Source of the DNA: Heteronotia binoei
Taxonomy: Eukaryota
Length of the DNA: 64,000 nt
Direction: 5' to 3'
Assembly: GCF_032191835.1 (NCBI RefSeq)
Contig: NC_083226.1
Coordinates: 9,796,001 to 9,860,000, forward strand
Shown here one piece after another: positions 1-64,000 of this stretch (the first letter of the stretch is position 1; each line of letters starts with the position of its first letter). Made by a program: the position numbers and the translations under genes. Under the pieces are notes generated by a model. The model saw only the letters and a program-made list of their open reading frames with translations, made no database searches and was not told the origin of the DNA.

Positions 1-460
1 AGATTTAAGAACCAATGACAGTGAAGTAAAATTATCTGGTAGGCAGTGGTTTAGAATGTAAAATGGTGCAATGGCAGAATAGTAAAATTAACAAATTGAG
101 CAAACCTTTGATCTGAGTAGAATGAGTACGTGAAAGGTTTGCTCAGTTTGTTAATTTTACTATTCTGTCATTGCACCATTTTACATTCTAAACCACTGCC
201 TACCAGATAATTTTACTTCACTGTCATTGGTTCTTAATCTGTACCATGTTGCATTCTGGGCCACTGCCTACCAGCTATGTATGGCTCTGCTCAGCTATGT
301 GTGCTTTGCTTACTGTGCTGGATTCCTCGTCTGCTGAAGCGTGCTTAAGAGCACACGAAAGCTTACCTTCTAAATAAAAATGGGTTGGTCTTAAAGGCGC
401 AACTTGACTCCTGCTTTGTTCAACTGCTTCAGACCAACACGGCTGCCTGCCTGGATGTTT
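1..460 (+). mobile_element. Penelope-like element (PLE) terminal-repeat unit in fold-back configuration, with degenerate hammerhead motif
   Basis: 1-~110 and ~131-240 are inverted arms. 328-367 reads CGT-CTGCTGA-stemII-GAAAGCTT. The ...GTTGGTCTTAAAGG...CAGACCAACACGGCTGCC 3' end is shared with copies at 2285-2420 and 25180-25490. Confidence 0.7.
328..367 (+). ncRNA. Minimal type I hammerhead ribozyme motif, degenerate (CUGCUGA core)
   Basis: cgt CTGCTGA a gcgtgc ttaaga gcacac GAAA gc t t acc. Core A6 is changed to C and stems I and II each carry a mismatch. Confidence 0.55.
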
Positions 461-639
461 TTACCAAGAGTTTCTAGCAAGAGTTAGCTGGAACTGGGGA
501 TGAAACAACGAGAGCCTGGTCTAGTGGATCTTTGGGCAGTCTTCTGTCTTGAAGGTTACCTAGGTGGGATCTGACCCAGGCTGGCCCAATCTCACTGGAT
601 CTTGAAAGTTAAACATGGTCCACTTTGGTTAGTACCTGA

Positions 640-770
640 ATGTGGAAGACCATCAAGGAAGTCCAGGGTTGCAATGCAGAGACAGACAATGACAAGCCAC
701 TTCTGAACCTCTCCTGCCTTGAAAACCCTACGGGGTCACCATAAGTCAGCTGTGACTTGATGGCACTTCC
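640..770 (+). mobile_element. 3' part of RTE-tailed squamate SINE/LINE
   Basis: ...gacaagccacttctgaacctctcctgccttgaaaaccctacggggtcaccataagtcagctgtgacttgatggcac resembles RTE-derived squamate SINE tails; recognised from memory only. Confidence 0.4.
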
Positions 771-834
771 CACTGCTTCCACCACAGCTGATTGTGAACT
801 GCAGCACAAGTACAACAACACTGCAAGTCTAGGC

Positions 835-1025
835 CAATGTTCCCTCTAAGCTGTGGAGTGAGCAAAAATTCTACTTTGTGAGCTACTGGCGTTAAAGCTG
901 TGAGTGAGCGACTCGGCTGCTGAATGAATTAATTTGCTCTAGAGGCATTCTTCTTGAGCTAAGACAAAAACGTGTGAGCTGGAAGCTAACAACTGTGAGC
1001 TTGCTCATACTAACTCAACTTAAGG
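835..1025. mobile_element. Partial hAT-type MITE (TGTTCCCTCTAAGCTG terminus)
   Basis: Terminus aatgttccctctaagctg and repeated tgtgagct motifs; the complementary end of the same family is at ~46140-46209 (tttagagggaacact). Confidence 0.45.
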
Positions 1026-1306
1026 GGGGGGGGACACTGGTCTTGGCTGAAGCAGCCTTTTCTGTATGATCCACTCATCTTTTAAGATCGGAGGCAGCAG
1101 AAGAGGGGAGTGATGCTTCAAAAAAAGGCCAGCGCTGTAGAAATCTGTGTAATTATTCCAGGTGGGTCCATCAGAACAGCTTGCAGAATGACCAGGTGCT
1201 TGCTTGTTGCTTGTGATATCGTGCTATAAGTCATGAGCACAATCAGTGGATCTTCAGGCACATCTAACCTATGGTTTGTAGGTGTAACGCAAACCTCCCG
1301 AAGACA

Positions 1307-2176
1307 TAGGCTTCCCAAATCCCCCACCTGGGCGGGGGACCCCCGATTTGGAGCCTCCTCCCCCCGCTCGCAAAAAATCCAGAAAGCGGGGGGGAATGGC
1401 GGCCCTTCCCACGCAGCCTAGATCCCAGCAGCTTCTCCTCTCCCCTTCCCACCATCCCCAATGCTTCTCCTCCTCCCTTCCCTTCTCACCTCGGATCGCA
1501 GCAGCTTCTCCTTGCACCTCCCCTTCCCACCCCAGCTCCCATCGCAGCCCCTGGAGCTTTCCCAGGCTGCTTCCTGCCCCGCCCCAAAGGACCATGTGCC
1601 TTTGCACCTCCGGAGGTGGTGAAAGGCTTCAACTTTCTGTGTCTGTGTCTTTGTTGCTGTGAAGAAGCTGGCTTGTGAGTAGAAAGGCCAATCCCCTACA
1701 TCAGATTTGCAAGAAGGGGGGGGGGGGCAGTGTGTGTGGAGGAGAGGGAAACGTCTTCATTATTCCCTATGTGGAGATCGTTTCTCATAGGGTATAATGG
1801 GGAATTGATCTGGAGGTTTTGGGGGCTCTGGGGGAGCTATTTTTTGAGGTAGAGGCACCAAACTTTCAATATGGTATCTAGTGCCTCTCCCCAAAATACC
1901 CTCCAAGTTTCAAAACGATTGGACCAGGGGGTCCAGTTCTATGAGCCCCCCAAAAAGGTGCCCCTATCCTTCATTATTTCCTATGGAAGAAAGACATTTA
2001 AAAAGGTGCGCTGTCCCTTTAAATGTGATGGCCAGAACTCCCTTGGAGTTCAATTATGCTTGTTACACCCTTGTGTCCTGGCTCCGCACCCAATGTCTCC
2101 TAGCTCCACCCCCAAAGTCTCCTGGCTCCACCCCCAAAGTCCCCAGATATTTCTTGAATTGGACTTGGCAACCCTA
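1307..2176. mobile_element. hAT-type non-autonomous element, TAGGGTTGCCAA family (older copy)
   Basis: Degenerate TIRs taggcttcccaa (1307) and ttggcaacccta (2165-2176); body is the reverse complement of 25956-26462. Confidence 0.7.
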
Positions 2177-2284
2177 CAAAAGACACCAGCAGGCTGCGGT
2201 GCTTTCTCTTCCACCGGAAGAGGAAACCCTGACTCCACTAAACCCCAGTAGTTCTCACCAGACAAACATTAAGAATAGATCCAA

Positions 2285-3093
2285 ATAGGCAGCCGTGTTT
2301 GTCTGAGGTAGTAGAACAAAACAGGAGTGAATTGCACCTTTAAGACCAACTTAGTTTTATTCAACTTAGTTTTATTCAGAACGTAAGCTTTCATGTGCAC
2401 GCACACTTCTTCAGAGGGAGGAATGAGGTACAGTAAGCAGAGCCACATATAGCTGGTGGGGTTTGGAATGCCAAGTGGCACAAACTTAAAAACCATAGCA
2501 GAATAGTAAAATTAACAAATTCAGAAAACCTTTGATCTGGGTTGCATTAGTGTGGGAAACCATAAAACAGTAACATGTCAGAATGTGAGAATGCCTGTTA
2601 ATTATTCTATTGCTAATAAACCTGGGCCAAAAAAGAAGGCATTTCTTTCCCAGAAGTTTTTCCTATCCAACTAATTTGCCTTTTAACATGGAACATAAAT
2701 ATATACATCATTCTAGTTTGCCATTAGGAAAAATACATTAAAATATAGTAGAAGATGGGTTTAATATATGTAATGAGATAAACAGTCAATGTCCCTAGTT
2801 TGAATATATCAATACAAAAGCATTATTCTGTTACACTATCCTAAAAGAGAAATACACTGGAATACTGTGGATATATTGCCCTACTTGGTGAACAAACAAA
2901 CATCTCTGTTCAGTCCTGGGGAGGCGTTTGTTCCAAGTTTCATAATAGTTTGTAATTCAGCAGTTCCCCTCTCCATTCTGTTCTTGAAGTTCTGAGAGTG
3001 GGTTTAGCATCTGTAATGAGATTAAAAAAACCAATATCCCTGTTCAGTCCTGGGGAGGTGTTTGTTCCAAGTTTCATAATAGTTTGTAATGAC
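2285..3093 (-). mobile_element. Penelope-like element 3' region: GIY-YIG C-terminal tail (partly tandem-duplicated) plus hammerhead-bearing terminal repeat
   Basis: Minus strand of ~2900-2980 translates to FKNRMERGTAELQTIMKLGTNASPGLNRD. 2911-2958 is repeated at 3043-3090. Hammerhead motif at 2382-2417. Confidence 0.65.
2382..2417 (-). ncRNA. Minimal type I hammerhead ribozyme motif (core intact, stem I mismatch)
   Basis: Minus strand: cct CTGAAGA a gtgtgc gt gcacat GAAA gc t t acg. Confidence 0.6.
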
Positions 3094-4170
3094 TAGGGTT
3101 GCCAAGTCCAATTTAAGAAATACCTGGGAACTTTGGGGGTGGAGCCAGGAGACATTAGGGGTGGAGCAAAGATCAAGGTTGTGACAAGTATAATTGAACT
3201 CCAAGGGAGTTCTGGCCATCACATTTAAAGGGACAGCACACCTTTTTAAATGCCTTTCTTCCATAGGAAATAATTAAGGATAGGGGCACCATCTTTTGGG
3301 GCTCATAGAATTGGACCCTCTGGTCCAATCGTTTTGAAACTTGGGAGGTATTTTGGGGGAGAGGCACTAGATGCTATACTAAAAATTTGGTGCCTCTACC
3401 TCAAAAAATAGCCCCCCCCCAGAGCCCCCAATACCCACGGATCAATTCCCTATTATTCCCTATGGGAATCGTTTTCCATAGGTAATAATCGAGTGCCCAG
3501 TAGTCATTTCCCTCCCCCCACGCTTTCTAAAGGGGGGGAGAGCCTCCAAACCAGGGAATCCCCTGCCCCCTCCCTCTCTCTCACACACAAATACTTACTA
3601 GATCTTCTTCCTGCAGAACTCTACTTGCTGTGAAAATGAAAGCAAAAGAAAGGGAGGGGCTGTTCTCCATGGAAACTATTACTGACCCTTTCCAATGAAG
3701 CCCTTCCTGTTTCCTGCGCAGCCTTAAAGGGCACACATTTTACAAATGGATCAGGAGCTCTACAACTACATGCTGCCTACACGCATGTTCTCTCTCCCCC
3801 ACCCCCGCTTCTGGATTCTTGAAGAGCAGGGGAGGAGGCTGCAAATTCGAGGCACCTTGTTTTGGGGCTCATAAAATTGGACCCCCTGGTCCAATCTTTC
3901 TGAAACTTGGGGAGTATTTTGGGGAGAGGCACCAGATGTTATACTGAAAATTTGGTGCCTCTACCCCAAAAAACAGCCCCCCCCCAGAGCCCCAGATACC
4001 TGTGGATCTATTCTTCATGATTTTCTATGGGAATAAATCTCCATAGGGAATAATAGAGTTCCCAGCAGACATTTCCCTCCCCTCCCCCATCTTTCTGACG
4101 ACCCTGAAGCGGGGGGAGGGTCTCCAAACCAGGGGGATCCCCTGCCCCCACCTTGGGATTGTCAACCCTA
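3094..4170. mobile_element. Composite hAT-type non-autonomous element, TAGGGTTGCCAA family
   Basis: TIRs tagggttgccaa (3094) and ttgtcaacccta (ends 4170); internal segment repeated twice; no clear TSD. Confidence 0.7.
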
Positions 4171-4173
4171 ACC

Positions 4174-4520
4174 CAGGGGTCATTTTGTAGAAAAATGGGT
4201 AGTGGAGATCATCCAGGGATTGTTATGCAGCTGCACATGCTATTAAATGGATAAGGAGGTGGAGCTCTCAGAAAGGTTCAGGAGCGGTGCTCCTGTAAGC
4301 TCCCACTGAATCTGAGGCCTACCTAGACCTATGCCTTTGCCTGGGGCTCTCCCCACATGGCTTCAAATAGAAAAATAATTATTTGTATTAATTTTGCTGG
4401 CCTGAATTGTTCTCCCTTGGCGGAGCACTGGTTTTTTTAAGTTGATAATTTTTAATGGCCCACGGATGATGTTATAAATATCCATATGGCCCTTGTCAGA
4501 AAAAAGGTTCCCCACCCCTG
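4174..4520. mobile_element. Nested short hAT-type MITE fragments
   Basis: caggggtcattttgtagaaaa terminus at 4174; ggttccccacccctg terminus at ~4507-4520. Confidence 0.45.
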
Positions 4521-4524
4521 TTTT

Positions 4525-4615
4525 AGGGGGAAGGCATTTGTGAGTTTCTGGCATTGCGCAGGGGGTTGGACTATATGACCCTGGAGGTCCCTTCCAACTC
4601 TAGGATTCCATGATC
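4525..4615 (+). mobile_element. CR1 LINE 3' end
   Basis: gggggttggactatatgaccctggaggtcccttccaactctaggattccatgat matches the CR1 3' UTR and ATTCTRTG tail. Confidence 0.75.
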
Positions 4616-4865
4616 TGAAATGATGGCACCCCTATAAAGTCTCTATCATTCTTAAAATTCATGTTATTGACTTTCTGTTCTTAGCAGGCCAAGGGGAAAT
4701 AAGGCCATCCATGAGAAGCACCTGGTTAGATTCAGAAGAGCTCATGTTAGTCGAACACCCATGAGCTACAGAAGCTCCCTAATTAATACACAGCTTTGAG
4801 AAAGGCAGACTTCACGCTTGAAATCACTAACAGCACCAAATGTTTTTTGGTTTTGCTGCACTGTT

Positions 4866-6258
4866 GTTTCTAAAGACAATATAAGGCAGAACTTTCTCCC
4901 TCAATGAGTAATTTCCAGACAACTTCAGTGTTAAGTATTGTTTGCATGTTATTAATTGTCACTCTCAGAAATTTGTAAGAGTGTAATGATTTCATTCCAG
5001 ATTCAACATAAATGGAACAAGAAAATCAAAGCATGGTGACGGAATTCATCCTCATTGGATTTTCCAGCTTCCCAGATCTGCAGATCCCTCTGTTTGTGGT
5101 GTTCACCATTATGTACTTTACTATTTTGACAGGGAATATTATCATTATCACCACAGTAAGGCATGAATCCAGCCTTCATATCCCCATGTACTTCTTCCTT
5201 GCCATTCTCTCCAGTTCAGAAATCTGCTATACACTCATCATTATCCCCAATATGCTCGCAAATCTTCTAAGAGAAAAGGGAACTATTTCATTTGTTGGTT
5301 GTGCTACTCAGATGTCTATGTTCCTCGGCTTTGGCTGTACAAACTGCATGCTTCTGACAGTGATGGGGTATGATCGGTACGTGTCCATATGTAAACCTTT
5401 ACGTTATCCAGTTCTGATGAATCAGGGACTCTGTACTAAACTGGTTGTCATTTCAGCATCAACAGGTTTTCTTTGTTCTACGCTTGAGACCATTATTATA
5501 TTTACCTTGCCATTCTGTGGGCCAAATAAAATCCATCACTTCTTTTGTGATTTAGCACCGTTGCTTGAGTTGGCTTGTGGCCGAAATTATATAGGGGAAA
5601 TTGTTATTTTTCTTATTTGTTTTCTGGTGGTGTTTTGCTCGTTCCTTCTCATCCTTTTGTCATATCTTTTAATTTTAAACACAATCCTGAAAATCCCCAC
5701 CACAGATGGGAAGCGCAAGGCTTTTTCGACTTGCGCTTCCCATCTGATTGTGGTGGTTGTGCACTTTGGATGTGCTTCCATTATTTACCTGCGGCCCCAA
5801 TCCAGGTACACTTTGAATGAGGACACCTTGATCTCTGTCACATACACCCTGGTGACTCCGTTGCTGAATCCTGTTGTTTACAGCCTGAGGAACAAGGATG
5901 TCCAAGTGGCACTCCGGAAATTCCTGGGCAGAAGGGCTTATGGTGGATGAAACAGGCTTGCCATGAATTGTACGTTAGGGGGAAACAATGAATTATCATC
6001 CTGAAGAAAAGCCATGAGCTCAGTTAACATTTTTTTACTGTATGGAGCAATAATTTTACTTGCTATTTAGCCTCTTTCCCAAATCCATCTTCTAATTAAT
6101 TATGAAAATATATTTTCCTAATATCCATCCTCCAGTTGAAACATCTTATTTTCTTCTTACTTAACGTAGGAAAACAAATTGGATATTCTATCTAATAACT
6201 GAAATTGTAACTGTGAAGTGCCAAAGACAACTTTTTTTTTTTTTAATCCTGACAATAA
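4866..6258 (+). repeat. Segmental duplication unit shared with 14676-16100 (OR-a/OR-b with flanks)
   Basis: Homology runs from tttctaaagacaatataag to ttttaatcctgacaataa in both copies, including 5' intron and 3' UTR. Confidence 0.9.
5012..5950 (+). CDS. Olfactory receptor, class II, OR10-family-like (OR-a), 312 aa
   Basis: 7TM OR motifs: N-glycosylation sequon NQS, LHIPMYFFL, MGYDRYVSIC, KAFSTCASHL, PLLNPVVYSLRN. Acceptor ttcattccAG at 4999-5000. Confidence 0.95.
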   Translation: MEQENQSMVTEFILIGFSSFPDLQIPLFVVFTIMYFTILTGNIIIITTVRHESSLHIPMYFFLAILSSSEICYTLIIIPNMLANLLREKGTISFVGCATQMSMFLGFGCTNCMLLTVMGYDRYVSICKPLRYPVLMNQGLCTKLVVISASTGFLCSTLETIIIFTLPFCGPNKIHHFFCDLAPLLELACGRNYIGEIVIFLICFLVVFCSFLLILLSYLLILNTILKIPTTDGKRKAFSTCASHLIVVVVHFGCASIIYLRPQSRYTLNEDTLISVTYTLVTPLLNPVVYSLRNKDVQVALRKFLGRRAYGG

Positions 6259-6784
6259 ATCCAGCTGTCTGATTCACGTGCTTACACAGCCTAGTCTTTG
6301 AATGGTCCAATTAAGCTAGTGGTCATCACATAATTTCTGTATTGTGAATATTTTATCAGAAGGGGACTCTTGGGTTGTTAGACATTATATTGAGTGAGGA
6401 ATCCCAAGTTTATGTTGAAGCCAGAACAATGGAAGATGCTTAATTTCTAATTGTGCACTTCCATGTTGTTTATTCTTTTTGAAGTTCTTCTGTAGAACAG
6501 GGACTCTCACATCTGCAAAGTATATCCAGAATGATCATGATGTTCACCCACTGGTTCTTGAGAAATGCAATTTCTCCTGTAAGATTTGTGTTCCTTGATT
6601 CTGTCACGTAGCAATTGACTCATTTGTTAAAGGTCATCGTTGACAAATGATGGCATATTTTCAATTGGATGATGCATAGGTAACATCAGCACACAAGATT
6701 GTAGCTGATGTTATTGGGTTCCATTACAGTATTGACTATTGTCCGTGGGGACAAAGTTGGCATCTAGATCTCCCCAGGGCCTTT

Positions 6785-7287
6785 TCAGTTCAGTTCAGTT
6801 TATTATTACAGTCATTGACCAGAACATTTTAGTCATCCAGAACAACCTTAAAAGTATCTTATAAAAAGTCTCACGATGAATCTGCACGTTAAAATTTGAT
6901 GACTTGAAGGTTATAACAGTAAAAACGGAATTTAAAAGATTACTGTTTAACCCTTTAAACCATTTTAAAAGGTCATTTACAAATTTGTTAAAAAGTTTAC
7001 AGTTGGCCTATTTGTCTCGCTTTTTGCTTTCTATATAAACATGGGAACAGAACCTAGACACCTGACTTGTTGTTTGATGGTTCCTATCTGACAGAAGATA
7101 ATCTAATTTGAGTTTATTTGATCTGCCAGGGAACCTTTCCAACAGCGGGCTAATAATTGCCCTTTGGCTCACCATATGAAAAGAACAATTAAAAAATATA
7201 TATGCTCCAGAGAATCTCCAGCTGGGAACAGAACCTAAGTACATAAGGAGTCCCTTTATACCTCCCCTCTACTGCTGCAGATGACCC
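6785..7287 (-). mobile_element. Non-LTR retrotransposon 3' end (clade uncertain) with (CTGAA)n tail
   Basis: ttcagttcagttcag tail at 6785. Minus strand encodes SAAVEGRYKGTPYVLRFC...IISPLLERFPGRS...LLSD, a LINE ORF2 C-terminal region. Confidence 0.55.
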
Positions 7288-7467
7288 CAGGGCCGTTTTT
7301 GTAGCAGGAACTCCTTTGCATATTAGGCCATTCACCCCTGATTTAGACAATCCTTCAAGATTCAAGTAGGCCCTGTAAGAAGAGCCCTTTAAGCTCTTGG
7401 GGGATTGGCTACATCAGGGGTGTGTGGCCTAATATGCAAAGGAGTTTCTGCTACAAAAAAGGCCCTG
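7288..7467. mobile_element. Palindromic hAT-type MITE (CAGGG terminus)
   Basis: cagggcc...ggccctg termini; self-complementary body (ctcctttgcatattaggcc / ggcctaatatgcaaaggag); same family as 47780-47951. Confidence 0.8.
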
Positions 7468-7649
7468 GGGTCATCTGCGGCAGTAGAGGGGAGGTATAAA
7501 AGGACTCCTTATGTACTTAGGCTCACCTCAAGGGGCGTTCATGGTGAGCCTCCATTAGCAGACCCTGTCAGGACAAAACATCTATGGCTGAGACTGGCAA
7601 GGTGCTTGTACCCGGTTGCCATGGCTCTGTTTTACTATCTTGCAGGTGG

Positions 7650-8372
7650 AGATAGAATCATAGAGTTGGAAGGGGCCATACAGGCCATCTAGTCCCATTT
7701 CCCGCTTAATGCAGGATCAGCCTAGAGCATATCCAGCAAATGTTCGTCCAGCTACTGCTTAAAGACTGCCAGTGAGGGGGATCTCACCACCTCCCTTGAC
7801 AGCTGATTCCGCTGTTGAACAACTCTTACTGTAAAGAAGTTTTTTCCTAAAATCCAGCCAATGCCTTCCCACCCCTAATTTAAACCTATTATTGCAAGTC
7901 CTTTCCTCTGCCGCCAACAGGAACAGCTCCTTGCCCTCCTTTAAATGACCGCCTTTCAAATATTTGAGGAGAGCAATTATGTCACCCCCTCAGCCTCCTC
8001 TTCTCCAGACTGAACATTCCCAAGCCCCTCAGCCTTTCTTCATAGGGCTTGGGCTCCAGGCTCCTGACCATCCCCCTCGCTCTCTTCTGCACCTGCTTCA
8101 TACTGCCCACATCCTTTTTGAAGTGAGGCCTCCAGAATTGCACACAATGCTCCAGGCGCGGCCTCACCAATGCAATGTACAGCAGGACTGTGACATCTTG
8201 CGATCTGGATGTTATGCCTCTCTTTATACACCCCAACACTGCATTAGCCTTTTTTGCCACTGCATCACACTGGCTGCTCATATTTAACTTGCCATCCACA
8301 CATACCCCAAGATCTTGTTCACACACATTGTGACCCAGAAGTGTATCTCCCATCCAGTATGCCTGTTCCTCA
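7650..8372 (-). mobile_element. CR1 LINE 3' fragment (RT C-terminus and 3' UTR)
   Basis: Minus ORF has LYIALVRPRLEHCVQFWRPHFKKD...EERLRGLGMFSLEKRRLRG; tail agaatcatagag at 7655. Confidence 0.9.
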
Positions 8373-8439
8373 TTTTTGTTAACAATGGAAGACAGACACA
8401 CAAAAGAAAACTGTTTTAAAAAAAAAAAACTACACAAAA

Positions 8440-8657
8440 TTGCAATTAGAAAGAAAGAAACTGAAAGTTCTAGAGACTACTCAGGTTCAAAAAAAACCTA
8501 TTATACCTTAGGCAAAATTATTGGTTCAGGCATCCCAAATCATTAAAACTCCAAGTATGGAAAATTTAAAAAAGAGCAAGCCAACAGGTTTATTACCTCA
8601 CCAAGAGACAGATCAGGGAATATAGTGGTTTCATCAGAAAATATTTTGCAATACTAC
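8440..8657 (+). mobile_element. Old L1/Tx1-like ORF2 fragment, left part (split by the Gypsy insertion; continues 13322-13510)
   Basis: ITSPRDRSGNIVVSSENILQYY continues past the insertion as YYKTLY...LSDTHKQFLDTP and ITLQEVQEAMEHLKGK, which resembles the L1 ORF2 EN-RT linker. Confidence 0.5.
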
Positions 8658-8933
8658 TGTAATGTACTCAGTGACGACACGTGCAGAAGGCAACATACTT
8701 TATTCAAAGGTACATCACAGAACGGGGCAACACGGGCCGGGACCCGCTTTATATACACTCAGCCCGGAACAGCCCCCCAGCTGGCCCAGACCAATCCTGG
8801 CCCGTCAAACTTCCCGCCACAGATCTTAATTGGCGGAGTCCTTTCGCACGCTGCACCGAGTGACCAGGAGATTCCCCCTGGTCGCCTCTGCTGCATGGCC
8901 GCGCGGTGCTTTACTAAAGCACAATACACTACA
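8658..8933 (-). repeat. 3' LTR of Mag-like element
   Basis: 276 bp; 11 differences from 13046-13321 by manual count; preceded on the minus strand by PPT gggggggaggag (8934-8945). Confidence 0.95.
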
Positions 8934-8948
8934 CTCCTCCCCCCCAGG

Positions 8949-11900
8949 TCAAGTCACATAATCCTGCAAGTAGGCTGGGGCCCGGCGTTCCCGGGTTGAT
9001 CGCCTTGGGGTCCCTTGGGGCGTTGGGGCGGCCCCCGCAGAGGGGCTCTCCTCTTGGCGATTCTCTTCCGGTGGCTAGCGGGTCGCCCGGTCTCGGGGAA
9101 TCGTATGTTGGCAGGGTCGGCGCCGGCGGGGCCGCTTCAGGTGGTTCCGTTGTTGGCTCGTTCCCGCTTGCTGCTTCCCCAGCCCCTGTTGGCTCCTCCT
9201 GCATGGTGCGGCGGCACAGCTGGTCGATGTGTCTCCGGAGGATCTGGCCCCCCTCCGTTGACACCTCGTACGATCGGGACCCTGTCAACCGCAGAACCCG
9301 GCCTGCTACCCACTCTGGTCCGCTTGCGAAGTTCTTCGCAAAGACCGGGTCGCCCGGGAAGAACCCCCGCGCCGCTTCCCTGACTTCGGGGGAATTGCAG
9401 ACGTCGGTAGCCCGGTCTGGGTGCAGCCTGTCCAGCCTGGTTATCAGTTTCCTCCCCATGAGTAGTTCTGCAGGGCTCGATCCTGTTGTGGGGTTGGGGG
9501 TAATCCTGTTGTGGAACAGGAAGGTTGCCAGGCGGTGGTCCCAGTCCCCCTGCACTATGCGACCCAGGGCCTCTTTGGTGGTCCGCACCATGCGTTCTGC
9601 CTGGCCATTGGTGGCCGGATGGAAGGGGGCGGATCTAATATGCTGGATGAGGTACCGACTGATAAACTCCCGGAATTCCCGGGAGGTGAATGCAGTCCCA
9701 TTATCCGTGACCAGGGTGTCGGGGATCCCGTGCATACAAAAGACCCTCCGCAAAGCCCTGACGGCCGCTGCTGTGGAGGTGGATGCAACCAGGATCACCT
9801 CCAACCATTTAGTGTAGGCATCGACCAGGACGAAGAATATTTGGCCCTGGTATGGCCCGGCAAAATCTAAATGCAAGCGGGACCATGGCCGCCGGTTGGA
9901 CTCCCAGCAGTGGACGGGGGCACTTGGCGGATCGGGCCGGGATTCTTGGCAGGGTTGGCACCTTCTCACCCACCCCTCAATCTCCTCATCCATGCCTGGC
10001 CACCATACGTAACTGCTGGCCAGGGCTTTCATTCTCACAATCCCGGGGTGGGTTTCATGTAGGGCGTCTAAAACTTGCTTGCGCATGGGCGGGGGACCAC
10101 CACCCTGCTGCCCCAGAGTAAGCAACCCTTGTGCGTGGATAGTTCGTCTCTTCGTGACGCAAATGGCCTGAACTCACTGTCCACCTTGCCCGTAGGCCAC
10201 CCCCTCCCCACCCAGTCCAGAACCCGTGCGAGGATGCGGTCCCTGCCTGTAACCCGAGCCACCTCAGCGGCGTGGAGTGGCTGCTTGGGCAGAGACTCTA
10301 TGAGCATCACCTGGTGGGCCAGGGTGGGATCTGGGTCTGTTGAAGAAAGCGGCAGGCGGCTGAGGGCATCCGCGTGCCCCATTGCTTTGCCCGGGCGGTG
10401 CACTAAGGTGTAGGAGTAAGAGTTGAGGAATTGGTTCCACCTCAGGACTCACTGGGACAAGATTTGTGGGGTCTGCCGGTCGGGGGCGAGGAGGCCCAGG
10501 AGCGGCTTATGGTCGGTGGCAATGGTGAAGTGCCTACCATATAGGCAGTCGTTGAACTTGTGCACCCCCGCCACGATTGCCAGAGCCTCCTTGTTGATCT
10601 GAGCGTAGTTGCGCTCCGCGGGGGCTAGAGTTCTTGAATAGTATGCTACCGGGACCTCCCTCCCGTCCGGGAGTTGGTGCCCCAGAACTGCACCCACCCC
10701 GTACGAGGAAGCGTCGCAAGCCAGGATCAGCGGCAGGGCTTCGTCGAAGTGGTGGAGCACAGCGTTGGAGACAAGGAGATCCTTGACTGCCTGAAATGCT
10801 GCGGCTTGGCGCTTTCCCCAAACCCACGGGGCTTGTTTATCAAGCAGCCGGTGGAGTGGTTCTGCTATGGCCACCTTGTGGGGCAGGAACGAATGGTAAA
10901 AGTTCAACAACCCCAAGAAACTTTGGAGCTCCGCCTTGCATGTGGGGGCTGGGGCTTGGACGATAGCCCTGGTTTTGTCCTCCGTCGGGTGGATCTCCGC
11001 TGCGTCCACGGTGAACCCCAGGAACTCCACCCGCGGTACCCCTAGCAAGCATTTTTCCTTTTTGACCTTTAGCCCCGCCGCTTGAAAGCGGCTGAGGACC
11101 TCTCTCAGGTGGCTGCTGAATTCCTCTGCGTCTGGGGCGGTGATTAGAACATCATCGAAAAATGGCTGCACTCTGGGGATCGCTTTAAGGAGAGAGTCCA
11201 TTATACTCTGAAAGATCCCCGGAGCTACGCTAACCCCAAATTGTAGCCTCCGAACCCTAAAAGCTCCCCGGTGGGTGACAATGGTCTGTGCCTCGGTGGT
11301 CTTGGCGTCGACCGGTAGTTGCTGGTATGCTTGTGCCAAATCCAGCTTCCCAAAAATTTTGGACCCTGCTAGGGCTGCCAGTATGTGGCTGACCACCGGG
11401 ACGGGGTAAGGGTTGTCCTGGAGCGCTTTGTTGATAGTGCACTTGTAGTCAGCACAAATTCTCACCTCCCCATTTGGCTTCACAGGTGTGACTATGGGAG
11501 TTTCCCAGGCCGCATAGGACACTGGTTCTAAGACTCCCTGGGCTGTGAGGCGGTCCAGCTCTGCCTCAATCTTTGGTTTTAAGGCGAACAGGACCCGCCT
11601 CGCCTTGAGCCGGATCGGTCTGACCAGGAGATCGAGCGGCAGAATGATGGGCGGCCCTTTGTAACTCCCCAGGAACCCATCAAAAACGGCTGGGAACTCC
11701 CGGCAGACGTCCTCGAAGCTACCCACCTGTACTTGCTCTACCCCCACTAACTGGATCCCCAGTGGTTGGAACCAGGCCAGCCCCAGTAAGGTGGTGAGCT
11801 GGCGCTTGACCACCAGAATGTCCAGAGGTCCCCTGAATTTCCCTCTCTCTACCCATACCCGGGCCCAGCCCACAATGTGTACCGGGTTTTTTGGGAAGTC

Positions 11901-12932
11901 CCTCAGAACAAACTCAGCCGGCCTCAGTTGGAGGCGGCGGCGGGGGCACAGTTTCTTTAGGGTTTCCTCCGAAATTATGGAGATGGAGGAACCAGAGTCC
12001 ACTTCCATGAGGCATGGGGCGCCCTCAATGAGGACCGTCATTTTAACCTTGTCGGGGGCGGAGAGGGGCAAGTTCAATACCTGCAGGTTGGTTGACGCTG
12101 TCATGTGGGCCTCGGTGGAGTCATGATGCGCTGTCGGTCGCCGACGGCTGTTCTTGGCCCGGCAAGCCCGAGCGATGTGGCCCATCTTTCCACAACTACG
12201 GCAGTCCATGTTGCAGTATGGACAGTCCCTCCTCTCGTGGGGGTCGCCGCAGCTGGCGCACTTGATGGTGGAGGGTCTCTCCGTCGCTCATTGCCTTGAG
12301 GGGGCTCTTGGGTCTGCTCCTTGTGGCCGCTGGAGCTGGAAAGCCTCTTCGTCCTCCCGGTCACCCGGCACCATCTTTTCCTGGTGGACTGCCTCTCCAC
12401 GTGGGTGGCTGTATGCTTTTGTGGCCCTCTCGAAGGCTGTCGCCTCGTTGAAGGCTTGTTGGAGGGTGAGCTCTTCCTTAGCGAAGAGCTTCTGTTGCAG
12501 CCTTTCATCTCGGAGGCCCCAGACGAATCGGTCTCTCAGGGCCTCCTCTCGTTTGTCGAACCCGCAGTTCCCTGCGATCTGGCGGAGGGCGGCCAGGTAG
12601 ACTGCAGCCATCTCCCCGGACTTCTGGTCCCTCTTGTGGAAGAGGAATCTGCGGGCGACGATGGACGGTTGGGGCGAGAAATGCCCTGTGAGGAGTCTGA
12701 CGACCTCCCCGTATGTCCTCTCGGTGAGCTTCACTGGGGCAAAGAGACCTCGTGCGATCTCAAAGGTTGCCTCTCCGCAGACGCTCAACAGGACGTCCCT
12801 CATTCGGTTGTCGTCCGTGATCATGTTGGCCCGCAGGTAGCATTCGACCCGTTCGGTATAGGTCTCCCACCTCTCGGGGTGGTCTGGGTTGAACTCAGCA
12901 AGATGGCCCGTCGTTACACTAGAGTTCGCCAT
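8949..12932 (-). pseudogene. gag-pol polyprotein of Mag-like Gypsy element with 2 nonsense codons and 2 frameshifts
   Basis: Zinc knuckles CASCGDPHERRDC and CRSCGKMGHIARAC; protease VDSGS; RT FFDD; RNase H CDASS/TDHKPL; integrase H..H...CQPC, DFAGP, DNG, AER. In-frame TGA at 12288 and 10449; -1 nt at 10091-10095. The C-terminal RRAPAYLQDYVT* (stop 8949-8951) is in a shifted frame. Confidence 0.92.
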
Positions 12933-13026
12933 CGCGGCGGTGGGCGTCCCAGTTTCTTGCGGTTCTGCGCCTTCCTCGTCTCCAGCCAGGTCAGCTGTTT
13001 TCCCTTGAGAAAGCCTTCCTAGCCAG

Positions 13027-13044
13027 ATCCCATCCTCGTCGCCA
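13027..13044 (-). promoter_or_regulatory. Primer-binding site complementary to tRNA-Ser(GCU) 3' end
   Basis: Minus strand TGGCGACGAGGATGGGAT, 1 nt from the 5' LTR; the plus strand atcccatcctcgtcgcca equals the vertebrate tRNA-Ser(GCU) 3' end as I recall it. Confidence 0.85.
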
Positions 13045-13045
13045 G

Positions 13046-13321
13046 TGTAATGTGCTCAGTGACGAGACGTGCAGAAGGCAACATACTTTATTCAAAGGTA
13101 CATCACAGAACGGGGCAACGTGGGCCAGGACCCGCTTTATATACACTCAGCCCGGAACGGCCCCCCAGCTGGCCCAGACCAATCCTGGCCCGTCAAACTT
13201 CCCGCCACAGATCTTGATTGGCGGAGTCCTTTCGCACGCTGCGCCGAGTGACCAGGGGATTCCCCCTGCTCGCCTCTGTTGCATGGCCGCGCGGTGCTTT
13301 ACTAAAGCACAATACACTACA
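13046..13321 (-). repeat. 5' LTR of Mag-like element
   Basis: 276 bp, tgtaatg...cactaca, adjacent to the PBS. Confidence 0.95.
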
Positions 13322-13534
13322 ACTACAATACTACAAAACACTATACACTTGTAGCAATCCGACCAAAACCAGCATTGACAACTATTTCCATTTTAACAAA
13401 TTGGTCAAAAAGCTTTCAGACACTCACAAACAATTCTTAGACACACCCCATAACATTGCAGGAGGTACAAGAGGCCATGGAACATCTAAAAGGAAAACAA
13501 ACGGACTCTCTTCGGAGTGCCTGAAAGCTTCGGA

Positions 13535-13670
13535 GATAATATCCTGTGGGGTTTAGAAACTTGTTTACAACCCTTTGGGCTGATTACAAGCCTTATAAAA
13601 AGAAAGGTTTTGTGACAAATTGCTACTAATTGGAAGAGCCCTTCTACAGCCTCCCTCCATGGAAGTATTC
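13535..13670 (+). pseudogene. Degenerate copy of the OR promoter/exon-1 block (upstream of OR-b)
   Basis: Aligns with 18896-19030, 30620-30750, 48450-48580 and 56985-57115, but ggaATGgaa has become ggaagagc and the cac|GTAAG donor has become cat|GGAAG (13661). Confidence 0.7.
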
Positions 13671-13879
13671 TGCTTTATGTATTTCTTCATTACCTGTTCG
13701 TTCTAGAATGGAATGAGGCTTGTGAAGGAGACTTAAAGCACCTTTAACTTAAGAGCTTTTTCAGTTATATTTCCCCAACTGAGGGAAAGTGGAACAAAGC
13801 CTTTGAGGAGTGATTGGCAGCCCAGGAGAGGTAAGGAAACCATTAGTTGCATCCCAATACAACAACTCAGCTCGTAGCT

Positions 13880-14145
13880 AAGAAGAGAGGAAGAGCCGTG
13901 CTGGATCAGACAAAAGTCCCATCAAGTCCAGCCTCTTGCTCATGCAGTGGTCAACCGGCTGCCTCTGGAAGCCCACAAGCAGGATGACGGCAACAGCAAT
14001 TTCCTGCCATGCACCCCAGAAAGGGATATAGAGAGGATCCGGAGGGAGTAGATATCCATCTAGACTAGTGGACGTTGACAGCCCTGTCCTCGATGAATTT
14101 GGCCACACCATCTTAAAGCCTTCCAAGTTGTTGGCCATCACCACT
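13880..14145 (-). mobile_element. CR1-type LINE 3' fragment
   Basis: gccgtgctggatcagac...catcaagtccagcc...aagccttccaagttgttggccatcaccac is typical of squamate CR1 3' ends. Confidence 0.65.
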
Positions 14146-14364
14146 TAAATATCTGGTAAAATTGTTGAACAGATCTTTCAGCAGTCAGCCTGTGAGCATC
14201 TAGAGAAATATATGTTGACTATTGGGATCTGGATAAGGAGCACCGTGGCGCAGAGTGGTAAAGCTATAATTCCTGTACTAAATAGGAAGTTGCACTAGGT
14301 TGCCTCCTAATTCTGCCAGCCTATGACTCTAACTCAGAAGTATTTTTAGTAGAGCCTGAAGGTT

Positions 14365-14650
14365 TCATGCATTAGCCTGGAGAGGAGGCAGCTGAGAGGT
14401 GATGTGATCGCAGTCTTCAAGTACTTAAAGGGCTGCCATCTAGAGGATGGTGCAGGGCTGTTCTCTGTTGCTGCAGAAGGTAGGACCGGAACAGTTGGTT
14501 GCAATTAAATCAGAGGAGTTTCCGCTCAACATTAGGAAGAACCTCCTGATAGTTAGAGCAGTTCCTCAGTGGAACAAGTTCCTTGGGAGTTGGTTGTCTC
14601 TCCTTCGTTGGAGGCTTTTAAACAGAGGCTAGATGGCCGTCTGACGGGAA
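14365..14650 (+). mobile_element. CR1 LINE 3' fragment
   Basis: ttagcctggagaggaggcagctgagaggtgat...aacattaggaagaac...aaacagaggctagatggcc. Confidence 0.8.
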
Positions 14651-14833
14651 GGCTGAACCTTTGAATGGGAATGTTATTTCTAAAGACAATATAAGCCACC
14701 CCTTCTCTCTCTTTGAGAAGTTTCCAGACAACTTCAGAGTTAAGGTAACCCCAAGAATTTTTTGTGTAAATTATTAATTGTCACTCTCAGAAATTTTTAA
14801 GGGTGTAATGGTTTCATTCCAGATTCAACATAA

Positions 14834-15772
14834 ATGGAACGAGAAAATCAAAGTATGGTGACAGAATTCATCCTCATTGGATTTTCCAGCTTCCCAGATC
14901 TGCAGATCCCTCTGTTTGTGGTGTTCACCATTATGTACTTTACTATTTTGATAGGGAATATTATCATTATCACCACAGTAAGGCATGAACCCAACCTTCA
15001 TATCCCCATGTACTTCTTCCTTGCAATTCTTTCCAGTTCAGAAATCTGCTATACACTCATCATTATCCCCAATATGCTCGCAAATCTTCTAAGAGAAAAG
15101 GGAACTATTTCATTTGTTGGCTGTGCTACTCAGATGTCTATGTTCCTCGGCTTCGGTAGTACAAACTGCATGCTTCTGACAGTGATGGGGTATGATCGAT
15201 ACGTGTCCATATGTAAACCATTACGTTATCCAGTTCTGATGAATCAGGGACTCTGTACTAAACTGGTTGTTTTTTCAGCTTCAACAGGTTTTCTTTGTTC
15301 TACACTTGAGACCATTATTATATTTACCTTGCCATTCTGTGGGCCGAATAAAATCCATCACTTCTTTTGTGATTTAGCACCATTACTTGAGTTGGCCTGT
15401 GGCCGAAATTTTATGGGGGAAATTGTTATTTTTCTTATGTGTTTTCTGGTGGTGTTTTGCTCGTTCCTTCTCATCCTTCTGTCATATCTTTTAATCTTAA
15501 ATGCAATCCTGAAAATCCCCACCACAGAAGGAAAGCGCAAAGCCTTTTCAACTTGCACCTCCCATCTCATTGTGGTGGCTGTACATTTTGGATGTGCTTC
15601 TATTATTTACCTGAGGCCCCAATCCAGGTACACTTTGAATGAAGACATGTTTATCTCTGTTACATACACCCTGGTGACTCCGTTGCTGAATCCTGTCGTT
15701 TACAGCCTGAGGAACAAGGATGTCCAAGTGGCACTCAGGAAATCCTTGGGCAAAAGCACCTGGAAGATGTGA
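14834..15772 (+). CDS. Olfactory receptor, class II, OR10-family-like (OR-b), 312 aa
   Basis: Same OR motifs as OR-a, its closest paralogue; acceptor AG at 14821-14822. Confidence 0.95.
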   Translation: MERENQSMVTEFILIGFSSFPDLQIPLFVVFTIMYFTILIGNIIIITTVRHEPNLHIPMYFFLAILSSSEICYTLIIIPNMLANLLREKGTISFVGCATQMSMFLGFGSTNCMLLTVMGYDRYVSICKPLRYPVLMNQGLCTKLVVFSASTGFLCSTLETIIIFTLPFCGPNKIHHFFCDLAPLLELACGRNFMGEIVIFLMCFLVVFCSFLLILLSYLLILNAILKIPTTEGKRKAFSTCTSHLIVVAVHFGCASIIYLRPQSRYTLNEDMFISVTYTLVTPLLNPVVYSLRNKDVQVALRKSLGKSTWKM

Positions 15773-16410
15773 GAAGGGCTTATGGTGGATGAAACAGGCT
15801 TGCCACGAATTGTACTTCAGGGGGAAACAATGAATTATCATCCTGAAGAAAAGCCATGAGCTCAGTTAACATTTTTTTACTGTATGGAGCAATAATTTTT
15901 CTTGCTATTTAGTCTCTTCCTCAAATCCATATGCTAATTAATTATGAAAATGTCTTTTCCTAATATCCACCCATCAGTTTAAACCTCTTATTTTCTGCTT
16001 ACTTAAAGTAGGAAAACAAATTGGATTAGGAATATTCTCTATAACAACTGAAATTGTAAGCACAAATGCCAAATAATTTTTTTTTTTAATCCTGACAATA
16101 ACTGGTGGAGCCATGGAACAGCTGCCAAAGTTGACCACCCCTCACTTCCTCAAATGAAACCACGAGGAGTGGGATGAGCCTCTCAGCGTGGGAGATCTAG
16201 CCAATCCAGGGGTTGCTGGCTGGCAGGTAAGGGAGCAGATGCCTTCCTCTGATCAGTCTTTTCCGGCCTGAGCTCAGAATCAGACGTGCTTTCAGCTGGA
16301 GTTTTCTTCAAGCCATGTGGCGTTCTCTAAGCAGACTTGTGAGATTGGAGGGACACTGCGGGGGGGGGGGGGGGGAGGTTCTAAGGAAGACTCATCAATC
16401 TTTGGGGGAG

Positions 16411-16676
16411 TGTAATGTACTGAGAACTGAGACGGTTTGAAGGCAACATAGTTTATTCGGTGGTACATCACAAGAGAGAGAACACGCGGGCCGGGCCCCG
16501 CTTATACACATTACCCGGAACAGCCCCCTCATCCAACCAGGCCAATCCTGGTCGGTCAAACTTCCCGCCACAGATCTTGATGGGCGGGGCATCAGGCGAG
16601 CTCCATCCGGGGACCCGAGGGTCGCCTTCAGTAGCGATCGCCATGCGGCCTGATCACTTATGTTCAATACATAACA
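16411..16676. mobile_element. Solo LTR related to the Mag-like element (different subfamily)
   Basis: tgtaatgtac...aatacataaca, 266 bp, perfect 5-bp TSD GGGAG; shares ccaatcctgg.cggtcaaacttcccgccacagatctt with the 8658/13046 LTRs. Confidence 0.9.
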
Positions 16677-17689
16677 GGGAGAGGGGCAACTTTGGCAGCA
16701 GTCACCCCCCCCCCCATAAGTTTTAGCTGCACTTGACATCCTTGGCAGATTGAGTAGCAAAGAAGCCACTGAGGGATCGCAGAGATGGACTTCCCTGTCC
16801 ACAGCACAGGGTAATCTACTGTTGCGGGTACTCACTTGCTGGTGAGTCAGCCAAGGTGGGCGCCGGGGCATGAACAAGGCTTAAGGCAACACACACACCC
16901 TCTGCCCCGCTGAGCCTTTCTTCCTCTGTGGGCAGCGGGTGCTCGTGGGATGCTCTTTGTTGGCAATGGCTGCAGGGCGCCCGGACAGGTGTGGGGTCAG
17001 GGCAGCAAGACACCTGGTTCCTCTTGGGGGGTTTCGAGTTCACGGTTGGTGACTAGCAAATAGCAGCATCTCCCCCTTCCACCAGGTTGTGATGTGCCGC
17101 GGGCGAGTGGAGGGCAAGCAAGGCCAGTGGTAGTGCCCTCTGCTTTCCCCTCACGGAGCCTTGTTTCATCAGAGGCAGCTGTTGTGGGAATGAGGGGCCA
17201 GGTGAAACCCAGTCCCCAAGAAGCAGAAACCCTCCTTTTGGGAGCCATTCAAATATGCATCCTCATTGGCAGATCCTGGGATCTTCTGATACTGCTTCCC
17301 GATTGGCCGGTCTGAATTATGCAGCCAATCGGGATGCAGATCTTTGGATCCTCTCAGTTTATTGTGTTGTGCCTCAAGCACAGGACACAACATCCAACAT
17401 GTCCAGGCATTTTGTGAGTAAATTATTAATCGTCACTCTCACATACATAACAATTAGTCTGTACGTTAACAAGAAGACTCCATCCAATGGAAGTTGTGAA
17501 GAAGACCGAGCATGTTAGTTGGTCTCCAGAGGTCACAGAATGTCAACAAACATTCAGTAAAGAAGGCCTGCACTAGATGGCCATTGAGTTTGCTGTTTTT
17601 CAGGAAACTGTGCAGGTGTGTATGAATCTGGATCTGTTTTGCTTGATTACACTGCTTTCTCTTCGTTTCTTTGCAGCAGCACCTTTCTA

Positions 17690-17990
17690 GAAGATGAAGA
17701 TGAAGCTACTGGATTTATATCCCGCCCTCCACTCCGAAGAATCTCAGAGCGGCTCACAATCTCCTTTACCTTCCTCCCCCACAACAAACACCCTGTGAGG
17801 TGGGTGGGGTTGAGAGGGTTCTCACAGCAGCTGCCCTTTCAAGGACAACCTCTGCCAGAGCTATGGCTGACCCAAGGCCATGCCAGCAAGTGCAAGTGGA
17901 GGAGTGGGGAATCAAACCTGGTTCTCCCAGATAAGAGTCCACACACTTAACCACTACACCAAACCAGCTCTCACTACACCAAACCGGCTC
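17690..17990 (-). mobile_element. tRNA-derived SINE with L2-like tail, single-unit form
   Basis: Head with A-box and B-box-like motifs (tggtgtagtgg, ggtttgattcc) on the minus strand, one internal unit, (GAA)-rich tail. Confidence 0.8.
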
Positions 17991-18082
17991 TCTACCAACT
18001 TAACTGCTATTACCTCAGATTTTAAAAGGTACACAGTTAAGATTTCTTTTTAAAATATATTTGAGTTGACACCTAACATTTA

Positions 18083-18350
18083 AGAGTCGATTTTGCACAC
18101 AGCTTACCACGCAGTCACGTTCCAGTTCTCTGTGCAGCATCTGTCGGATTTCCCACTATCTGCGCCGGAGTTACAGGAAATGTCGCGGCTTTCATGTAGC
18201 AAACGTAAACCGCTAAAACCCAGTTTATGTTTGCTACACAAAAGCTGCAGCACTTCCTGTAACTCCGGGCGCAGATAGTGGGAAATCCGACGGACGCTGC
18301 GCAGAGAACAGGAACGTGACCATGGGGTAAGCTGTGTGCGAAATCGGTCT
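18083..18350. mobile_element. Long palindromic MITE (PIF/Harbinger-like)
   Basis: ~265-bp self-complementary element, gtcgattttgcacacagcttacc...ggtaagctgtgtgcgaaatcggtc; related to 21813-22078 and 33237-33508. Confidence 0.7.
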
Positions 18351-18895
18351 CTGTGTCTTCAGTGGCTGTCGTTTTTATCAGGAATCCACTTCCTGTTGTG
18401 TTTTCTCATGTGCTTGAGCTGAGATGCCATCAGGACTATTTCCTAATGACAGGAATAGTGCAACAGAATAACAGCAGCAATTTTTAACAAAGTGCAGAGG
18501 TTGATTAAGGAGCTGCAACAATTGAAGACGTAACAACCTGGCCTTGTAGAACATGTAAGGACTACAGATGTGTAAAAAGTGCTCAAGACAAACTTGGGCT
18601 CTGTGGCCATCAAGGACCCATGGAAGCAATAACCAATCAGGAGTTCACCTCGTGTTTAACCGAGAGAGTTCACCTGGCTGTCATGCTGGGGTTGAAGCTT
18701 CCTGCATGTCTAGTTGCCCGGCAGTGAGTAGGGAAACAAATCAGAGGGGCCCGTCCTACCCGGAGAGGTCTGCTCCAACCCAAATAAGTTAAAGTCATCC
18801 TGGAGGCAAAATTCCTCAGATAGTTCCCTGATTCCTTGAGGAACTTGTTACTCATATTTTTAACCAGCTCTCATTGAAAATAAAATACCAGACAG

Positions 18896-18994
18896 ATGAT
18901 TTCCTGTGGGATTTAGAAGTCTGCTTACAATGCTTCTTGCTGTATATATGCCATATCTTTAAAAAGAGATTATCGCAAATTGCTGTCCTTTGGA
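18896..18994 (+). promoter_or_regulatory. Putative OR-c promoter block (EBF/Olf-1-like site, AT-rich/TATA-like)
   Basis: TCCTGTGGGA at 18902-18911 (one mismatch to TCCCNNGGGA), positionally conserved in all five paralogous blocks. Confidence 0.45.
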
Positions 18995-19019
18995 ATGGAA
19001 TCCTATAGTTTACTTTCAC
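18995..19019 (+). CDS. Predicted 25-nt coding exon 1 of OR-c (MESYSLLS+)
   Basis: ggaATGGAATCC...TCAC|GTAAGC; splices in frame to acceptor 22338-22339 (25+11 = 36 nt). Confidence 0.65.
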
Positions 19020-20489
19020 GTAAGCATTCTGTTTTATACATTCCTTCATGGTTCATTAATATCGTGTCAGTTTCAACAGTTTTATATGAATCTCTAGCAG
19101 AAAGCCTCTCTCTCGATGTCATAGATGAATCTCAAGCAGAAAGGCACTCTTTACCCTCTGATTCAAAAGCTCAATGGCAGAATAACTGCTTTGCATGCAA
19201 AAGGTTTCAGCTTCCGTTTCTGGCATCATCCATTAAAACTATCTCAATGAGAAAGACTTCCACAAAGGACTTGGGAGAAGGGCTGCAGCACTTTGGAACA
19301 GACAAGGGTCAATAGATCAATGAACTGATTTGAAGATAGATTTTGCGTGCTTTGGGCAACTGTTAACATTGTTAGGCAGATCTCTGGTTAACAGTCCGGA
19401 ATGTTCAGCTAATGCCTCTTTGAGGGCATCCAACGGTCAAGAGAAGATTTCCTAGGTAGGGAATCTGAATTATATAGCCACAAGACTCTGAAGAGTGTGG
19501 CTTCTTTGCGCAGCTCAAGCAACAGGAACAGTTGGGTGTGCGAAGAGGCAACAGTACACAGCTCTTGAAGAAACAAGGGAGAAGGAAATTGATGTTGTGA
19601 GTCAGAGAGGGTGTTTCATTCAGGTGTTAGCTGGAACTGGATTTGCGGTTTGGTGGGGCTGTTCAAGCAGTTCCCAGGGCAATCTATTGGCCTGCAGAAG
19701 TGCCTGTTTGCCTCCGCTCATGTTTTGTTTGTACATGTATACATAAAGCACATATAATAAAGTTAACGTAGGTGTCCAGTGCTCAGACTTCCAGTGGAGA
19801 CACATCCCCCAGGCACTGACCAGAATGTTCCTCACTAGACACAGAAGAAAGGAGTGTGTCATAAGATTAACAGCGCAGGGTTAAACAGTCATTTATTTCT
19901 TCAGAATACTTGACTGCTGATGTGCAATATAATTGTCCTTAACATAGTTTAATAATGGTGATGGTGATGGTGTTTGTGAGACATATAAAATATGGAGTAA
20001 GTTACTTTATAGAAGAGAACGTTAAGAAATTCTGCTAGTGATTACTGTTTCTTTCCACTCAGAATCTCGAAGTCTCTATCATGAGAAATGATGGTATTCA
20101 TACAAGATCTCTATTGACCCTCAACTCACATACCTGACCTGTTGTCCTTATATTTGCACAGAGAACAAGGTCATCCCAAAATCTTGTTTTGGGATTAATT
20201 AATAAACACCTCTTAGAGATGCAGACTTTTCCCTTGAGGTAATCAGCACAGCAGTCTAAGAACACCGCACAAGGACATTAGTATTACTAAGCTATGGATG
20301 GAGATTTTTTTTACAACATGGGTTTTCAAAAAAGATTATTCAAGGTTCTAGAAATGGAGTTTATGTTATACAGACAATCTAATTAGGAATAGACTATCTT
20401 AATTTCCCACTTGTCTCATTTGGTCAAATAAAATGGAACATAATTCACACTAGACATATTGTATATAAACACTGCCATATAGTTCAAGG

Positions 20490-20795
20490 TAAGGGTGGCC
20501 AGTGGGGATGAGGGGTAGAGTTGTGGGATCCAGGTTGGGAAACCCCTGGAGACTGTGGAATGGAGCCTGGGGGGGGGCAGATATTATTTCTGTTGCACAC
20601 TGGGTTTAGAGGCTGAAGACTTTTTCAGTCAGAGTGATCATAAGAAGTGCAGTTTAAGAGAGTTGATTCAGACTACACAATGCCATAAAGTCCACCCTCC
20701 AAAACATCCATTTTCTCCAGGGGAACTAATCTTTGTAGTCAGGAGATCATTATAATTCCAGGAGATCTCTAGGCTCCACCCGGAGGTTGGCAACC
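20490..20795. mobile_element. hAT-type MITE
   Basis: aagggtggccag...ggttggcaacc termini; body shared with ~49525-49680. Confidence 0.6.
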
Positions 20796-20799
20796 ACAC

Positions 20800-21010
20800 A
20801 TATCATTGATATCATTATGTGCTCATTTAAATTATTGCATGTAGGACAAATGAGCAGATCTTTGAGGAATAGGATTTCAAAATACAGACACAGGGTTCAA
20901 ACTGGATTTGTGGAGACTCTGCTTCCGGGTCATTTTAAATATATATTTTTTTATATCACTCACTCTGATTTGGGGTTAGGAGTAAAAATGATACAAAATT
21001 CTGTATGTAA
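20800..21010 (+). mobile_element. Degenerate Penelope-like GIY-YIG endonuclease remnant
   Basis: IIMCSFKLLHVGQMSRSLRNRISKYRHRVQTG...LPGHF resembles the YIGQT.R.L..RI.EH...HF pattern. Confidence 0.5.
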
Positions 21011-21812
21011 ATAACAGGCGCTTCTAAGACAAACGGTGTTTGGCTCTATATTTTCTGAAAACCACATTCCCTCGTGGACTAGATGATAAAATGGATAGGT
21101 TAGCTTTTTTGGAGGCTACAAGGGGAGTTAGAATGATTTAAACATGGTAGGGTATTTTGTATTATAAATGTAACAGCTGCAATTTAACCTTAGGATGGTT
21201 AGGCAATTGCCTTTTTATGTGCATAATAAAACAGCAGCACATTTCTTTAAAAGAGTCCTGATTCCTCATGCGTAAAGCAAGATGGGAGGATCTCTCTTCA
21301 TAAGTGGCCTTTTCCAGGAACCAGCCACATCCAGTAAGTACGATTTATACCCACTCCCTCAGCTTCTGGTTACTGAATCTATTCCAACAGAGGCCAGAGG
21401 TAGGCATTAGGCATGGTGTGGGCTCTGATATCAATTATAAGCGGCTTGGGAAAATTTAAATTTTCTTAATAGTTTTTTTTTCTTTTTCTTTTATTGTGCC
21501 TAGCCATGATTAGAGAACAGGAACTGAGGGGTACCCAGAACAGTTTCTTCCATCCTCAAGATTCATGAGGTAATTTTCCACCCTCCCTCTTTTGGAGTAA
21601 ATGTACATGTTAAAAAGAGTCATTAATGTATTGTTAATATACCTTATTTTTAGTTGTTTGACAGGTTCTTTGTTGTTCTGTTAGTTTAGAGTGAGCCCAA
21701 TGTATAAGCAAAGGCCTTCTAAATTTGTCAACAAATAACATGGACATTTAATGATTACACTATCAAATCTGATGACAGTCTCAAAATGAGTTTTTGAGCA
21801 GAAGAACTCACA

Positions 21813-22078
21813 GGCCGTTTTCCCACTAAGCTTACCTCGGAGCGACGTCCCTCTTCACCGCGCAGCATCTGTGCAGATTTCCCACCAACTGCTCCGAGGA
21901 ACCAGGAAGTTCCCGACCTTTTGCGTCGCAAATGGAAACTGCTAAAAACCAGTTTACGTTAGCGACGCAAAAGCCGCGACTCTACTTGGTTACTCGGAGC
22001 AGTTGGTGGGAAATCCGCGCAGACACTGCGCGGTGAAGAGGGACGTCGTTCCGAGGTAAGCTCAGTGGGAAAACGGCC
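21813..22078. mobile_element. Palindromic MITE (PIF/Harbinger-like), 266 bp
   Basis: TIR ggccgttttcccact / agtgggaaaacggcc, 3-bp TSD ACA, self-complementary body. Confidence 0.8.
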
Positions 22079-22350
22079 ACAGTGTACTTTGTCATGGCCT
22101 GTTATTTATGTATATTTGACATACTTCTATTATTAGGGCTAGGACAGGAAGAAGCTGGCACAACATTTATGAGTGCAATTTCTCCCAAAAATTTCCCCAT
22201 AAAGTCTCAGTTAATCAGCACTATCACAAATGTGTCTTTCATTTATTATTAAAATCTAAAACCATCTTATAATTTATGAATAATGATTATCAAATCAGAA
22301 GTGGGCTAAAAAAATTTGTACGTCATGATTTCTTTGCAGATTCCAGATCA

Positions 22351-23295
22351 ATGGACCGTGAGAATCAAAGTGTGGTGACAGAATTCATCCTGATTGGATT
22401 TTCCAGTTTCCCCAACTTGCAAGTCCTACTCTTTCTGGTGTTTTCCATCACATACTTGGCCATTTTGGCTGGAAATAGCATCATTGTCACAACAATAAGG
22501 TGCGACTCCAGTCTCCACATCCCCATGTATTTCTTCCTTGCCATGCTCTCCAGTTCAGAAATCTGCTACACGTTTACCATTGTCCCCAATATGCTTGTAA
22601 ATCTTCTAAAAGAAAAGGCAACTATTTCATCCATTGGCTGTGCTACTCAGATGTGCCTATTTCTGGCCCTTGCAGGTACAAACTGTATGCTTCTCACCGT
22701 GATGGGGTTTGATCGCTATGTGTCCATATGCAAACCTTTACATTACCCGGTTCTAATGAATCAGAGAACTTGTACTGAACTGGTAATCTTTTCAGCAACA
22801 ACTGGTTTTCTTTTTGCTGTACTCATGACAATCCTCATATTTACCTTGCCCTTCTGTGGGCCAAATAAAATCCATCACTTCTTTTGTGATTTGGCACCTT
22901 TACTTCAGCTGGCCTGCGCTCGAAATTATATGGGGGAAATTGTCATTTTTCTTATTTGCATTTTAATGGTAGTGGTCTCATTTTTTCTGATCCTCCTTTC
23001 ATATATTTTAATCTTAAACACAATCCTGAAAATCCCCAATGCAGAGGGCAAACGCAAAGCCTTTTCGACTTGTGCCTCCCATCTGATTGTGGTCGTTGTG
23101 CACTTTGGATGTGCTTCTGTTATTTACCTGAGGCCCCAATCCAGATACACTTTGAATGAGGACATGTTTATCTCTGTCACGTACACGCTGGTGACTCCAT
23201 TGCTGAATCCTGTCGTTTACAGCCTGAGGAACAAGGATGTCCAAGTAGCACTCAAGAAATCCCTGGGCAGAAGCACTTGCACCTGGAAGATATAA
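22351..23295 (+). CDS. Olfactory receptor, class II, OR10-family-like (OR-c), main exon 314 aa (326 aa if spliced to 18995-19019)
   Basis: OR motifs; MDRENQS start aligns with paralogues. The track's upstream Met (22276) reads through the acceptor tttctttgcAG. Confidence 0.95.
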   Translation: MDRENQSVVTEFILIGFSSFPNLQVLLFLVFSITYLAILAGNSIIVTTIRCDSSLHIPMYFFLAMLSSSEICYTFTIVPNMLVNLLKEKATISSIGCATQMCLFLALAGTNCMLLTVMGFDRYVSICKPLHYPVLMNQRTCTELVIFSATTGFLFAVLMTILIFTLPFCGPNKIHHFFCDLAPLLQLACARNYMGEIVIFLICILMVVVSFFLILLSYILILNTILKIPNAEGKRKAFSTCASHLIVVVVHFGCASVIYLRPQSRYTLNEDMFISVTYTLVTPLLNPVVYSLRNKDVQVALKKSLGRSTCTWKI

Positions 23296-23349
23296 GAAAA
23301 CTAAATACTGGGCAATTTTTCTTGAATTCTGTACTGTCATCTAGAGCCC

Positions 23350-24130
23350 ACATATAACTGGAGCTCCACTAACTGCACTGGCTTATCTTGAATACCAGAT
23401 CAGATTCAAGGTTTTGGTTTTGACTTTCAAAGCCCTTCACGGTCTGGGACCAGAGCTTTTTTTGAGCAGGGACGCACAGAAACGTAGTTCCAGCTGGCTT
23501 GGTGTCAGGGGGCATAGCCTAATATGCAAATGGGTCCCTACTGGACTTTTTTCTACAAAAAGCCCTGTGCAAAACAATCGTGATGTCAAGGGTGTGTGGC
23601 CTAATATGCAAATGAGTTCCTGCTGGGCTTTTTCTACCAAAAAAGCCCTGAGACTAACATATCTTCGAGACTGTTACTCCTGGTTTGTCCCCCAAAGAGC
23701 ACTGTGCTCAGTGAATAACAATCTCCAGGTGGTTCCCGGCCTGAAATGCATTCATCTAGCCGCAGTTTGATCTAGGACCTTCTCAGCTTTAGCCCCAGCT
23801 TGGTGGAATGCTCTTCCAGATGAGATCCAGGCCCTGCAGGGCCAGTAAAACTAAAATGTTCTGCCAGGTGGATGGCTGAGGCAACAACAGCTTTTACATT
23901 GGCCCCCTCCTTTATTTGGCCCCCGATTATGTCTTAATATCAGTTGTAACATCTACTGATGCATTTGATGTACTATCCTTCCCTTGATAACTGGAAATTG
24001 TGTCTTATGCACCATCTGTTTGAGTATTAATTGTACTGGAATGGATTTTAATTGATATTGTATTTATTGTTTTAAGCATTGTTACTACCCACCCTGAGCC
24101 CTGCTGTGCAGGCCAGGGTGGGCTAGAAAT
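23350..24130 (+). mobile_element. L2 LINE 3' fragments interrupted by a CAG-terminus hAT MITE (~23452-23650)
   Basis: ttcaaggttttggttttgactttcaaagcccttcacggtctggg (L2 FKVLVLTFKALHGLG), ccaccctgagcc tail, and MITE gcctaatatgcaaat motifs. Confidence 0.65.
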
Positions 24131-24164
24131 TAATTAATTGATTAAATATATATATTTATACAAG

Positions 24165-24430
24165 GGCATTGCAATGCCGGCCATATTATTTTGAATCCTT
24201 TTCCAAATATGGAAACTCATATGGAGTTTGCCTTTTTCATCACTGCTGCACATTGAGCCAATATTTTCTTGGCATTCCCCATTACAACCTCGAGATCTTT
24301 TTCAGTCTCTATTTCAGCCAGTTCAGATTCCATCAGCATATATTAAAATTAGGGATTTTTTTGTTCCAGCTTGCATTGCTTTACACTTACCCACAATGAA
24401 CTTTATTTGACATTATGATGTTGGCCATTT
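24165..24430 (-). mobile_element. CR1 LINE fragment (old)
   Basis: ttgcattgctttacacttacccacaatgaactttattt is the reverse complement of the CR1 KCKVMH motif region. Confidence 0.55.
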
Positions 24431-25159
24431 CCTGATTAAAGACTTGGCCAGACTTGTCTGATTTTCTGACTGACGTACCTTTTTCAGTGACATCCACTTT
24501 CTTCCCCCCTCTTTCTTTCAGCTGTACTGCTGCTACAATAAATGGAACGAAATATCTTTGTGGTAGCTCACTGCCAAAATAAAAACAATTTTTAATTTTA
24601 AAATGTGTTAGTAATGCACACTCCTTCAGGCTGGCTTATATTGTTTCTGGGCTGTCACGGTTTTAGGAGGTCTGATGTCTTTAGTTCAGAAATTCTGGCA
24701 CCACAGCTTTTGAACAGCAAACAGAACAGATCTTTATTCACACAAACACAAGCGGGGTTGGGATATACACACAGGATGATCTTTTATTTCACTTCAAAAT
24801 GCTTCACTTTAATTTACTCAAGGCAGATGTTGTACCGGTATAGCTTATGCAGTTACTTTGTTGGTGACTCTGAGAACACTCAGTCATTCCACTTCTCTTG
24901 CTATTATCTCCTGTGGTTCCTAAGACTCCCTTAGTCTGGGCTTCCAGGTAATCTCTATACACCATGAGAATTACCTCAGTTTTATACAGTGCCAGATTAA
25001 ACCCTGTGGAGGTGAAGGGGGACCCCTGAATAATGGATACAATGAATGTGAGCGTGCTTTGCCTTCAAACTGAAGTGTCTGATGTGACTTTCCATTGGAA
25101 CGCTGATCACAGCCCAAGTGGTTGTGCGCTCAAGCCGGCTGACTAGATAAGGTAACGGC

Positions 25160-25490
25160 CTCCTAAGATAGATCCAAGCGGGCAGCCGTGTTGGTCTGAA
25201 GCAGTTGAACAAAGCAGGAGTCAAGTTGCGTCTTTAAGACCAACCCATTTTTATTCAGAACGTAAGCTTCCGTGTGCTCTTAAGCACACTTCATCAGACG
25301 AGGAATCCAGCACAGTGAGCAAAGCCATACATAGCTGAGCAGAGCCCTACATAGCTGGTAGGCAGTGGCCCAGAATGCAACATGCTACAGATTTAAGAAC
25401 CAATGACAGTGAAGTAAATTCACTGTCTGTACCATGTTGCATTCTGGGCCACTGCCTACCAGCTATGTATGGCTCTGTTCAGCTATGAAT
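25160..25490 (-). mobile_element. Penelope-like terminal-repeat unit with fold-back and hammerhead motif
   Basis: Near-identical to 240-460 in reverse orientation; inverted arms 25330-25391 / 25426-25487. Confidence 0.75.
25261..25300 (-). ncRNA. Minimal type I hammerhead motif, degenerate (GAAA to GGAA)
   Basis: Minus strand: cgt CTGATGA a gtgtgc ttaaga gcacac GGAA gc t t acg; stems I and II perfect. Confidence 0.6.
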
Positions 25491-25799
25491 CAGATAAGCT
25501 TGTTCGCCTGCTTGCCTGCTAGAAAACTGTGTGTGTTCTGAATGATTTTACTCAGTTCCTTGAGGCTGCATTGCCTGACTGAGCTCTGCTTTGGTACCAT
25601 AGTAAAACCTTGCTTCATACCAGAAATTCTGTGCGGACCTCATTATTTTTCTGCTTCAGAGGCCCCTAGGCAATTAAAATCTTGGAGGCCACATTTATTA
25701 TTATTATTAGATAGTAGCACTATTAGATTATATTTTTAGACTGTTTTTAGATTATTTAAATACTTAATTGTTAACTTTATTGAACTGTATAATCTTGTT

Positions 25800-25880
25800 T
25801 TATTGTTTTAATATAGCTTTTGCCATGTCCTGTACGCCGCCCTGAGCCTGCCGCGGCGGGGATGGCAGGGTATAAATAAA

Positions 25881-25932
<52 letters not shown>

Positions 25933-25933
25933 T
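25800..25933 (+). repeat. L2/SINE 3' tail ending in (TTA)n microsatellite
   Basis: tgtacgccgccctgagcc...tataaataaa followed by about 15 TTA units. Confidence 0.8.
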
Positions 25934-25955
25934 ATCTCAGAGTCTGAGTGCCTGT

Positions 25956-26462
25956 TAGGGTTGCCAAGTCCAATTCAAGAAATATCTGGGGACTTTGGGG
26001 GTGGAGCCAGGAGACATTGGGGTGGAGCCAGGAGCAAAGGTGTGACAAGCATAATTGAACTCCAAAGGGAGTTTTGGCCATCGCATTTCAAGGGACCGCA
26101 CATCTTTTAAATGCCTTCCTTCCATAGGAAATAATGAAGGATAGGGACACCTTCTTTGGGGGCTCATAGAATTGGACCCCCTGGTCCAAACTTTTTGAAA
26201 CTTAGGGAGTATTTTGGGGAGAGCCACTGGATAATATACAGAAAATCTGGTGCCTCGACCTTAAAAAACAGGGCCCCCAGAGCCTCAGATACCCGTGGAT
26301 AAATTCTCTATTATTTTCTATGGGAATACGTCTCCATAGGGAATAATGAGTACCCAGCAGACATTTCCCTCCCCTCCCCTCGCTTTCTGATAACCCTGAA
26401 GTGGGGGGGAGGGCCTCCAAACCAGGGGATCACCTGCCCCCACCTGGGGATTGGCAACCCTA
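25956..26462. mobile_element. hAT-type MITE, TAGGGTTGCCAA family, intact 507 bp
   Basis: Perfect 12-bp TIR tagggttgccaa / ttggcaacccta and perfect 8-bp TSD GTGCCTGT. Confidence 0.95.
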
Positions 26463-27025
26463 GTGCCTGTCCCACTGCCCACGGCTCCTGCTGCAGCCTA
26501 CAGGCGCCTTCTTAAAAGCCTCTTTGACAAAGCTGCAGGGGAGAGGCAGGAAGAGGCAAACTTGGCAACAATGCCAGCCGCACCAGGCAAATTGGGCAAA
26601 GAGTGGCTCAGTTGCTGGCTGTACGTGCAGGCTGGAAGGGCTGCAAGCAGGGGGGAAACCAGGGGGGAAAGTTGGCCTGGGCCCCTAAAGGTGTGGGGGC
26701 CCATGGGCCAGTGCCTACTTGGCCTAATTGTTAATCCGGCTCTAGTTTTATGTGACCTATGCAGATGCCTAGTTTTTTCCCTGGGTAAAAGCTTTCCTGT
26801 TTGAGGCTCCTTTTATTTAACTACCCTCTCTCTCTAATCAGCAGAATTTGGTCTTTAGTTTCCCCTCAAACTGGCTGTTTCTTCACACATCTGATCTCTC
26901 TGAATGCTCTGACGGACCCTCTCAACTCACCCTCTCACTGCTTCCTCCCCCCCCCTCACAAAATTCCTCAGAATTCTAAGTCACAGTCATGTGACTTAGC
27001 AGTTTTCTTGATCATTCCTGCTTAG

Positions 27026-27453
27026 TGTCAAGCACGGTTATTTTCCTCCTAAGATGGCTGAAGTATTGTCAAGTAAGAGCCCTGCTTATCCTCCATTCCA
27101 CGCAACCCCTTTCCCACGTCCCTTTTGCCATATGACAAAGGATGTTTATCTAACGGAATTGTCTTGCTATGTCTCAGTGCCCAAACTCCCCTGTTTCATC
27201 CCAGGCACTTCACAAGCCTTATCTTGGTCACAGTGCTATTGCTAGGTAGAGGAAATTTACTGCTTTGCCCTTTGAACCCCAAATTCGAATAGTGTGTTTT
27301 TGTAGCTTTTATTATACCCTATATAGCATCTTGTAACCTCTGTTATCTCAGTCTTCTCAAAGACAATGTTCTGTATGCAACTTGGAGTTAAATAAAGATG
27401 TTCATTTGAAATCTAACAAAGGACTCTATTATTGGAACTACTCGTGCTTGACA
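27026..27453 (+). mobile_element. Solo LTR (TGTCAAGCA family, chromovirus-type Gypsy)
   Basis: Terminal inverted repeat tgtcaagcacg / cgtgcttgaca, 5-bp TSD CTTAG, AATAAA at ~27391. Confidence 0.9.
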
Positions 27454-27619
27454 CTTAGCTTAATCTTGCTGTTGTCCACCCTCAATTTAGAGAGATCCTC
27501 CTGCAGGTCTTCACAACCCACCTTGGTTTTCACAATCATGACTAATTTGTGATCATTGTAACAAGAAGTTACATACACTGCTTAGCAGAACAACAATTTC
27601 ACATTACAGTTTTTAAAAG

Positions 27620-28310
27620 AACCCTCAGGTATATGCCATCTGTAGGTGCAGAGTTACTACTTTTCAGTTTGCCTAGTAGTCCTAGGTATCTTTTGGTACC
27701 TCAGCTTGACTCCATTCTTCAGACATTCTTCCTCAAAAAACAGCATGTATGGCTTGGGTACAAACATCACATTTCTCACAGTGAAAACAGATGCGCATCT
27801 TCTTTAAACAATCCTTTTATTCCTTTGCCATCCGAAGACCTAATGGCCTCCCTAGCTGGTTTTCTGCTCCTGATATATCTGAAGAAAGGCTTATTGTTTG
27901 CATTAAGTCTTTTGGATATCCGCTCTCAAATTATCTCTTTGCTCTCCTTATTTTCAGCTTACATTTGTTTTGCCAGAACCAGCGCTCCCCCCTGTTCACT
28001 TTGATTGGGGACACCTTCCACATTTTAAAATAAGTCATTTTGCCTCTTAGAATTCCTTCACCACATGGGCTTTCTTTCAGACCTTCCCTAACTTTAAGAA
28101 ATGCATTCTAGCTGGGAGTTAATTGTAGTCTCAAAATTTTTCCAGCCATCCTGAAGAGATGTGACTCTCTTAATTTTTCTTTCTGAGTAGTCCCCTCATT
28201 TTAGCAAAAGTTCCTCTTTTGAAATCAAGTGGCTCTTTTGTACATTGAGGGCAACTTCCTGTTGACACGAATGCCGAACTGAATGGCATTACTGTTAACT
28301 GTCCCTAGCT
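27620..28310 (-). mobile_element. Old CR1 ORF2 fragment (EN-RT linker)
   Basis: Minus strand LDFKRGTFAKMRGLL resembles CR1 LDFRRADF.KLR.L. Confidence 0.5.
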
Positions 28311-28808
28311 GGTGAAATAACATTCACATCTTGCACCATGCTGAGCCCTGTTCAGAAGTGAATCTGGAGCTGCTGCACCTCTAGTTGGCAATGTGACTAA
28401 CTACTCCAGTGCACAGTCATCTAAAAAAGCTTGTTTCTGTGGCATGACTCAAGTACATATTCAATAAGTAGACGAGAAAAAAATTACTGTTCTTTACTCC
28501 TTTCACAGCACCTAAGGGAATATTTGGAGTTTGGGCTGCCAGATCTCTCCACAGCAGCCCTGGTTGCCTGCCACTGGTCCAAGTAGTATACAACACCCAG
28601 AGAGTAACACGGCAAAAGGACCAAAAAAATCAAAGGTACATAGCCCACCGTGAAAACCAGCTTCTATTATTAAATTATACAAGGTCAACAAAAATAAACA
28701 TACTCATATACAAATACTCATATACAAATTCCACCATCATAAATTACAAAACAACCATAACTTTTAGTCCTTAATGAAAAAGGAAGCATTAGCACCAAGA
28801 GTCCAAAA

Positions 28809-29300
28809 TGTCAAGCATCGATATTTCTCAATAAATAGTCTTTTGTTAAATCAAAAGTTGCTTTATTATAGGAACTCAGAAGCTTTACCAAGGACACAAT
28901 CCTTGGAAGTAATGAGGTATACATGGTTACATAGTTACTATATAGGATTACTTCAAAGGATAGTATACAGATGCAATTTGAGTCACGGGTTCAAAGGTTA
29001 CTACATAGTATCTCTTTTAGTACTAAGGAATTCAGGCTATTAAAAACATCTCCCTTTCTCACACTTCTCCAAGACCTGATAAGAACTGTCTGTGTGAAAC
29101 TGGGGGAGAGGCATCTCACAGCTTTACCAGCCAGGCTGTAGCGTAAACATCCTTGGGCTAGACAGATTTACTGCTTACCCAAGGAGGAGGGGGGCAGTGA
29201 ATACTAGTGGCTTGTTCTCTGTCTAAGAAACCATCATGGCACTTAGAAATATGCATGCTTGACATATTGCCCCCCCTAAGGTTTTCTCCGGGGTTTGGAT
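28809..29300 (-). mobile_element. 3' LTR (28809-29264) plus PPT and pol tip of a TGTCAAGCA-family Gypsy element
   Basis: tgtcaagcatcg...catgcttgaca termini; minus-strand PPT ttagggggggcaata; preceding ccatccaaaccccggagaaaacc matches the pol end at ~44110. Confidence 0.8.
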
Positions 29301-29581
29301 GGATGTTTACGCTACAGCCTAGCTGGTAAAGCTGTGAGGTGCCTCTCCCCCAGTTTCACACTTCTCCAAGACCTGATAAGAACTGTATGTGTGAAACTGG
29401 GGAAGAGGCACCTCACAGCTTTACCAGCCAGGCTATGGCGTATCGATGCTTGACAGGCTGTTGCGCATCAATGCTTGACAGGAAATATTGATGCTTGACA
29501 GGAACAGTGCTTGACAGGAACAGCTCTCCAGATGTTTTTTGACAGCTTTACCAGCCAGGCTGTAGCATATCGATGCTTGAC

Positions 29582-29699
29582 AGGAACAGTGGCTCTCCAG
29601 ATGTTTTTTGTCTACAACTCCCATCAGCCCCAGCCATTGGCTATGCTGGCTGGGGCTGATGGGAGTAGTAGGCAAAAACATCTGGAGAACCGCTGTTCC
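29582..29699. mobile_element. Short palindromic MITE
   Basis: ggaacagtggctctccagatgtttt...aaaacatctggagaaccgctgttcc. Confidence 0.65.
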
Positions 29700-30569
29700 A
29701 CACCCCTGGGCTAGAGCGTCCGGGAAAACCATAGAATTTTCCCGGAAACGCCTAGAGCGGCCCCATGTGTGTGCCACTATTTTGATGATGTCACTTCCAG
29801 GTGATGTCATTGTGCCAGCGATGCAGGGGGAGGTTCCGCCCGCCGACCCAATGTGGGCTGGTGAGACGGGGAATCCTCCCGTCTACAGCCCTTGTCGCAG
29901 CCCTTGGCAGCCCTTGTCGCAAATAGGAATTACCCAGAATACGTGTGTTCATGTGTAAGCACACAAGAGGGACACTCCTGTAGGTGAGGGACACACACGT
30001 GTAGACCATTCAGGTAACACTACTGGCCACCTTATGGCATAGTTGAGGGGGGAAACCTAAAGGGGAAAGCAGCTTGCTGCAGAGTGACCTAGGTTGTGCA
30101 GGGGAAATGAAGGGGAGGGGTCATACATCACCTGTCCTGAAAGGAAGGGTACAAAGGGAGCGGGACCATCAACTGTGGAGGGGGGAACCCTGTGATTTCA
30201 GCAGCACAAGAGGTCTAAGAACAATGTAATTTAACCATCATTTCACGGCAGCAAAAGAACTTGGGGAGCAACTATAAAGTTGGGGATGAAGGCCTGGGAG
30301 CAGAACAAGAGCAGCATCGTGGCTGGGCAGACTGGATATAGAGTTAGGATCCTGAACAAGACGAGAGTTTTAACTTGAACACCTTTTCTAGCTGAACCTC
30401 TTCCTGGTTTATTTGAGAGTACTCTCAAGGGGAAAATCCCCGTAAACATAGGTGAAGAATCCCAGTTACCCCCTCTCGTGAATTCCCCCAAGAAATTAGG
30501 AGAATGCCTGTTTGGCTAACAAAACATGTCCCGGATTCCTCTAGGAGCTTTCTGCTTTTGCCAGCTCCC

Positions 30570-30717
30570 GGTGACAATGTTAGGGCTAATGAGTTTTGTA
30601 TGATGAAATACCAAAGAAATGATTTCCTTAGGGATTTGGAAGCTTGCTTGCAATGCTGCATGCTTTATAAAAGCCACATAAAAAGGAGGCTATTGTGACA
30701 AATTGCTCTCCATTGGA
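30570..30717 (+). promoter_or_regulatory. Putative OR-d promoter block (homeodomain TAATGA, EBF-like, TATA-like)
   Basis: ggcTAATGAg at ~30575, TCCTTAGGGA 30625-30634, tttataaaag ~30664; homologous to the other four blocks. Confidence 0.45.
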
Positions 30718-30742
30718 ATGGAATCCGACAGTCTGTCTCCAC
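30718..30742 (+). CDS. Predicted 25-nt coding exon 1 of OR-d (MESDSLSP+)
   Basis: ggaATGGAATCC...CCAC|GTAAGC; in frame with acceptor 37217-37218 plus the 11-nt leader. Confidence 0.65.
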
Positions 30743-31058
30743 GTAAGCATTCTGCTTTACATATTACCTCTTGACCCATAAATGCATTCTGAGTTTCAGT
30801 AGTGTTTTAAAAAGGCACTCACTCTATAGGCTTTCTAGATTGAAGTTAAAAGCGCCTAGCCCTTGCGCACAACAAGTTCCCGCGTTTATTTCTGACACCA
30901 TCAGTTAGAAAGTTCTCAAGTAGCAGGGCTGAGAAAGACCACCGCAGATGACTTGAGAGAACTGTGGAGGATTTTGGAAAAGACAGTAGACAAGAGATCA
31001 ATGGACTGACTTAAGGATGAATTCAGAGTGCTTTGGGCAACCATTGATTTGTTCAGCA

Positions 31059-33085
31059 GAGAGCCAGTTTGGTGTAGTGGTTAAGTGTACAGACTCTTAT
31101 CTGGGAGAACCAGCTTTGATTCCCCACTCCTCCACTTGCAGCTGCTGGAATGGCCTTAGGTCAGCCATAGCCCTGGCAGAGGTTGTCCTTGAAAGGGCAG
31201 CTGCTGTGAAAGTCCTCTCAGCCCCACCCACCTCACAGGGTGCCTGTTGTGGGGGAGGAAGGGAGAGGAGATTGTGAGCCACTCTGAGACTCTGTCCTTG
31301 AAAGGGCAGCTGCTGTGAGAGCCCTCTCCAGCCCCACCGACCTCACAGGGTGTCTGTTGTGGGGGAGGAAGGTGAAGGAGATTGTAGGCCATTCTGAGAC
31401 TCTGTCCTTGAAAGAGCAGCTGCTGTGAGAGCCCTCTCAGCCCCACCCACCTCACAGGGTGTCTGCTGTGGGGGGGGGGAGGTAAAGGAGATTATAGGCC
31501 GCTCTGAGACTCTGTCCTTGAAAGGGCAGCTGCTGTGAGAGCCCTCTCAGCCCCACCCACCTCACAGGGTGTCTGTTGTGGGGGAGGAAGGTAAGGGAGA
31601 TTGTAGGTCGCTCTGAGACTCTGTCCTTGAAGGGGCAGCTGCTGTGAGAGCCCTCTCCAGCCCCACCAACCTCACAGGGTGTCTGTTGTTGGGGAGGAAT
31701 GGAAAGGAGATTGTAGGCCGCTCTGAGACTCTGTCCTTGAAAGGGCAGCTGCTGTGAGAGCCCTCTCAGCCCCACTGACCTCACAGGGTGTCTGTTGTGG
31801 GGGGGGAAGGTAAAGGAGATTGTAGGCCGCTTTGAGACTCTGTCCTTGAAAGGGCAGCTGCTGTGAGAGCCCTCTCAGCCCCACCCACCTCACAGGGTGT
31901 CTGCTGTGGGGGGGGAAGGTAAAGGAGATTATAGGCCGCTCTGAGACTCTGTCCTTGAAAGGGCAGCTGCTGTGAGAGCCCTCTCAGCCCCACCGACCTC
32001 ACAGGGTGTCTGTTGTGGGGGAGGAAGGTAAAGGAGATTGTAGGCCGCTCTGAGACTCTGTCCTTGAAAGGGCAGCTGCTGTGAGAGCCCTCTCAGCCCC
32101 ACCCACCTCACAGCGTGTCTGTTGTGGGGGAGGAAGGTAAAGGAGATTGTAGGCTGCTGTGAGACTCTGTCCTTGAAAGGGCAGCTGCTGTGAGAGCCCT
32201 CTCAGCCCCACCCACCTCACAGCGTGTCTGTTGTGGGGGAGGAAGGTAAAGGAGATTGTAGGCCGCTCTGAGACTCTGTCCTTGAAGGGGCAGCTGCTGT
32301 GAGAGCCCTCTCAGCCCCACCCACCTCACAGCATGTCTGTTGTGGGGGAGGAAGGTAAAGGAGATTGTAGGCTGCTGTGAGACTCTGTCCTTGAAAGGGC
32401 AGCTGCTGTGAGAGCCCTCTCAACCCCACCAACCTCATAGGGTGCCTGTTGTGGGGGAGGAAGGTAAAGGAGATTGTGAGCCGCTCTGAGACTCTGTCCT
32501 TGAAAGGGCAGCTGCTGTGAGAGCCCTATCAGCCCCACCCACCTCATAGGGTGTCTGTTGCGGGGAAGGAAGGTAAAGGAGATTGTGAGCCGCTCTGAGA
32601 CTCTGTCCTTGAAAGGGCAGCTGCTGTGAGAGCCCTATCAGCCCCACCTACCTCACAGGGTGTCTGTTGTGGGGGAGGAAGGTAAAGGAGATTGTAGGCC
32701 ACTCTGAGATTCTGTCCTTGAAAAGGCAGCTGCTGTGAGAGCCCTCTTAGCCCCTCCCACCTCACAGGGTGTCTGTTGTGGGGGAGGAAGGTAAAAGAGA
32801 TTGTAGGCCTCTGTGAGGCTCTGTCCTTGAAAGGGCAGCTGCTGTGAGAGCCCTCTTAGCCCCTCCCACCTCACAGGGTGTCTGTTTTGGGGGAGGAAGG
32901 GAAAGGAGATTGTAGGCCTCTGTGAGGCTCTGTCCTTGAAAGGGCAGCTGCTGTGAGAGCCCTCTCAGCCCCGCCTACCTCACAGGGTGTCTGTTGTAGG
33001 GGAGGAAGGGAAAGGAGATTGTGAGCCGCTGTGAGACTCTTCAAAGTGGACGGCGGGATATATATCCAATATCTTCTTCTTCTTC
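31059..33085 (+). repeat. tRNA-derived SINE with internal ~109-bp minisatellite (~17 units)
   Basis: Single SINE head (ggtgtagtggttaag...ttgattcccc) and single tail (ggatatatatccaatatcttcttcttc) bracket 17 gtccttgaa-containing units; the ORF track shows 109-bp periodicity. Confidence 0.92.
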
Positions 33086-33236
33086 AAATCTCTGGTTAAT
33101 AGTCCAGATTATGACAGGAGATGATTTCCATTGTGGGGCATCTCAGTGCATTTGAATTATATACGCATTGGGATCTTGAAGATGGTGAGATCCATGCTTA
33201 GCTGAAGGCGAAGTACTATGTGTGATTTTTAAAAAG

Positions 33237-33508
33237 GGCCGATTTCGCACTCACCTTTCGCCACTCTCACGTCCGTCTTCTCAGCGCAGCATCCTCCCAA
33301 TTTCCCCGCTGTTTTCATCAGGGCTGCCGCAAACATTGCCGTTTTCGCACAGCAAAGGGAAACTGGTTTTTAGCGGTTTCAATTTGCTGCGTGAAAACTG
33401 CGTCCACAATGTTTGCTGCAGCCCTGGCGCAAATAGTGGGAAATCGGGAGGACGCCGCGTTGCGAAGACGAATGTGGGAACGGCGTAAGGGTGAATGAGA
33501 AATCGGTC
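33237..33508. mobile_element. Palindromic MITE (PIF/Harbinger-like)
   Basis: TIR ggccgatttcgc / gagaaatcggtc, 3-bp TSD AAG. Confidence 0.75.
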
Positions 33509-34059
33509 AAGAAGGTCACAGTTCTGAGGGATCAAGTGGAGAGGGAGAAAGATATAAAGGGAGTGAGGGTTATTTGGGAAAGAGTTATTCTGGCCCTGCG
33601 GCACTGGGTACAACCCACGTTGTCCTCATGGCAATCTTCTGCATGCAGAAGTGCCTTTTAATCTCCGCTTACATTTTTCTTTGCCTGTGCATAAGCAAAG
33701 CACATATAACAAAGGTTATCATAAAGCTGCAGTGCTCAGTCCTCTAAAAGGAACAAAACCTGCCGACAATGACCCACTAGACAGGGAAACATGGCATGCC
33801 ACGCTATGGGCTCTACAATAGTCATTTGTTTGCAGCATTTCCACGGTGATTTGCTACCATAATGGCTCTTCCATGACTTCACAACATAAATCAACAATGC
33901 TAACGCTTGTAAGCCATATTAAATATGGAACAAGCGTTTTGCAGAAGAGAACTTCAAGCAAGCCTACTAGTGGTGCCCAGTGGAGAGTTCTGTTCCTTCC
34001 AAATTATAACCAAAATCAAAGGTTTCAGGTTTTCACGGCTGGTAACATCATTAGGGTTT

Positions 34060-34256
34060 GTAGAATCTTTCGGGCTCAAGTGCCGTGTTCTACGGGAGAA
34101 AGTTTTCCTTCCAGACGTTTCGTTCTCAGCTGCGGAGAACATCCTCAGTGGCGTTGCAGCCGGAGCAGGCGCTCTGACCTTCTTGGCTGCTGTGCGTTGA
34201 GTGGGGCCTCCAGCCTAGAAATAGCAGCTCTCCAGCAGCCCTGGCCCCACTCAACA
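34060..34256 (-). mobile_element. Penelope-like terminal-repeat fragment with a short inverted 5' segment
   Basis: 34060-34208 is the reverse complement of ~41140-41290; 34209-34255 matches 41104-41149 in direct orientation. Confidence 0.75.
34111..34151 (-). ncRNA. Minimal type I hammerhead ribozyme, intact core, GUC cleavage triplet
   Basis: Minus strand: cca CTGAGGA t gttctc cgcagct gagaac GAAA cg T C tgg. Confidence 0.8.
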
Positions 34257-34284
34257 CCTTGGAGGAGTCATCTGTGATTTTGGA

Positions 34285-35130
34285 ATAGGGCATCTTCAAT
34301 ATGCTGATGACACCCAGCTGTGAACCGCTGCCTGCCAGCTGCAGTGGAAAGATTATGTGAGTAAAGAAACAAACTGAATCCTGACAAGATGGCGGTGGTG
34401 TAGGCTGGGAAGGCCAAGAACCTGAAGGACACGATGCTTCCCCCCCACCACTTTTGATGAGGTCCAGTTGACTCTCGTTGACTCAGTTAATTGCCTCAGA
34501 ATGACACTTAATCCCAGCTTTGTTGCTGGAGAAGCAAGCTAATGCAGTCACAAAAGAGGCATTCTGTCAGCTCAGCTCAGGACCCTCAGTTTGGCTGATC
34601 TGGCCACATGGAGCCATGCTCCGGTTACCCAGGCCAGATTACTGTACCCTCCAGTCGGTACAGAGAGCCATAACTTGGGTAATGTCAGGTGCAAAACAGA
34701 ATCTGGATATCATTCCTATTCTGCAGATGTTGCATTGGTTGCTGATCAGGGACTGGGTTCGATTCAAGATCCCAGTCTTCACCTGCAAGGCCCTTCATGC
34801 CCTCGTAGGACTACCCACCCTCCCACTGTGTTCTGCTACAACAGCTCCTCTTTTTCAAAAAAGTGCCGCCTTGAAAACAGGTAAAATTGGCAAGTCTGAG
34901 GTGGGTCCCTCACGGACTGGTCTGCCTTCTTCTGTCTTCGCCCTCTTCTATCACTGCAAAATGTGCAAAATGGAATTCTTCAGGAAGCCATTCTGGCAGA
35001 GAAAGCCCAGCTGTGACACAAAGGATCAGCTCGGGAGGTGACCTCTATTCGAGAGAACATTTTTGTCCACTGTTTCGTTGCTGTATTTTTGCTCCCATTG
35101 CCCCCCCGCCCCAATTGTTCAATTACTTGA
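34285..35130 (+). mobile_element. Degenerate L2 LINE RT/3' fragment
   Basis: catcttcaatatgctgatgacacccagct (YADDTQL) and LQMLHWLLIRDWVRFKIPVFTCKALH. Confidence 0.75.
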
Positions 35131-35184
35131 AAATTTTGCTGTTAGATTCAGATGTTATCAGATTTTGTAATGGGCTTGCTGACT

Positions 35185-36308
35185 GAATCGTTTTTGGTGT
35201 AGTGGTTATTTGTGCGGACTCTTATCTGGGAGAACTGGGTTTGATTCCCCACTCCTCCACTTGCAGCTGCTGGGATGGCCTTGGGTCAGCCATAGCTCTG
35301 GCAGAGGCTGTCCTTGAAAGGGCAGCTGCTGTGAGAGCCCTCTCCAGCCCCACCCACCTCACAGGGTGTCTGTTGTGGGGGAGGAAGGGAAAAGAGATTG
35401 TAGGCTGCTCTGAGACTCTGTCCTTGAAGGGGCAGCTGCTGTGAGAGCCCTCTCCAGCCCCACCCACCTCACAGGGTATCTGTTGTGGGGGAGGAAGGGA
35501 AAGGAGATTGTAGGCTGCTCTGAGACTCTGTCCTTGAAAGGGCAGCTACTGTGAGAGCCCTCACCTCACAGGGTGTCTGTTGTGGGGGAGGAAGGTAAAG
35601 GAGATTGTGAGCCACTCTGAGACTCTGTCCTTGAAAGGGCAGCTACTGTGAGAGCCCTCTCCATCCCCACCCACCCCTCAGGGTGTCTGTTGTGGGGGAG
35701 GAAGGTAAAGGAGATTGTGAGCCGCTCTGAGACTCTGTCCTTGAAAGGGCAACTGCTGTGAGAGCCCTCTCAGCCTCACCCACCTCACAGGATTTCTATT
35801 GTAGGGGAGGGAGATAAAGGAGATTGTAAGCAGCTCTGAGACTCTGTCCTTGAAAGGGCAGCTGCTATGAGAGCCTTCTCAGCCCCGCCCACCTCACAGG
35901 GCGCCTGTTGTGGGGGAGGAAGGGAAAGGAGATTGTGAGCCGCTCTGAGACTCTTCGGAGTGGAGGGCGGGATATAAATCCAATATCTTCATCTACCTCA
36001 CAGGGTGTCTGTTGTGGGGGAGGAAGGTAAAGGAGATTGTGAGCCGCTCTGAGACTCTTCGGAGTGGAGGGCGGGATATAAATCCAATATCTTCATTTAC
36101 CTCACAGGTTGTGGGGGAGGAAGGGAAAGGAGATTGTGAGCCCCTCTGAGACTCTTCGGAGTGGAGGGTGGGATATAAATCCAATATCTTCTTCTACCTC
36201 ACAGGGTGCCTGTTGTGGGGGAGGAAGGTAAAGGAGATTGTGAGCCGCTCTGAGACTCTTCGAAGTGGAGGGCGGGATATAAATTCAATATCTTCTTCTT
36301 CTTCTTCT
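35185..36308 (+). repeat. Same tRNA-SINE with ~6 internal units followed by ~4 tail-containing units
   Basis: Head at 35185; gtccttgaa units to ~35950; ctcttcggagtggagggcgggatataaat repeated at ~35952, 36056, 36152 and 36257. Confidence 0.88.
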
Positions 36309-36500
36309 GATGCTGGGAAAGACAGAAGGCAAAAGAAGAAGGTGACAGCAAAAGATGAGATGGCTGGACAGTGTTACTGATGTAACAAACATGAATTTGA
36401 GCAGATTTCGGAGAATGGTGGAAGACAGGAGGGCCTGGCGTGACTTTGTTCATGGGGTCACAAAGAGTTGGACTCGACTGTGTGACTGAACAACAACAAA
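36309..36500 (+). mobile_element. RTE-BovB LINE 3' end
   Basis: MLGKTEGKRRR..QKMRWLDSVTDVTNMNLSRFRRMVEDRRAWRDFVHGVTKSWTRLCD* followed by a (CAA)n tail. Confidence 0.85.
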
Positions 36501-37025
36501 TTTGTGAGTTTCCTGCACTGTTCAGAGGGTTGGACTAGATGATCCTGGAGGTCCCTTCCAGCTCTATGATTCTGTGATTCTATTTATATCCCACCTATTC
36601 CAAATGGACTCAGTGTGGCTCTATCAGCGTATGCTAAAGTTGGGATTTTTTCCAAGGTGGGTCACTTTTGACTTACACTGAATGCTATTAGCCACATTTA
36701 GAGAGATCCTTCTTGAGCCTTGGTTTCCGCCATCTGGAAATTTTTTGTGTCATCTGCAAACATAACCACTTCACTGCTCCCCCCCTCCCCTTTCCAGGTC
36801 ATTTATGAACAAATTCAGTGGCACAAGTCCCAACACTGATCCTTGTGGGACTCTGCTGCACACTTCTCTCTGTTGCGAGAACTGCCCATTTATTCCTACT
36901 CTCTGCTTCCGGTCATTTAACCAAATTCTAATCCATAAAATGACACAATCTCATATCCCGTGACTGTAGAATTTACTCAGGAGTCTTTAGTGAAGAACCC
37001 TGTCAAAAGTCTTTTGAAAGTCTAT
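36501..37025. mobile_element. CR1 3' end (+, 36501-36585) and CR1 RT fragments (-, ~36700-37025)
   Basis: gattctgtgattctat tail; minus strand IDFQKTFDRV and FADD-like motifs. Confidence 0.65.
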
Positions 37026-37229
37026 AATCAGAGGTGTGCACTTGGATATACCTGGGGAAGCCACAAGCTTCAGAAAGCCAAGGGCGTTGCCAACTTTCCT
37101 GGAAAATGGGTAAGTGCCACTTCTGGAAATCATGCTCAGAAAAGCCAGACTGATTATCATGAATATAAGGTTCCTGTTGACGGGAACTGTCGATAAGAGT
37201 ATAATCGTTTCGTTCCAGGCTCTACAACA

Positions 37230-38174
37230 ATGAAACAAGAAAATAACAGTGTGGTGACAGAATTCATCTTCATTGGATTTTCCAATTTCCCAGACCTGCA
37301 GGTGCCACTGTTTGTGGTGTTCACCGTCATGTACTTGGCTATTTGGGTTGGAAATGTCATCATCGTCACAACAATAAGGCGCGAGTCCAGCCTCCACATC
37401 CCCATGTACTTCTTCCTTGCCGTTCTCTCCAGTTCAGAAATCTGCTACACTCTAATGATTATCCCAAATATGCTTGCAAATCTTCTAAGGAAAAAAGCAA
37501 GTATTTCTTTCACCGGCTGTGCTACTCAGATGTATATGTTCTTGGCCTTTGGAGACACAAACTGTCTGCTTCTTACAATGATGGGGTATGACCGATACGT
37601 GTCCATATGTAAACCTTTACATTATCCGATTCTGATGAATCAGAGATTCTGTACTAAACTAGTTGTCTTTTCAGTAGCATCTGGTTTTCTTTTATCTGCT
37701 CCGCAGACCTACTTCATATTTAGCTTGCCGTTCTGTGGGCCGAATAAAATCCATCACTTCTTTTGTGATTTAGCACCTTTACTTCAGCTGGCCTGTGACC
37801 GAAATTATATAGGGGAAATTGTCCTGTTTGTTATTAGTATTTTGGTGGTCTTCTGCTCATTTCTTCTTATCCTTCTGTCATATCTTTTAATCTTAAGTGC
37901 AATCCTGAAAATCCCCACCACAGACGGGAAGCACAAAGCCTTTTCGACTTGCGCCTCCCATCTCATTGTGGTGGTGGTGCACTTTGGATGCGCTTCCATT
38001 ATTTACCTGAGGCCCCAATCCAGGTACACTTTGAATGCAGACATATTCATCTCTGTCTCATACACACTGGTGACTCCATTGTTGAATCCTGTGGTTTATA
38101 CCCTGAGGAACAAGGATGTCAAAATAGCTCTCAGGAAATCCCTGGGCAGAAGGAAATTCTCCTGGAAGATCTGA
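37230..38174 (+). CDS. Olfactory receptor, class II, OR10-family-like (OR-d), main exon 314 aa (326 aa if spliced)
   Basis: OR motifs (NNS, PMYFFL, MGYDRY, KAFSTCASHL, PLLNPVVY); acceptor ttcgttccAG 37217-37218. Confidence 0.95.
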   Translation: MKQENNSVVTEFIFIGFSNFPDLQVPLFVVFTVMYLAIWVGNVIIVTTIRRESSLHIPMYFFLAVLSSSEICYTLMIIPNMLANLLRKKASISFTGCATQMYMFLAFGDTNCLLLTMMGYDRYVSICKPLHYPILMNQRFCTKLVVFSVASGFLLSAPQTYFIFSLPFCGPNKIHHFFCDLAPLLQLACDRNYIGEIVLFVISILVVFCSFLLILLSYLLILSAILKIPTTDGKHKAFSTCASHLIVVVVHFGCASIIYLRPQSRYTLNADIFISVSYTLVTPLLNPVVYTLRNKDVKIALRKSLGRRKFSWKI

Positions 38175-38239
38175 CAAGCACTTATGGATGATGAAACAAT
38201 CATGCCATACATATTATTTTAGTGGGAAGCAAATAATCT

Positions 38240-38520
38240 CAGAGTTGGAAGGGACCTCTAGGGTCATCTTGTCCAACTCCCTGCACAATGCAGGAAACTC
38301 ACAAACACCTCCCCCCTAAATTCACAGAATCTTCATCGCTGTCAGATGACCATCTAGCCTCTGTTTAAAAACCTCCAAGGAAGGAGAGCCCACCACCTCC
38401 TGAGGAAGCCTGTTCTACTGAAGAATCGCTCTAACGGTCAGGAAGTTCTTCCTGATGTTGAGTTGGAAACTCTTTTGATTTAATTTCAACCCATTGCTTC
38501 TGGGTCCTAACTTCCGGGGC
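38240..38520 (-). mobile_element. CR1 LINE 3' fragment
   Basis: agagttggaagggacctctagggtcatcttgtccaac...aggaagttcttcctgatgttg. Confidence 0.85.
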
Positions 38521-40909
38521 CACAAGGAAGTTTGGCTGCTTCCACACAAGTTGTTTTGTCAGTATGGTCAATAGTTACAAGGATGAGCTACAGTTAAGAA
38601 AGAACAAAGTCTGAGTCCCCACCTTTAGAACCAACAGAGTTTTATTCAAGGTATAAGGCAGGGGTGACCAAACTGTGGCTCAGGAGCCACATGTGGCTCT
38701 TTCACACATATTGTGTGGCTCCTGGATGTTGAGGGGGAACTTAAATGCACTCTCAAGTAAGTGTGCTTAGCATTGGGACCTCAGTCTGCCTCTGAGTGCT
38801 GACCCTTAGGTAGGTGGCTGTTTCTGGCATGTGTGACGTGAGAAAGGAGGAAGAAATAGACAGGCTTGCAAGCTCTTCTCCATCAAAAAGGTCACCCAGG
38901 GACCTAGAACGGGGAAAGAAAGCGCAAGAGCTGAGGGAACCACTGAAAGAAGGGATGGAATTAAAGAGTGCTGGGCAGGGTTCCCCCTTAGTTTCATAGC
39001 TCTTGTAGGAGCTGACTTTCCTAACCTTGGTGTCAAGGCAAAGAAAGGTGCATAATGATGCAAACAGTGGTCAATGATTTATATGGTACATGTGTATTTC
39101 CTTCTCCCACTGGTGCCAAAAAATAATTCCCTAACCCTTCCCTGTGCGGGTCTTAGAGTGACTGTTATTCCCAGCTTTTGTTTTTAAAAAATCTCCTTCT
39201 AGCATGATTGTGTTGTAAAGTGCATGCATATGTGCTTTATCTTTCTGTGCAAAGACAATATTAAGAGTTTTAACAAAGATGCCTATGTAATCCTCGTTCA
39301 TGTCTTGTGGCTCTCAAACATCTGATGTTTATACTATGTGGCTCTTACGTTAAACAAGTTTTGCCACCCCGGTAAAACGTTTGTATGCATGAGCACTCAG
39401 GACCAGCTCTGCCACTAGAAAAACTAGGCAATTCCCTAGTGTGCTGGCCTTTTGGGGGTACCATATTTTTTTGGGGGGGGGGAGCGCCAGAAGTTAACCT
39501 TGCCTAGGCTGTCAGATGGTCTAGGGCCGGCACACTTCTTCAGATACAATGAAATGGAAGATACCAATCAATACATATCAGCGGTGAGTGACCGGTAAAT
39601 TAGCACACAACACAATTAAGATGTTTAACAGACTCGAGGACCAAAGAAGCAATAACTAGCTTAGTTTATATGGTTACCCATTTGCAGTATCTTCGTAATA
39701 TCTATCTACCGGTAAGTTATAATGTGTCTGGGAGTAGTGATATTTTAGTTTAAATTAAGGAAAAAAGATTTCTGATTTAAAAGCTGGATTGAGAGAAAGC
39801 ATTATCTCATCCCTGAAATCTTGAGTAGTAAAAGATAAAGGTGTTTATAAAAATTCTGGCTTGCCCTGTGGGACAAGGAAGTGTGGTTGATTCCACATTA
39901 AGCTTTATCTCAGAGTGGTAGAGTTACAGAGGAGGATATAGTTGAGATAGACTTAATGTCTGAAAGAAAGCCTCTCTGCCTCCTGGTGACATCTGGGAAG
40001 AAGTTGTTGATTATGGTTTTTCAGATGGCAGCTGGAGTAGCTGCAGTTAGGACTTCTAGGCCCAAGTTGTATATATGTGCATAAAATTAGCTTAGGTCCT
40101 TCAAAAGTAACTGGTGTCAGTTCTTTGCTGTCAGGCAATGTTTCATTGAAGTTATTGATGCTTTCTGATCATGTTTATTCTATGCTTACTAACCCCATTG
40201 CTGAATAAAATATTGTGCCACTAATACCTGTGCCCTGCAAGAGAAGGAGGAGGGGTGGGAATGGAAGTTGCCAGAACTCCAAAGGCCAGCAAAGCCTTTG
40301 AAGTGCAGAGCACAAAGCTCGCCTCTCTGGCGCCTCCAGAGCGAAGCAAGGACATCACCAGGGGGGAGAATGTAACCATCACCGGTAACAGATAAGCAGG
40401 CACGTGAAGGCGTTACTTGCAGGGCCAAATGTAGTTTTATTATGAGAAGTGATTTAAAGCCCAAGCCTTTGAAGTGTATTCATAAATGCCAATGGTTCCA
40501 GCTATCCGTTATCAGTTTCAATGAATCCATGTAGAGAGTAACATTGTTGTAATCAATAAATGAAACTTAGTTTTTAAACAAAGACAAGTCTGATCATTTT
40601 GAAACTTCAATGAACCCTTTGCTGACATTTGCAGAACCTGGAGAATCTTCCTACATCGTTTATTTAGAGGGTTCTTATAAAGACTCCTGGCACTACTTGC
40701 ACCAAACCATTGCAAGCCCAGACTTTTCTGTGTGGTTCTCTAATGCCCCCCCCCCTGAGCTGTTTTATAGTAATTGTATTGACTTTTAATGTAATGACAC
40801 ATTTTCTTAAGCTTGTACAGTGTGGAGAAATGCCCTTCACCCTAGAGATCACATTTATATTTCAGTCATTGGGTTTACTCTCTGTATCCATGTTACTTTT
40901 ACATGAGTC

Positions 40910-41295
40910 CCTCTGAAAATCTGTGGTTGGAAGAGAGGAAAGTTACAAGAAGGGATGGTTCATGTTCATCCATCGTCCAAGTACTCCGTACTTCAGCACT
41001 TCCAAATGCAAATGGAAGGCACAAAAGAAGAACACTACCCTTCCAGGAAGCCCCACCAAACAACGGGCACATCCACAAACCAATTGCCCTTTCATCACAC
41101 CCCCTCCAGCCTAGAAATAGCAGCTCTCCAGCAGCCCTGGCCCCACTCAATGCACAGCAGCCAAGAAGGTCTGAGTGCCTGCTCCGGCTGCAGCGCCACT
41201 GAGGATGTTCTCCGCAGCTGAGAACGAAACGTCTGGAAGGAAAACTTTCTCCAGTAGAACACGGCACTTGATCCCGAAAGACTCTACAAACCCTA
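40910..41295 (+). mobile_element. Penelope-like element 3' region (degenerate GIY-YIG tail plus terminal repeat)
   Basis: ENLWLEER resembles the ED.WFER motif; contains the hammerhead; homologous to 34060-34256. Confidence 0.7.
41196..41236 (+). ncRNA. Minimal type I hammerhead ribozyme, intact core, GUC cleavage after 41233
   Basis: cca CTGAGGA t gttctc cgcagct gagaac GAAA cg T C tgg: stem I cca/tgg, 6-bp stem II, palindromic ACGT stem III. Confidence 0.8.
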
Positions 41296-43630
41296 ATGAA
41301 GAACAAAAGGTTTGCTATTTCATGCCTTGTTCAATTGTCTTGCATAAAGACAGGGGTTGTGAATGCCAAGTGGCCAGATAGTTTTTTCTTCCTCTTGATC
41401 AGGTGGAAGAGTGAGAAAGAATTACTCCAAAGGGAATGAAATCTCATGTGTGGGACTGGAAATGTTGAGAAGAGGAAAAAGCTCTCTTCTGTTCTGTTTG
41501 GATGGACACAAACCATGAAGGACTAAATCTCTTTGAACTCTATCTTGCCCATGTGGTGGAGACAATGGGAAGAAGGCCCAGTTCAGAGAATTAAGATGAT
41601 GAAGGTCTTCTAAAAGTGGTGACTTCCAAGAGTTGCTGTCTTTCCTAGCACAACATTGCTAAAATAAGTATAGAGTATAGGATGAGAGGGTCGAGTATTT
41701 TTACCTTTTTTTGCATCTTTGCTCAGCCTGACGTTTAACAGTTTATTAATTGTCCTTACATTTTGAATGCTTTAAGACCGGTTATTGTAAACATGATGCT
41801 TTTGAGAGGGAGGTAAACTGGAGGGGCAGCAATAGCGCCAAAGACTACCCCTGTGTTAGCTAGTAAAAGTGAAGTGGGAGATGCAGCAACCACGAAGAGC
41901 CTCTAAACAGCAGTGCAGCTAACAAAGGGCTAGATGTGCAAATCCATGTAGCAGAACATACTGTCAGGTCTGCTGGTGGCGATGGTTCCTATCCAGGGAG
42001 AAGCATGGTATGGTCTGGGAGTCAGGAAATTGGGTGGCATGGCTGAGGGGACTTCTCCAACCTCCTGGATCAAAGAAGGTATTGGGAGTCTGTTCTTTCA
42101 CACACAGCATCTCTCTTTGCTGAGTCCTTGGGTGCGGTCACACGAGAGATTTTGCCTGACATAATCACGCCTCCCCTCCAGATTTAATGTGCACGATCAC
42201 TTGTGCACATTTACCCCTGAGTCCCACCCATACTTACCTTGTCTTAAGACAGGCTGGGACTGGATTAAATAGCTACTGGGAACTTCCAGGCAGCAAATCT
42301 CTAAAGGGCATGCAGAGCACATTTCCTGGCTGTTTGAACAGCCGGAGCACAAGATGCATGTGCCCCACATGTGCAGGAGCAGTCTGAATGTTCCTCTCGC
42401 GTGTGTGCAGCCTGTGTCTCTCCCAGCAGCAGGGCGGGGGCTGTCTGATTGCTGCAGCACACATCAAAGATCACCATCTTTGTCAAAGCCGGGAGACAGC
42501 CATGGCAAAATCTTAATGTCATTTTTTAATGATTTTAAGGATGATTTTATAACTGAAATTGTAATTATTGTATATGGTTTTATTGTACACTGTATTTACG
42601 TGTTGTGAGCCGCCCTGAGCCTGCTTGCGGGGCGGGCGGGATACAAATAAAAAGTATTATTAAATTCCTCATCTGATCCCTTGGGCCGTATCATACCATA
42701 GGATACAAAGAAACAGCACTGGGAAGCAGAGATCTGGACTTACCCGGACCCCATTTGTGGGGCCGCGGGGAGGGGTAAGAGGCAAGGCAGCCTTTTGCTG
42801 GTGGAGGGGGGGTGGGGCTGGACCCGCCCTAACCTGATGCTTGCCCTATAGGATGTCTTTGGGGTGGGTCAGAGGGCAGAGGGCAGCCACCAGCTACTTA
42901 GAATGCAGCATCGCCTCCTCCTGCCCTCTTTGGCCAACGGATTGCTTGGCCCACCCTCCCAGCCCTTTATTTAGGTGTTTTATCAGGGGTTGCATATGGT
43001 TTGTCTTTTTGATTTTCTTCTCAGCATGGGACTGGATCCATTCTCTGGAAAATTGGCCTGCGTGCCCACTTCCAGAGTATGGGGATCCTCTTAGGGGATC
43101 TTGGCGTGAGAGGCGACTGATATGCCCAGCTCGGGGGCATGTCCAGGGGATTACCCTCACGCTCAGGTGGCAGGGGAGTCCAACCCTGGGCTTCTGCCCT
43201 AGTGGAATCCCTAACCTGCCATTCCAAGGTGACCAGCAGAGCATCGACTGGCAGGTGGGTCAGTCGTTGAGTGGAATCTTTACCCCCATGCTGTGCCAAG
43301 GCTTATTACAGCTGTAACCAATAAAGTTGTGGCCAATTTTATTCCACTTTTCCTGAAAATGGTGTGCTTGTGTGTTATTTCAGTTGAAACTGTAAACTAA
43401 ACTAGAATGTGTTAGTAGGGAGGAATTTTGCCTGGGCTGCCTGCCTTGGCCCCTCCCCTTGACTCTGGAGCCACAATAAAGACACACACCTTTGTAAACC
43501 ACAGAGTGTTAGTGAGAACAGAAGTGTTAGTTCACCTGCAGAAAGAACAGATCCAGGGAGTTTTCTACAAAGAGATTAAAGACAGGTAAAATTCTATGTC
43601 AAAGGTGTCCTGTGAGCTATGTAGTCTTGC

Positions 43631-46125
43631 TGTCAAGCATGGAAGTTTCAGTTAACCAAGTAATTGTTTAATACAAAGTCTTAGTTTATTGATAATCCAT
43701 TGTTGCTTCAAAGTGGGACACCTTGAAAGTGATACAAAGTATTGTAAGGCATGAAACTTTAAGGGTTACATCAAAGCATTTCAGCGTGATAGCTCAAAGA
43801 CATAACAAGGACGTGTGAATTACCGCAACTGCCTATCTCTGTGATTAAAACTTCCATTGGTCTCAGGCATTCTTCTTACAGTTGATGGTTACAGTGTGGA
43901 AAACTTTCAGGGAGGTGCCTACTATCAAAGCATGGTATTCCTACATTTGCTACTCAAAGGTGGGAAAGAGAAAAGGGAGGTGAGAAGAAGGGTGAGCTAC
44001 TTAGCTTTGATATGCAAATACATGGGAAAGCATTCTACAGGGAAAAGCCAAACTTAGCATTTAATACTGAGTATAAACCACATGCTTGACATACTGCGCC
44101 CCCTAAGGCCTTCTCCAGGGTTTCTCTGGATGCAGTAGGTAAAACTTCTTTATTAACCTGGGGGCCCTTACGTTTGCAGCTTCCACCCTCTCATCGTGGC
44201 TAGGCGGGAAGTGTTTCCACCTGATATAGCACCCCCCTCTTCAATCTTGCATCCAGTATTTCTTGCACCTCATGGTGACTCTGACCCCCAACCTGGATCG
44301 GTTGAGGTGCTGGTGATCGTGGATACCAAGTCGTAGCCCCTGTATCCCGGTGTAATAGACTGCAAGGAAAGACAGGATGAATTTTACTAAGCAGCTTTGG
44401 AAATTCTAGTTCCACAGTCACTTTATTTATGATTTTCTTTATTTTGAAAGGTCCCAGGAATTTGTAAGCTAGTTTCTTAGATGTTTGGGGAATTGGTAGG
44501 TTTTTGGTTGATAAAAACACAGTTTCTCCTACTTTGAAATCCCAGATTGGCAAGTGCTTTTTATCGTAATGTTTTTTGTAAGTGTCTTTGGCAGCCTCCA
44601 AATTCTCTTGTATTACCTTCCATTCTTTCCCTAGAGTTCCCCACCACTGTTCAAACGAGAAAGGTAATTCAGTTGCTTCGCCCCCTTGTAATAAAGGAAA
44701 AGGCTTTCCCTCGTATCCATTCACTACTCTGAAAGACGAGGCTTTGGTGGAGCTGTGAACACTATTATTATATCCATACTCTGCGAAAGGCAATAGCTCC
44801 ACCCAATTAGACTGTTGGTAATTCACATAGCACCTTAAATATTGCTCTAGAAGCGCATTCACTCGCTCTGTCTGTCTGTCCGTCTGGGGATGATATGCCG
44901 AGGTCAGACCTTGCTCTATGTTAGTCAATTTGCAAAACTCCCACCAGAAGTTGGCAACGAATTGTGGGCCTCTGTCACTAATGATCTTGTCTGGGAATGA
45001 GTGTAATTTCACAATGTGTCGGAAAAATAAGTATGCTAACTTCTTGGCATTAGGCAGTTTGGTGCAAGGTATGAAATGGGCTTGCTTTGAAAATGTGTCC
45101 ACTACCACCAGTATCACTGTTTTCCCTTGGGACATAGGCAGTTCCATGATAAAGTCCATGGAAACTACTGACCACGGTCTCCCTGTGGTTTCCAAGGATT
45201 GCAATAATCCAGGGGTCCCCCCCCCCCTTTTTGACCATGATGCATACCGGGCAGGTGGACACATATTCAGAAATGTCTTTTTTCATCTGTAGCCACCAGA
45301 ATTGTCTATTGACCAAATGTAGGGTTTTCACGTAACCAAAATGCCCAGAAATTTTATTATTATGGCATAGTTGTAATACTTCCCCCCGGAGACTCTCCGG
45401 TAAGTAAAGTTTTCCATCATGATACCAAAAGCCTCCTTCCGCTTTGAGGACTCCTTCTGGTTTAGAGTCTCCTTCTTTTTCTACTTCTTTGATCAGTCTC
45501 TCCCCTCCCCAATTTTATCCAAGGTTGCCCCTTTTTGTTTTGATTGGGTGGTGACCATCCCGGTTAAATGATCTGGTGATATGATCGAGTCTATCACTTC
45601 TTCTTTCTGACTATTGTGCTGGGGGAGTCTGGATAGGGTGTCAGCCAAGAAGTTCTTTGACACCAGAATATGTTTCAGGGTGAAGTCAAATTTGGCGAAA
45701 AAGCCCGCCCACCGAATTTGCTTTTCAGTCAGCTTTCTACGTCCTGTAAGGGCTTCTAAGTTTTTATGATCTGTCCAAATCTCAAATGGGACCCTGGCTC
45801 CCTCCAGCCAGGGCCTCCAAGTCTTTAAGGCAAAAGTTACTGCAAATGCCTCTTTGTCCCATATGGACCAATTCCGTTGTTCTTGAGAGAATTTTTTGGA
45901 GATGTAGGCACAGGGACGCAATCTCCATTCACTATTGGCCTGCATTAATATTGCTTCTACTGCCATGTCGGAGGAGTCACATTGGACCACGAAAGGTCGC
46001 AATTCGTCTGGGTGACTAAGAATGGGTTTGCTACTGAACAGTCTTTTCAATCTGTTGAACGCCTCCTGACATTTAGGGGTCCATGCCAATTTTGCCCCTG
46101 GTCTCTTCGCCTCTGGGGTCATACT
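43631..46125 (-). mobile_element. 5'-truncated chromovirus-type (Tf2/sushi-like) Gypsy element: RT end-RNase H-integrase-chromodomain, PPT, 3' LTR (43631-44091)
   Basis: CDSSD/TDHKNL RNase H; H..H..CPVC zinc domain; SMDFI, SDRGPQF, TER; GPF motif; chromodomain HEVQEILDAR...RWKHFPPSHDE.VEA (frameshifted). LTR IR tgtcaagcatg / catgcttgaca. Confidence 0.9.
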
Positions 46126-46258
46126 TCCTCACACAGTTGTTACATGTGTGAGCTGGAGGCTAAAAATCTGTGAGCTAGCTCACACTAACTCAGTTTAGAG
46201 GGAACACTAGTCATCAGCATACTACTTACAATATTTTACACCTCCTACAATTCCTGAA

Positions 46259-46540
46259 AGAGCCCCGTGGTGCAGAGTGGTAAAGCTGCAGTACTGCAGT
46301 CAGAGCCCTCTGCTCACGACCTGAGTTTGATCCCAGCGAAAGCTGGTTCAGGTAGCTGGCTCCAGGTTGACTCAGCCTTCCATCCTTCCGGGGTCAGTAA
46401 AATGAGTACCCAGCTTGCTGGGAGGAAAGTATAGATGACCGCGGAAGGCAATGGCAAACCACCACGTAAAAAGTGGTGAAAGCAACGTCACCTCAGAGTC
46501 GGAAACAACTGGTGTTTGCACAGGGGACTACCTTTACCTT
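46259..46540 (+). mobile_element. Full-length Sauria SINE
   Basis: gagccccgtggtgcagagtggtaaagctgcagtactgcagtc head, BovB-like ggcaatggcaaaccacc, (ACCTTT)n tail, 13-bp TSD TACAATTCCTGAA. Confidence 0.92.
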
Positions 46541-46699
46541 TACAATTCCTGAACCATCAAATAGGGCCATTTTGTCACTTTCCAGTATTATTTCACTCAG
46601 CTCATCTCTTGTGCAAATTATGTTAGACTTGGAGAGCATCCTCCAGTGAGGTAATGTTTAAACCTCTAAAACTATGAAAAAGCCCCACCCTTGAAAAAG

Positions 46700-46945
46700 C
46701 CAAGTTTTCCAGCCTGTCAAGGTCATCCTCTATCCTGTTTCTGTCTTCTGTGTTTGCAACCCCTCCCAATTTAGTATCATCTGCAAATTTAATAAGCATT
46801 CCTTCTATTCCTTCATCCAAATCATTGATAAAGATGTTGAACAAAACAGGTCCCAGGACAGATCCCTGAGGCACTCCACTTATCACTCCTCTCCAAGAGG
46901 ATGAGGAACAATTCACAAGCACTCTTTGGGTGCGATCTGTCAACC
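46700..46945 (-). mobile_element. CR1 RT fragment
   Basis: [40 protein letters not shown]. Confidence 0.9.
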
Positions 46946-47318
46946 AGTTAGAAGATGAAGAAGGTGGAGATATTGGATTTATATCCCGCCCTCCACTCTG
47001 AAGAGTCTCAGAGCGGCTCACAATCTCCTTTACCTCCCCCCCCCCCACAACAGACACCCTGTGAGGTAGATGAAGATATTGGATTTATATCCCACCCTCC
47101 ACTCCGAAGAGTCTCAGAGCGGCTCACAATCTTCTTTATCTTCCTCCCCCACAACAGACACCCTGTGAAGTGGGTGGGGCTGGAGAGGGCTCTCACAGCA
47201 GCTGGCCTTTCAAGGACAGAGTCTCAGAGCGGCTCACAATCTCCTTTACCTTCCTCCCCCCCAACAGACACCCTGTGAGGTTAAGTCCGCACACTTAACC
47301 ACTACACCAAACTGGCTG
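46946..47318 (-). repeat. tRNA-SINE with tandem tail/unit repeats and head remnant
   Basis: Same unit and tail as 31059-33085 on the minus strand; head remnant cacttaaccactacaccaaactggct at ~47293. Confidence 0.8.
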
Positions 47319-47327
47319 TCCTACAGA

Positions 47328-47586
47328 TAGGGTGACCATAATGTCTGAAGGCCAGCCAGGGACACCTTGGGGGAGAAGGGGGGAGGCAGGGGTGCGCGCG
47401 CGAAGCACGCGCAGGGACGCTCCCTCCCTCACTCGCCGCCTTCCCCGCCGGCGCCCGCGGCCCACCGCCTCCGGGGCTGGCTAAACCGGGACCTCTAAAT
47501 GGTCCCGGTATAGCCAGCCCGGGAGGCGGGAATAGGGGGCCAGAACCGGGACATTCCCGGGCGCCCGGGACGGTCTGGCCACCCTA
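47328..47586. mobile_element. CpG-rich hAT-type MITE, 259 bp
   Basis: TIR tagggtgacca / tggccacccta, perfect 8-bp TSD CCTACAGA, undecayed CpG runs. Confidence 0.9.
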
Positions 47587-47779
47587 CCTACAGATCCACC
47601 TAACGATAACAGGATCCAAACCTGTTATTCATCTTGATCCTGGATTCCTTGGAATTCCATCTTTGCTGCCCAATTCTTCTCTTCCAAGGATAGCATGTCT
47701 CTTATTCTATGTTAGTGTCACCACCACCAAAGGTCCATAACCTCATGGATGACTTGGGGAAAGTCTGGGGTATCCCAGC

Positions 47780-47951
47780 CAGGGGTGGAATTCTAGCAGG
47801 AGCTCCTTTGCATATTAGGTCGCACACCCCTGACGTAGCCAATCCTCCAAGAGCTTACAAAAAAAGAGCCTTGTAAGCTCTTGGAGGATTGGCAACGTCA
47901 GGGGTGTGTGGCCTAATATGCAAAGGAACTCCTGCTAGAATTCCACCCCTG
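47780..47951. mobile_element. Palindromic hAT-type MITE, 172 bp
   Basis: caggggtggaattctagcagg / cctgctagaattccacccctg; 8-bp TSD atcccagc / atcccagt (7 of 8 match). Confidence 0.9.
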
Positions 47952-47980
47952 ATCCCAGTCCTACAGCATGCGGTATACTC

Positions 47981-48160
47981 TATACTCCTATGATTATCCC
48001 AAATATGCTTGCAAATCTTTTAAGGAAAAAAGCAACTACTTCTGTCGCCGGCTGCGCTACTCAGATGTATACGTTCCTGGCCTTTGGAGACACAAACTGT
48101 CTGCTTCTTACAATGATGGGGTTTGACCGATATGTGTCCATATGTAAACCTTTACATTAC
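47981..48160 (+). pseudogene. Isolated internal OR fragment (TM2 end to MGFDRY/KPLHY), most similar to OR-d
   Basis: MIIPNMLANLLRKKA...TQMYTFLAFGDTNCLLLTMMGFDRYVSICKPLHY; non-OR sequence on both sides. Confidence 0.9.
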
Positions 48161-48394
48161 AGTGCCGCCCACTGCCCAACAAATAGGGTAGGCTTTGGCG
48201 TTCCAGATACCAGGCACATTAGAAAGCAACAAGCCTGCTGCGTGCCTAATTGCCTGTCACTGGGGACAGCAACTGATCAGAGGGGTCTGTCCAACACGGG
48301 GGGGGGGGGGGTCTGCTTCAACACAACTGTTGATGTGATGGAGGGGAGGGATTTCTTCACCATCTTTCTGACTCCTCAAAGAACTTGTTATGTC

Positions 48395-49281
48395 AGCTCT
48401 CATTGACACTGTAATGGCTAATGAGTGTAACCTCTCAAATGCAATAGAGATAATATCCCAGAGGATTTAGAAACTTGTTTACAGTGTTTCGTGCTTTGTA
48501 AATGCCATATAAAAGCAGGGTATTGTGGCAAAATTCTGTCCTTTGGAATGGAATCCAACAGCTCACCTCCACGTAAGAAATCTGTTTTCTATATTCCTTC
48601 TTGATTCAAAAATGATGTGGCCTCTGTTTCACTAGTGGTTTGTATGAATGTCATGCCAAAAGGCACTCTATACGCTTGGTAGCTGAATACTTCCCTTGCA
48701 TGCAAAAGGCTCCAGCTTCTTTTCCTGGCACCATCAGTTCAGAGAGCTCTTAATTAGTGGGGCTGAGAAGACCTCCACAAACGACTTAGGAGAACTGCTG
48801 CAGCAGTCTGGAATAGACAACATTCAGAGGATGGATTCTTATTCAAAGACAGATTCAGAGAGGATCTCAGGTTAATAGTCCAAAATGGCAGGAGATGATT
48901 TCCTAATGCATTCAGTCTTGGGCCATTCAGGGCTGCCCAGAGCCACTGTGGGCCCCAGGACAGAGATTCCATCTGCCTCCTTTGACCCTGATCCAAAATC
49001 AAAAGCATAACATATTGAATTTCTAGGCTTCCTCATACTGTGACCATTGATGTCTCCATGTGTCCATGGCACCTTTCAGATGTGGGCATGACAACCATGT
49101 CCTCTTAGGATGCAGATGTCTGACCACCAGAGCAAAAGCAGGAAGAGATATCTTCAGACTCCCTTAGTGATATGTCTTCTGGATCAACATCATAAGCTCA
49201 TTCATTTTACTTTTTTTGCCACTGAGTTGGTACCTTATCATCACCATGAATTAATAAGCTGTCACTCCAAAGAGAGGCATT
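48395..49281 (+). repeat. ~99% identical duplicated non-coding tract (partner 56930-57815) containing the OR promoter and exon 1
   Basis: Manual alignment: 8 substitutions and 1 homopolymer indel in ~886 bp. Confidence 0.95.
48548..48572 (+). CDS. Predicted 25-nt coding exon 1 of OR-e (MESNSSPP+)
   Basis: ggaATGGAATCC...CCAC|GTAAGA; upstream TAATGA (~48419), TCCCAGAGGA (48456) and catataaaag (~48506); in frame with acceptor 51204-51205. Confidence 0.65.
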
Positions 49282-49819
49282 TTGGCTCTACACTTTGGAT
49301 TCTCTGCACCCAAAGGTCTTCAGTGATTGTTTATATCAGGGCATCTGCCTGACCTTCTGTGGTGCCTTCAGTTGTCCCTGATTGTCTAGCACCGCAACTC
49401 ACAACAGAGTTAGTGAGGGAAGGCCAAATGAAACAAAGAAGCCTTCATCCATTGGTGGAAGACAACGATAATACATCCGTCTCCTTGGGGAGGGAGTTCC
49501 AAGGCCCCTTTCTTGGGTTCCCTCTAGGCTTGCTAACCTCCCAGTGGGGCCTGGAGATCTCCCAAAATTGCAACTGATTTCCAGACTACAGAGATCAGCT
49601 CTCCTGGAGGAAATGGGTGCTTCGGAGGGTGGACTCTATGGCATTATACCCCACTGAGGTCCCTCCCCAAACCCCACAACATAATATCATTATATTGGTA
49701 TAATTTTATAACAAACACATGCACCAAAATTTCTGAATTTTAATTCCCCCCCCGCAAACTATGTCTCTATCCCCTTCTGTTGCAGATATATCTAAACATC
49801 TTTATAAATGAATTGAATT

Positions 49820-50745
49820 AAAAATAGAGGGAATGTTTATTAAATTTGCCGATGATACTAAATTGTGAGGAGTTGTGAATACAGTAGAAGACAGAGACAG
49901 GTTTCAGGACGATCTTGACAGGCTGGAAAACTGGGCTGAAACCAATAAAATGAATTTTAACAGGGATAAATGTAAAGTTCTGCATTTAGGTAATAAAAAT
50001 CCCTTGTTTGATTATAGGATAGGGGAGACTTGTCTTAGCAGTAGCCTGTGTGAAAAGGATGTAAGGGTCTTTGTGGACCATATGCTGAGCATGAGTCAAC
50101 AGCGTGATGTGGTGGCTAAAAAGGCAAATGCAATTTTGGGCTGTATCAACAGAAGTATAGTGTCCAGATCACATTAAGTGATAATGGTATTGGTTTACTC
50201 TGCTCTGGTAAGACCTCACCTGGAGTATTGTGTTCAGTTTTGGACACCACATTTTAAGAAAGATATAGACAAGCTGGAACGGGTCCAGAGGAGGGTGACG
50301 AAGATGGTGAGGGGTCTGGAGACCAAGTCCTATGAAGACTTGAAGGAGCTGGGCATGTTTAGCCTGGAGAGGAGGTAGCTGATAGGTGATATGATCACCA
50401 TCTTCAAGTACTTGAAGGGTTGTCATATAGAGGATGGTGCAGAATTATTTTCTGTGGCCCCAGGAGGTAGGACCAGAACCAATGGGTTGTGATTAAATCA
50501 AAAGAGTTTCTGTCTCAACATTAGGAAGAACTTCCTGACAGTCAGAGCGATTCCTCAGTGGAACAGGCTTCCCCAAGAGGTGGTGGGCTCTCCTTCCTTG
50601 GAGGTTTTAAAGCAGAGGCCAGATGGCCATCTGACAGCAATGAAGATCCTGTGAATTTAGGAGGAGGTATTTGTGAGTTTCCTGCATTGTGCAGGGGGTT
50701 GGACTAGATGACCCTGGGGTCCCTTGCAAGTCTATGATTCTAGAG
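49820..50745 (+). mobile_element. CR1 LINE RT C-terminus and 3' UTR
   Basis: aaatttgccgatgatactaaattg (KFADDTKL), [13 protein letters not shown], tatgattctag tail. Confidence 0.9.
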
Positions 50746-51216
50746 TCTAACTATATTAAATATGGATTAGTATAGTGAAGAAATTCTAGAAAAATTACTT
50801 AGTGATTCCTATTTCTATTCAGAAGAGTTTTCAGGAGAACCTCTAAATGTCCAGCATCTGAAATGACATTGCTATTCCCAGGTGTCCTCTCCAGACCTTT
50901 CCTCCCTGCCACTGATGTGCTGTTCTTGTGAGACCCAGCTCATCCCCAAAAACCAGCTGGTGGGATGATTTAATAAAGCAACACTTAGAAATCAGATACT
51001 TTGCCTTTGAGGTCCTTTGCAGTGAGTGCCACGTGGATTTCTCCTTGCTGAAATGTTATTGCCAAAAAAACCCAGCTCTTCTCCCACGCTGAGTAGGCGG
51101 GAAAGAAATTGTGAGTGCAATGCTCCCCCAAAATGATTGTATGAAGTGTCAATTAATTCTCAAATACAAATTAATGTATTTGTCAGTGTAATAGTTTCTT
51201 TGCAGATTCCAGACCA

Positions 51217-52161
51217 ATGGGCCATGAGAATCAAAGTGTGGTGATGGAATTCATCTTCATAGGATTTTCCAGTTTCCCAGACTTGCAAGTCCTGCTGTTT
51301 GTGGTCTTCTCCCTCATGTACTTGGCCATTTTGGCTGGGAATATCATCATCATCGCAACAATAAAGTGTGACTCCAGCCTCCACAACCCCATGTACTTCT
51401 TCTTGGCCATCCTTTCTGGTTCAGAAATCTGCTACACAATCACCATCATCCCCAATATGCTTGTAAATCTTCTAAGAGAAAAGGCAACTATTTCCTTCAT
51501 TGGTTGTGCTGTCCAGATGTGTTTGTTCCTGGGCTTTGCTTGCACAGACTGCATGCTTCTCACAGTGATGGGGTATGACCGATATGTGTCCATATGTAAA
51601 CCTTTACATTATCCAGTTCTGATGAATCCGAGATTTTGCACTAAACTGGTGGTCTTCTCAGTATCGACTGGTTTTCTCTTTTCTACAGTGGAGACATATT
51701 TTATATTTACCTTGCCATTCTGTGGGCCGGATAAAATCAATCACTTCTTTTGTGATTTAGCACCTTTACTTGAGTTGGCTTGTGGCCGAAATTATATAGG
51801 GGAAATTGTCATTTTTGTCATTTGTTTCTTGGTGGTAGTTTTCTCATTCCTTCTGGTCATTCTCTCGTATCTTTTAATCTTAAACACAATCCTGAAAATC
51901 CCCACAACAGAGGGCAAGCGCAAAGCCTTTTCAACTTGTGCCTCTCACCTCATTGTGGTGGTTGTGCACTTTGTTTGTGCTTCCATTATTTACCTGAGAC
52001 CTCAGTCCAGGTACACTTTGAATGAGGACACCTTGATCTCCGTCACATACACCCTGGTGACCCCACTGCTGAATCCTGTTGTTTATACCTTGAGGAACAA
52101 GGATGTCCGAGTAGCACTCAAGAAATCTCTGGGCAGGAGCACATGCGTCTGGAAGATTTAA
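51217..52161 (+). CDS. Olfactory receptor, class II, OR10-family-like (OR-e), main exon 314 aa (326 aa if spliced)
   Basis: OR motifs; acceptor tttctttgcAG 51204-51205. Confidence 0.95.
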   Translation: MGHENQSVVMEFIFIGFSSFPDLQVLLFVVFSLMYLAILAGNIIIIATIKCDSSLHNPMYFFLAILSGSEICYTITIIPNMLVNLLREKATISFIGCAVQMCLFLGFACTDCMLLTVMGYDRYVSICKPLHYPVLMNPRFCTKLVVFSVSTGFLFSTVETYFIFTLPFCGPDKINHFFCDLAPLLELACGRNYIGEIVIFVICFLVVVFSFLLVILSYLLILNTILKIPTTEGKRKAFSTCASHLIVVVVHFVCASIIYLRPQSRYTLNEDTLISVTYTLVTPLLNPVVYTLRNKDVRVALKKSLGRSTCVWKI

Positions 52162-52989
52162 CTAGCAATTATGGGTTCATGCATGACCGATTCCGCACTT
52201 GCCATCCCATGCTCTAACTCTCCTCTTCTCCGTGGATCTTCCGGTGGCTTTCACACAAACTGCCCTGGGACTGCAACTCACTTCTCCTCTTTTGCCTGGC
52301 AAACAAAAACCGGTTTCTAGAGATCTTGCTTGCTGTGCGAAAGAGACAGAGTGAGAAAGAGGGCAGCTTATGCAAAATCCAATGGAAGCCCAGTGGAGAA
52401 GAGGAGAGTAATAGTTGGGTAAGGCTAGTGGGGAATTGGTCCAAGATGAAACGTCTGGCAAAACAGTTATCACGTTCAGGAAGAAGGATGGAAGGGAACT
52501 AATATTTGTTACTGTATGAAGTAAGAATACTTTTGACAGCAATGTAATCTTGTCCTAATCCCCATCTATGAATTATTAAAACAGTGTTCTGAATAAGGTA
52601 TGCTTTAGTTTTTAGAAACTACTTCTGACCTGTCTGCTTTGTTAAAATGGGAACATATATTGGAAGTGAGAAGAGATTCTCTTGTACCTGTAATTCTAAT
52701 CCAGAATGCCAGAGACAAAGATGTTCTTAAAAATCCTTGCAGTATAAATGTATTTCACCTCTATTGAACTAAGTAATATAATATTTGTTTATGGTATTTT
52801 ACTTATATACTTGTAATTGTTTAGAAGGCATATTCCCTTAAGTCACCGATTTATATTGTACTATAAATATACCTGTAATTTTGAATTATAAATTAATAAA
52901 ATACGTTATAAAAAAAATCCTTGAAGTAAACGCAGATGCATGGCCCATGTGCAGAATTTTGCTTCTGCAAATATCCCCCAGCTTTCTGA

Positions 52990-53400
52990 GGAACTGAACA
53001 GGCAAGTTTGTATTGTATGTTGAAGTTGTCCCAGTAGTACCAATGGCTGCCATTTTATTCCTGAGCCATTCTGAGGCAACATTCTTTTTTCAATAATCTT
53101 CTTCCCTCTTGACTCATTTACAGCTGCATCTGGATGTTCTGATGATATTTTTGCCATCTTTAGAGGTGATGATGTTTCTCTTGATTTTGTGGAATGGCGC
53201 AATAGTCTCCATCCTTCCATTAAATTTCCCCATTGTTCAAATTCCAGTGAAATCGCCTTTCTTGACACAAGTCATGGAGGGATATTTGCAGGTTTTACCG
53301 TATGCAACTGACAAGAATCCTTTCCTGCATTGTTCTTTCCGTCACCCACCCGAATTGCACAACAGCTCTTTTTTGGGTGTCAAATGCAACACTTAATGCT
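52990..53400 (+). mobile_element. Degenerate Penelope-like reverse transcriptase remnant
   Basis: SDDIFAIF...WRNSLHPSIKF...IAFLDT and TDKNPFLHCSFRHP match PLE RT YIDD, LHP.IKF, FLD and TD.N..LH..S.HP. Confidence 0.65.
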
Positions 53401-53814
53401 CAACAATATTAACATATGAGTCAGAAATACTGGCAGTCAAATTCAGATTCAGATTTATTAGGTCTATGACCAATACAAGTCAAAGACAAAAAAAATTACA
53501 ATAAAGTAATTAAATAAAGAATACAAAGGGTCAAAGCTGCTAACACATCATTTACTATAAAGGCCCATCCTGAAGAAGTGTGCTTGCTGTCGGGCGTCCC
53601 CCCTGATAACTCAATAAATAGTCCATTTATTTCAAAAGTTTCCATTTATTAAGAGGTTCGGGTAGGCTTATGCTCAGACAGCCTCTGAGTCAGAACTGAG
53701 GCAAGGTACTTTTACTATCAATGATATAGTTTCAACAGAAAGCTCTAGCAAGCAATGATAAGCCCCCTTCCTTTTTCCCCAAAGTTTTCTCAGTTTTACG
53801 ACTTTCTACAGAAA

Positions 53815-54575
53815 TTTCATTCAGGGATTTTCCCCAGATGGTCCCCCCGTTAACAGAGCTCCTAAAGACAAAGGGGAGGGGGCCCAATGCAACAAAATCA
53901 GGGGCTAAACTGAACTGGACAGACAGCTGTCAACAAGCCTTTGGCCAGCTGAAAATTCACTTCACTAGTGAGCCGATATTGCTCCACCCAAACAATTTGA
54001 AACCCTTTGTGGTACAATGTGACGCCAGTGACGTAGCCCTCCAACATGATGAGGAGGGCACGCTATGCCCCTCTGAAAGGAATTGGTCTGTGTGGGATAA
54101 GAAAGCCTACACTATAAAATTTGCAATAGAGACATGGAGGCCCTGGCTGGGGGGGACCAGGGTTCCTTTTGAAGTATAGACAGACCATAAAAACTTGGAG
54201 GTGCTCCATGCACACCGAAAACTGATATAACAGATCCGGTGGGTGGGGTTCTTCTCCAAATTTGACTTCATGCTTCAGCAAATCCCTGGATCACATAACT
54301 TCCTAGCTGATGCCTTGTCCCGCCTACCACAACACAAAGGGAGGAGACAACTGCCTCACTATTCGCCCCCTCTCAGCTGAGTGGCGCAGTCATGACACAC
54401 TCCCAGAAAGCACGCCTGCCTGACCAAGAACAGTGGAGGGTGGGGACTGAAAGCCAAAGCAGAGAAGGAATGGGAGGATCGCCCTGCCGAGGTATTTCAA
54501 GGGGAGTGGGGATTCTGGTACAAAGACAATAAACTATATGTTCTGATTGCCCTCCACAAAGAGGTGCTAAGAAGG
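53815..54575 (+). mobile_element. Chromovirus-type Gypsy pol fragment (RT end-RNase H)
   Basis: PLTELLK...FVVQCDASD...WRPWLGGTRVPFEV*TDHKNL...LADALSRLP; diverged homologue of 45493-46122. Confidence 0.85.
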
Positions 54576-55479
54576 TACAGGTGTCGGTACTTCCTGGCTC
54601 CTACTTTTTAGTGACTTCTCAAAACTGCAGCATTCGTGAACCCTTGGGGTTTGCACCATGCCATTATAAAGATTGATAAATATGAATTATGAGGGAGAAT
54701 TACTATAATATTCTCAACCACACACTTGGGAGACCTTTATATTACTTTGTGTACTCCTTTCAGTCAGTCCTTAGCTCTACACTGCACTTCCACGTTAGGT
54801 GGGTAACATTTGGAGACTGGGACAGAAGGCCTAAAGGATTCAACAAAGTCAAGGGGATAAAGTTCCCGTTATTCTTACCCTTAGTGACTCTGAGACTGCC
54901 CCGACCAGCCGCTTTGCGCCACTTATGACAGGTCATTCTCATTTCCTGCCAGCATTTCTGGATCGGATTCCCCGTCTGAGCTCCACACCATGGAAGTGTC
55001 TTCCTCTCGCTCACTCGCCGCCACCACCTTGCCCCTGGAGTGCTTTTGTCCTCTTGAATCTTCCTTCTTGAACTTGGGAGCGCTGGCTGTCTTTGGAGTG
55101 AGGGCAGGGGGCATCAAGGTTCCTCAGGGCATTCGCTGGCTAGATGCCCCATGGCGTTGCACCAGTAGCATTGACTCCTAGGCTGAGGTTTCTCTTTGCC
55201 CTGGGTGCTCGTGGGTTTCTTCACCTCTCCTTTTGCCCCTGAGACTCATGTCCCCCCTTACCCCCTTGCTGCTGCAGCCATTGGAGTGCCACATGCTGCA
55301 TGCAGGTCTCCACTTCACACACCAGCTGAATCCTCCCCACTGGAGACAAGATGGCGATGATGTTAGGGCTCCGAAATTGTTAGGTGTTGGGGCTCCGAAA
55401 TTAACAGCATTATATCTGTTCTGGTCTGTTCCCACTACAACCTAAACTGGGCTTGCTGATATGTTGCTGGGAGAAGGTG

Positions 55480-56700
55480 CAGTCCCTTAACCCCTCGAAA
55501 TACAAAAGAAACACTGCTTACCAGCTGGGCTGCTCGGCGGCGCAGAGGACGGCACAGCTGTGAGCCGCGGGCTGGAGTGCAGGATGGCTGGAATGGAAGG
55601 TGGCATGTTGTGAGATTGGTGGGTGCTGGTGAGAGACCGGAGGATGGTGGCAGAGGCCAAACTAGCGGGCGGAGTGCTGGAGCGGAGTGCCGAAGCGGCT
55701 TGGAGGCTGCTGGCGGGACGACGGTTCTCCTCCCCAGCTTTCTCCCGGTGCTGCTGTCATTCCCAGTGGGGCTGGAAGACAAGCTGGGTCTATCTGGGAC
55801 AACCGGGCCGTGAGTGGAAGGCTGGGAGGTTGGGAAGGGCCAGCAACAGGTGGAGTGCCGGAGTGGCTGGAAGACTGCCTGGTGGGGCTGTGAAACTCAC
55901 AGGCGGCTGCGAGACGCTTGTGGTCAACTGAGTGTTTGAAGGGCTTGGCTGCACGGCAGGGGGAACACGGGGTGGTTTCCACCCCTCCGGGTCCCCTAGG
56001 CAGTGTAGGGGCCGCCTGGAGTTCGGACAGCACTATTGCACTTTGAGAATGCCCACACTCTGAATACACTCTGCACTTTGAGAACGTCCACGCTCTAAGC
56101 ACACTCTGCACTTTAAGTACTGCAGCGCTTTTACCCAGTACCTTTTTAACTCTAACCTGATCTTCACTGCTAATGTATCAAGATTGAACTGCTGACTGCT
56201 AAATGAATTGTTAATGAAATTTTATTGGTTAATTGATTTGGATTACTGATTAATTGACTGGCTATTTGATGAATCTTATATCTTTGGCAAATTAATTGGG
56301 AAGGGTAATCGATTGGGAGGGGTTTTTTACAATTAAGAAACCAGTAGAATTAATTAAATTTTTAGCTAATGAATTAAAGGGAAGATTATGGGGTGGGGTC
56401 TTTTAGATTAAATTAACTATTAGATAAATTATTAGCAGGGTAGCCTAAATTGAGAATTGATTGATCGGCGTGAGAAGAGAGGGTTGGGGAGTGGAGTAGG
56501 GTGGTGAACTGGGCCTATCTATAACAGGTCTGAGGCTGTGGCGGAGACTGGCAGGGGATGACCAGCCTGGGGATTCCAGTACTCCTGGGGAGGGGAAGGT
56601 ATGACGGTGGGAACAGACAGAATTATAAGGGAAGGAAGGCCGAGACATGATAGTGCTCGGCCCCCTTCCAGCCTGTGTCCCATCCCGACGGTGCCACATT
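55480..56700 (+). mobile_element. Probable 5' region of an L2-type LINE (GC-rich leader, AT-rich spacer, ORF2 N-terminal tip)
   Basis: IPVLLGRGRYDGG at ~56572-56612 resembles the squamate L2 pre-endonuclease segment as I recall it; truncated at the duplication breakpoint. Confidence 0.35.
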
Positions 56701-56717
56701 CTGGCACCATGTTCTAA

Positions 56718-57815
56718 TATTCATCTTAATCCTGGATTCCTTGGAATTCCATCTTTGCTGCCAAATTCCTCTCTTCCAAGGATAGTGTGTCTCTTATCCT
56801 ATGTTAGTGTCACCACCATCAAAGGGTCCATAGCCTCATGGATGACTTGGGGAAAGTCTGGGGTATCCCAGCCAGGGGTGGAATTCTAGCAGGAGCTCCT
56901 TTGCATATTAGGTTGCACACCCCTGATGTAGCTCTCATTGACACTGTAATGGCTAATGAGTGTAACCTCTCAAATACAATAGAGATAATATCCCAGAGGA
57001 TTTAGAAACTTGTTTACAGTGTTTCGTGCTTTGTAAATGCCATATAAAAGAAGGGTATTGTGGCAAAATTCTGTCCTTTGGAATGGAATCCAACAGCTCA
57101 CCTCCACGTAAGAAATCTGTTTTCTATATTCCTTCTTGATTCAAAAATGATGTGGCCTCTGTTTCACTAGTGGTTTGTATGAATGTCATGCCAAAAGGCA
57201 CTCTATATGCTTGGTAGCTGAATACTTCCCTTGCATGCAAAAGGCTCCAGCTTCTTTTCCTGGCACCATCAGTTCAGAGAGCTCTTAATTAGTGGGGCTG
57301 AGAAGACCTCCACAAATGACTTAGGAGAACTGCCGCAGCAGTCTGGAATAGACAACATTCAGAAGATGGATTCTTATTCAAAGACAGATTCAGAGAGGAT
57401 CTCAGGTTAATAGTCCAGAATGGCAGGAGATGATTTCCTAATGCATTCAGTCTTGGGCCATTCAGGGCTGCCCAGAGCCACTGTGGGCCCCAGGACAGAG
57501 ATTCCATCTGCCTCCTTTGACCCTGATCCAAAATCAAAAGCATAACATATTGAATTTCTAGGCTTCCTCATACTGTGACCATTGATGTCTCCATGTGTCC
57601 ATGGCACCTTTCAGATGTGGGCATGACAACCATGTCCTCTTAGGATGCAGATGTCTGACCACCAGAGCAAAAGCAGGAAGAGATATCTTCAGACTCCTTT
57701 AGTGATATGTCTTCTGGATCAACATCATAAGCTCATTCATTTTACTTTTTTGCCACTGAGTTGGTACCTTATCATCACCATGAATTAATAAGCTGTCACT
57801 CCAAAGAGAGGCATT
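56718..57815 (+). repeat. Duplicated copy of 47627-49281 lacking ~47840-48394
   Basis: 56718-56930 is ~95% identical to 47627-47839; it then jumps at AGC microhomology into the ~99% identical tract. Confidence 0.92.
57083..57107 (+). CDS. Predicted 25-nt coding exon 1 of OR-f (MESNSSPP+)
   Basis: Identical to 48548-48572; donor GTAAGA at 57108; in frame with acceptor 59914-59915. Confidence 0.62.
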
Positions 57816-58393
57816 ATGATTATAGGATAGAGGAGACTTGCCTGGGTGGTAGTCTGTGTGAAAAGGATGTAGGGGTCTTAGTGGACCATACGCTGAACAT
57901 GAGTCAACAGTGTGATGTGGTGGCTAAAAAGGCAAATGCAATTTTGGGCTGTATCAACAGAAGTATAGTGTCCAGATCACATGAAGTGATGATGGTATCG
58001 CTTTACTCTGCTCTGGTAAGACCTCACCTGGAGTATTGTGTTCAGTTTTGGACACCACATTTTAAGAAGGATATAGACAAGCTGGAACGGGTCCAGAGGA
58101 GGGCAACGAAGATGGTGAGGGGTCTGGAGACCAAGTCCTATGAGGAAAGGCTGAAGGAGCTGGGCATGTTTAGCTAGGAGAGGAGGTTGCTGAGAGGTGA
58201 TATGATCACCATCTTCAAGTACTTGAAGGGTTGTCCTATAGAAGATGGTGTGGAATTGTTTTCTGTGACCCCAGGAGGTAGGACCAGAACCAATGGGTTG
58301 CGATTAAATCAAAAGAGTTTCCGGCTCAACATTAGAAAGAACTTCCTGACAGTCAGAGCAGTTCCTCAGTGGAATAGGCTTCCTCGGGAGGTT
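57816..58393 (+). mobile_element. CR1 LINE 3' fragment
   Basis: [39 protein letters not shown]. Confidence 0.9.
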
Positions 58394-58514
58394 TGAGATT
58401 GGGGCCTGTCTGTGGGCAAGGAAATGTTTGCCCCACAGCACTCATGAAAGAGAACCGTCATTATTGCTGATGATGTATTGAATGTTTTTGAGTTTAGAGT
58501 GGTACGTAACCTAG

Positions 58515-58885
58515 ACAACATGATCACTGGACCTAAAAATATCAGCTACACCATCTCAGGCTCATTTAGTTGTTCATTTTCTAACATTGTATATGCCATT
58601 AAATGCCAACAATACCCTTCAGTTCTCTACATAGGGCAAAGTGGTCACACTCTACGCCTAAACGGGCACAAATCTGATATAAAAAAACACAAAACTGAGA
58701 AACCTGTAGAACATTTCAGCCTCCTAGGACATTCAGTTCGGGACCTCGGAGTAGCTGTTTTATTGAAAAAGGAATTTCAGAAAGATTAGAATGAGAGATT
58801 GCTGAATTACAATACTCATGACAATGGAACCCCCCCCCCCGGGGCTTAAAAGAAATACTGGGTTCTTATCTCACTTCGCATGCTA
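58515..58885 (+). mobile_element. Penelope-like GIY-YIG endonuclease C-terminal fragment
   Basis: ITGPKNISYTISGSFSCSFSNIVYAIKCQQYPSVLYIGQSG..L...GHKSDIKKHKTEKPV.HFSL.GHSV.DL.VAVL. Confidence 0.85.
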
Positions 58886-59104
58886 AGTCACTCAGTTCTC
58901 ACATCTGCTCATTAACTCTTTTATTATCTGCAAGCTAATGTGCTGCTATTCACAGGTCTTGCTGACTGCATTAATCCAATCTTAGCTACACTCATTGCTC
59001 AAATCAAATGGACAGCTCTACGGCACCATGGGAGGCATATTTATACTTATTAAATTAAAACCTTATTAAATCTAATTAAAATGAGTTTTATCTATATTTT
59101 AAAT

Positions 59105-59470
59105 ATTATAATAATTACATATAAATTGATGACCTCTTTGTAATATTTTTATCCAAACATGGAGTTTGTCAACAGGGGGAATGCCACATGTTCATACATT
59201 CAATTTGGTCCTTGTTATAAATTGAACAATATTCCATTTTGGGATGTTCGGATATATAAAAATAATTCGTGTGATCTGACGTCAGACCTTGGGTTAAATA
59301 AGCCAGCTGTTGAAAAAGAATAAAAATCATTCCAGGATAAAATTGAAGGGCATTTAAACCTATGGACAGGAAGGCATTGGAACAATTATTACATTGGAAG
59401 AATTATTATCAAATATATCTTTTAAAAGAATTTACCTTGCAATCAGCTTTTATGGCTGCAAAGTAAGTAT
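59105..59470 (+). mobile_element. Very degenerate Penelope-like RT remnant
   Basis: IDDLFVIF, NIPFWDVRIYK...L.SDL, KNLPCNQLL. Confidence 0.45.
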
Positions 59471-59926
59471 AAGTGGGGGAAATGTTCCCAACATAAAGTA
59501 GTGGTTCTCAATCAACAGCTCCTGGAGAGCCATTCCAGGGATTTCCATCAACCAAAAGAGCTACATTTACTTCCATTCGAGGCATGAGGACTATATCTTA
59601 GGGATGTTCACAGCTTAGCCATTCCTTAACAGTGGATACTCAGGTTGGTAATCATCTGCTAGCCACAAGGTCTAACACGCAAGAGACTTGCCCATTTGCC
59701 AGAAACATGGGGCTGGCACCACAAAGGGCAACAGTTTTTTTCTCTTTTGTTTAATTTAAATGTTTATTGATTTTCAGGCAACAGTTTTCTGAAGAGTTAC
59801 TGGTAGTATGTCCGAGAACCACAAATGTCTCTCAAGCTACGAGAATCACTGGTATAAAGTATCAGTTGACAGGCACTGTTTCAATTTTGTAAGAGTCTAA
59901 TAGGTTTCATTCCAGATGCTACATCA

Positions 59927-60871
59927 ATGGAACAAGGAAATCAAAGCATGGTGACAGAATTCATCTTGATTGGATTTTCCAGTTTCCCAGACCTGCAGGT
60001 CCCTCTGTTTGTGGTGTTCTCCATCATGTACTTGGCCATTTTGGCTGGAAATATCATCATTATTGCTACAATAAGGCGCGAGTCCAGCCTCCACATCCCC
60101 ATGTATTTCTTCCTTGCCATGCTCTCCAGTTCAGAAACCTGCTACACTTGCACCATCATCCCCAATATGCTTGTAAATCTTCTAAAAGAGAAAGCAACTA
60201 TTTCATTCATCGGTTGCACTGTTCAGATGTATACATTCTTGGGCTTTGCATGTACAAATTGTCTGCTTCTCGTAGTGATGGGATATGACCGATATGCTTG
60301 CATATGTAAACCTTTACGTTATCCAGTTTTGATGGATCAGAGACTCTGTACTAAACTGGTGGTCTTTTCAGCAATAGGTGGTTTTTTAATTTCAGAAATC
60401 TATTCATTTTCTGTGTTTTCCTTGCCGTACTGTGGACCAAATAAAATAAATCATTTCCTTTGTGATATAGCACCTTTGCTTGAGCTGGCCTGTGCCCGAA
60501 ATTATATAGGAGAAATTCTCATTTTTCTTTTTTCTTTTTTAGTGATAGTTTTCTCATTTCTCCTGATCCTCCTTTCATATATTCTAATCTTAAATACAGT
60601 CCTGAAAATCCCCACAGCAGAGGGCAAGCGCAAGGCCTTTTCAACTTGCTCCTCTCATCTCATTGTTGTGGTTGTGCATTTTGGATGTGCTTCCATTGTT
60701 TACCTGAGGCCCCGATCCAGAAACGCTTTGAATGAGGACATGTTTATCTCTGTCACATACACCCTGGTGACTCCATTGCTGAATCCTGTCGTTTACAGCC
60801 TGAGGAACAAGGATGTCCAAGCAGCACTCAAAAAATCCCTGGGCAGAAGCGCATGTGAACGGAAGATGTGA
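59927..60871 (+). CDS. Olfactory receptor, class II, OR10-family-like (OR-f), main exon 314 aa (326 aa if spliced)
   Basis: OR motifs (NQS, PMYFFL, MGYDRY, KAFSTCSSHL, PLLNPVVYSLRN); acceptor tttcattccAG 59914-59915. Confidence 0.95.
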   Translation: MEQGNQSMVTEFILIGFSSFPDLQVPLFVVFSIMYLAILAGNIIIIATIRRESSLHIPMYFFLAMLSSSETCYTCTIIPNMLVNLLKEKATISFIGCTVQMYTFLGFACTNCLLLVVMGYDRYACICKPLRYPVLMDQRLCTKLVVFSAIGGFLISEIYSFSVFSLPYCGPNKINHFLCDIAPLLELACARNYIGEILIFLFSFLVIVFSFLLILLSYILILNTVLKIPTAEGKRKAFSTCSSHLIVVVVHFGCASIVYLRPRSRNALNEDMFISVTYTLVTPLLNPVVYSLRNKDVQAALKKSLGRSACERKM

Positions 60872-61103
60872 GAAGTACTTATGTCTCATCATAAGTTTTG
60901 ATTCCTGGGTAAACGACAAATTATCGCCTTTAAAAAGTTGTACAGTGCTGTCCACCACTTAACATTTGTTACAGTATGGAAGAAGAATCTTCTTTTAGAA
61001 AAACTTGTTATTTACAGTATTTCTGATATAGGTTCAGAATAACATATGCATAATATCTCAACAATTGTGTGGATATATTTTGTAGAACAAAACATTTCAA
61101 ACT

Positions 61104-61698
61104 GGAGAGCCAGTTTGGTGTAGTGGTTAAGTGTGTGGACTCTTATCTGGGAGAACTGGGTTTGATTCCCCACTCCCCCACTTGCATCTGCTGAAATGGC
61201 CTTGGGTCAGCCATAGCTCTGGCAGAAGTTGTCCTTGAGAGCCCTCTCCAGCCCCACCCACCTCACAGGGTGTTTGTTGTGGGGGAGGAAGGTAAAGGAG
61301 ATTGTGAGCCGCTCTGAGACTCTGTCCTTGAAAGGGCAGCTGCTGTGAGAGCCCTCTCAGCCCCACCCACCTCACAGGGTGTCTGTTGTGGGGGAGGAAG
61401 GGAAACGAGATTGTGAGCCACTCTGAGACTCTGTCCTTGAAGGGGCAGCTGCTGTGAGAGCCCTCTCAGCCCCTCCTACCTCACAGGGTGTCTGTTGTGG
61501 GGGAGGAAGGGAAAGGAGATTGTAGGCCGCTCTGAGACTCTGTCCTTGAAAGGGCAGCTGCTGTGAGAGCCCTCTCCAGCCCCACCCACCTCACAGGGTG
61601 TCTGTTGTGGGGGAGGAAGGTAAAGGAGATTGTGAGCCACTCTGAGACTCTTCGGAGTGGAGGGCGGGATATAAATCCAATATCTTCTTATTATTATT
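61104..61698 (+). repeat. tRNA-SINE with ~4 internal units
   Basis: Head gagccagtttggtgtagtggttaag, 109-bp units, tail ggatataaatccaatatcttc. Confidence 0.88.
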
Positions 61699-61819
61699 AA
61701 CATAGTACATGAGATTTCATTATATATACTAATTAAAGTATACATATCAGAGCAGTGGTATAAAACTATAGTTGGTTGGTAGTGCTACATTTGAATAGTT
61801 TCAAGGAGGAGCAGGGCAG

Positions 61820-62038
61820 TTGGTTTTATACCCCGGTTTTCATTCCTCGAGGGAGTCTCGAAGTGGCTTCCAATCCCTTTTCCCTTCCTCTCCCCATGAC
61901 CAACACCATGTGAGGTAGGCGGAGCTCCGAGAGAACTGTGACTGACCGAAGGTCACCTGGTGGAGGAGGAGTGGGGAATCAAACCTGATTCTCCAGATTA
62001 GAGTCCGTTACTCTTAACCACTACACCGCAGCTGGCTC
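61820..62038 (-). mobile_element. Related tRNA-SINE (different subfamily)
   Basis: cttaaccactacacc head, gtggggaatcaaacc B-box region, ttttataccccg tail. Confidence 0.65.
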
Positions 62039-62687
62039 TGGCCACATAGCGTAGAAAAGGTAACTATTGGAAGAGAAATGTAGATTGATAAAGTGGATTC
62101 TCCATAGCTAACACCTGATCTAATTTTTTTCCATAATAAAGTAATCCTTCTCAATTTTTTTGCACCACTGCAAAGGTGTTGGTACTTCTTTTGTTTTTTA
62201 TTTGGTCACAATTGAAGCTTCGGCTGCAGCAAGTAGAAACATAATCAAATCCTTTCTTATTCCTCTGGATCTTCCCACAAACAAATATACAGAATATTTA
62301 TTTGGCACAGAGAATATTTAGTAAATTTAAATCTCTCATTCGCACAGCAGAGCTACTGAGCCAAGTCTCTCTTCCTTCTACTGGCTGAGGCTCCTTCCCC
62401 TCCTCATCCCCGGGGGAGAGAGGGAAAGAGCCAGAGCTTCCTTTGCTCAGTTCCTTTGATCCCATGAGAGAGCTACAAAGAAAGCACTTTTTTTAAAAGC
62501 ACCTCTGTGTCCTTTATAAAGTTTGTATCTCTGCTTCCTGGCATTATATTTTATGACACGCATGGTCCAACCCAACAAGATCTCATTTATGTCAGATCTG
62601 ACCCTCAAGTTCGACACCCCTGCTCTATCATGTCACCTCTCAACTGTCGTTTCTCCATGCTGAAGAGCCCTCTTTACGCTTTCTTCA

Positions 62688-63413
62688 AAGAAGAAGAAGA
62701 AGAAGATATTGGATTTATATCCCGCCCTCCACTCCGAAGAGTCTCAGAGCGGCTCACAATCTCCTTTACCTTCCTCCCCCCCACAATAGACACCCTGTGA
62801 GGTAGGAGGGGCTGAGAGGGCTCTCCCAGCAGCTGCCCTTCCAAGGACAGAGTCTCAGAGCGGCCTACACATCTCCTTTCCCTTCTCCCACAGCAGACAC
62901 CCTGTGAGGTGGGTGGGGCTGAGAGGGCTCTCACAGCAGCTGCCCTTTCAAGGACAGAGTCTCAGAGCGGCCCATAATCTCCTTTACCTTCCTCCCCCAC
63001 AACAGACACCCTGTGAGGTGGGTGGGGCTGGAGAGGGCTCTCACAGCAGCTGCCCTTTCAAGGACAGAGTCTCAGAGCGGCCTACACATCTCCTTTCCCT
63101 TCCTCTCCCACAGCAGACACCCTGTGAGGTGGGTGGGGCTGGAGAGGGCTCTCACAGCAGCTGCCCTTTCAAGGACAGAGTCTCAGAGCGGCCCACAATC
63201 TCCTTTACCTTCCTCCCCCACAACAAACACCCTGTGAGGTGGGTGGGGCTGGAGAGGGCTCTCACAGCAGCTGCCCTTTCAAGGACAACCTCTGTGATAA
63301 CTATGGCTGACCCAAGGCCATTCCAGCAGCTGCAAGTGGAGGAGCGGGGAATCAAACCCGGTTCTCCCTGATAAGAGTCCGCGCACTTAACCACTACACC
63401 AAACTGGCTCTCC
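62688..63413 (-). repeat. tRNA-SINE with ~5 internal units
   Basis: Head at 63413 on the minus strand, 109-110-bp units, (GAA)n tail at 62688. Confidence 0.88.
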
Positions 63414-64000
63414 AAGGGAGAGTTCCATCCCCTTAATCATTTTAGTTGCCCTTTTCTGCACCTTTTCCAAGGCTATAAAAATTTTTAGGTGCAGTGACCA
63501 GGATGGTACACGGTATTCCAAATGAGGCCGCACAATGCAAGAGGAGGGTTCAAAACCGGGTTTTCTTGATCCTACTCATACAATAGCTACACTAATACTA
63601 GAATCCAAGTCTTCTACAGCTAACCAACATACTTAAGAGGCAGGTTCCCTAAGAACACAAGAGAAGCAGGGAATGCTCTGGAATCAAGGTGACTCCAGAT
63701 TTAGTACAGAGTCAAATAAGACTCATGTTCAAACCGACTAAAAGCCCTATGGTACCTGAAGGAGATATCAAATCATAACATTTAAAAAGAGAGGACATTC
63801 ACAAGCAGGCTACAAATGATCCAAAGAGTTGTTCGGTCTGGCAAGGCGGAGCCTTGCAAATGCCTGCTAACAGTGTTTGCTACCTGATCTATTAATAAAG
63901 CTTTTTCTGCCTACACACAAGGAGTCTTACGATAGCATCTGGGCAAAACCTTACAGATTTGCTGCTGGGTATGGCGGGGGGATTGCTTCACCAGCTTACT

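What the first reader, a model, noticed from the sequence alone, without database searches (positions are those of the whole stretch)
13535..14836. Coordinated loss of the N-terminal mini-exon in the OR-a/OR-b lineage
The block upstream of OR-b has lost the ATG (ggaagagc) and the donor (cat|GGAAG at 13661). Both OR-a and OR-b have an in-frame TAA directly before the main ATG (AT TCA ACA TAA ATG; 5009-5011 and 14831-14833), whereas the four genes with intact mini-exons have open leaders. Three matching lesions act as an internal control for the exon being coding. The upstream TAATGA part of the block is replaced by L1/Gypsy sequence, and a strong AG|GTAAGG at 13830/13831 could be a replacement non-coding donor. 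No exon-1 copy for OR-a was found in the window.
Basis: partly seen in the sequence, partly recalled or inferred. Interest (0 to 1): 0.7.

Follow-up and report, generated by a model that had tools for sequence, protein, structure and literature searches.

The report
Gecko smell receptors drop upstream start
Two neighbouring gecko smell-receptor genes have lost an upstream start codon that their five relatives keep in a predicted tiny first exon, so they likely make a protein 12 amino acids shorter; one of the two still has that exon's splice signal intact, so this is an ordinary start-site shift of a kind known from mammals and not a coordinated loss of the exon.

Summary
The coordinates are right; the headline is not. 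OR-a's exon-1 block exists just upstream of the window (G000:C4:9795147-9795299). It lacks the ATG but keeps a canonical donor (cat|GTGAGT). The broken donor (13661) is therefore private to OR-b and younger than the a/b duplication. Only the TAA, and probably the ATG loss, are shared, each as one ancestral event. Five paralogues (four independent exon copies) keep an ATG 25 nt before the donor and an 11-nt leader after the acceptor, an open in-frame 12-codon extension; a neutral simulation gives this with P about 0.002-0.09. A public Paroedura gecko model carries a homologous 12-residue extension, and three gecko homologues have lost the main Met instead. Against: the extension shows no peptide-level constraint, 21 of 30 gecko homologues keep the main Met, and no RNA could be examined. 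Best reading: a promoter-proximal exon with a likely leaky in-frame start became non-coding in the a/b ancestor; OR-b later lost the donor and acquired L1 and Gypsy insertions. The replacement donor at 13830 is untested. Known kind (split-start/uATG ORs, PMC7055050); the scan noted similar lizard ORs on other DNA. Low interest.

The parts
5012..5950 (+). OR-a coding sequence, 312 codons, intact. Its exon-1 block lies outside the window (G000:C4:9795147-9795299; last exonic base C4:9795269; no ATG between TATA-like box and donor; donor GTGAGT intact; intron 5731 nt)
4987..5011 (+). OR-a splice acceptor (AG ends 5000) and 11-nt leader ending in TAA at 5009-5011
8658..13321 (-). Gypsy-type LTR retrotransposon, LTRs 8658-8933 and 13046-13321 (96% identical), 5-bp target-site duplication at 8653-8657 and 13322-13326; RT, RNase H and integrase domains; inserted into an L1 fragment
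13337..13496 (+). L1 ORF2 fragment (70% identical to L027, an L1 copy elsewhere in G000); continues left of the Gypsy element at 8592-8651; replaces the 5' part of OR-b's promoter block
13533..13660 (+). OR-b promoter block and predicted exon 1: O/E-like site at about 13541-13551, TATAAA at 13594, exon segment without the paralogues' ATG and 1 nt longer than theirs
   Evidence: motif identity from PMC8213819 and PMC3247239 plus recalled O/E consensus
13661..13666 (+). Broken donor of OR-b (GGAAGT; +2 T to G), private to b
13828..13836 (+). Candidate replacement donor GAG|GTAAGG (13830/13831) in sequence with no homologue in the other paralogues; its use would put four short closed upstream ORFs (ATGs at 13659, 13677, 13708, 13713) in the leader; untested
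14742..14750 (+). Second candidate donor AAG|GTAACC (14744/14745), in 13 bases that OR-a lacks, 78 nt before the acceptor; untested
14809..14833 (+). OR-b splice acceptor (AG ends 14822) and 11-nt leader ending in TAA at 14831-14833
14834..15772 (+). OR-b coding sequence, 312 codons, intact, Pfam 7tm_4; dN/dS against OR-a 0.13
18995..19019 (+). OR-c exon-1 coding part (ATG to donor, 25 nt); main ATG 22351
30718..30742 (+). OR-d exon-1 coding part (25 nt); main ATG 37230
48548..48572 (+). OR-f exon-1 coding part (25 nt), near-identical copy of g's block; main ATG 51217
57083..57107 (+). OR-g exon-1 coding part (25 nt); main ATG 59927

Best explanation
Each gene of this gecko OR10R2-like cluster has a promoter block and a predicted short first exon whose ATG, kept in five paralogues, would splice in frame and likely add 12 residues to the receptor's outer N-terminus; OR-a and OR-b lack that ATG and share a stop before the main ATG, so their first exon likely became purely non-coding, and only OR-b has also lost the donor. 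Mechanism (inferred): the upstream ATG has a strong Kozak context but lies only about 10 nt after the predicted start of transcription, so ribosomes probably use both it and the main ATG. That redundancy lets a lineage lose either start. The a/b ancestor lost the upstream one (probably one 4-nt deletion) and fixed TCA to TAA in the freed leader. OR-a still splices at the old donor. After the duplication OR-b took an L1 fragment into its promoter, later a Gypsy element, and a GT to GG donor change; it likely uses a downstream donor (13830 the first candidate) or is now poorly expressed.
For: OR-a block with intact donor and no ATG. ATG + 25 nt + donor and acceptor + 11 nt + ATG in 5 of 5 other paralogues, no stop, no frameshift; neutral simulation joint P 0.002-0.094 over seven settings, 0.002-0.017 at the indel rate measured between a and b. 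Upstream ATG has G at -3 and +4 in 5 of 5; the main ATG has a purine at -3 in 1 of 7. Paroedura model P0004 has 12 extra residues, 9 of 12 seen at the same column in a window leader; none of the 6205 other open ATG frames in 264 kb reach its score; its ninth residue (His) is what the splice gives, the genomic read-through codon in OR-c is Asp. Main Met replaced in P0002, P0021, P0027 at three separate places in the tree, and kept in 6 of 6 homologues of the a/b clade. a-b exon alignment scores 39 against 3-15 to the intact copies, with one 5-nt indel, favouring a shared ATG loss. LTRs 96% identical against a/b dS 0.18.
Against: No transcript was seen. Codons 2-8 show no coding pattern (identity 0.60, 0.71, 0.71 at positions 1, 2, 3) and codons 4-8 are less conserved (0.57) than flanking non-coding sequence (0.67, 0.74). 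The ATG lies in a 15-nt stretch with 13 invariant columns, which could be a DNA or RNA element conserved for another reason. Only 1 of 30 gecko homologue models carries the extension and 21 of 30 keep the main Met; the P0002, P0021 and P0027 models use other starts, may be pseudogenes or annotation rescues, and their DNA was not seen. The simulation was designed after seeing the pattern and assumes a star tree. Independent ATG losses in a and b cannot be excluded.
Confidence: 0.65

Rival explanations
1. Exon 1 has always been an ordinary non-coding 5' UTR exon. The ATG is a by-product of a conserved motif near the start of transcription and is too close to the cap to be used much; the a/b changes are neutral drift.
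For: No codon-position signal, low identity in codons 4-8, conservation concentrated in 15 nt around the ATG including non-coding bases; main Met kept in 7 of 7 cluster genes and 21 of 30 gecko homologues; in-frame upstream ATGs are common in OR transcripts (13.6% human, 21.5% mouse; PMC7055050 passages).
Against: Frame and openness kept across four independent exon copies and five leaders; homologous extension in P0004; the only lineage with a stop is also the only one without the ATG; main-Met loss in three homologues with full-length frames.
Confidence: 0.25
2. One reading: the a/b lineage lost the mini-exon as a unit through three coupled lesions (ATG, donor, stop).
For: All three lesions are present in OR-b; the stop is shared with OR-a.
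Against: OR-a keeps the block, a TATA-like box and a canonical donor with 8 of 9 consensus matches; the +2 change is seen only in b. A reversion in a would be needed.
Confidence: 0.05
3. On OR-b alone: the donor change is not rescued. OR-b is a gene on its way to silence after L1 and Gypsy insertions, and its frame is intact only because the damage is recent.
For: TAATGA part replaced by L1, Gypsy LTR 210 bases upstream, broken donor, four upstream ATGs in any read-through leader; b's branch carries 11 non-synonymous and 14 synonymous derived changes against 5 and 18 on a's. Donor-like sites at the 7-of-9 level occur within 170 nt by chance with P 0.31.
Against: The branch difference is not significant (Fisher p 0.13); both branches are far below the neutral ratio of about 3 to 1; O/E-like site and TATA-like box are kept; OR-c and OR-a also lack TAATGA; the exact heptamer AGGTAAG is expected within 170 nt with P about 0.01.
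Confidence: 0.3

Closest known systems
Mammalian split OR genes and in-frame upstream ATGs (Barnes et al. 2020, PMC7055050; passages read)
   Same: Start Met in a short upstream exon, intron in the extracellular N-terminal region, intron length of a few kb (2.6-6.5 kb here; means 3.4-3.8 kb there), isoforms that differ by 3-15 N-terminal residues.
   Different: All seven genes here keep a conserved downstream Met that gives a full-length single-exon frame; Barnes et al. excluded such cases from their list and said translation would need proteomics. No transcript evidence here. Reptile, not mammal. The a/b genes show the loss of the upstream start.
Canonical vertebrate OR gene: O/E plus homeodomain (TAATGA) promoter, sometimes TATA, short non-coding 5' exon, single coding exon (PMC8213819 passages; PMC3247239 abstract)
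   Same: OR-a now has exactly this layout: O/E-like site, TATA-like box, predicted non-coding exon of about 30 nt, intron, acceptor 11 nt before the ATG.
   Different: TAATGA is absent from the blocks of a, b and c; in c-h the short exon carries an in-frame ATG.
[quoted passage not shown] 2014; title seen only in a reference list)
   Same: Shows by its title that multi-exon OR coding regions are reported outside mammals.
   Different: Not read; layout not compared.

Membership tests
Olfactory receptor (OR10R2/10T2-like clade) | Intact 300-350 aa frame with 7tm_4 domain | tested here: met
   OR-b 312 aa, PF13853 E 1e-45; nearest named relatives are gecko OR10R2-like proteins at 82-86%
Split OR gene (Barnes 2020), genes c-h | Start Met and splice junction conserved in orthologues or closest paralogues | tested here: met
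   5 of 5 paralogues (4 independent exon copies); one homologous model P0004
Split OR gene (Barnes 2020), genes c-h | No conserved in-frame downstream ATG that still gives more than 300 aa | tested here: not met
   All seven cluster genes keep the main ATG; 21 of 30 gecko homologues keep it
Split OR gene (Barnes 2020), genes c-h | Transcript support for the junction | not testable with these tools
   The one run search (on OR-b) listed no run
Split OR gene (Barnes 2020), second class | Alternative transcripts, one split and one single-exon frame | not testable with these tools
   No RNA available
Split OR gene (Barnes 2020), genes a and b | In-frame ATG in the upstream exon | tested here: not met
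   No ATG in a's exon; b's ATG absent; in-frame TAA in both
Canonical OR proximal promoter | Homeodomain site TAATGA near the start | tested here: inconclusive
   Present in d, f, g, h; absent within 150 nt upstream in a, b, c
Canonical OR proximal promoter | O/E-like site bound by Ebf | tested here: inconclusive
   A loose pattern (recalled consensus) matches the block start in a, b, c, d, f, g but not at that position in h; binding untested

The most novel reading that the evidence does not exclude
This gecko OR clade inherited two in-frame starts on either side of an intron, and lineages resolve the redundancy in both directions: a/b dropped the upstream start, while some Paroedura and Gekko genes dropped the main one and now depend on the 25-nt exon. 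The cluster would be a natural series showing how split-coding OR genes arise and revert, and public models would be missing 12 residues, or mis-starting, for much of the clade.
Probability: 0.35. Interest if true: 0.45.

Novelty: new member of a known kind. Interest (0 to 1): 0.22.

Why it matters
Modest. If both directions of loss hold up in orthologous DNA, the cluster gives a simple route by which split-coding ORs are gained and lost. A 12-residue change in a variable outer N-terminus is not expected to change receptor biology much.

Tried and rejected
Run search for RNA on window:14680-16100: none was listed; this is no evidence on expression, and no reads could be laid. Region search with P0004 residues 1-60: 11 hits among 14 candidates, no second protein with the homologous extension. 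Cluster look-ups found one other extended isoform, Euleptes P0102, whose 9 extra residues replace the main Met and do not resemble the leader; OR-a's exact protein is not in the collection. Genome search with 13690-13885 found only itself, and a sensitive comparison found no homologue of it in the other six introns, so the 13830 donor cannot be tested by conservation. TAATGA loss as a fourth coupled lesion: rejected, OR-c lacks it too. Codon-position test: negative. The search of G000 with b's block missed the c and h copies; local comparison found them, so that search is a lower bound. Orthologous gecko DNA could not be fetched (no relatives held), so the date of the TAA is unknown. Paper searches for a reptile case listed nothing that by title or abstract start describes one; this covers only the open library.

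Full report
Setting. The window is G000:C4:9796001-9860000. It holds six intact olfactory receptor frames on the + strand, here a (5012), b (14834), c (22351), d (37230), f (51217), g (59927), and a fragment e. With 100 kb fetched on each side, the cluster has one more intact gene, h (C4:9870190), and one 3' fragment upstream. The nearest named proteins are gecko OR10R2/10T2-like receptors. a and b are sisters (100/96 support), with dS 0.18 and dN/dS 0.13.

Checking the observation. The sequence 5' of b's block is an L1 ORF2 fragment (70% to L027 over 160 nt) that continues on the far side of a Gypsy element; the Gypsy has RT, RNase H and integrase domains, LTRs 96% identical and a 5-bp target duplication. 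So L1 came first and Gypsy inserted into it, after the a/b duplication if LTR divergence (4%) is set against dS (18%).

The missing piece. A search of the own genome with b's block gave five matches; the best after itself is 85% identical and lies 700-855 bases upstream of the window (L002). This is OR-a's block. It has the same O/E-like site and TATAAA as b, no ATG between TATAAA and donor, and an intact donor cat|GTGAGT that matches 8 of 9 consensus positions, against 7 of 9 for c, d, f, g, h. The other five genes read GTAAG at +1 to +5, so the simplest history is GTAAGT in the a/b ancestor, a +3 change in a and a +2 change in b. The donor lesion is private to b and is not coordinated with the shared stop. 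From the conserved TGGA to the donor, a is 4 nt shorter and b 1 nt longer than the intact copies. a and b align to each other with score 39 and one 5-nt indel, against 3-15 to intact copies; one shared deletion of the ATG followed by a 5-nt insertion in b is the more economical reading, but two separate losses are not excluded. TAATGA is present in d, f, g, h and absent in a, b and c, so its loss does not follow exon state.

Is exon 1 coding in the others? For: in 5 of 5 genes the ATG is 25 nt before the donor and the acceptor 11 nt before the main ATG, giving 12 open in-frame codons. f and g share one recent copy of the block (98.8% over 895 bp), so there are four independent exon copies and five leaders. 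A neutral star-tree simulation keeps all ATGs, no stop and the frame with joint P 0.002-0.094 over seven settings, 0.002-0.017 at the indel rate seen between a and b (7 indels per 69 substitutions); the test was designed after seeing the data. The upstream ATG has G at -3 and +4 in all five; the main ATG has a purine at -3 only in d. A public Paroedura picta model, P0004 (XP_077202580.1, 326 aa), has exactly 12 extra residues; 9 of 12 occur at the same column in a window leader, 6 of 7 within exon-1 codons 2-8, and of 6209 open ATG frames in the 264 kb only four reach its score, all four being exon-1 copies used to build the profile. Its ninth residue is His, as the splice predicts; reading through OR-c's acceptor gives Asp. 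Whether that model rests on RNA I could not see. Of 30 gecko-labelled homologues fetched, 21 have Met at the main position, 3 have Thr or Val there in separate clades (P0002, P0021, P0027), 4 Sphaerodactylus paralogues have Thr with a new Met two residues earlier, and 2 models are uninformative (P0034, P0102). The six homologues that group with a/b all keep the main Met; that node is only moderately supported (92/91) and the numbers are too small for a test.

Against: codons 2-8 show no third-position relaxation (0.60, 0.71, 0.71), codons 4-8 are less conserved (0.57) than the upstream (0.67) and intronic (0.74) flanks, and the conservation is concentrated in 15 nt around the ATG (13 invariant columns), five of them non-coding. 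Only 1 of 30 models has the extension. So what is conserved is a start, a length and an open frame, not a peptide.

How it likely works. The block looks like an OR proximal promoter: homeodomain site, O/E-like site and TATA-like box (motif classes from PMC8213819 passages, and PMC3247239 abstract; the O/E pattern itself is recalled). In g the ATG lies 40 nt after the first base of TATAAA; with the usual spacing of about 30 nt (established knowledge) the 5' leader would be about 10 nt, short enough for leaky scanning (recalled). Both starts would then be used, which explains why the main Met is usually kept and why either can be lost. In an intact gene the TAA would close the upstream frame right at the main ATG and lower its use, so the stop is tolerated best once the ATG is gone; a free lineage gains a stop in those three codons with P 0.02-0.05. 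That is one event of modest weight, not three. OR-a's predicted mRNA has a short non-coding exon and the main ATG as first AUG. All of this paragraph is inference.

OR-b. With the donor gone, the first GT site at the 7-of-9 level downstream is 13830; others are 14479 and 14744. Such sites occur every 450 nt or so (P 0.31 within 170 nt), while the exact AGGTAAG is rarer (14 in 264 kb, P about 0.01). Use of 13830 would add four upstream ATGs, all closed before the exon end. b's branch has 11 non-synonymous and 14 synonymous derived changes, a's 5 and 18 (Fisher p 0.13): selected for most of its history, with slight relaxation not excluded. No RNA run was listed, which says nothing either way.

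Comparison with what is known. Barnes et al. 2020 (PMC7055050, passages; supplements not viewed) describe 13 human and 41 mouse ORs with the coding region split across two exons, introns mostly in the N-terminal region, isoforms differing by 3-15 residues, and in-frame upstream ATGs in 13.6% and 21.5% of genes. They excluded cases with a conserved downstream Met, which is the state of c-h. So c-h work like split ORs but fail that list's filter; a and b are ordinary single-coding-exon ORs. Searches listed no paper on a reptile case. Two unchecked notes of this scan report split-start lizard ORs in other genomes; I did not test them.

Verdict. Observation partly confirmed, interpretation partly supported. 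Real but ordinary: a shift from two possible starts to one in the a/b ancestor, and a separate later donor loss in b. Interest 0.22.

Noticed in passing
window 48390-49284 and 56926-57818 (also 47626-47839 / 56718-56932, 50009-50581 / 57817-58392): The promoter, exon 1 and intron start of OR-f and OR-g are 98.8% identical although their coding regions differ by dS 0.49: a recent duplication or conversion gave one gene the other's promoter and leader.
   Followed up: partly
window 47963-48160: Internal OR fragment (about codons 67-132), 92.8% identical to OR-d 37445-37624, wedged next to the duplicated f/g block.
   Followed up: no
window 48548-48572 and 57083-57107: The predicted extension of f and g contains an Asn-Ser-Ser sequon, a possible second N-glycosylation site absent from c, d and h.
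   Followed up: no
proteins P0013, P0018, P0028, P0103 (Sphaerodactylus): A four-gene clade with Thr at the main Met position and a new Met two residues upstream; a third way of moving the start. DNA not seen.
   Followed up: no
G000:C4, about 13.3-13.8 kb upstream of the window start (L007): 3' half of an OR (codons 158-309, 81% to OR-b) cut off by a repeat; no promoter block found near it.
   Followed up: partly
window 31059-33086, 35193-36308, 61103-61698, 62689-63414: Arrays of a 109-110 bp tandem repeat on both strands between the OR genes.
   Followed up: no
window 44200-46128 (- strand): A second, different Gypsy-like remnant (RNase H and integrase-like frames by eye) between OR-d and OR-f.
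   Followed up: no
window 5-237, 7231-7524, 18088-18346, 21813-22078, 25327-25490: Several long palindromic (self-complementary) elements, likely non-autonomous DNA transposons.
   Followed up: no

What the first reader, a model, noticed from the sequence alone, without database searches (positions are those of the whole stretch)
18995..59929. Olfactory receptors with a split CDS: conserved 25-nt coding mini-exon adds 12 aa
Four exons (18995-19019, 30718-30742, 48548-48572, 57083-57107) each start ggaATGGAATCC (strong Kozak, -3 G and +4 G), are exactly 25 nt and end C|GTAAG. All six ORs have an acceptor exactly 11 nt before the annotated ATG. 25+11 = 36 nt, in frame and stop-free in OR-c to OR-f: MESYSLLSHSRS-, MESDSLSPRSTT-, MESNSSPPHSRP-, MESNSSPPHATS-. 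Predicted phase-1 introns are 3320, 6476, 2633 and 2808 bp. The internal ATGs mostly have a pyrimidine at -3. OR-e/f would gain a second sequon (NSS). Vertebrate OR CDSs are canonically intronless and split cases are known only for a minority of mammalian ORs, so a whole reptile subfamily would be missed by ORF-based annotation.
Basis: partly seen in the sequence, partly recalled or inferred. Interest (0 to 1): 0.88.

Follow-up and report, generated by a model that had tools for sequence, protein, structure and literature searches.

The report
Upstream start codon in gecko ORs
Four neighbouring smell-receptor genes of a gecko carry a conserved extra start codon in their short first exon that, after splicing, would add 12 amino acids to the receptor's outer tail; some mammalian receptors are known to do this, several gecko genera share it, but no RNA data could be obtained to confirm it.

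Summary
Four exact ATGGAATCC-N16-GTAAG elements lie 2.6-6.5 kb upstream of four of six tandem OR10R2-like genes of Heteronotia binoei. Every gene has an acceptor 11 nt before its usual ATG, and 25+11 nt is in frame.

The elements are the 3' ends of first (leader) exons. An O/E-like site sits at about -93 and a TATA-like box at about -40.

Fourteen such leaders were found in Heteronotia, Paroedura, Gekko and Sphaerodactylus. All keep the ATG, a purine at -3, G at +4, exactly 25 nt and GTAAG, while neighbouring bases vary freely. Paralogues and outgroups share the promoter and the 11-nt spacing but have no ATG and leaders of 19-27 nt.

Inside the ATG-bearing lineages the ancestral start was replaced four times (ACA, GTG, ACG, GTG) in ORFs that are otherwise intact. 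One NCBI Paroedura model (326 aa) already uses the same split.

The coding reading is therefore well supported by comparison. It is unproven at the RNA and protein level: no usable runs were found. The peptide itself is poorly conserved. The usual ATG is probably still used as well.

This is a gecko-specific case of the split OR genes described in mammals, not a new kind of feature.

The parts
18865..18994 (+). Promoter of OR-c: O/E-like site at -93 and TATA-like box at about -37 relative to the leader ATG
18995..19019 (+). OR-c leader exon, coding part (MESYSLLS + 1 nt), followed by the donor GTAAG
19020..22339 (+). OR-c predicted phase-1 intron, 3320 nt
22340..23295 (+). OR-c exon 2: 11 nt plus a 314-codon OR ORF with its usual ATG at 22351. 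The mechanical ORF from 22276 reads through intron sequence.
30588..30717 (+). Promoter of OR-d: O/E-like site at -93 and a TATA-like box
30718..30742 (+). OR-d leader exon, coding part (MESDSLSP + 1 nt), followed by the donor GTAAG
30743..37218 (+). OR-d predicted phase-1 intron, 6476 nt
37219..38174 (+). OR-d exon 2: 11 nt plus a 314-codon ORF (ATG at 37230)
48418..48547 (+). Promoter of OR-e: TAAT and O/E-like site at -97/-92, TATAAAA at -40
48548..48572 (+). OR-e leader exon, coding part (MESNSSPP + 1 nt), followed by the donor GTAAG
48573..51205 (+). OR-e predicted phase-1 intron, 2633 nt. It contains an interspersed repeat at about 49480-50790.
51206..52161 (+). OR-e exon 2: 11 nt plus a 314-codon ORF (ATG at 51217)
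56953..57082 (+). Promoter of OR-f. It is part of the 895-bp block that is 98.8% identical to the OR-e copy.
57083..57107 (+). OR-f leader exon, coding part, identical to that of OR-e
57108..59915 (+). OR-f predicted phase-1 intron, 2808 nt
59916..60871 (+). OR-f exon 2: 11 nt (beginning with an out-of-frame ATG) plus a 314-codon ORF (ATG at 59927)
13635..13660 (+). Diverged, non-coding homologue of the leader upstream of OR-b: no ATG, 26 nt, and GT changed to GG at the homologous donor
14823..15772 (+). OR-b exon 2: 11 nt ending in TAA, then a 312-codon ORF. No extension is possible.
5001..5950 (+). OR-a exon 2: 11 nt ending in TAA, then a 312-codon ORF. No leader was found in the 5 kb of window upstream.

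Best explanation
Each element is the 3' part of the first exon of an OR10R2-like olfactory receptor gene of the gecko Heteronotia binoei. An OR-type promoter, with an O/E-like site at about -93 and a TATA-like box at about -40, should start transcription roughly 10 nt before a strong-context AUG. Twenty-five nt after that AUG the exon is spliced (GTAAG donor, phase 1) to the acceptor 11 nt upstream of the ancestral start. The first AUG of the mRNA is then in frame, and translation from it gives a receptor with 12 extra, Ser/Pro-rich, non-hydrophobic residues on its extracellular N-terminus.

The leader exon, the promoter and the 11-nt spacing are old and shared with lacertids and anguids. The AUG and the 25-nt length arose once inside geckos, before Gekkonidae and Sphaerodactylidae split. 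Since then the ancestral AUG has become partly dispensable and has been replaced at least four times.

Because the predicted 5'UTR is very short and the ancestral AUG is still kept in most genes, both starts are probably used, by leaky scanning. The extension's sequence is only loosely constrained.

Shown: the sequence architecture and its conservation. Inferred: the transcription start, the splice, and use of the upstream AUG.
For: - Four exact copies in the window against 0.6 expected by chance.
- Fourteen ATG-bearing leaders in Heteronotia, Paroedura, Gekko and Sphaerodactylus are all exactly 25 nt to GTAAG, with a purine at -3 and G at +4. All eleven that have a downstream OR in the locus are in frame.
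- Among 12 distinct copies the ATG and the GTAAG never vary. The 16 nt upstream vary in 15 of 16 columns, and codons 4-8 in 14 of 16.
- Leaders without an ATG in paralogues and outgroups are 19, 19, 26, 26, 26 and 27 nt long.
- On the CDS tree the leader state needs only one change.
- The usual ATG is ACA in the Paroedura orthologue of OR-c, GTG in a Gekko gene, ACG in Sphaerodactylus genes and GTG in a second Paroedura gene. All are 313-314-codon intact ORFs within ATG-leader lineages. Their pairwise dN/dS of 0.19-0.34 matches their neighbours.
- NCBI's 326-aa Paroedura model P0013 starts at the homologous ATG with the same 25+11 split. Another gene call starts at the leader ATG at L009:19696.
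- O/E-like and TATA-like boxes keep fixed distances.
- Mammalian precedent: Barnes et al. 2020, PMC7055050.
Against: - There is no transcript, TSS or protein evidence. No RNA run was listed for OR-c, and the three runs listed for OR-e hit only an intronic repeat.
- The TATA position predicts a 5'UTR of about 10 nt, which is poor for AUG recognition.
- Codons 4-8 show no third-position bias, and the intron start and promoter are as conserved as, or more conserved than, the exon body. The peptide itself is therefore barely constrained.
- The open frame is uninformative.
- One Paroedura leader keeps the ATG, the 25 nt and the donor but has an in-frame TAA at codon 4.
- One ATG-less Paroedura gene also has its leader donor changed to GG, so it may simply be dying.
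- Sphaerodactylus genes have a replacement ATG inside the 11 nt, so they do not depend on the leader.
- GTG and ACG are near-cognate starts.
- Loss of the ATG only in the ATG-leader clade (4 of about 12 against 0 of about 8) is not statistically significant.
Confidence: 0.65

Rival explanations
1. The leader is functionally non-coding. ATGGAATCC is conserved as a core-promoter or transcription-start element. The AUG is either not in the mRNA or too close to the cap to be recognised, and translation starts at the usual internal AUG. Orthologues without that AUG are young pseudogenes, use near-cognate starts, or use other upstream exons.
For: - The whole block from about -130 to +55 is conserved, not only the exon.
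- The TATA-like box at about -40 places the predicted start about 10 nt from the ATG.
- The exon body evolves without codon-position bias.
- One leader carries an in-frame TAA but is otherwise kept.
- One ATG-less gene has also lost the leader donor.
- NCBI annotates all six window genes without an extension.
- Barnes et al. report in-frame uATGs in 13.6% of human and 21.5% of mouse ORs, so they are common.
Against: - The three ATG bases are invariant in 12 distinct copies, while 15 of the 16 bases just upstream vary.
- The length is fixed at 25 nt only where the ATG exists.
- The Paroedura ACA gene has no near-cognate start or other in-frame ATG before TM1. It keeps 314 intact codons with dN/dS 0.19 against its Heteronotia orthologue.
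- The replacement exon that Gnomon chose for it (10001-10019 of L002) has no conserved donor in Heteronotia.
Confidence: 0.25
2. The leader is spliced, but not directly to the 11-nt acceptor. One or more unrecognised internal 5' exons are normally included, so the 25+11 arithmetic does not describe the real mRNA.
For: Mammalian OR genes often have several alternatively spliced 5' exons (Barnes et al. 2020). The introns here are 2.6-6.5 kb and were not examined with RNA.
Against: Conservation of exactly 25 nt and of the ATG across four genera would then be unexplained. No conserved block other than the leader was found between leader and CDS when the e and f regions or the other leader regions were compared.
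Confidence: 0.07
3. The pattern is a chance resemblance among recent duplicates with no constraint.
For: The e and f copies are one recent duplication or conversion tract, 98.8% identical over 895 bp.
Against: Copies c, d and e are only about 72% identical in the flanks, yet they keep ATG, length and donor. So do copies in three other genera, including another family.
Confidence: 0.02

Closest known systems
Mammalian 'split' OR genes (Barnes et al. 2020, BMC Genomics 21:196, PMC7055050)
   Same: The initiation Met lies in the exon upstream of the main OR exon. The intron falls in the extracellular N-terminal region and is a few kb long. The Met and the junction are conserved in orthologues or paralogues. 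Some loci lacking the usual ATG had been taken for pseudogenes. Some genes have two isoforms that differ by 3-15 N-terminal residues.
   Different: This case is in a squamate, in one gecko-specific clade of OR10R2/10T2-like genes with a single origin. The upstream coding part is only 25 nt and sits in the first exon about 10 nt from the predicted cap. The four window genes keep a conserved downstream Met, a class that Barnes et al. deliberately excluded. There is no RNA-seq support here, whereas theirs rests on RNA-seq.
Ordinary OR gene structure: non-coding 5' leader exon(s) behind an O/E plus homeodomain-type promoter, spliced just upstream of a single coding exon
   Same: An O/E-like site lies at about -93. 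TAAT motifs are present in some copies. There is a short first exon, an intron of several kb, and an acceptor a few nt before the ATG. OR-a and OR-b, Eublepharis, Elgaria and Podarcis fit this ordinary pattern.
   Different: In the c-f clade the leader carries an invariant, strong-context, in-frame AUG and a fixed length.
Multi-exon OR genes of cichlid fishes (Azzouzi et al. 2014, cited in PMC10869828)
   Same: They are OR coding sequences interrupted by introns.
   Different: That paper was known here only as a reference and was not read. It concerns a different vertebrate class and OR families. No relationship was tested.
NCBI Gnomon model 'olfactory receptor 10R2-like' of Paroedura picta, 326 aa (P0013)
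   Same: It has the same homologous leader ATG, 25+11 nt and a 12-aa extension, MASYSLSPHAPR.
   Different: It is an automatic prediction for a single gene. Its neighbours with the same leader are annotated at 314 aa or given unrelated first exons.

Membership tests
Vertebrate class II olfactory receptors, family 10 (OR10R/T/K-like) | 7TM OR fold/profile (Pfam 7tm_4) and closest relatives named OR10R2/10T2/10K2-like | tested here: met
   Precomputed PF13853 and PF00001 on the window's own proteins. The best hits, at 73-92% identity, are all OR10R2/T2/K2-like proteins of geckos and other squamates.
Split OR genes in the sense of Barnes et al. 2020 | Intact full-length ORF across two exons with canonical GT..AG | tested here: met
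   25 nt + 11 nt + a 314-codon ORF, GTAAG donors and cag acceptors, with no stop, in OR-c to OR-f.
Split OR genes in the sense of Barnes et al. 2020 | Initiation Met and splice junction conserved in orthologues or closest paralogues | tested here: met
   Fourteen leaders in four gecko genera keep the ATG, the 25 nt and GTAAG. The 11-nt acceptor spacing is kept in all squamate loci examined.
Split OR genes in the sense of Barnes et al. 2020 | Transcript (RNA-seq) evidence for the upstream exon and the junction | not testable with these tools
   No RNA run was listed for OR-c. The three runs listed for OR-e are metatranscriptome contigs that cover only an intronic repeat.
Split OR genes in the sense of Barnes et al. 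2020 | No conserved downstream Met that gives a normal-length single-exon ORF (their stringent filter) | tested here: not met
   All four window genes keep the usual ATG. The filter is met only by orthologues: Paroedura L002:10140 (ACA), Gekko L005:13932 (GTG) and Paroedura L010:18873 (GTG).
OR promoter / first exon | O/E-like site and TATA/initiator region within about 100 nt upstream of the exon, conserved among paralogues | tested here: met
   TCCYNNRGGR at -92 to -98 in 9 of the 14 ATG-bearing leaders scanned, and also in 2 of the 4 non-ATG leaders scanned. A TATA-like box at -36 to -43 in most copies. That these motifs act as a promoter is an inference.

The most novel reading that the evidence does not exclude
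A start codon was born in the 5' leader exon of one gecko OR10 lineage. This happened before the Gekkonidae-Sphaerodactylidae split, roughly 100 My ago by general knowledge. It has been kept in frame ever since and has taken over from the ancestral start, which then decayed independently at least three or four times. This would be a datable, replicated example of start-codon migration across an intron in a chemoreceptor family. ORF-only OR censuses would then misclassify functional gecko ORs as pseudogenes or truncated genes.
Probability: 0.55. Interest if true: 0.55.

Novelty: new member of a known kind. Interest (0 to 1): 0.45.

Why it matters
OR repertoires of non-mammals are counted almost entirely from single-exon ORFs; Policarpo et al. 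2024, for example, looks for extra exons only where no ORF is found. If the leader AUG is used, a clade of gecko ORs has a longer N-terminal ectodomain than annotated, with a second N-glycosylation sequon in OR-e and OR-f. Members that lost the internal ATG would also be functional genes, not pseudogenes.

The locus is also a clean natural series for studying how a 5'UTR AUG becomes a start codon. It contains the ancestral non-coding state (OR-a and OR-b, Eublepharis, lacertids), the dual-AUG state (OR-c to OR-f) and the takeover state (Paroedura ACA, Gekko GTG).

OR surface expression in heterologous cells is notoriously sensitive to N-terminal tags (general knowledge). A natural extension is therefore worth testing for an effect on trafficking.

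Tried and rejected
- RNA evidence. The look-up of sequencing runs on OR-e listed only three metatranscriptome runs with 6-7% of the sampled words. Laying them showed contigs only on an interspersed repeat at about 49480-50790, none on the leader, junction or CDS. No run was listed for OR-c. This says nothing about expression.
- Stop-codon test.
- Codon-position test on codons 4-8. There is no third-position excess, so no evidence of purifying selection on the peptide.
- Protein search restricted to residues 1-40 of P0013, meant to find other annotated extensions. It returned only P0013 itself.
- Alligator locus. No homologous leader was found, and the acceptor is not at 11 nt.
- Logan protein P0036, with 8 extra N-terminal residues. 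Its extra residues back-translate to a pyrimidine tract and a cag acceptor, so I judged it a genomic read-through, not a transcript. This was judged from the protein sequence only and not followed up.
- OR-a leader. None was found in window 1-5011.
- Earlier-findings index. Nothing for this place or these words.
- Literature. No paper on split OR coding regions in geckos or squamates was found in the library.
- ATG loss by clade. Restriction of the loss to the ATG-leader clade was considered as a statistical argument. It was dropped because the counts are too small (roughly 4 of 12 against 0 of 8).


Full report
**What is in the window**

The window comes from a chromosome of the gecko Heteronotia binoei (Gekkonidae). 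The window's own proteins sit on a 186.7-Mb contig together with a named H. binoei protein.

The window holds six intact, tandem, + strand olfactory receptor ORFs of 312-314 codons. I call them a to f, with usual ATGs at 5012, 14834, 22351, 37230, 51217 and 59927. Their closest relatives are annotated OR10R2/10T2/10K2-like and carry the 7tm_4 profile. NCBI annotates all six without any N-terminal extension.

**The observation**

The pattern ATGGAATCC-N16-GTAAG occurs four times, all on the + strand and without mismatch, at 18995, 30718, 48548 and 57083. Dinucleotide-preserving shuffles give 0.6 matches even when two mismatches are allowed.

All six ORs have cag| exactly 11 nt before the usual ATG. 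The intron lengths (3320, 6476, 2633, 2808 nt) are also as stated. In OR-a and OR-b the 11 nt end in TAA, so nothing can be read through.

Two qualifications apply:
- The e and f leaders lie in an 895-bp block that is 98.8% identical, although their coding exons are only 82% identical. They are therefore one observation, produced by recent conversion or duplication.
- The 36 nt are C/T-rich and nearly free of stops in all three frames. 'Stop-free' therefore proves nothing.

**What the elements are**

The 25 nt are embedded in a longer conserved block, about 130 nt upstream and about 55 nt downstream. Upstream there is an O/E-like site (TCCYNNRGGR) at -92 to -98 in most copies, and a TATA-like box at -36 to -43.

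That is the layout expected of an OR promoter (general knowledge). It implies that the element is the end of the first exon, with transcription starting roughly 10 nt before the ATG. This start site is an inference; no TSS data exist here.

A fifth, diverged homologue lies upstream of OR-b at about 13635. It has the promoter but no ATG, is 26 nt long, and has GG instead of GT at the homologous donor.

**Related loci**

Using proteins found with OR-e, I fetched 12 loci from seven other species. They cover the geckos Paroedura picta, Gekko japonicus, Sphaerodactylus townsendi and Eublepharis macularius, the lizards Elgaria and Podarcis, and Alligator.

ATG-bearing leaders:
- There are fourteen: Heteronotia 4, Paroedura 5, Sphaerodactylus 3 and Gekko 2.
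- All have exactly 25 nt from ATG to GTAAG, a purine at -3 and G at +4.
- All eleven that can be paired with a downstream OR in the locus are in frame through the 11 nt.
- Among 12 distinct copies the ATG and GTAAG are invariant. By contrast, 15 of the 16 bases just upstream and 14 of the 16 bases of codons 4-8 vary.

Leaders without an ATG, which otherwise share the promoter:

| Leader | Length |
|---|---|
| OR-b | 26 nt |
| Eublepharis | 26 nt |
| Paroedura L012 (two copies) | 26 nt |
| Elgaria | 19 nt |
| Podarcis | 19 and 27 nt |

The 11-nt acceptor spacing is kept in every squamate locus but not in Alligator.

On a maximum-likelihood tree of 22 coding exons the leader state needs a single change. 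The outgroups are in the no-ATG state, but the gecko backbone is poorly resolved. The simplest history is therefore an old non-coding leader that acquired an ATG and the 25-nt length once within geckos, before Gekkonidae and Sphaerodactylidae diverged.

**Loss of the ancestral start**

The strongest argument for use of the leader AUG is that the usual ATG has been replaced in ORFs that are otherwise intact (313-314 codons), and only in ATG-leader lineages:
- ACA in the Paroedura orthologue of OR-c (L002:10140; leader at 8163).
- GTG in Gekko (L005:13932; leader at 7805).
- ACG in Sphaerodactylus (L003:10007; three annotated paralogues begin MLT...).
- GTG in Paroedura L010:18873.

Pairwise dN/dS for these genes is 0.19-0.34, the same as for their neighbours.

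The ACA case is the cleanest, because ACA is not a near-cognate start and the next Met lies in TM1. For that gene, and for the Gekko and second Paroedura genes, the automatic annotation invented unrelated short first exons. The one in L002 has no conserved donor at the homologous place in Heteronotia.

In contrast, NCBI's 326-aa Paroedura model P0013 uses exactly the homologous ATG and the 25+11 split. Another gene call starts at the leader ATG at L009:19696.

**Evidence that limits the claim**

- No transcript evidence could be obtained.
- The peptide is barely constrained. Codons 4-8 show no codon-position bias, and the intron start is better conserved than the exon body.
- One Paroedura leader (L002:17641) keeps ATG, length and donor but has TAA as codon 4.
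- The second GTG gene of Paroedura also has GG at its leader donor and may be dying.
- Sphaerodactylus genes carry a new in-frame ATG inside the 11 nt and do not depend on the leader.
- GTG and ACG can initiate weakly (general knowledge).
- The internal ATG is still kept in most genes of the clade, although codons 2-4 next to it vary freely. Together with the very short predicted 5'UTR, this suggests that both AUGs are used, by leaky scanning. That is an inference.
- The internal ATG's pyrimidine at -3 is ancestral and is also found where it is the only start. It is therefore no argument against its use.

**Comparison with what is known**

Barnes et al. [quoted passage not shown] In most, the intron falls in the N-terminal region. 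The Met and junction are conserved, and some loci had previously been called pseudogenes for lack of an ATG. The authors explicitly set aside cases where a conserved downstream Met gives a normal single-exon ORF. They also report in-frame uATGs in 13.6% of human and 21.5% of mouse ORs.

The four window genes belong to that set-aside class. Their ATG-less orthologues belong to the accepted class. Policarpo et al. 2024 mine ORs as single-exon genes and look for further exons only where no ORF is found. I found no paper describing this in squamates.

**Verdict**

It is also overstated in novelty, because the kind is known and one public model exists.

I put 0.65 on the leader AUG being used to make an extended receptor, probably alongside the shorter form. 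I put 0.25 on a purely non-coding leader whose ATG-containing motif is conserved for regulatory reasons.

Noticed in passing
window 48390-49284 and 56926-57818 (also 47626-47839 vs 56718-56932): The promoter, leader exon and 5' intron of OR-e and OR-f are 98.8% identical over 895 bp, while the coding exons are only 82% identical and are not sisters on the tree. This points to recent gene conversion or a segmental copy that covers only the 5' part of the gene.
   Followed up: partly
window 47975-48202 (+): An OR fragment corresponding to residues 71-149, at 62% identity, lies about 350 bp upstream of the OR-e leader. It is a relic of a broken OR copy next to the duplicated block.
   Followed up: no
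window 8929-12209 (-) and 44200-45264 (-): Long ORFs carry reverse transcriptase, RNase H, integrase and Tf2-type SH3 domains. These are pieces of Ty3/gypsy-like LTR retrotransposons lying between the OR genes.
   Followed up: partly
window about 49480-50790 (intron of OR-e): An interspersed repeat is matched at 90-99% by thousands of contigs in three metatranscriptome runs. It is the only part of the stretch those runs cover.
   Followed up: partly
window 59916-59918; also L001:13454, L005:13921, L007:9990, L009:9990: In OR-f and many orthologues exon 2 begins with ATG (cag|ATGC...). This ATG is out of frame with the receptor and opens a short uORF that overlaps the usual start. Translation from the in-frame leader AUG would read straight through it, which may have favoured the new start.
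   Followed up: no
window 22276-22350: The mechanical ORF of OR-c extends 25 codons upstream of the usual ATG into intron sequence (ATG at 22276). This is a trap for ORF-based annotation.
   Followed up: yes
L002:10001-10019, L005:10001-10004, L010:10001 onward: NCBI models for three gecko ORs that lack the usual ATG (P0014, P0026, P0027) start in short upstream exons unrelated to the conserved leader. The conserved leader with an in-frame ATG lies elsewhere in each locus (L002:8163, L005:7805, L010:~15017).
   Followed up: partly
window 19020-19075, 30743-30798, 48573-48628, 57108-57163 and the gecko loci: The first ~55 nt of intron 1 are conserved across gecko genera as well as or better than the exon body. 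No function is known; it could be a downstream promoter or splicing element.
   Followed up: no
L003:15298-16254: A second Sphaerodactylus OR with ACG at the usual start has a premature stop after 72 codons. Two leaders (13151 and 14573) lie upstream of it.
   Followed up: no
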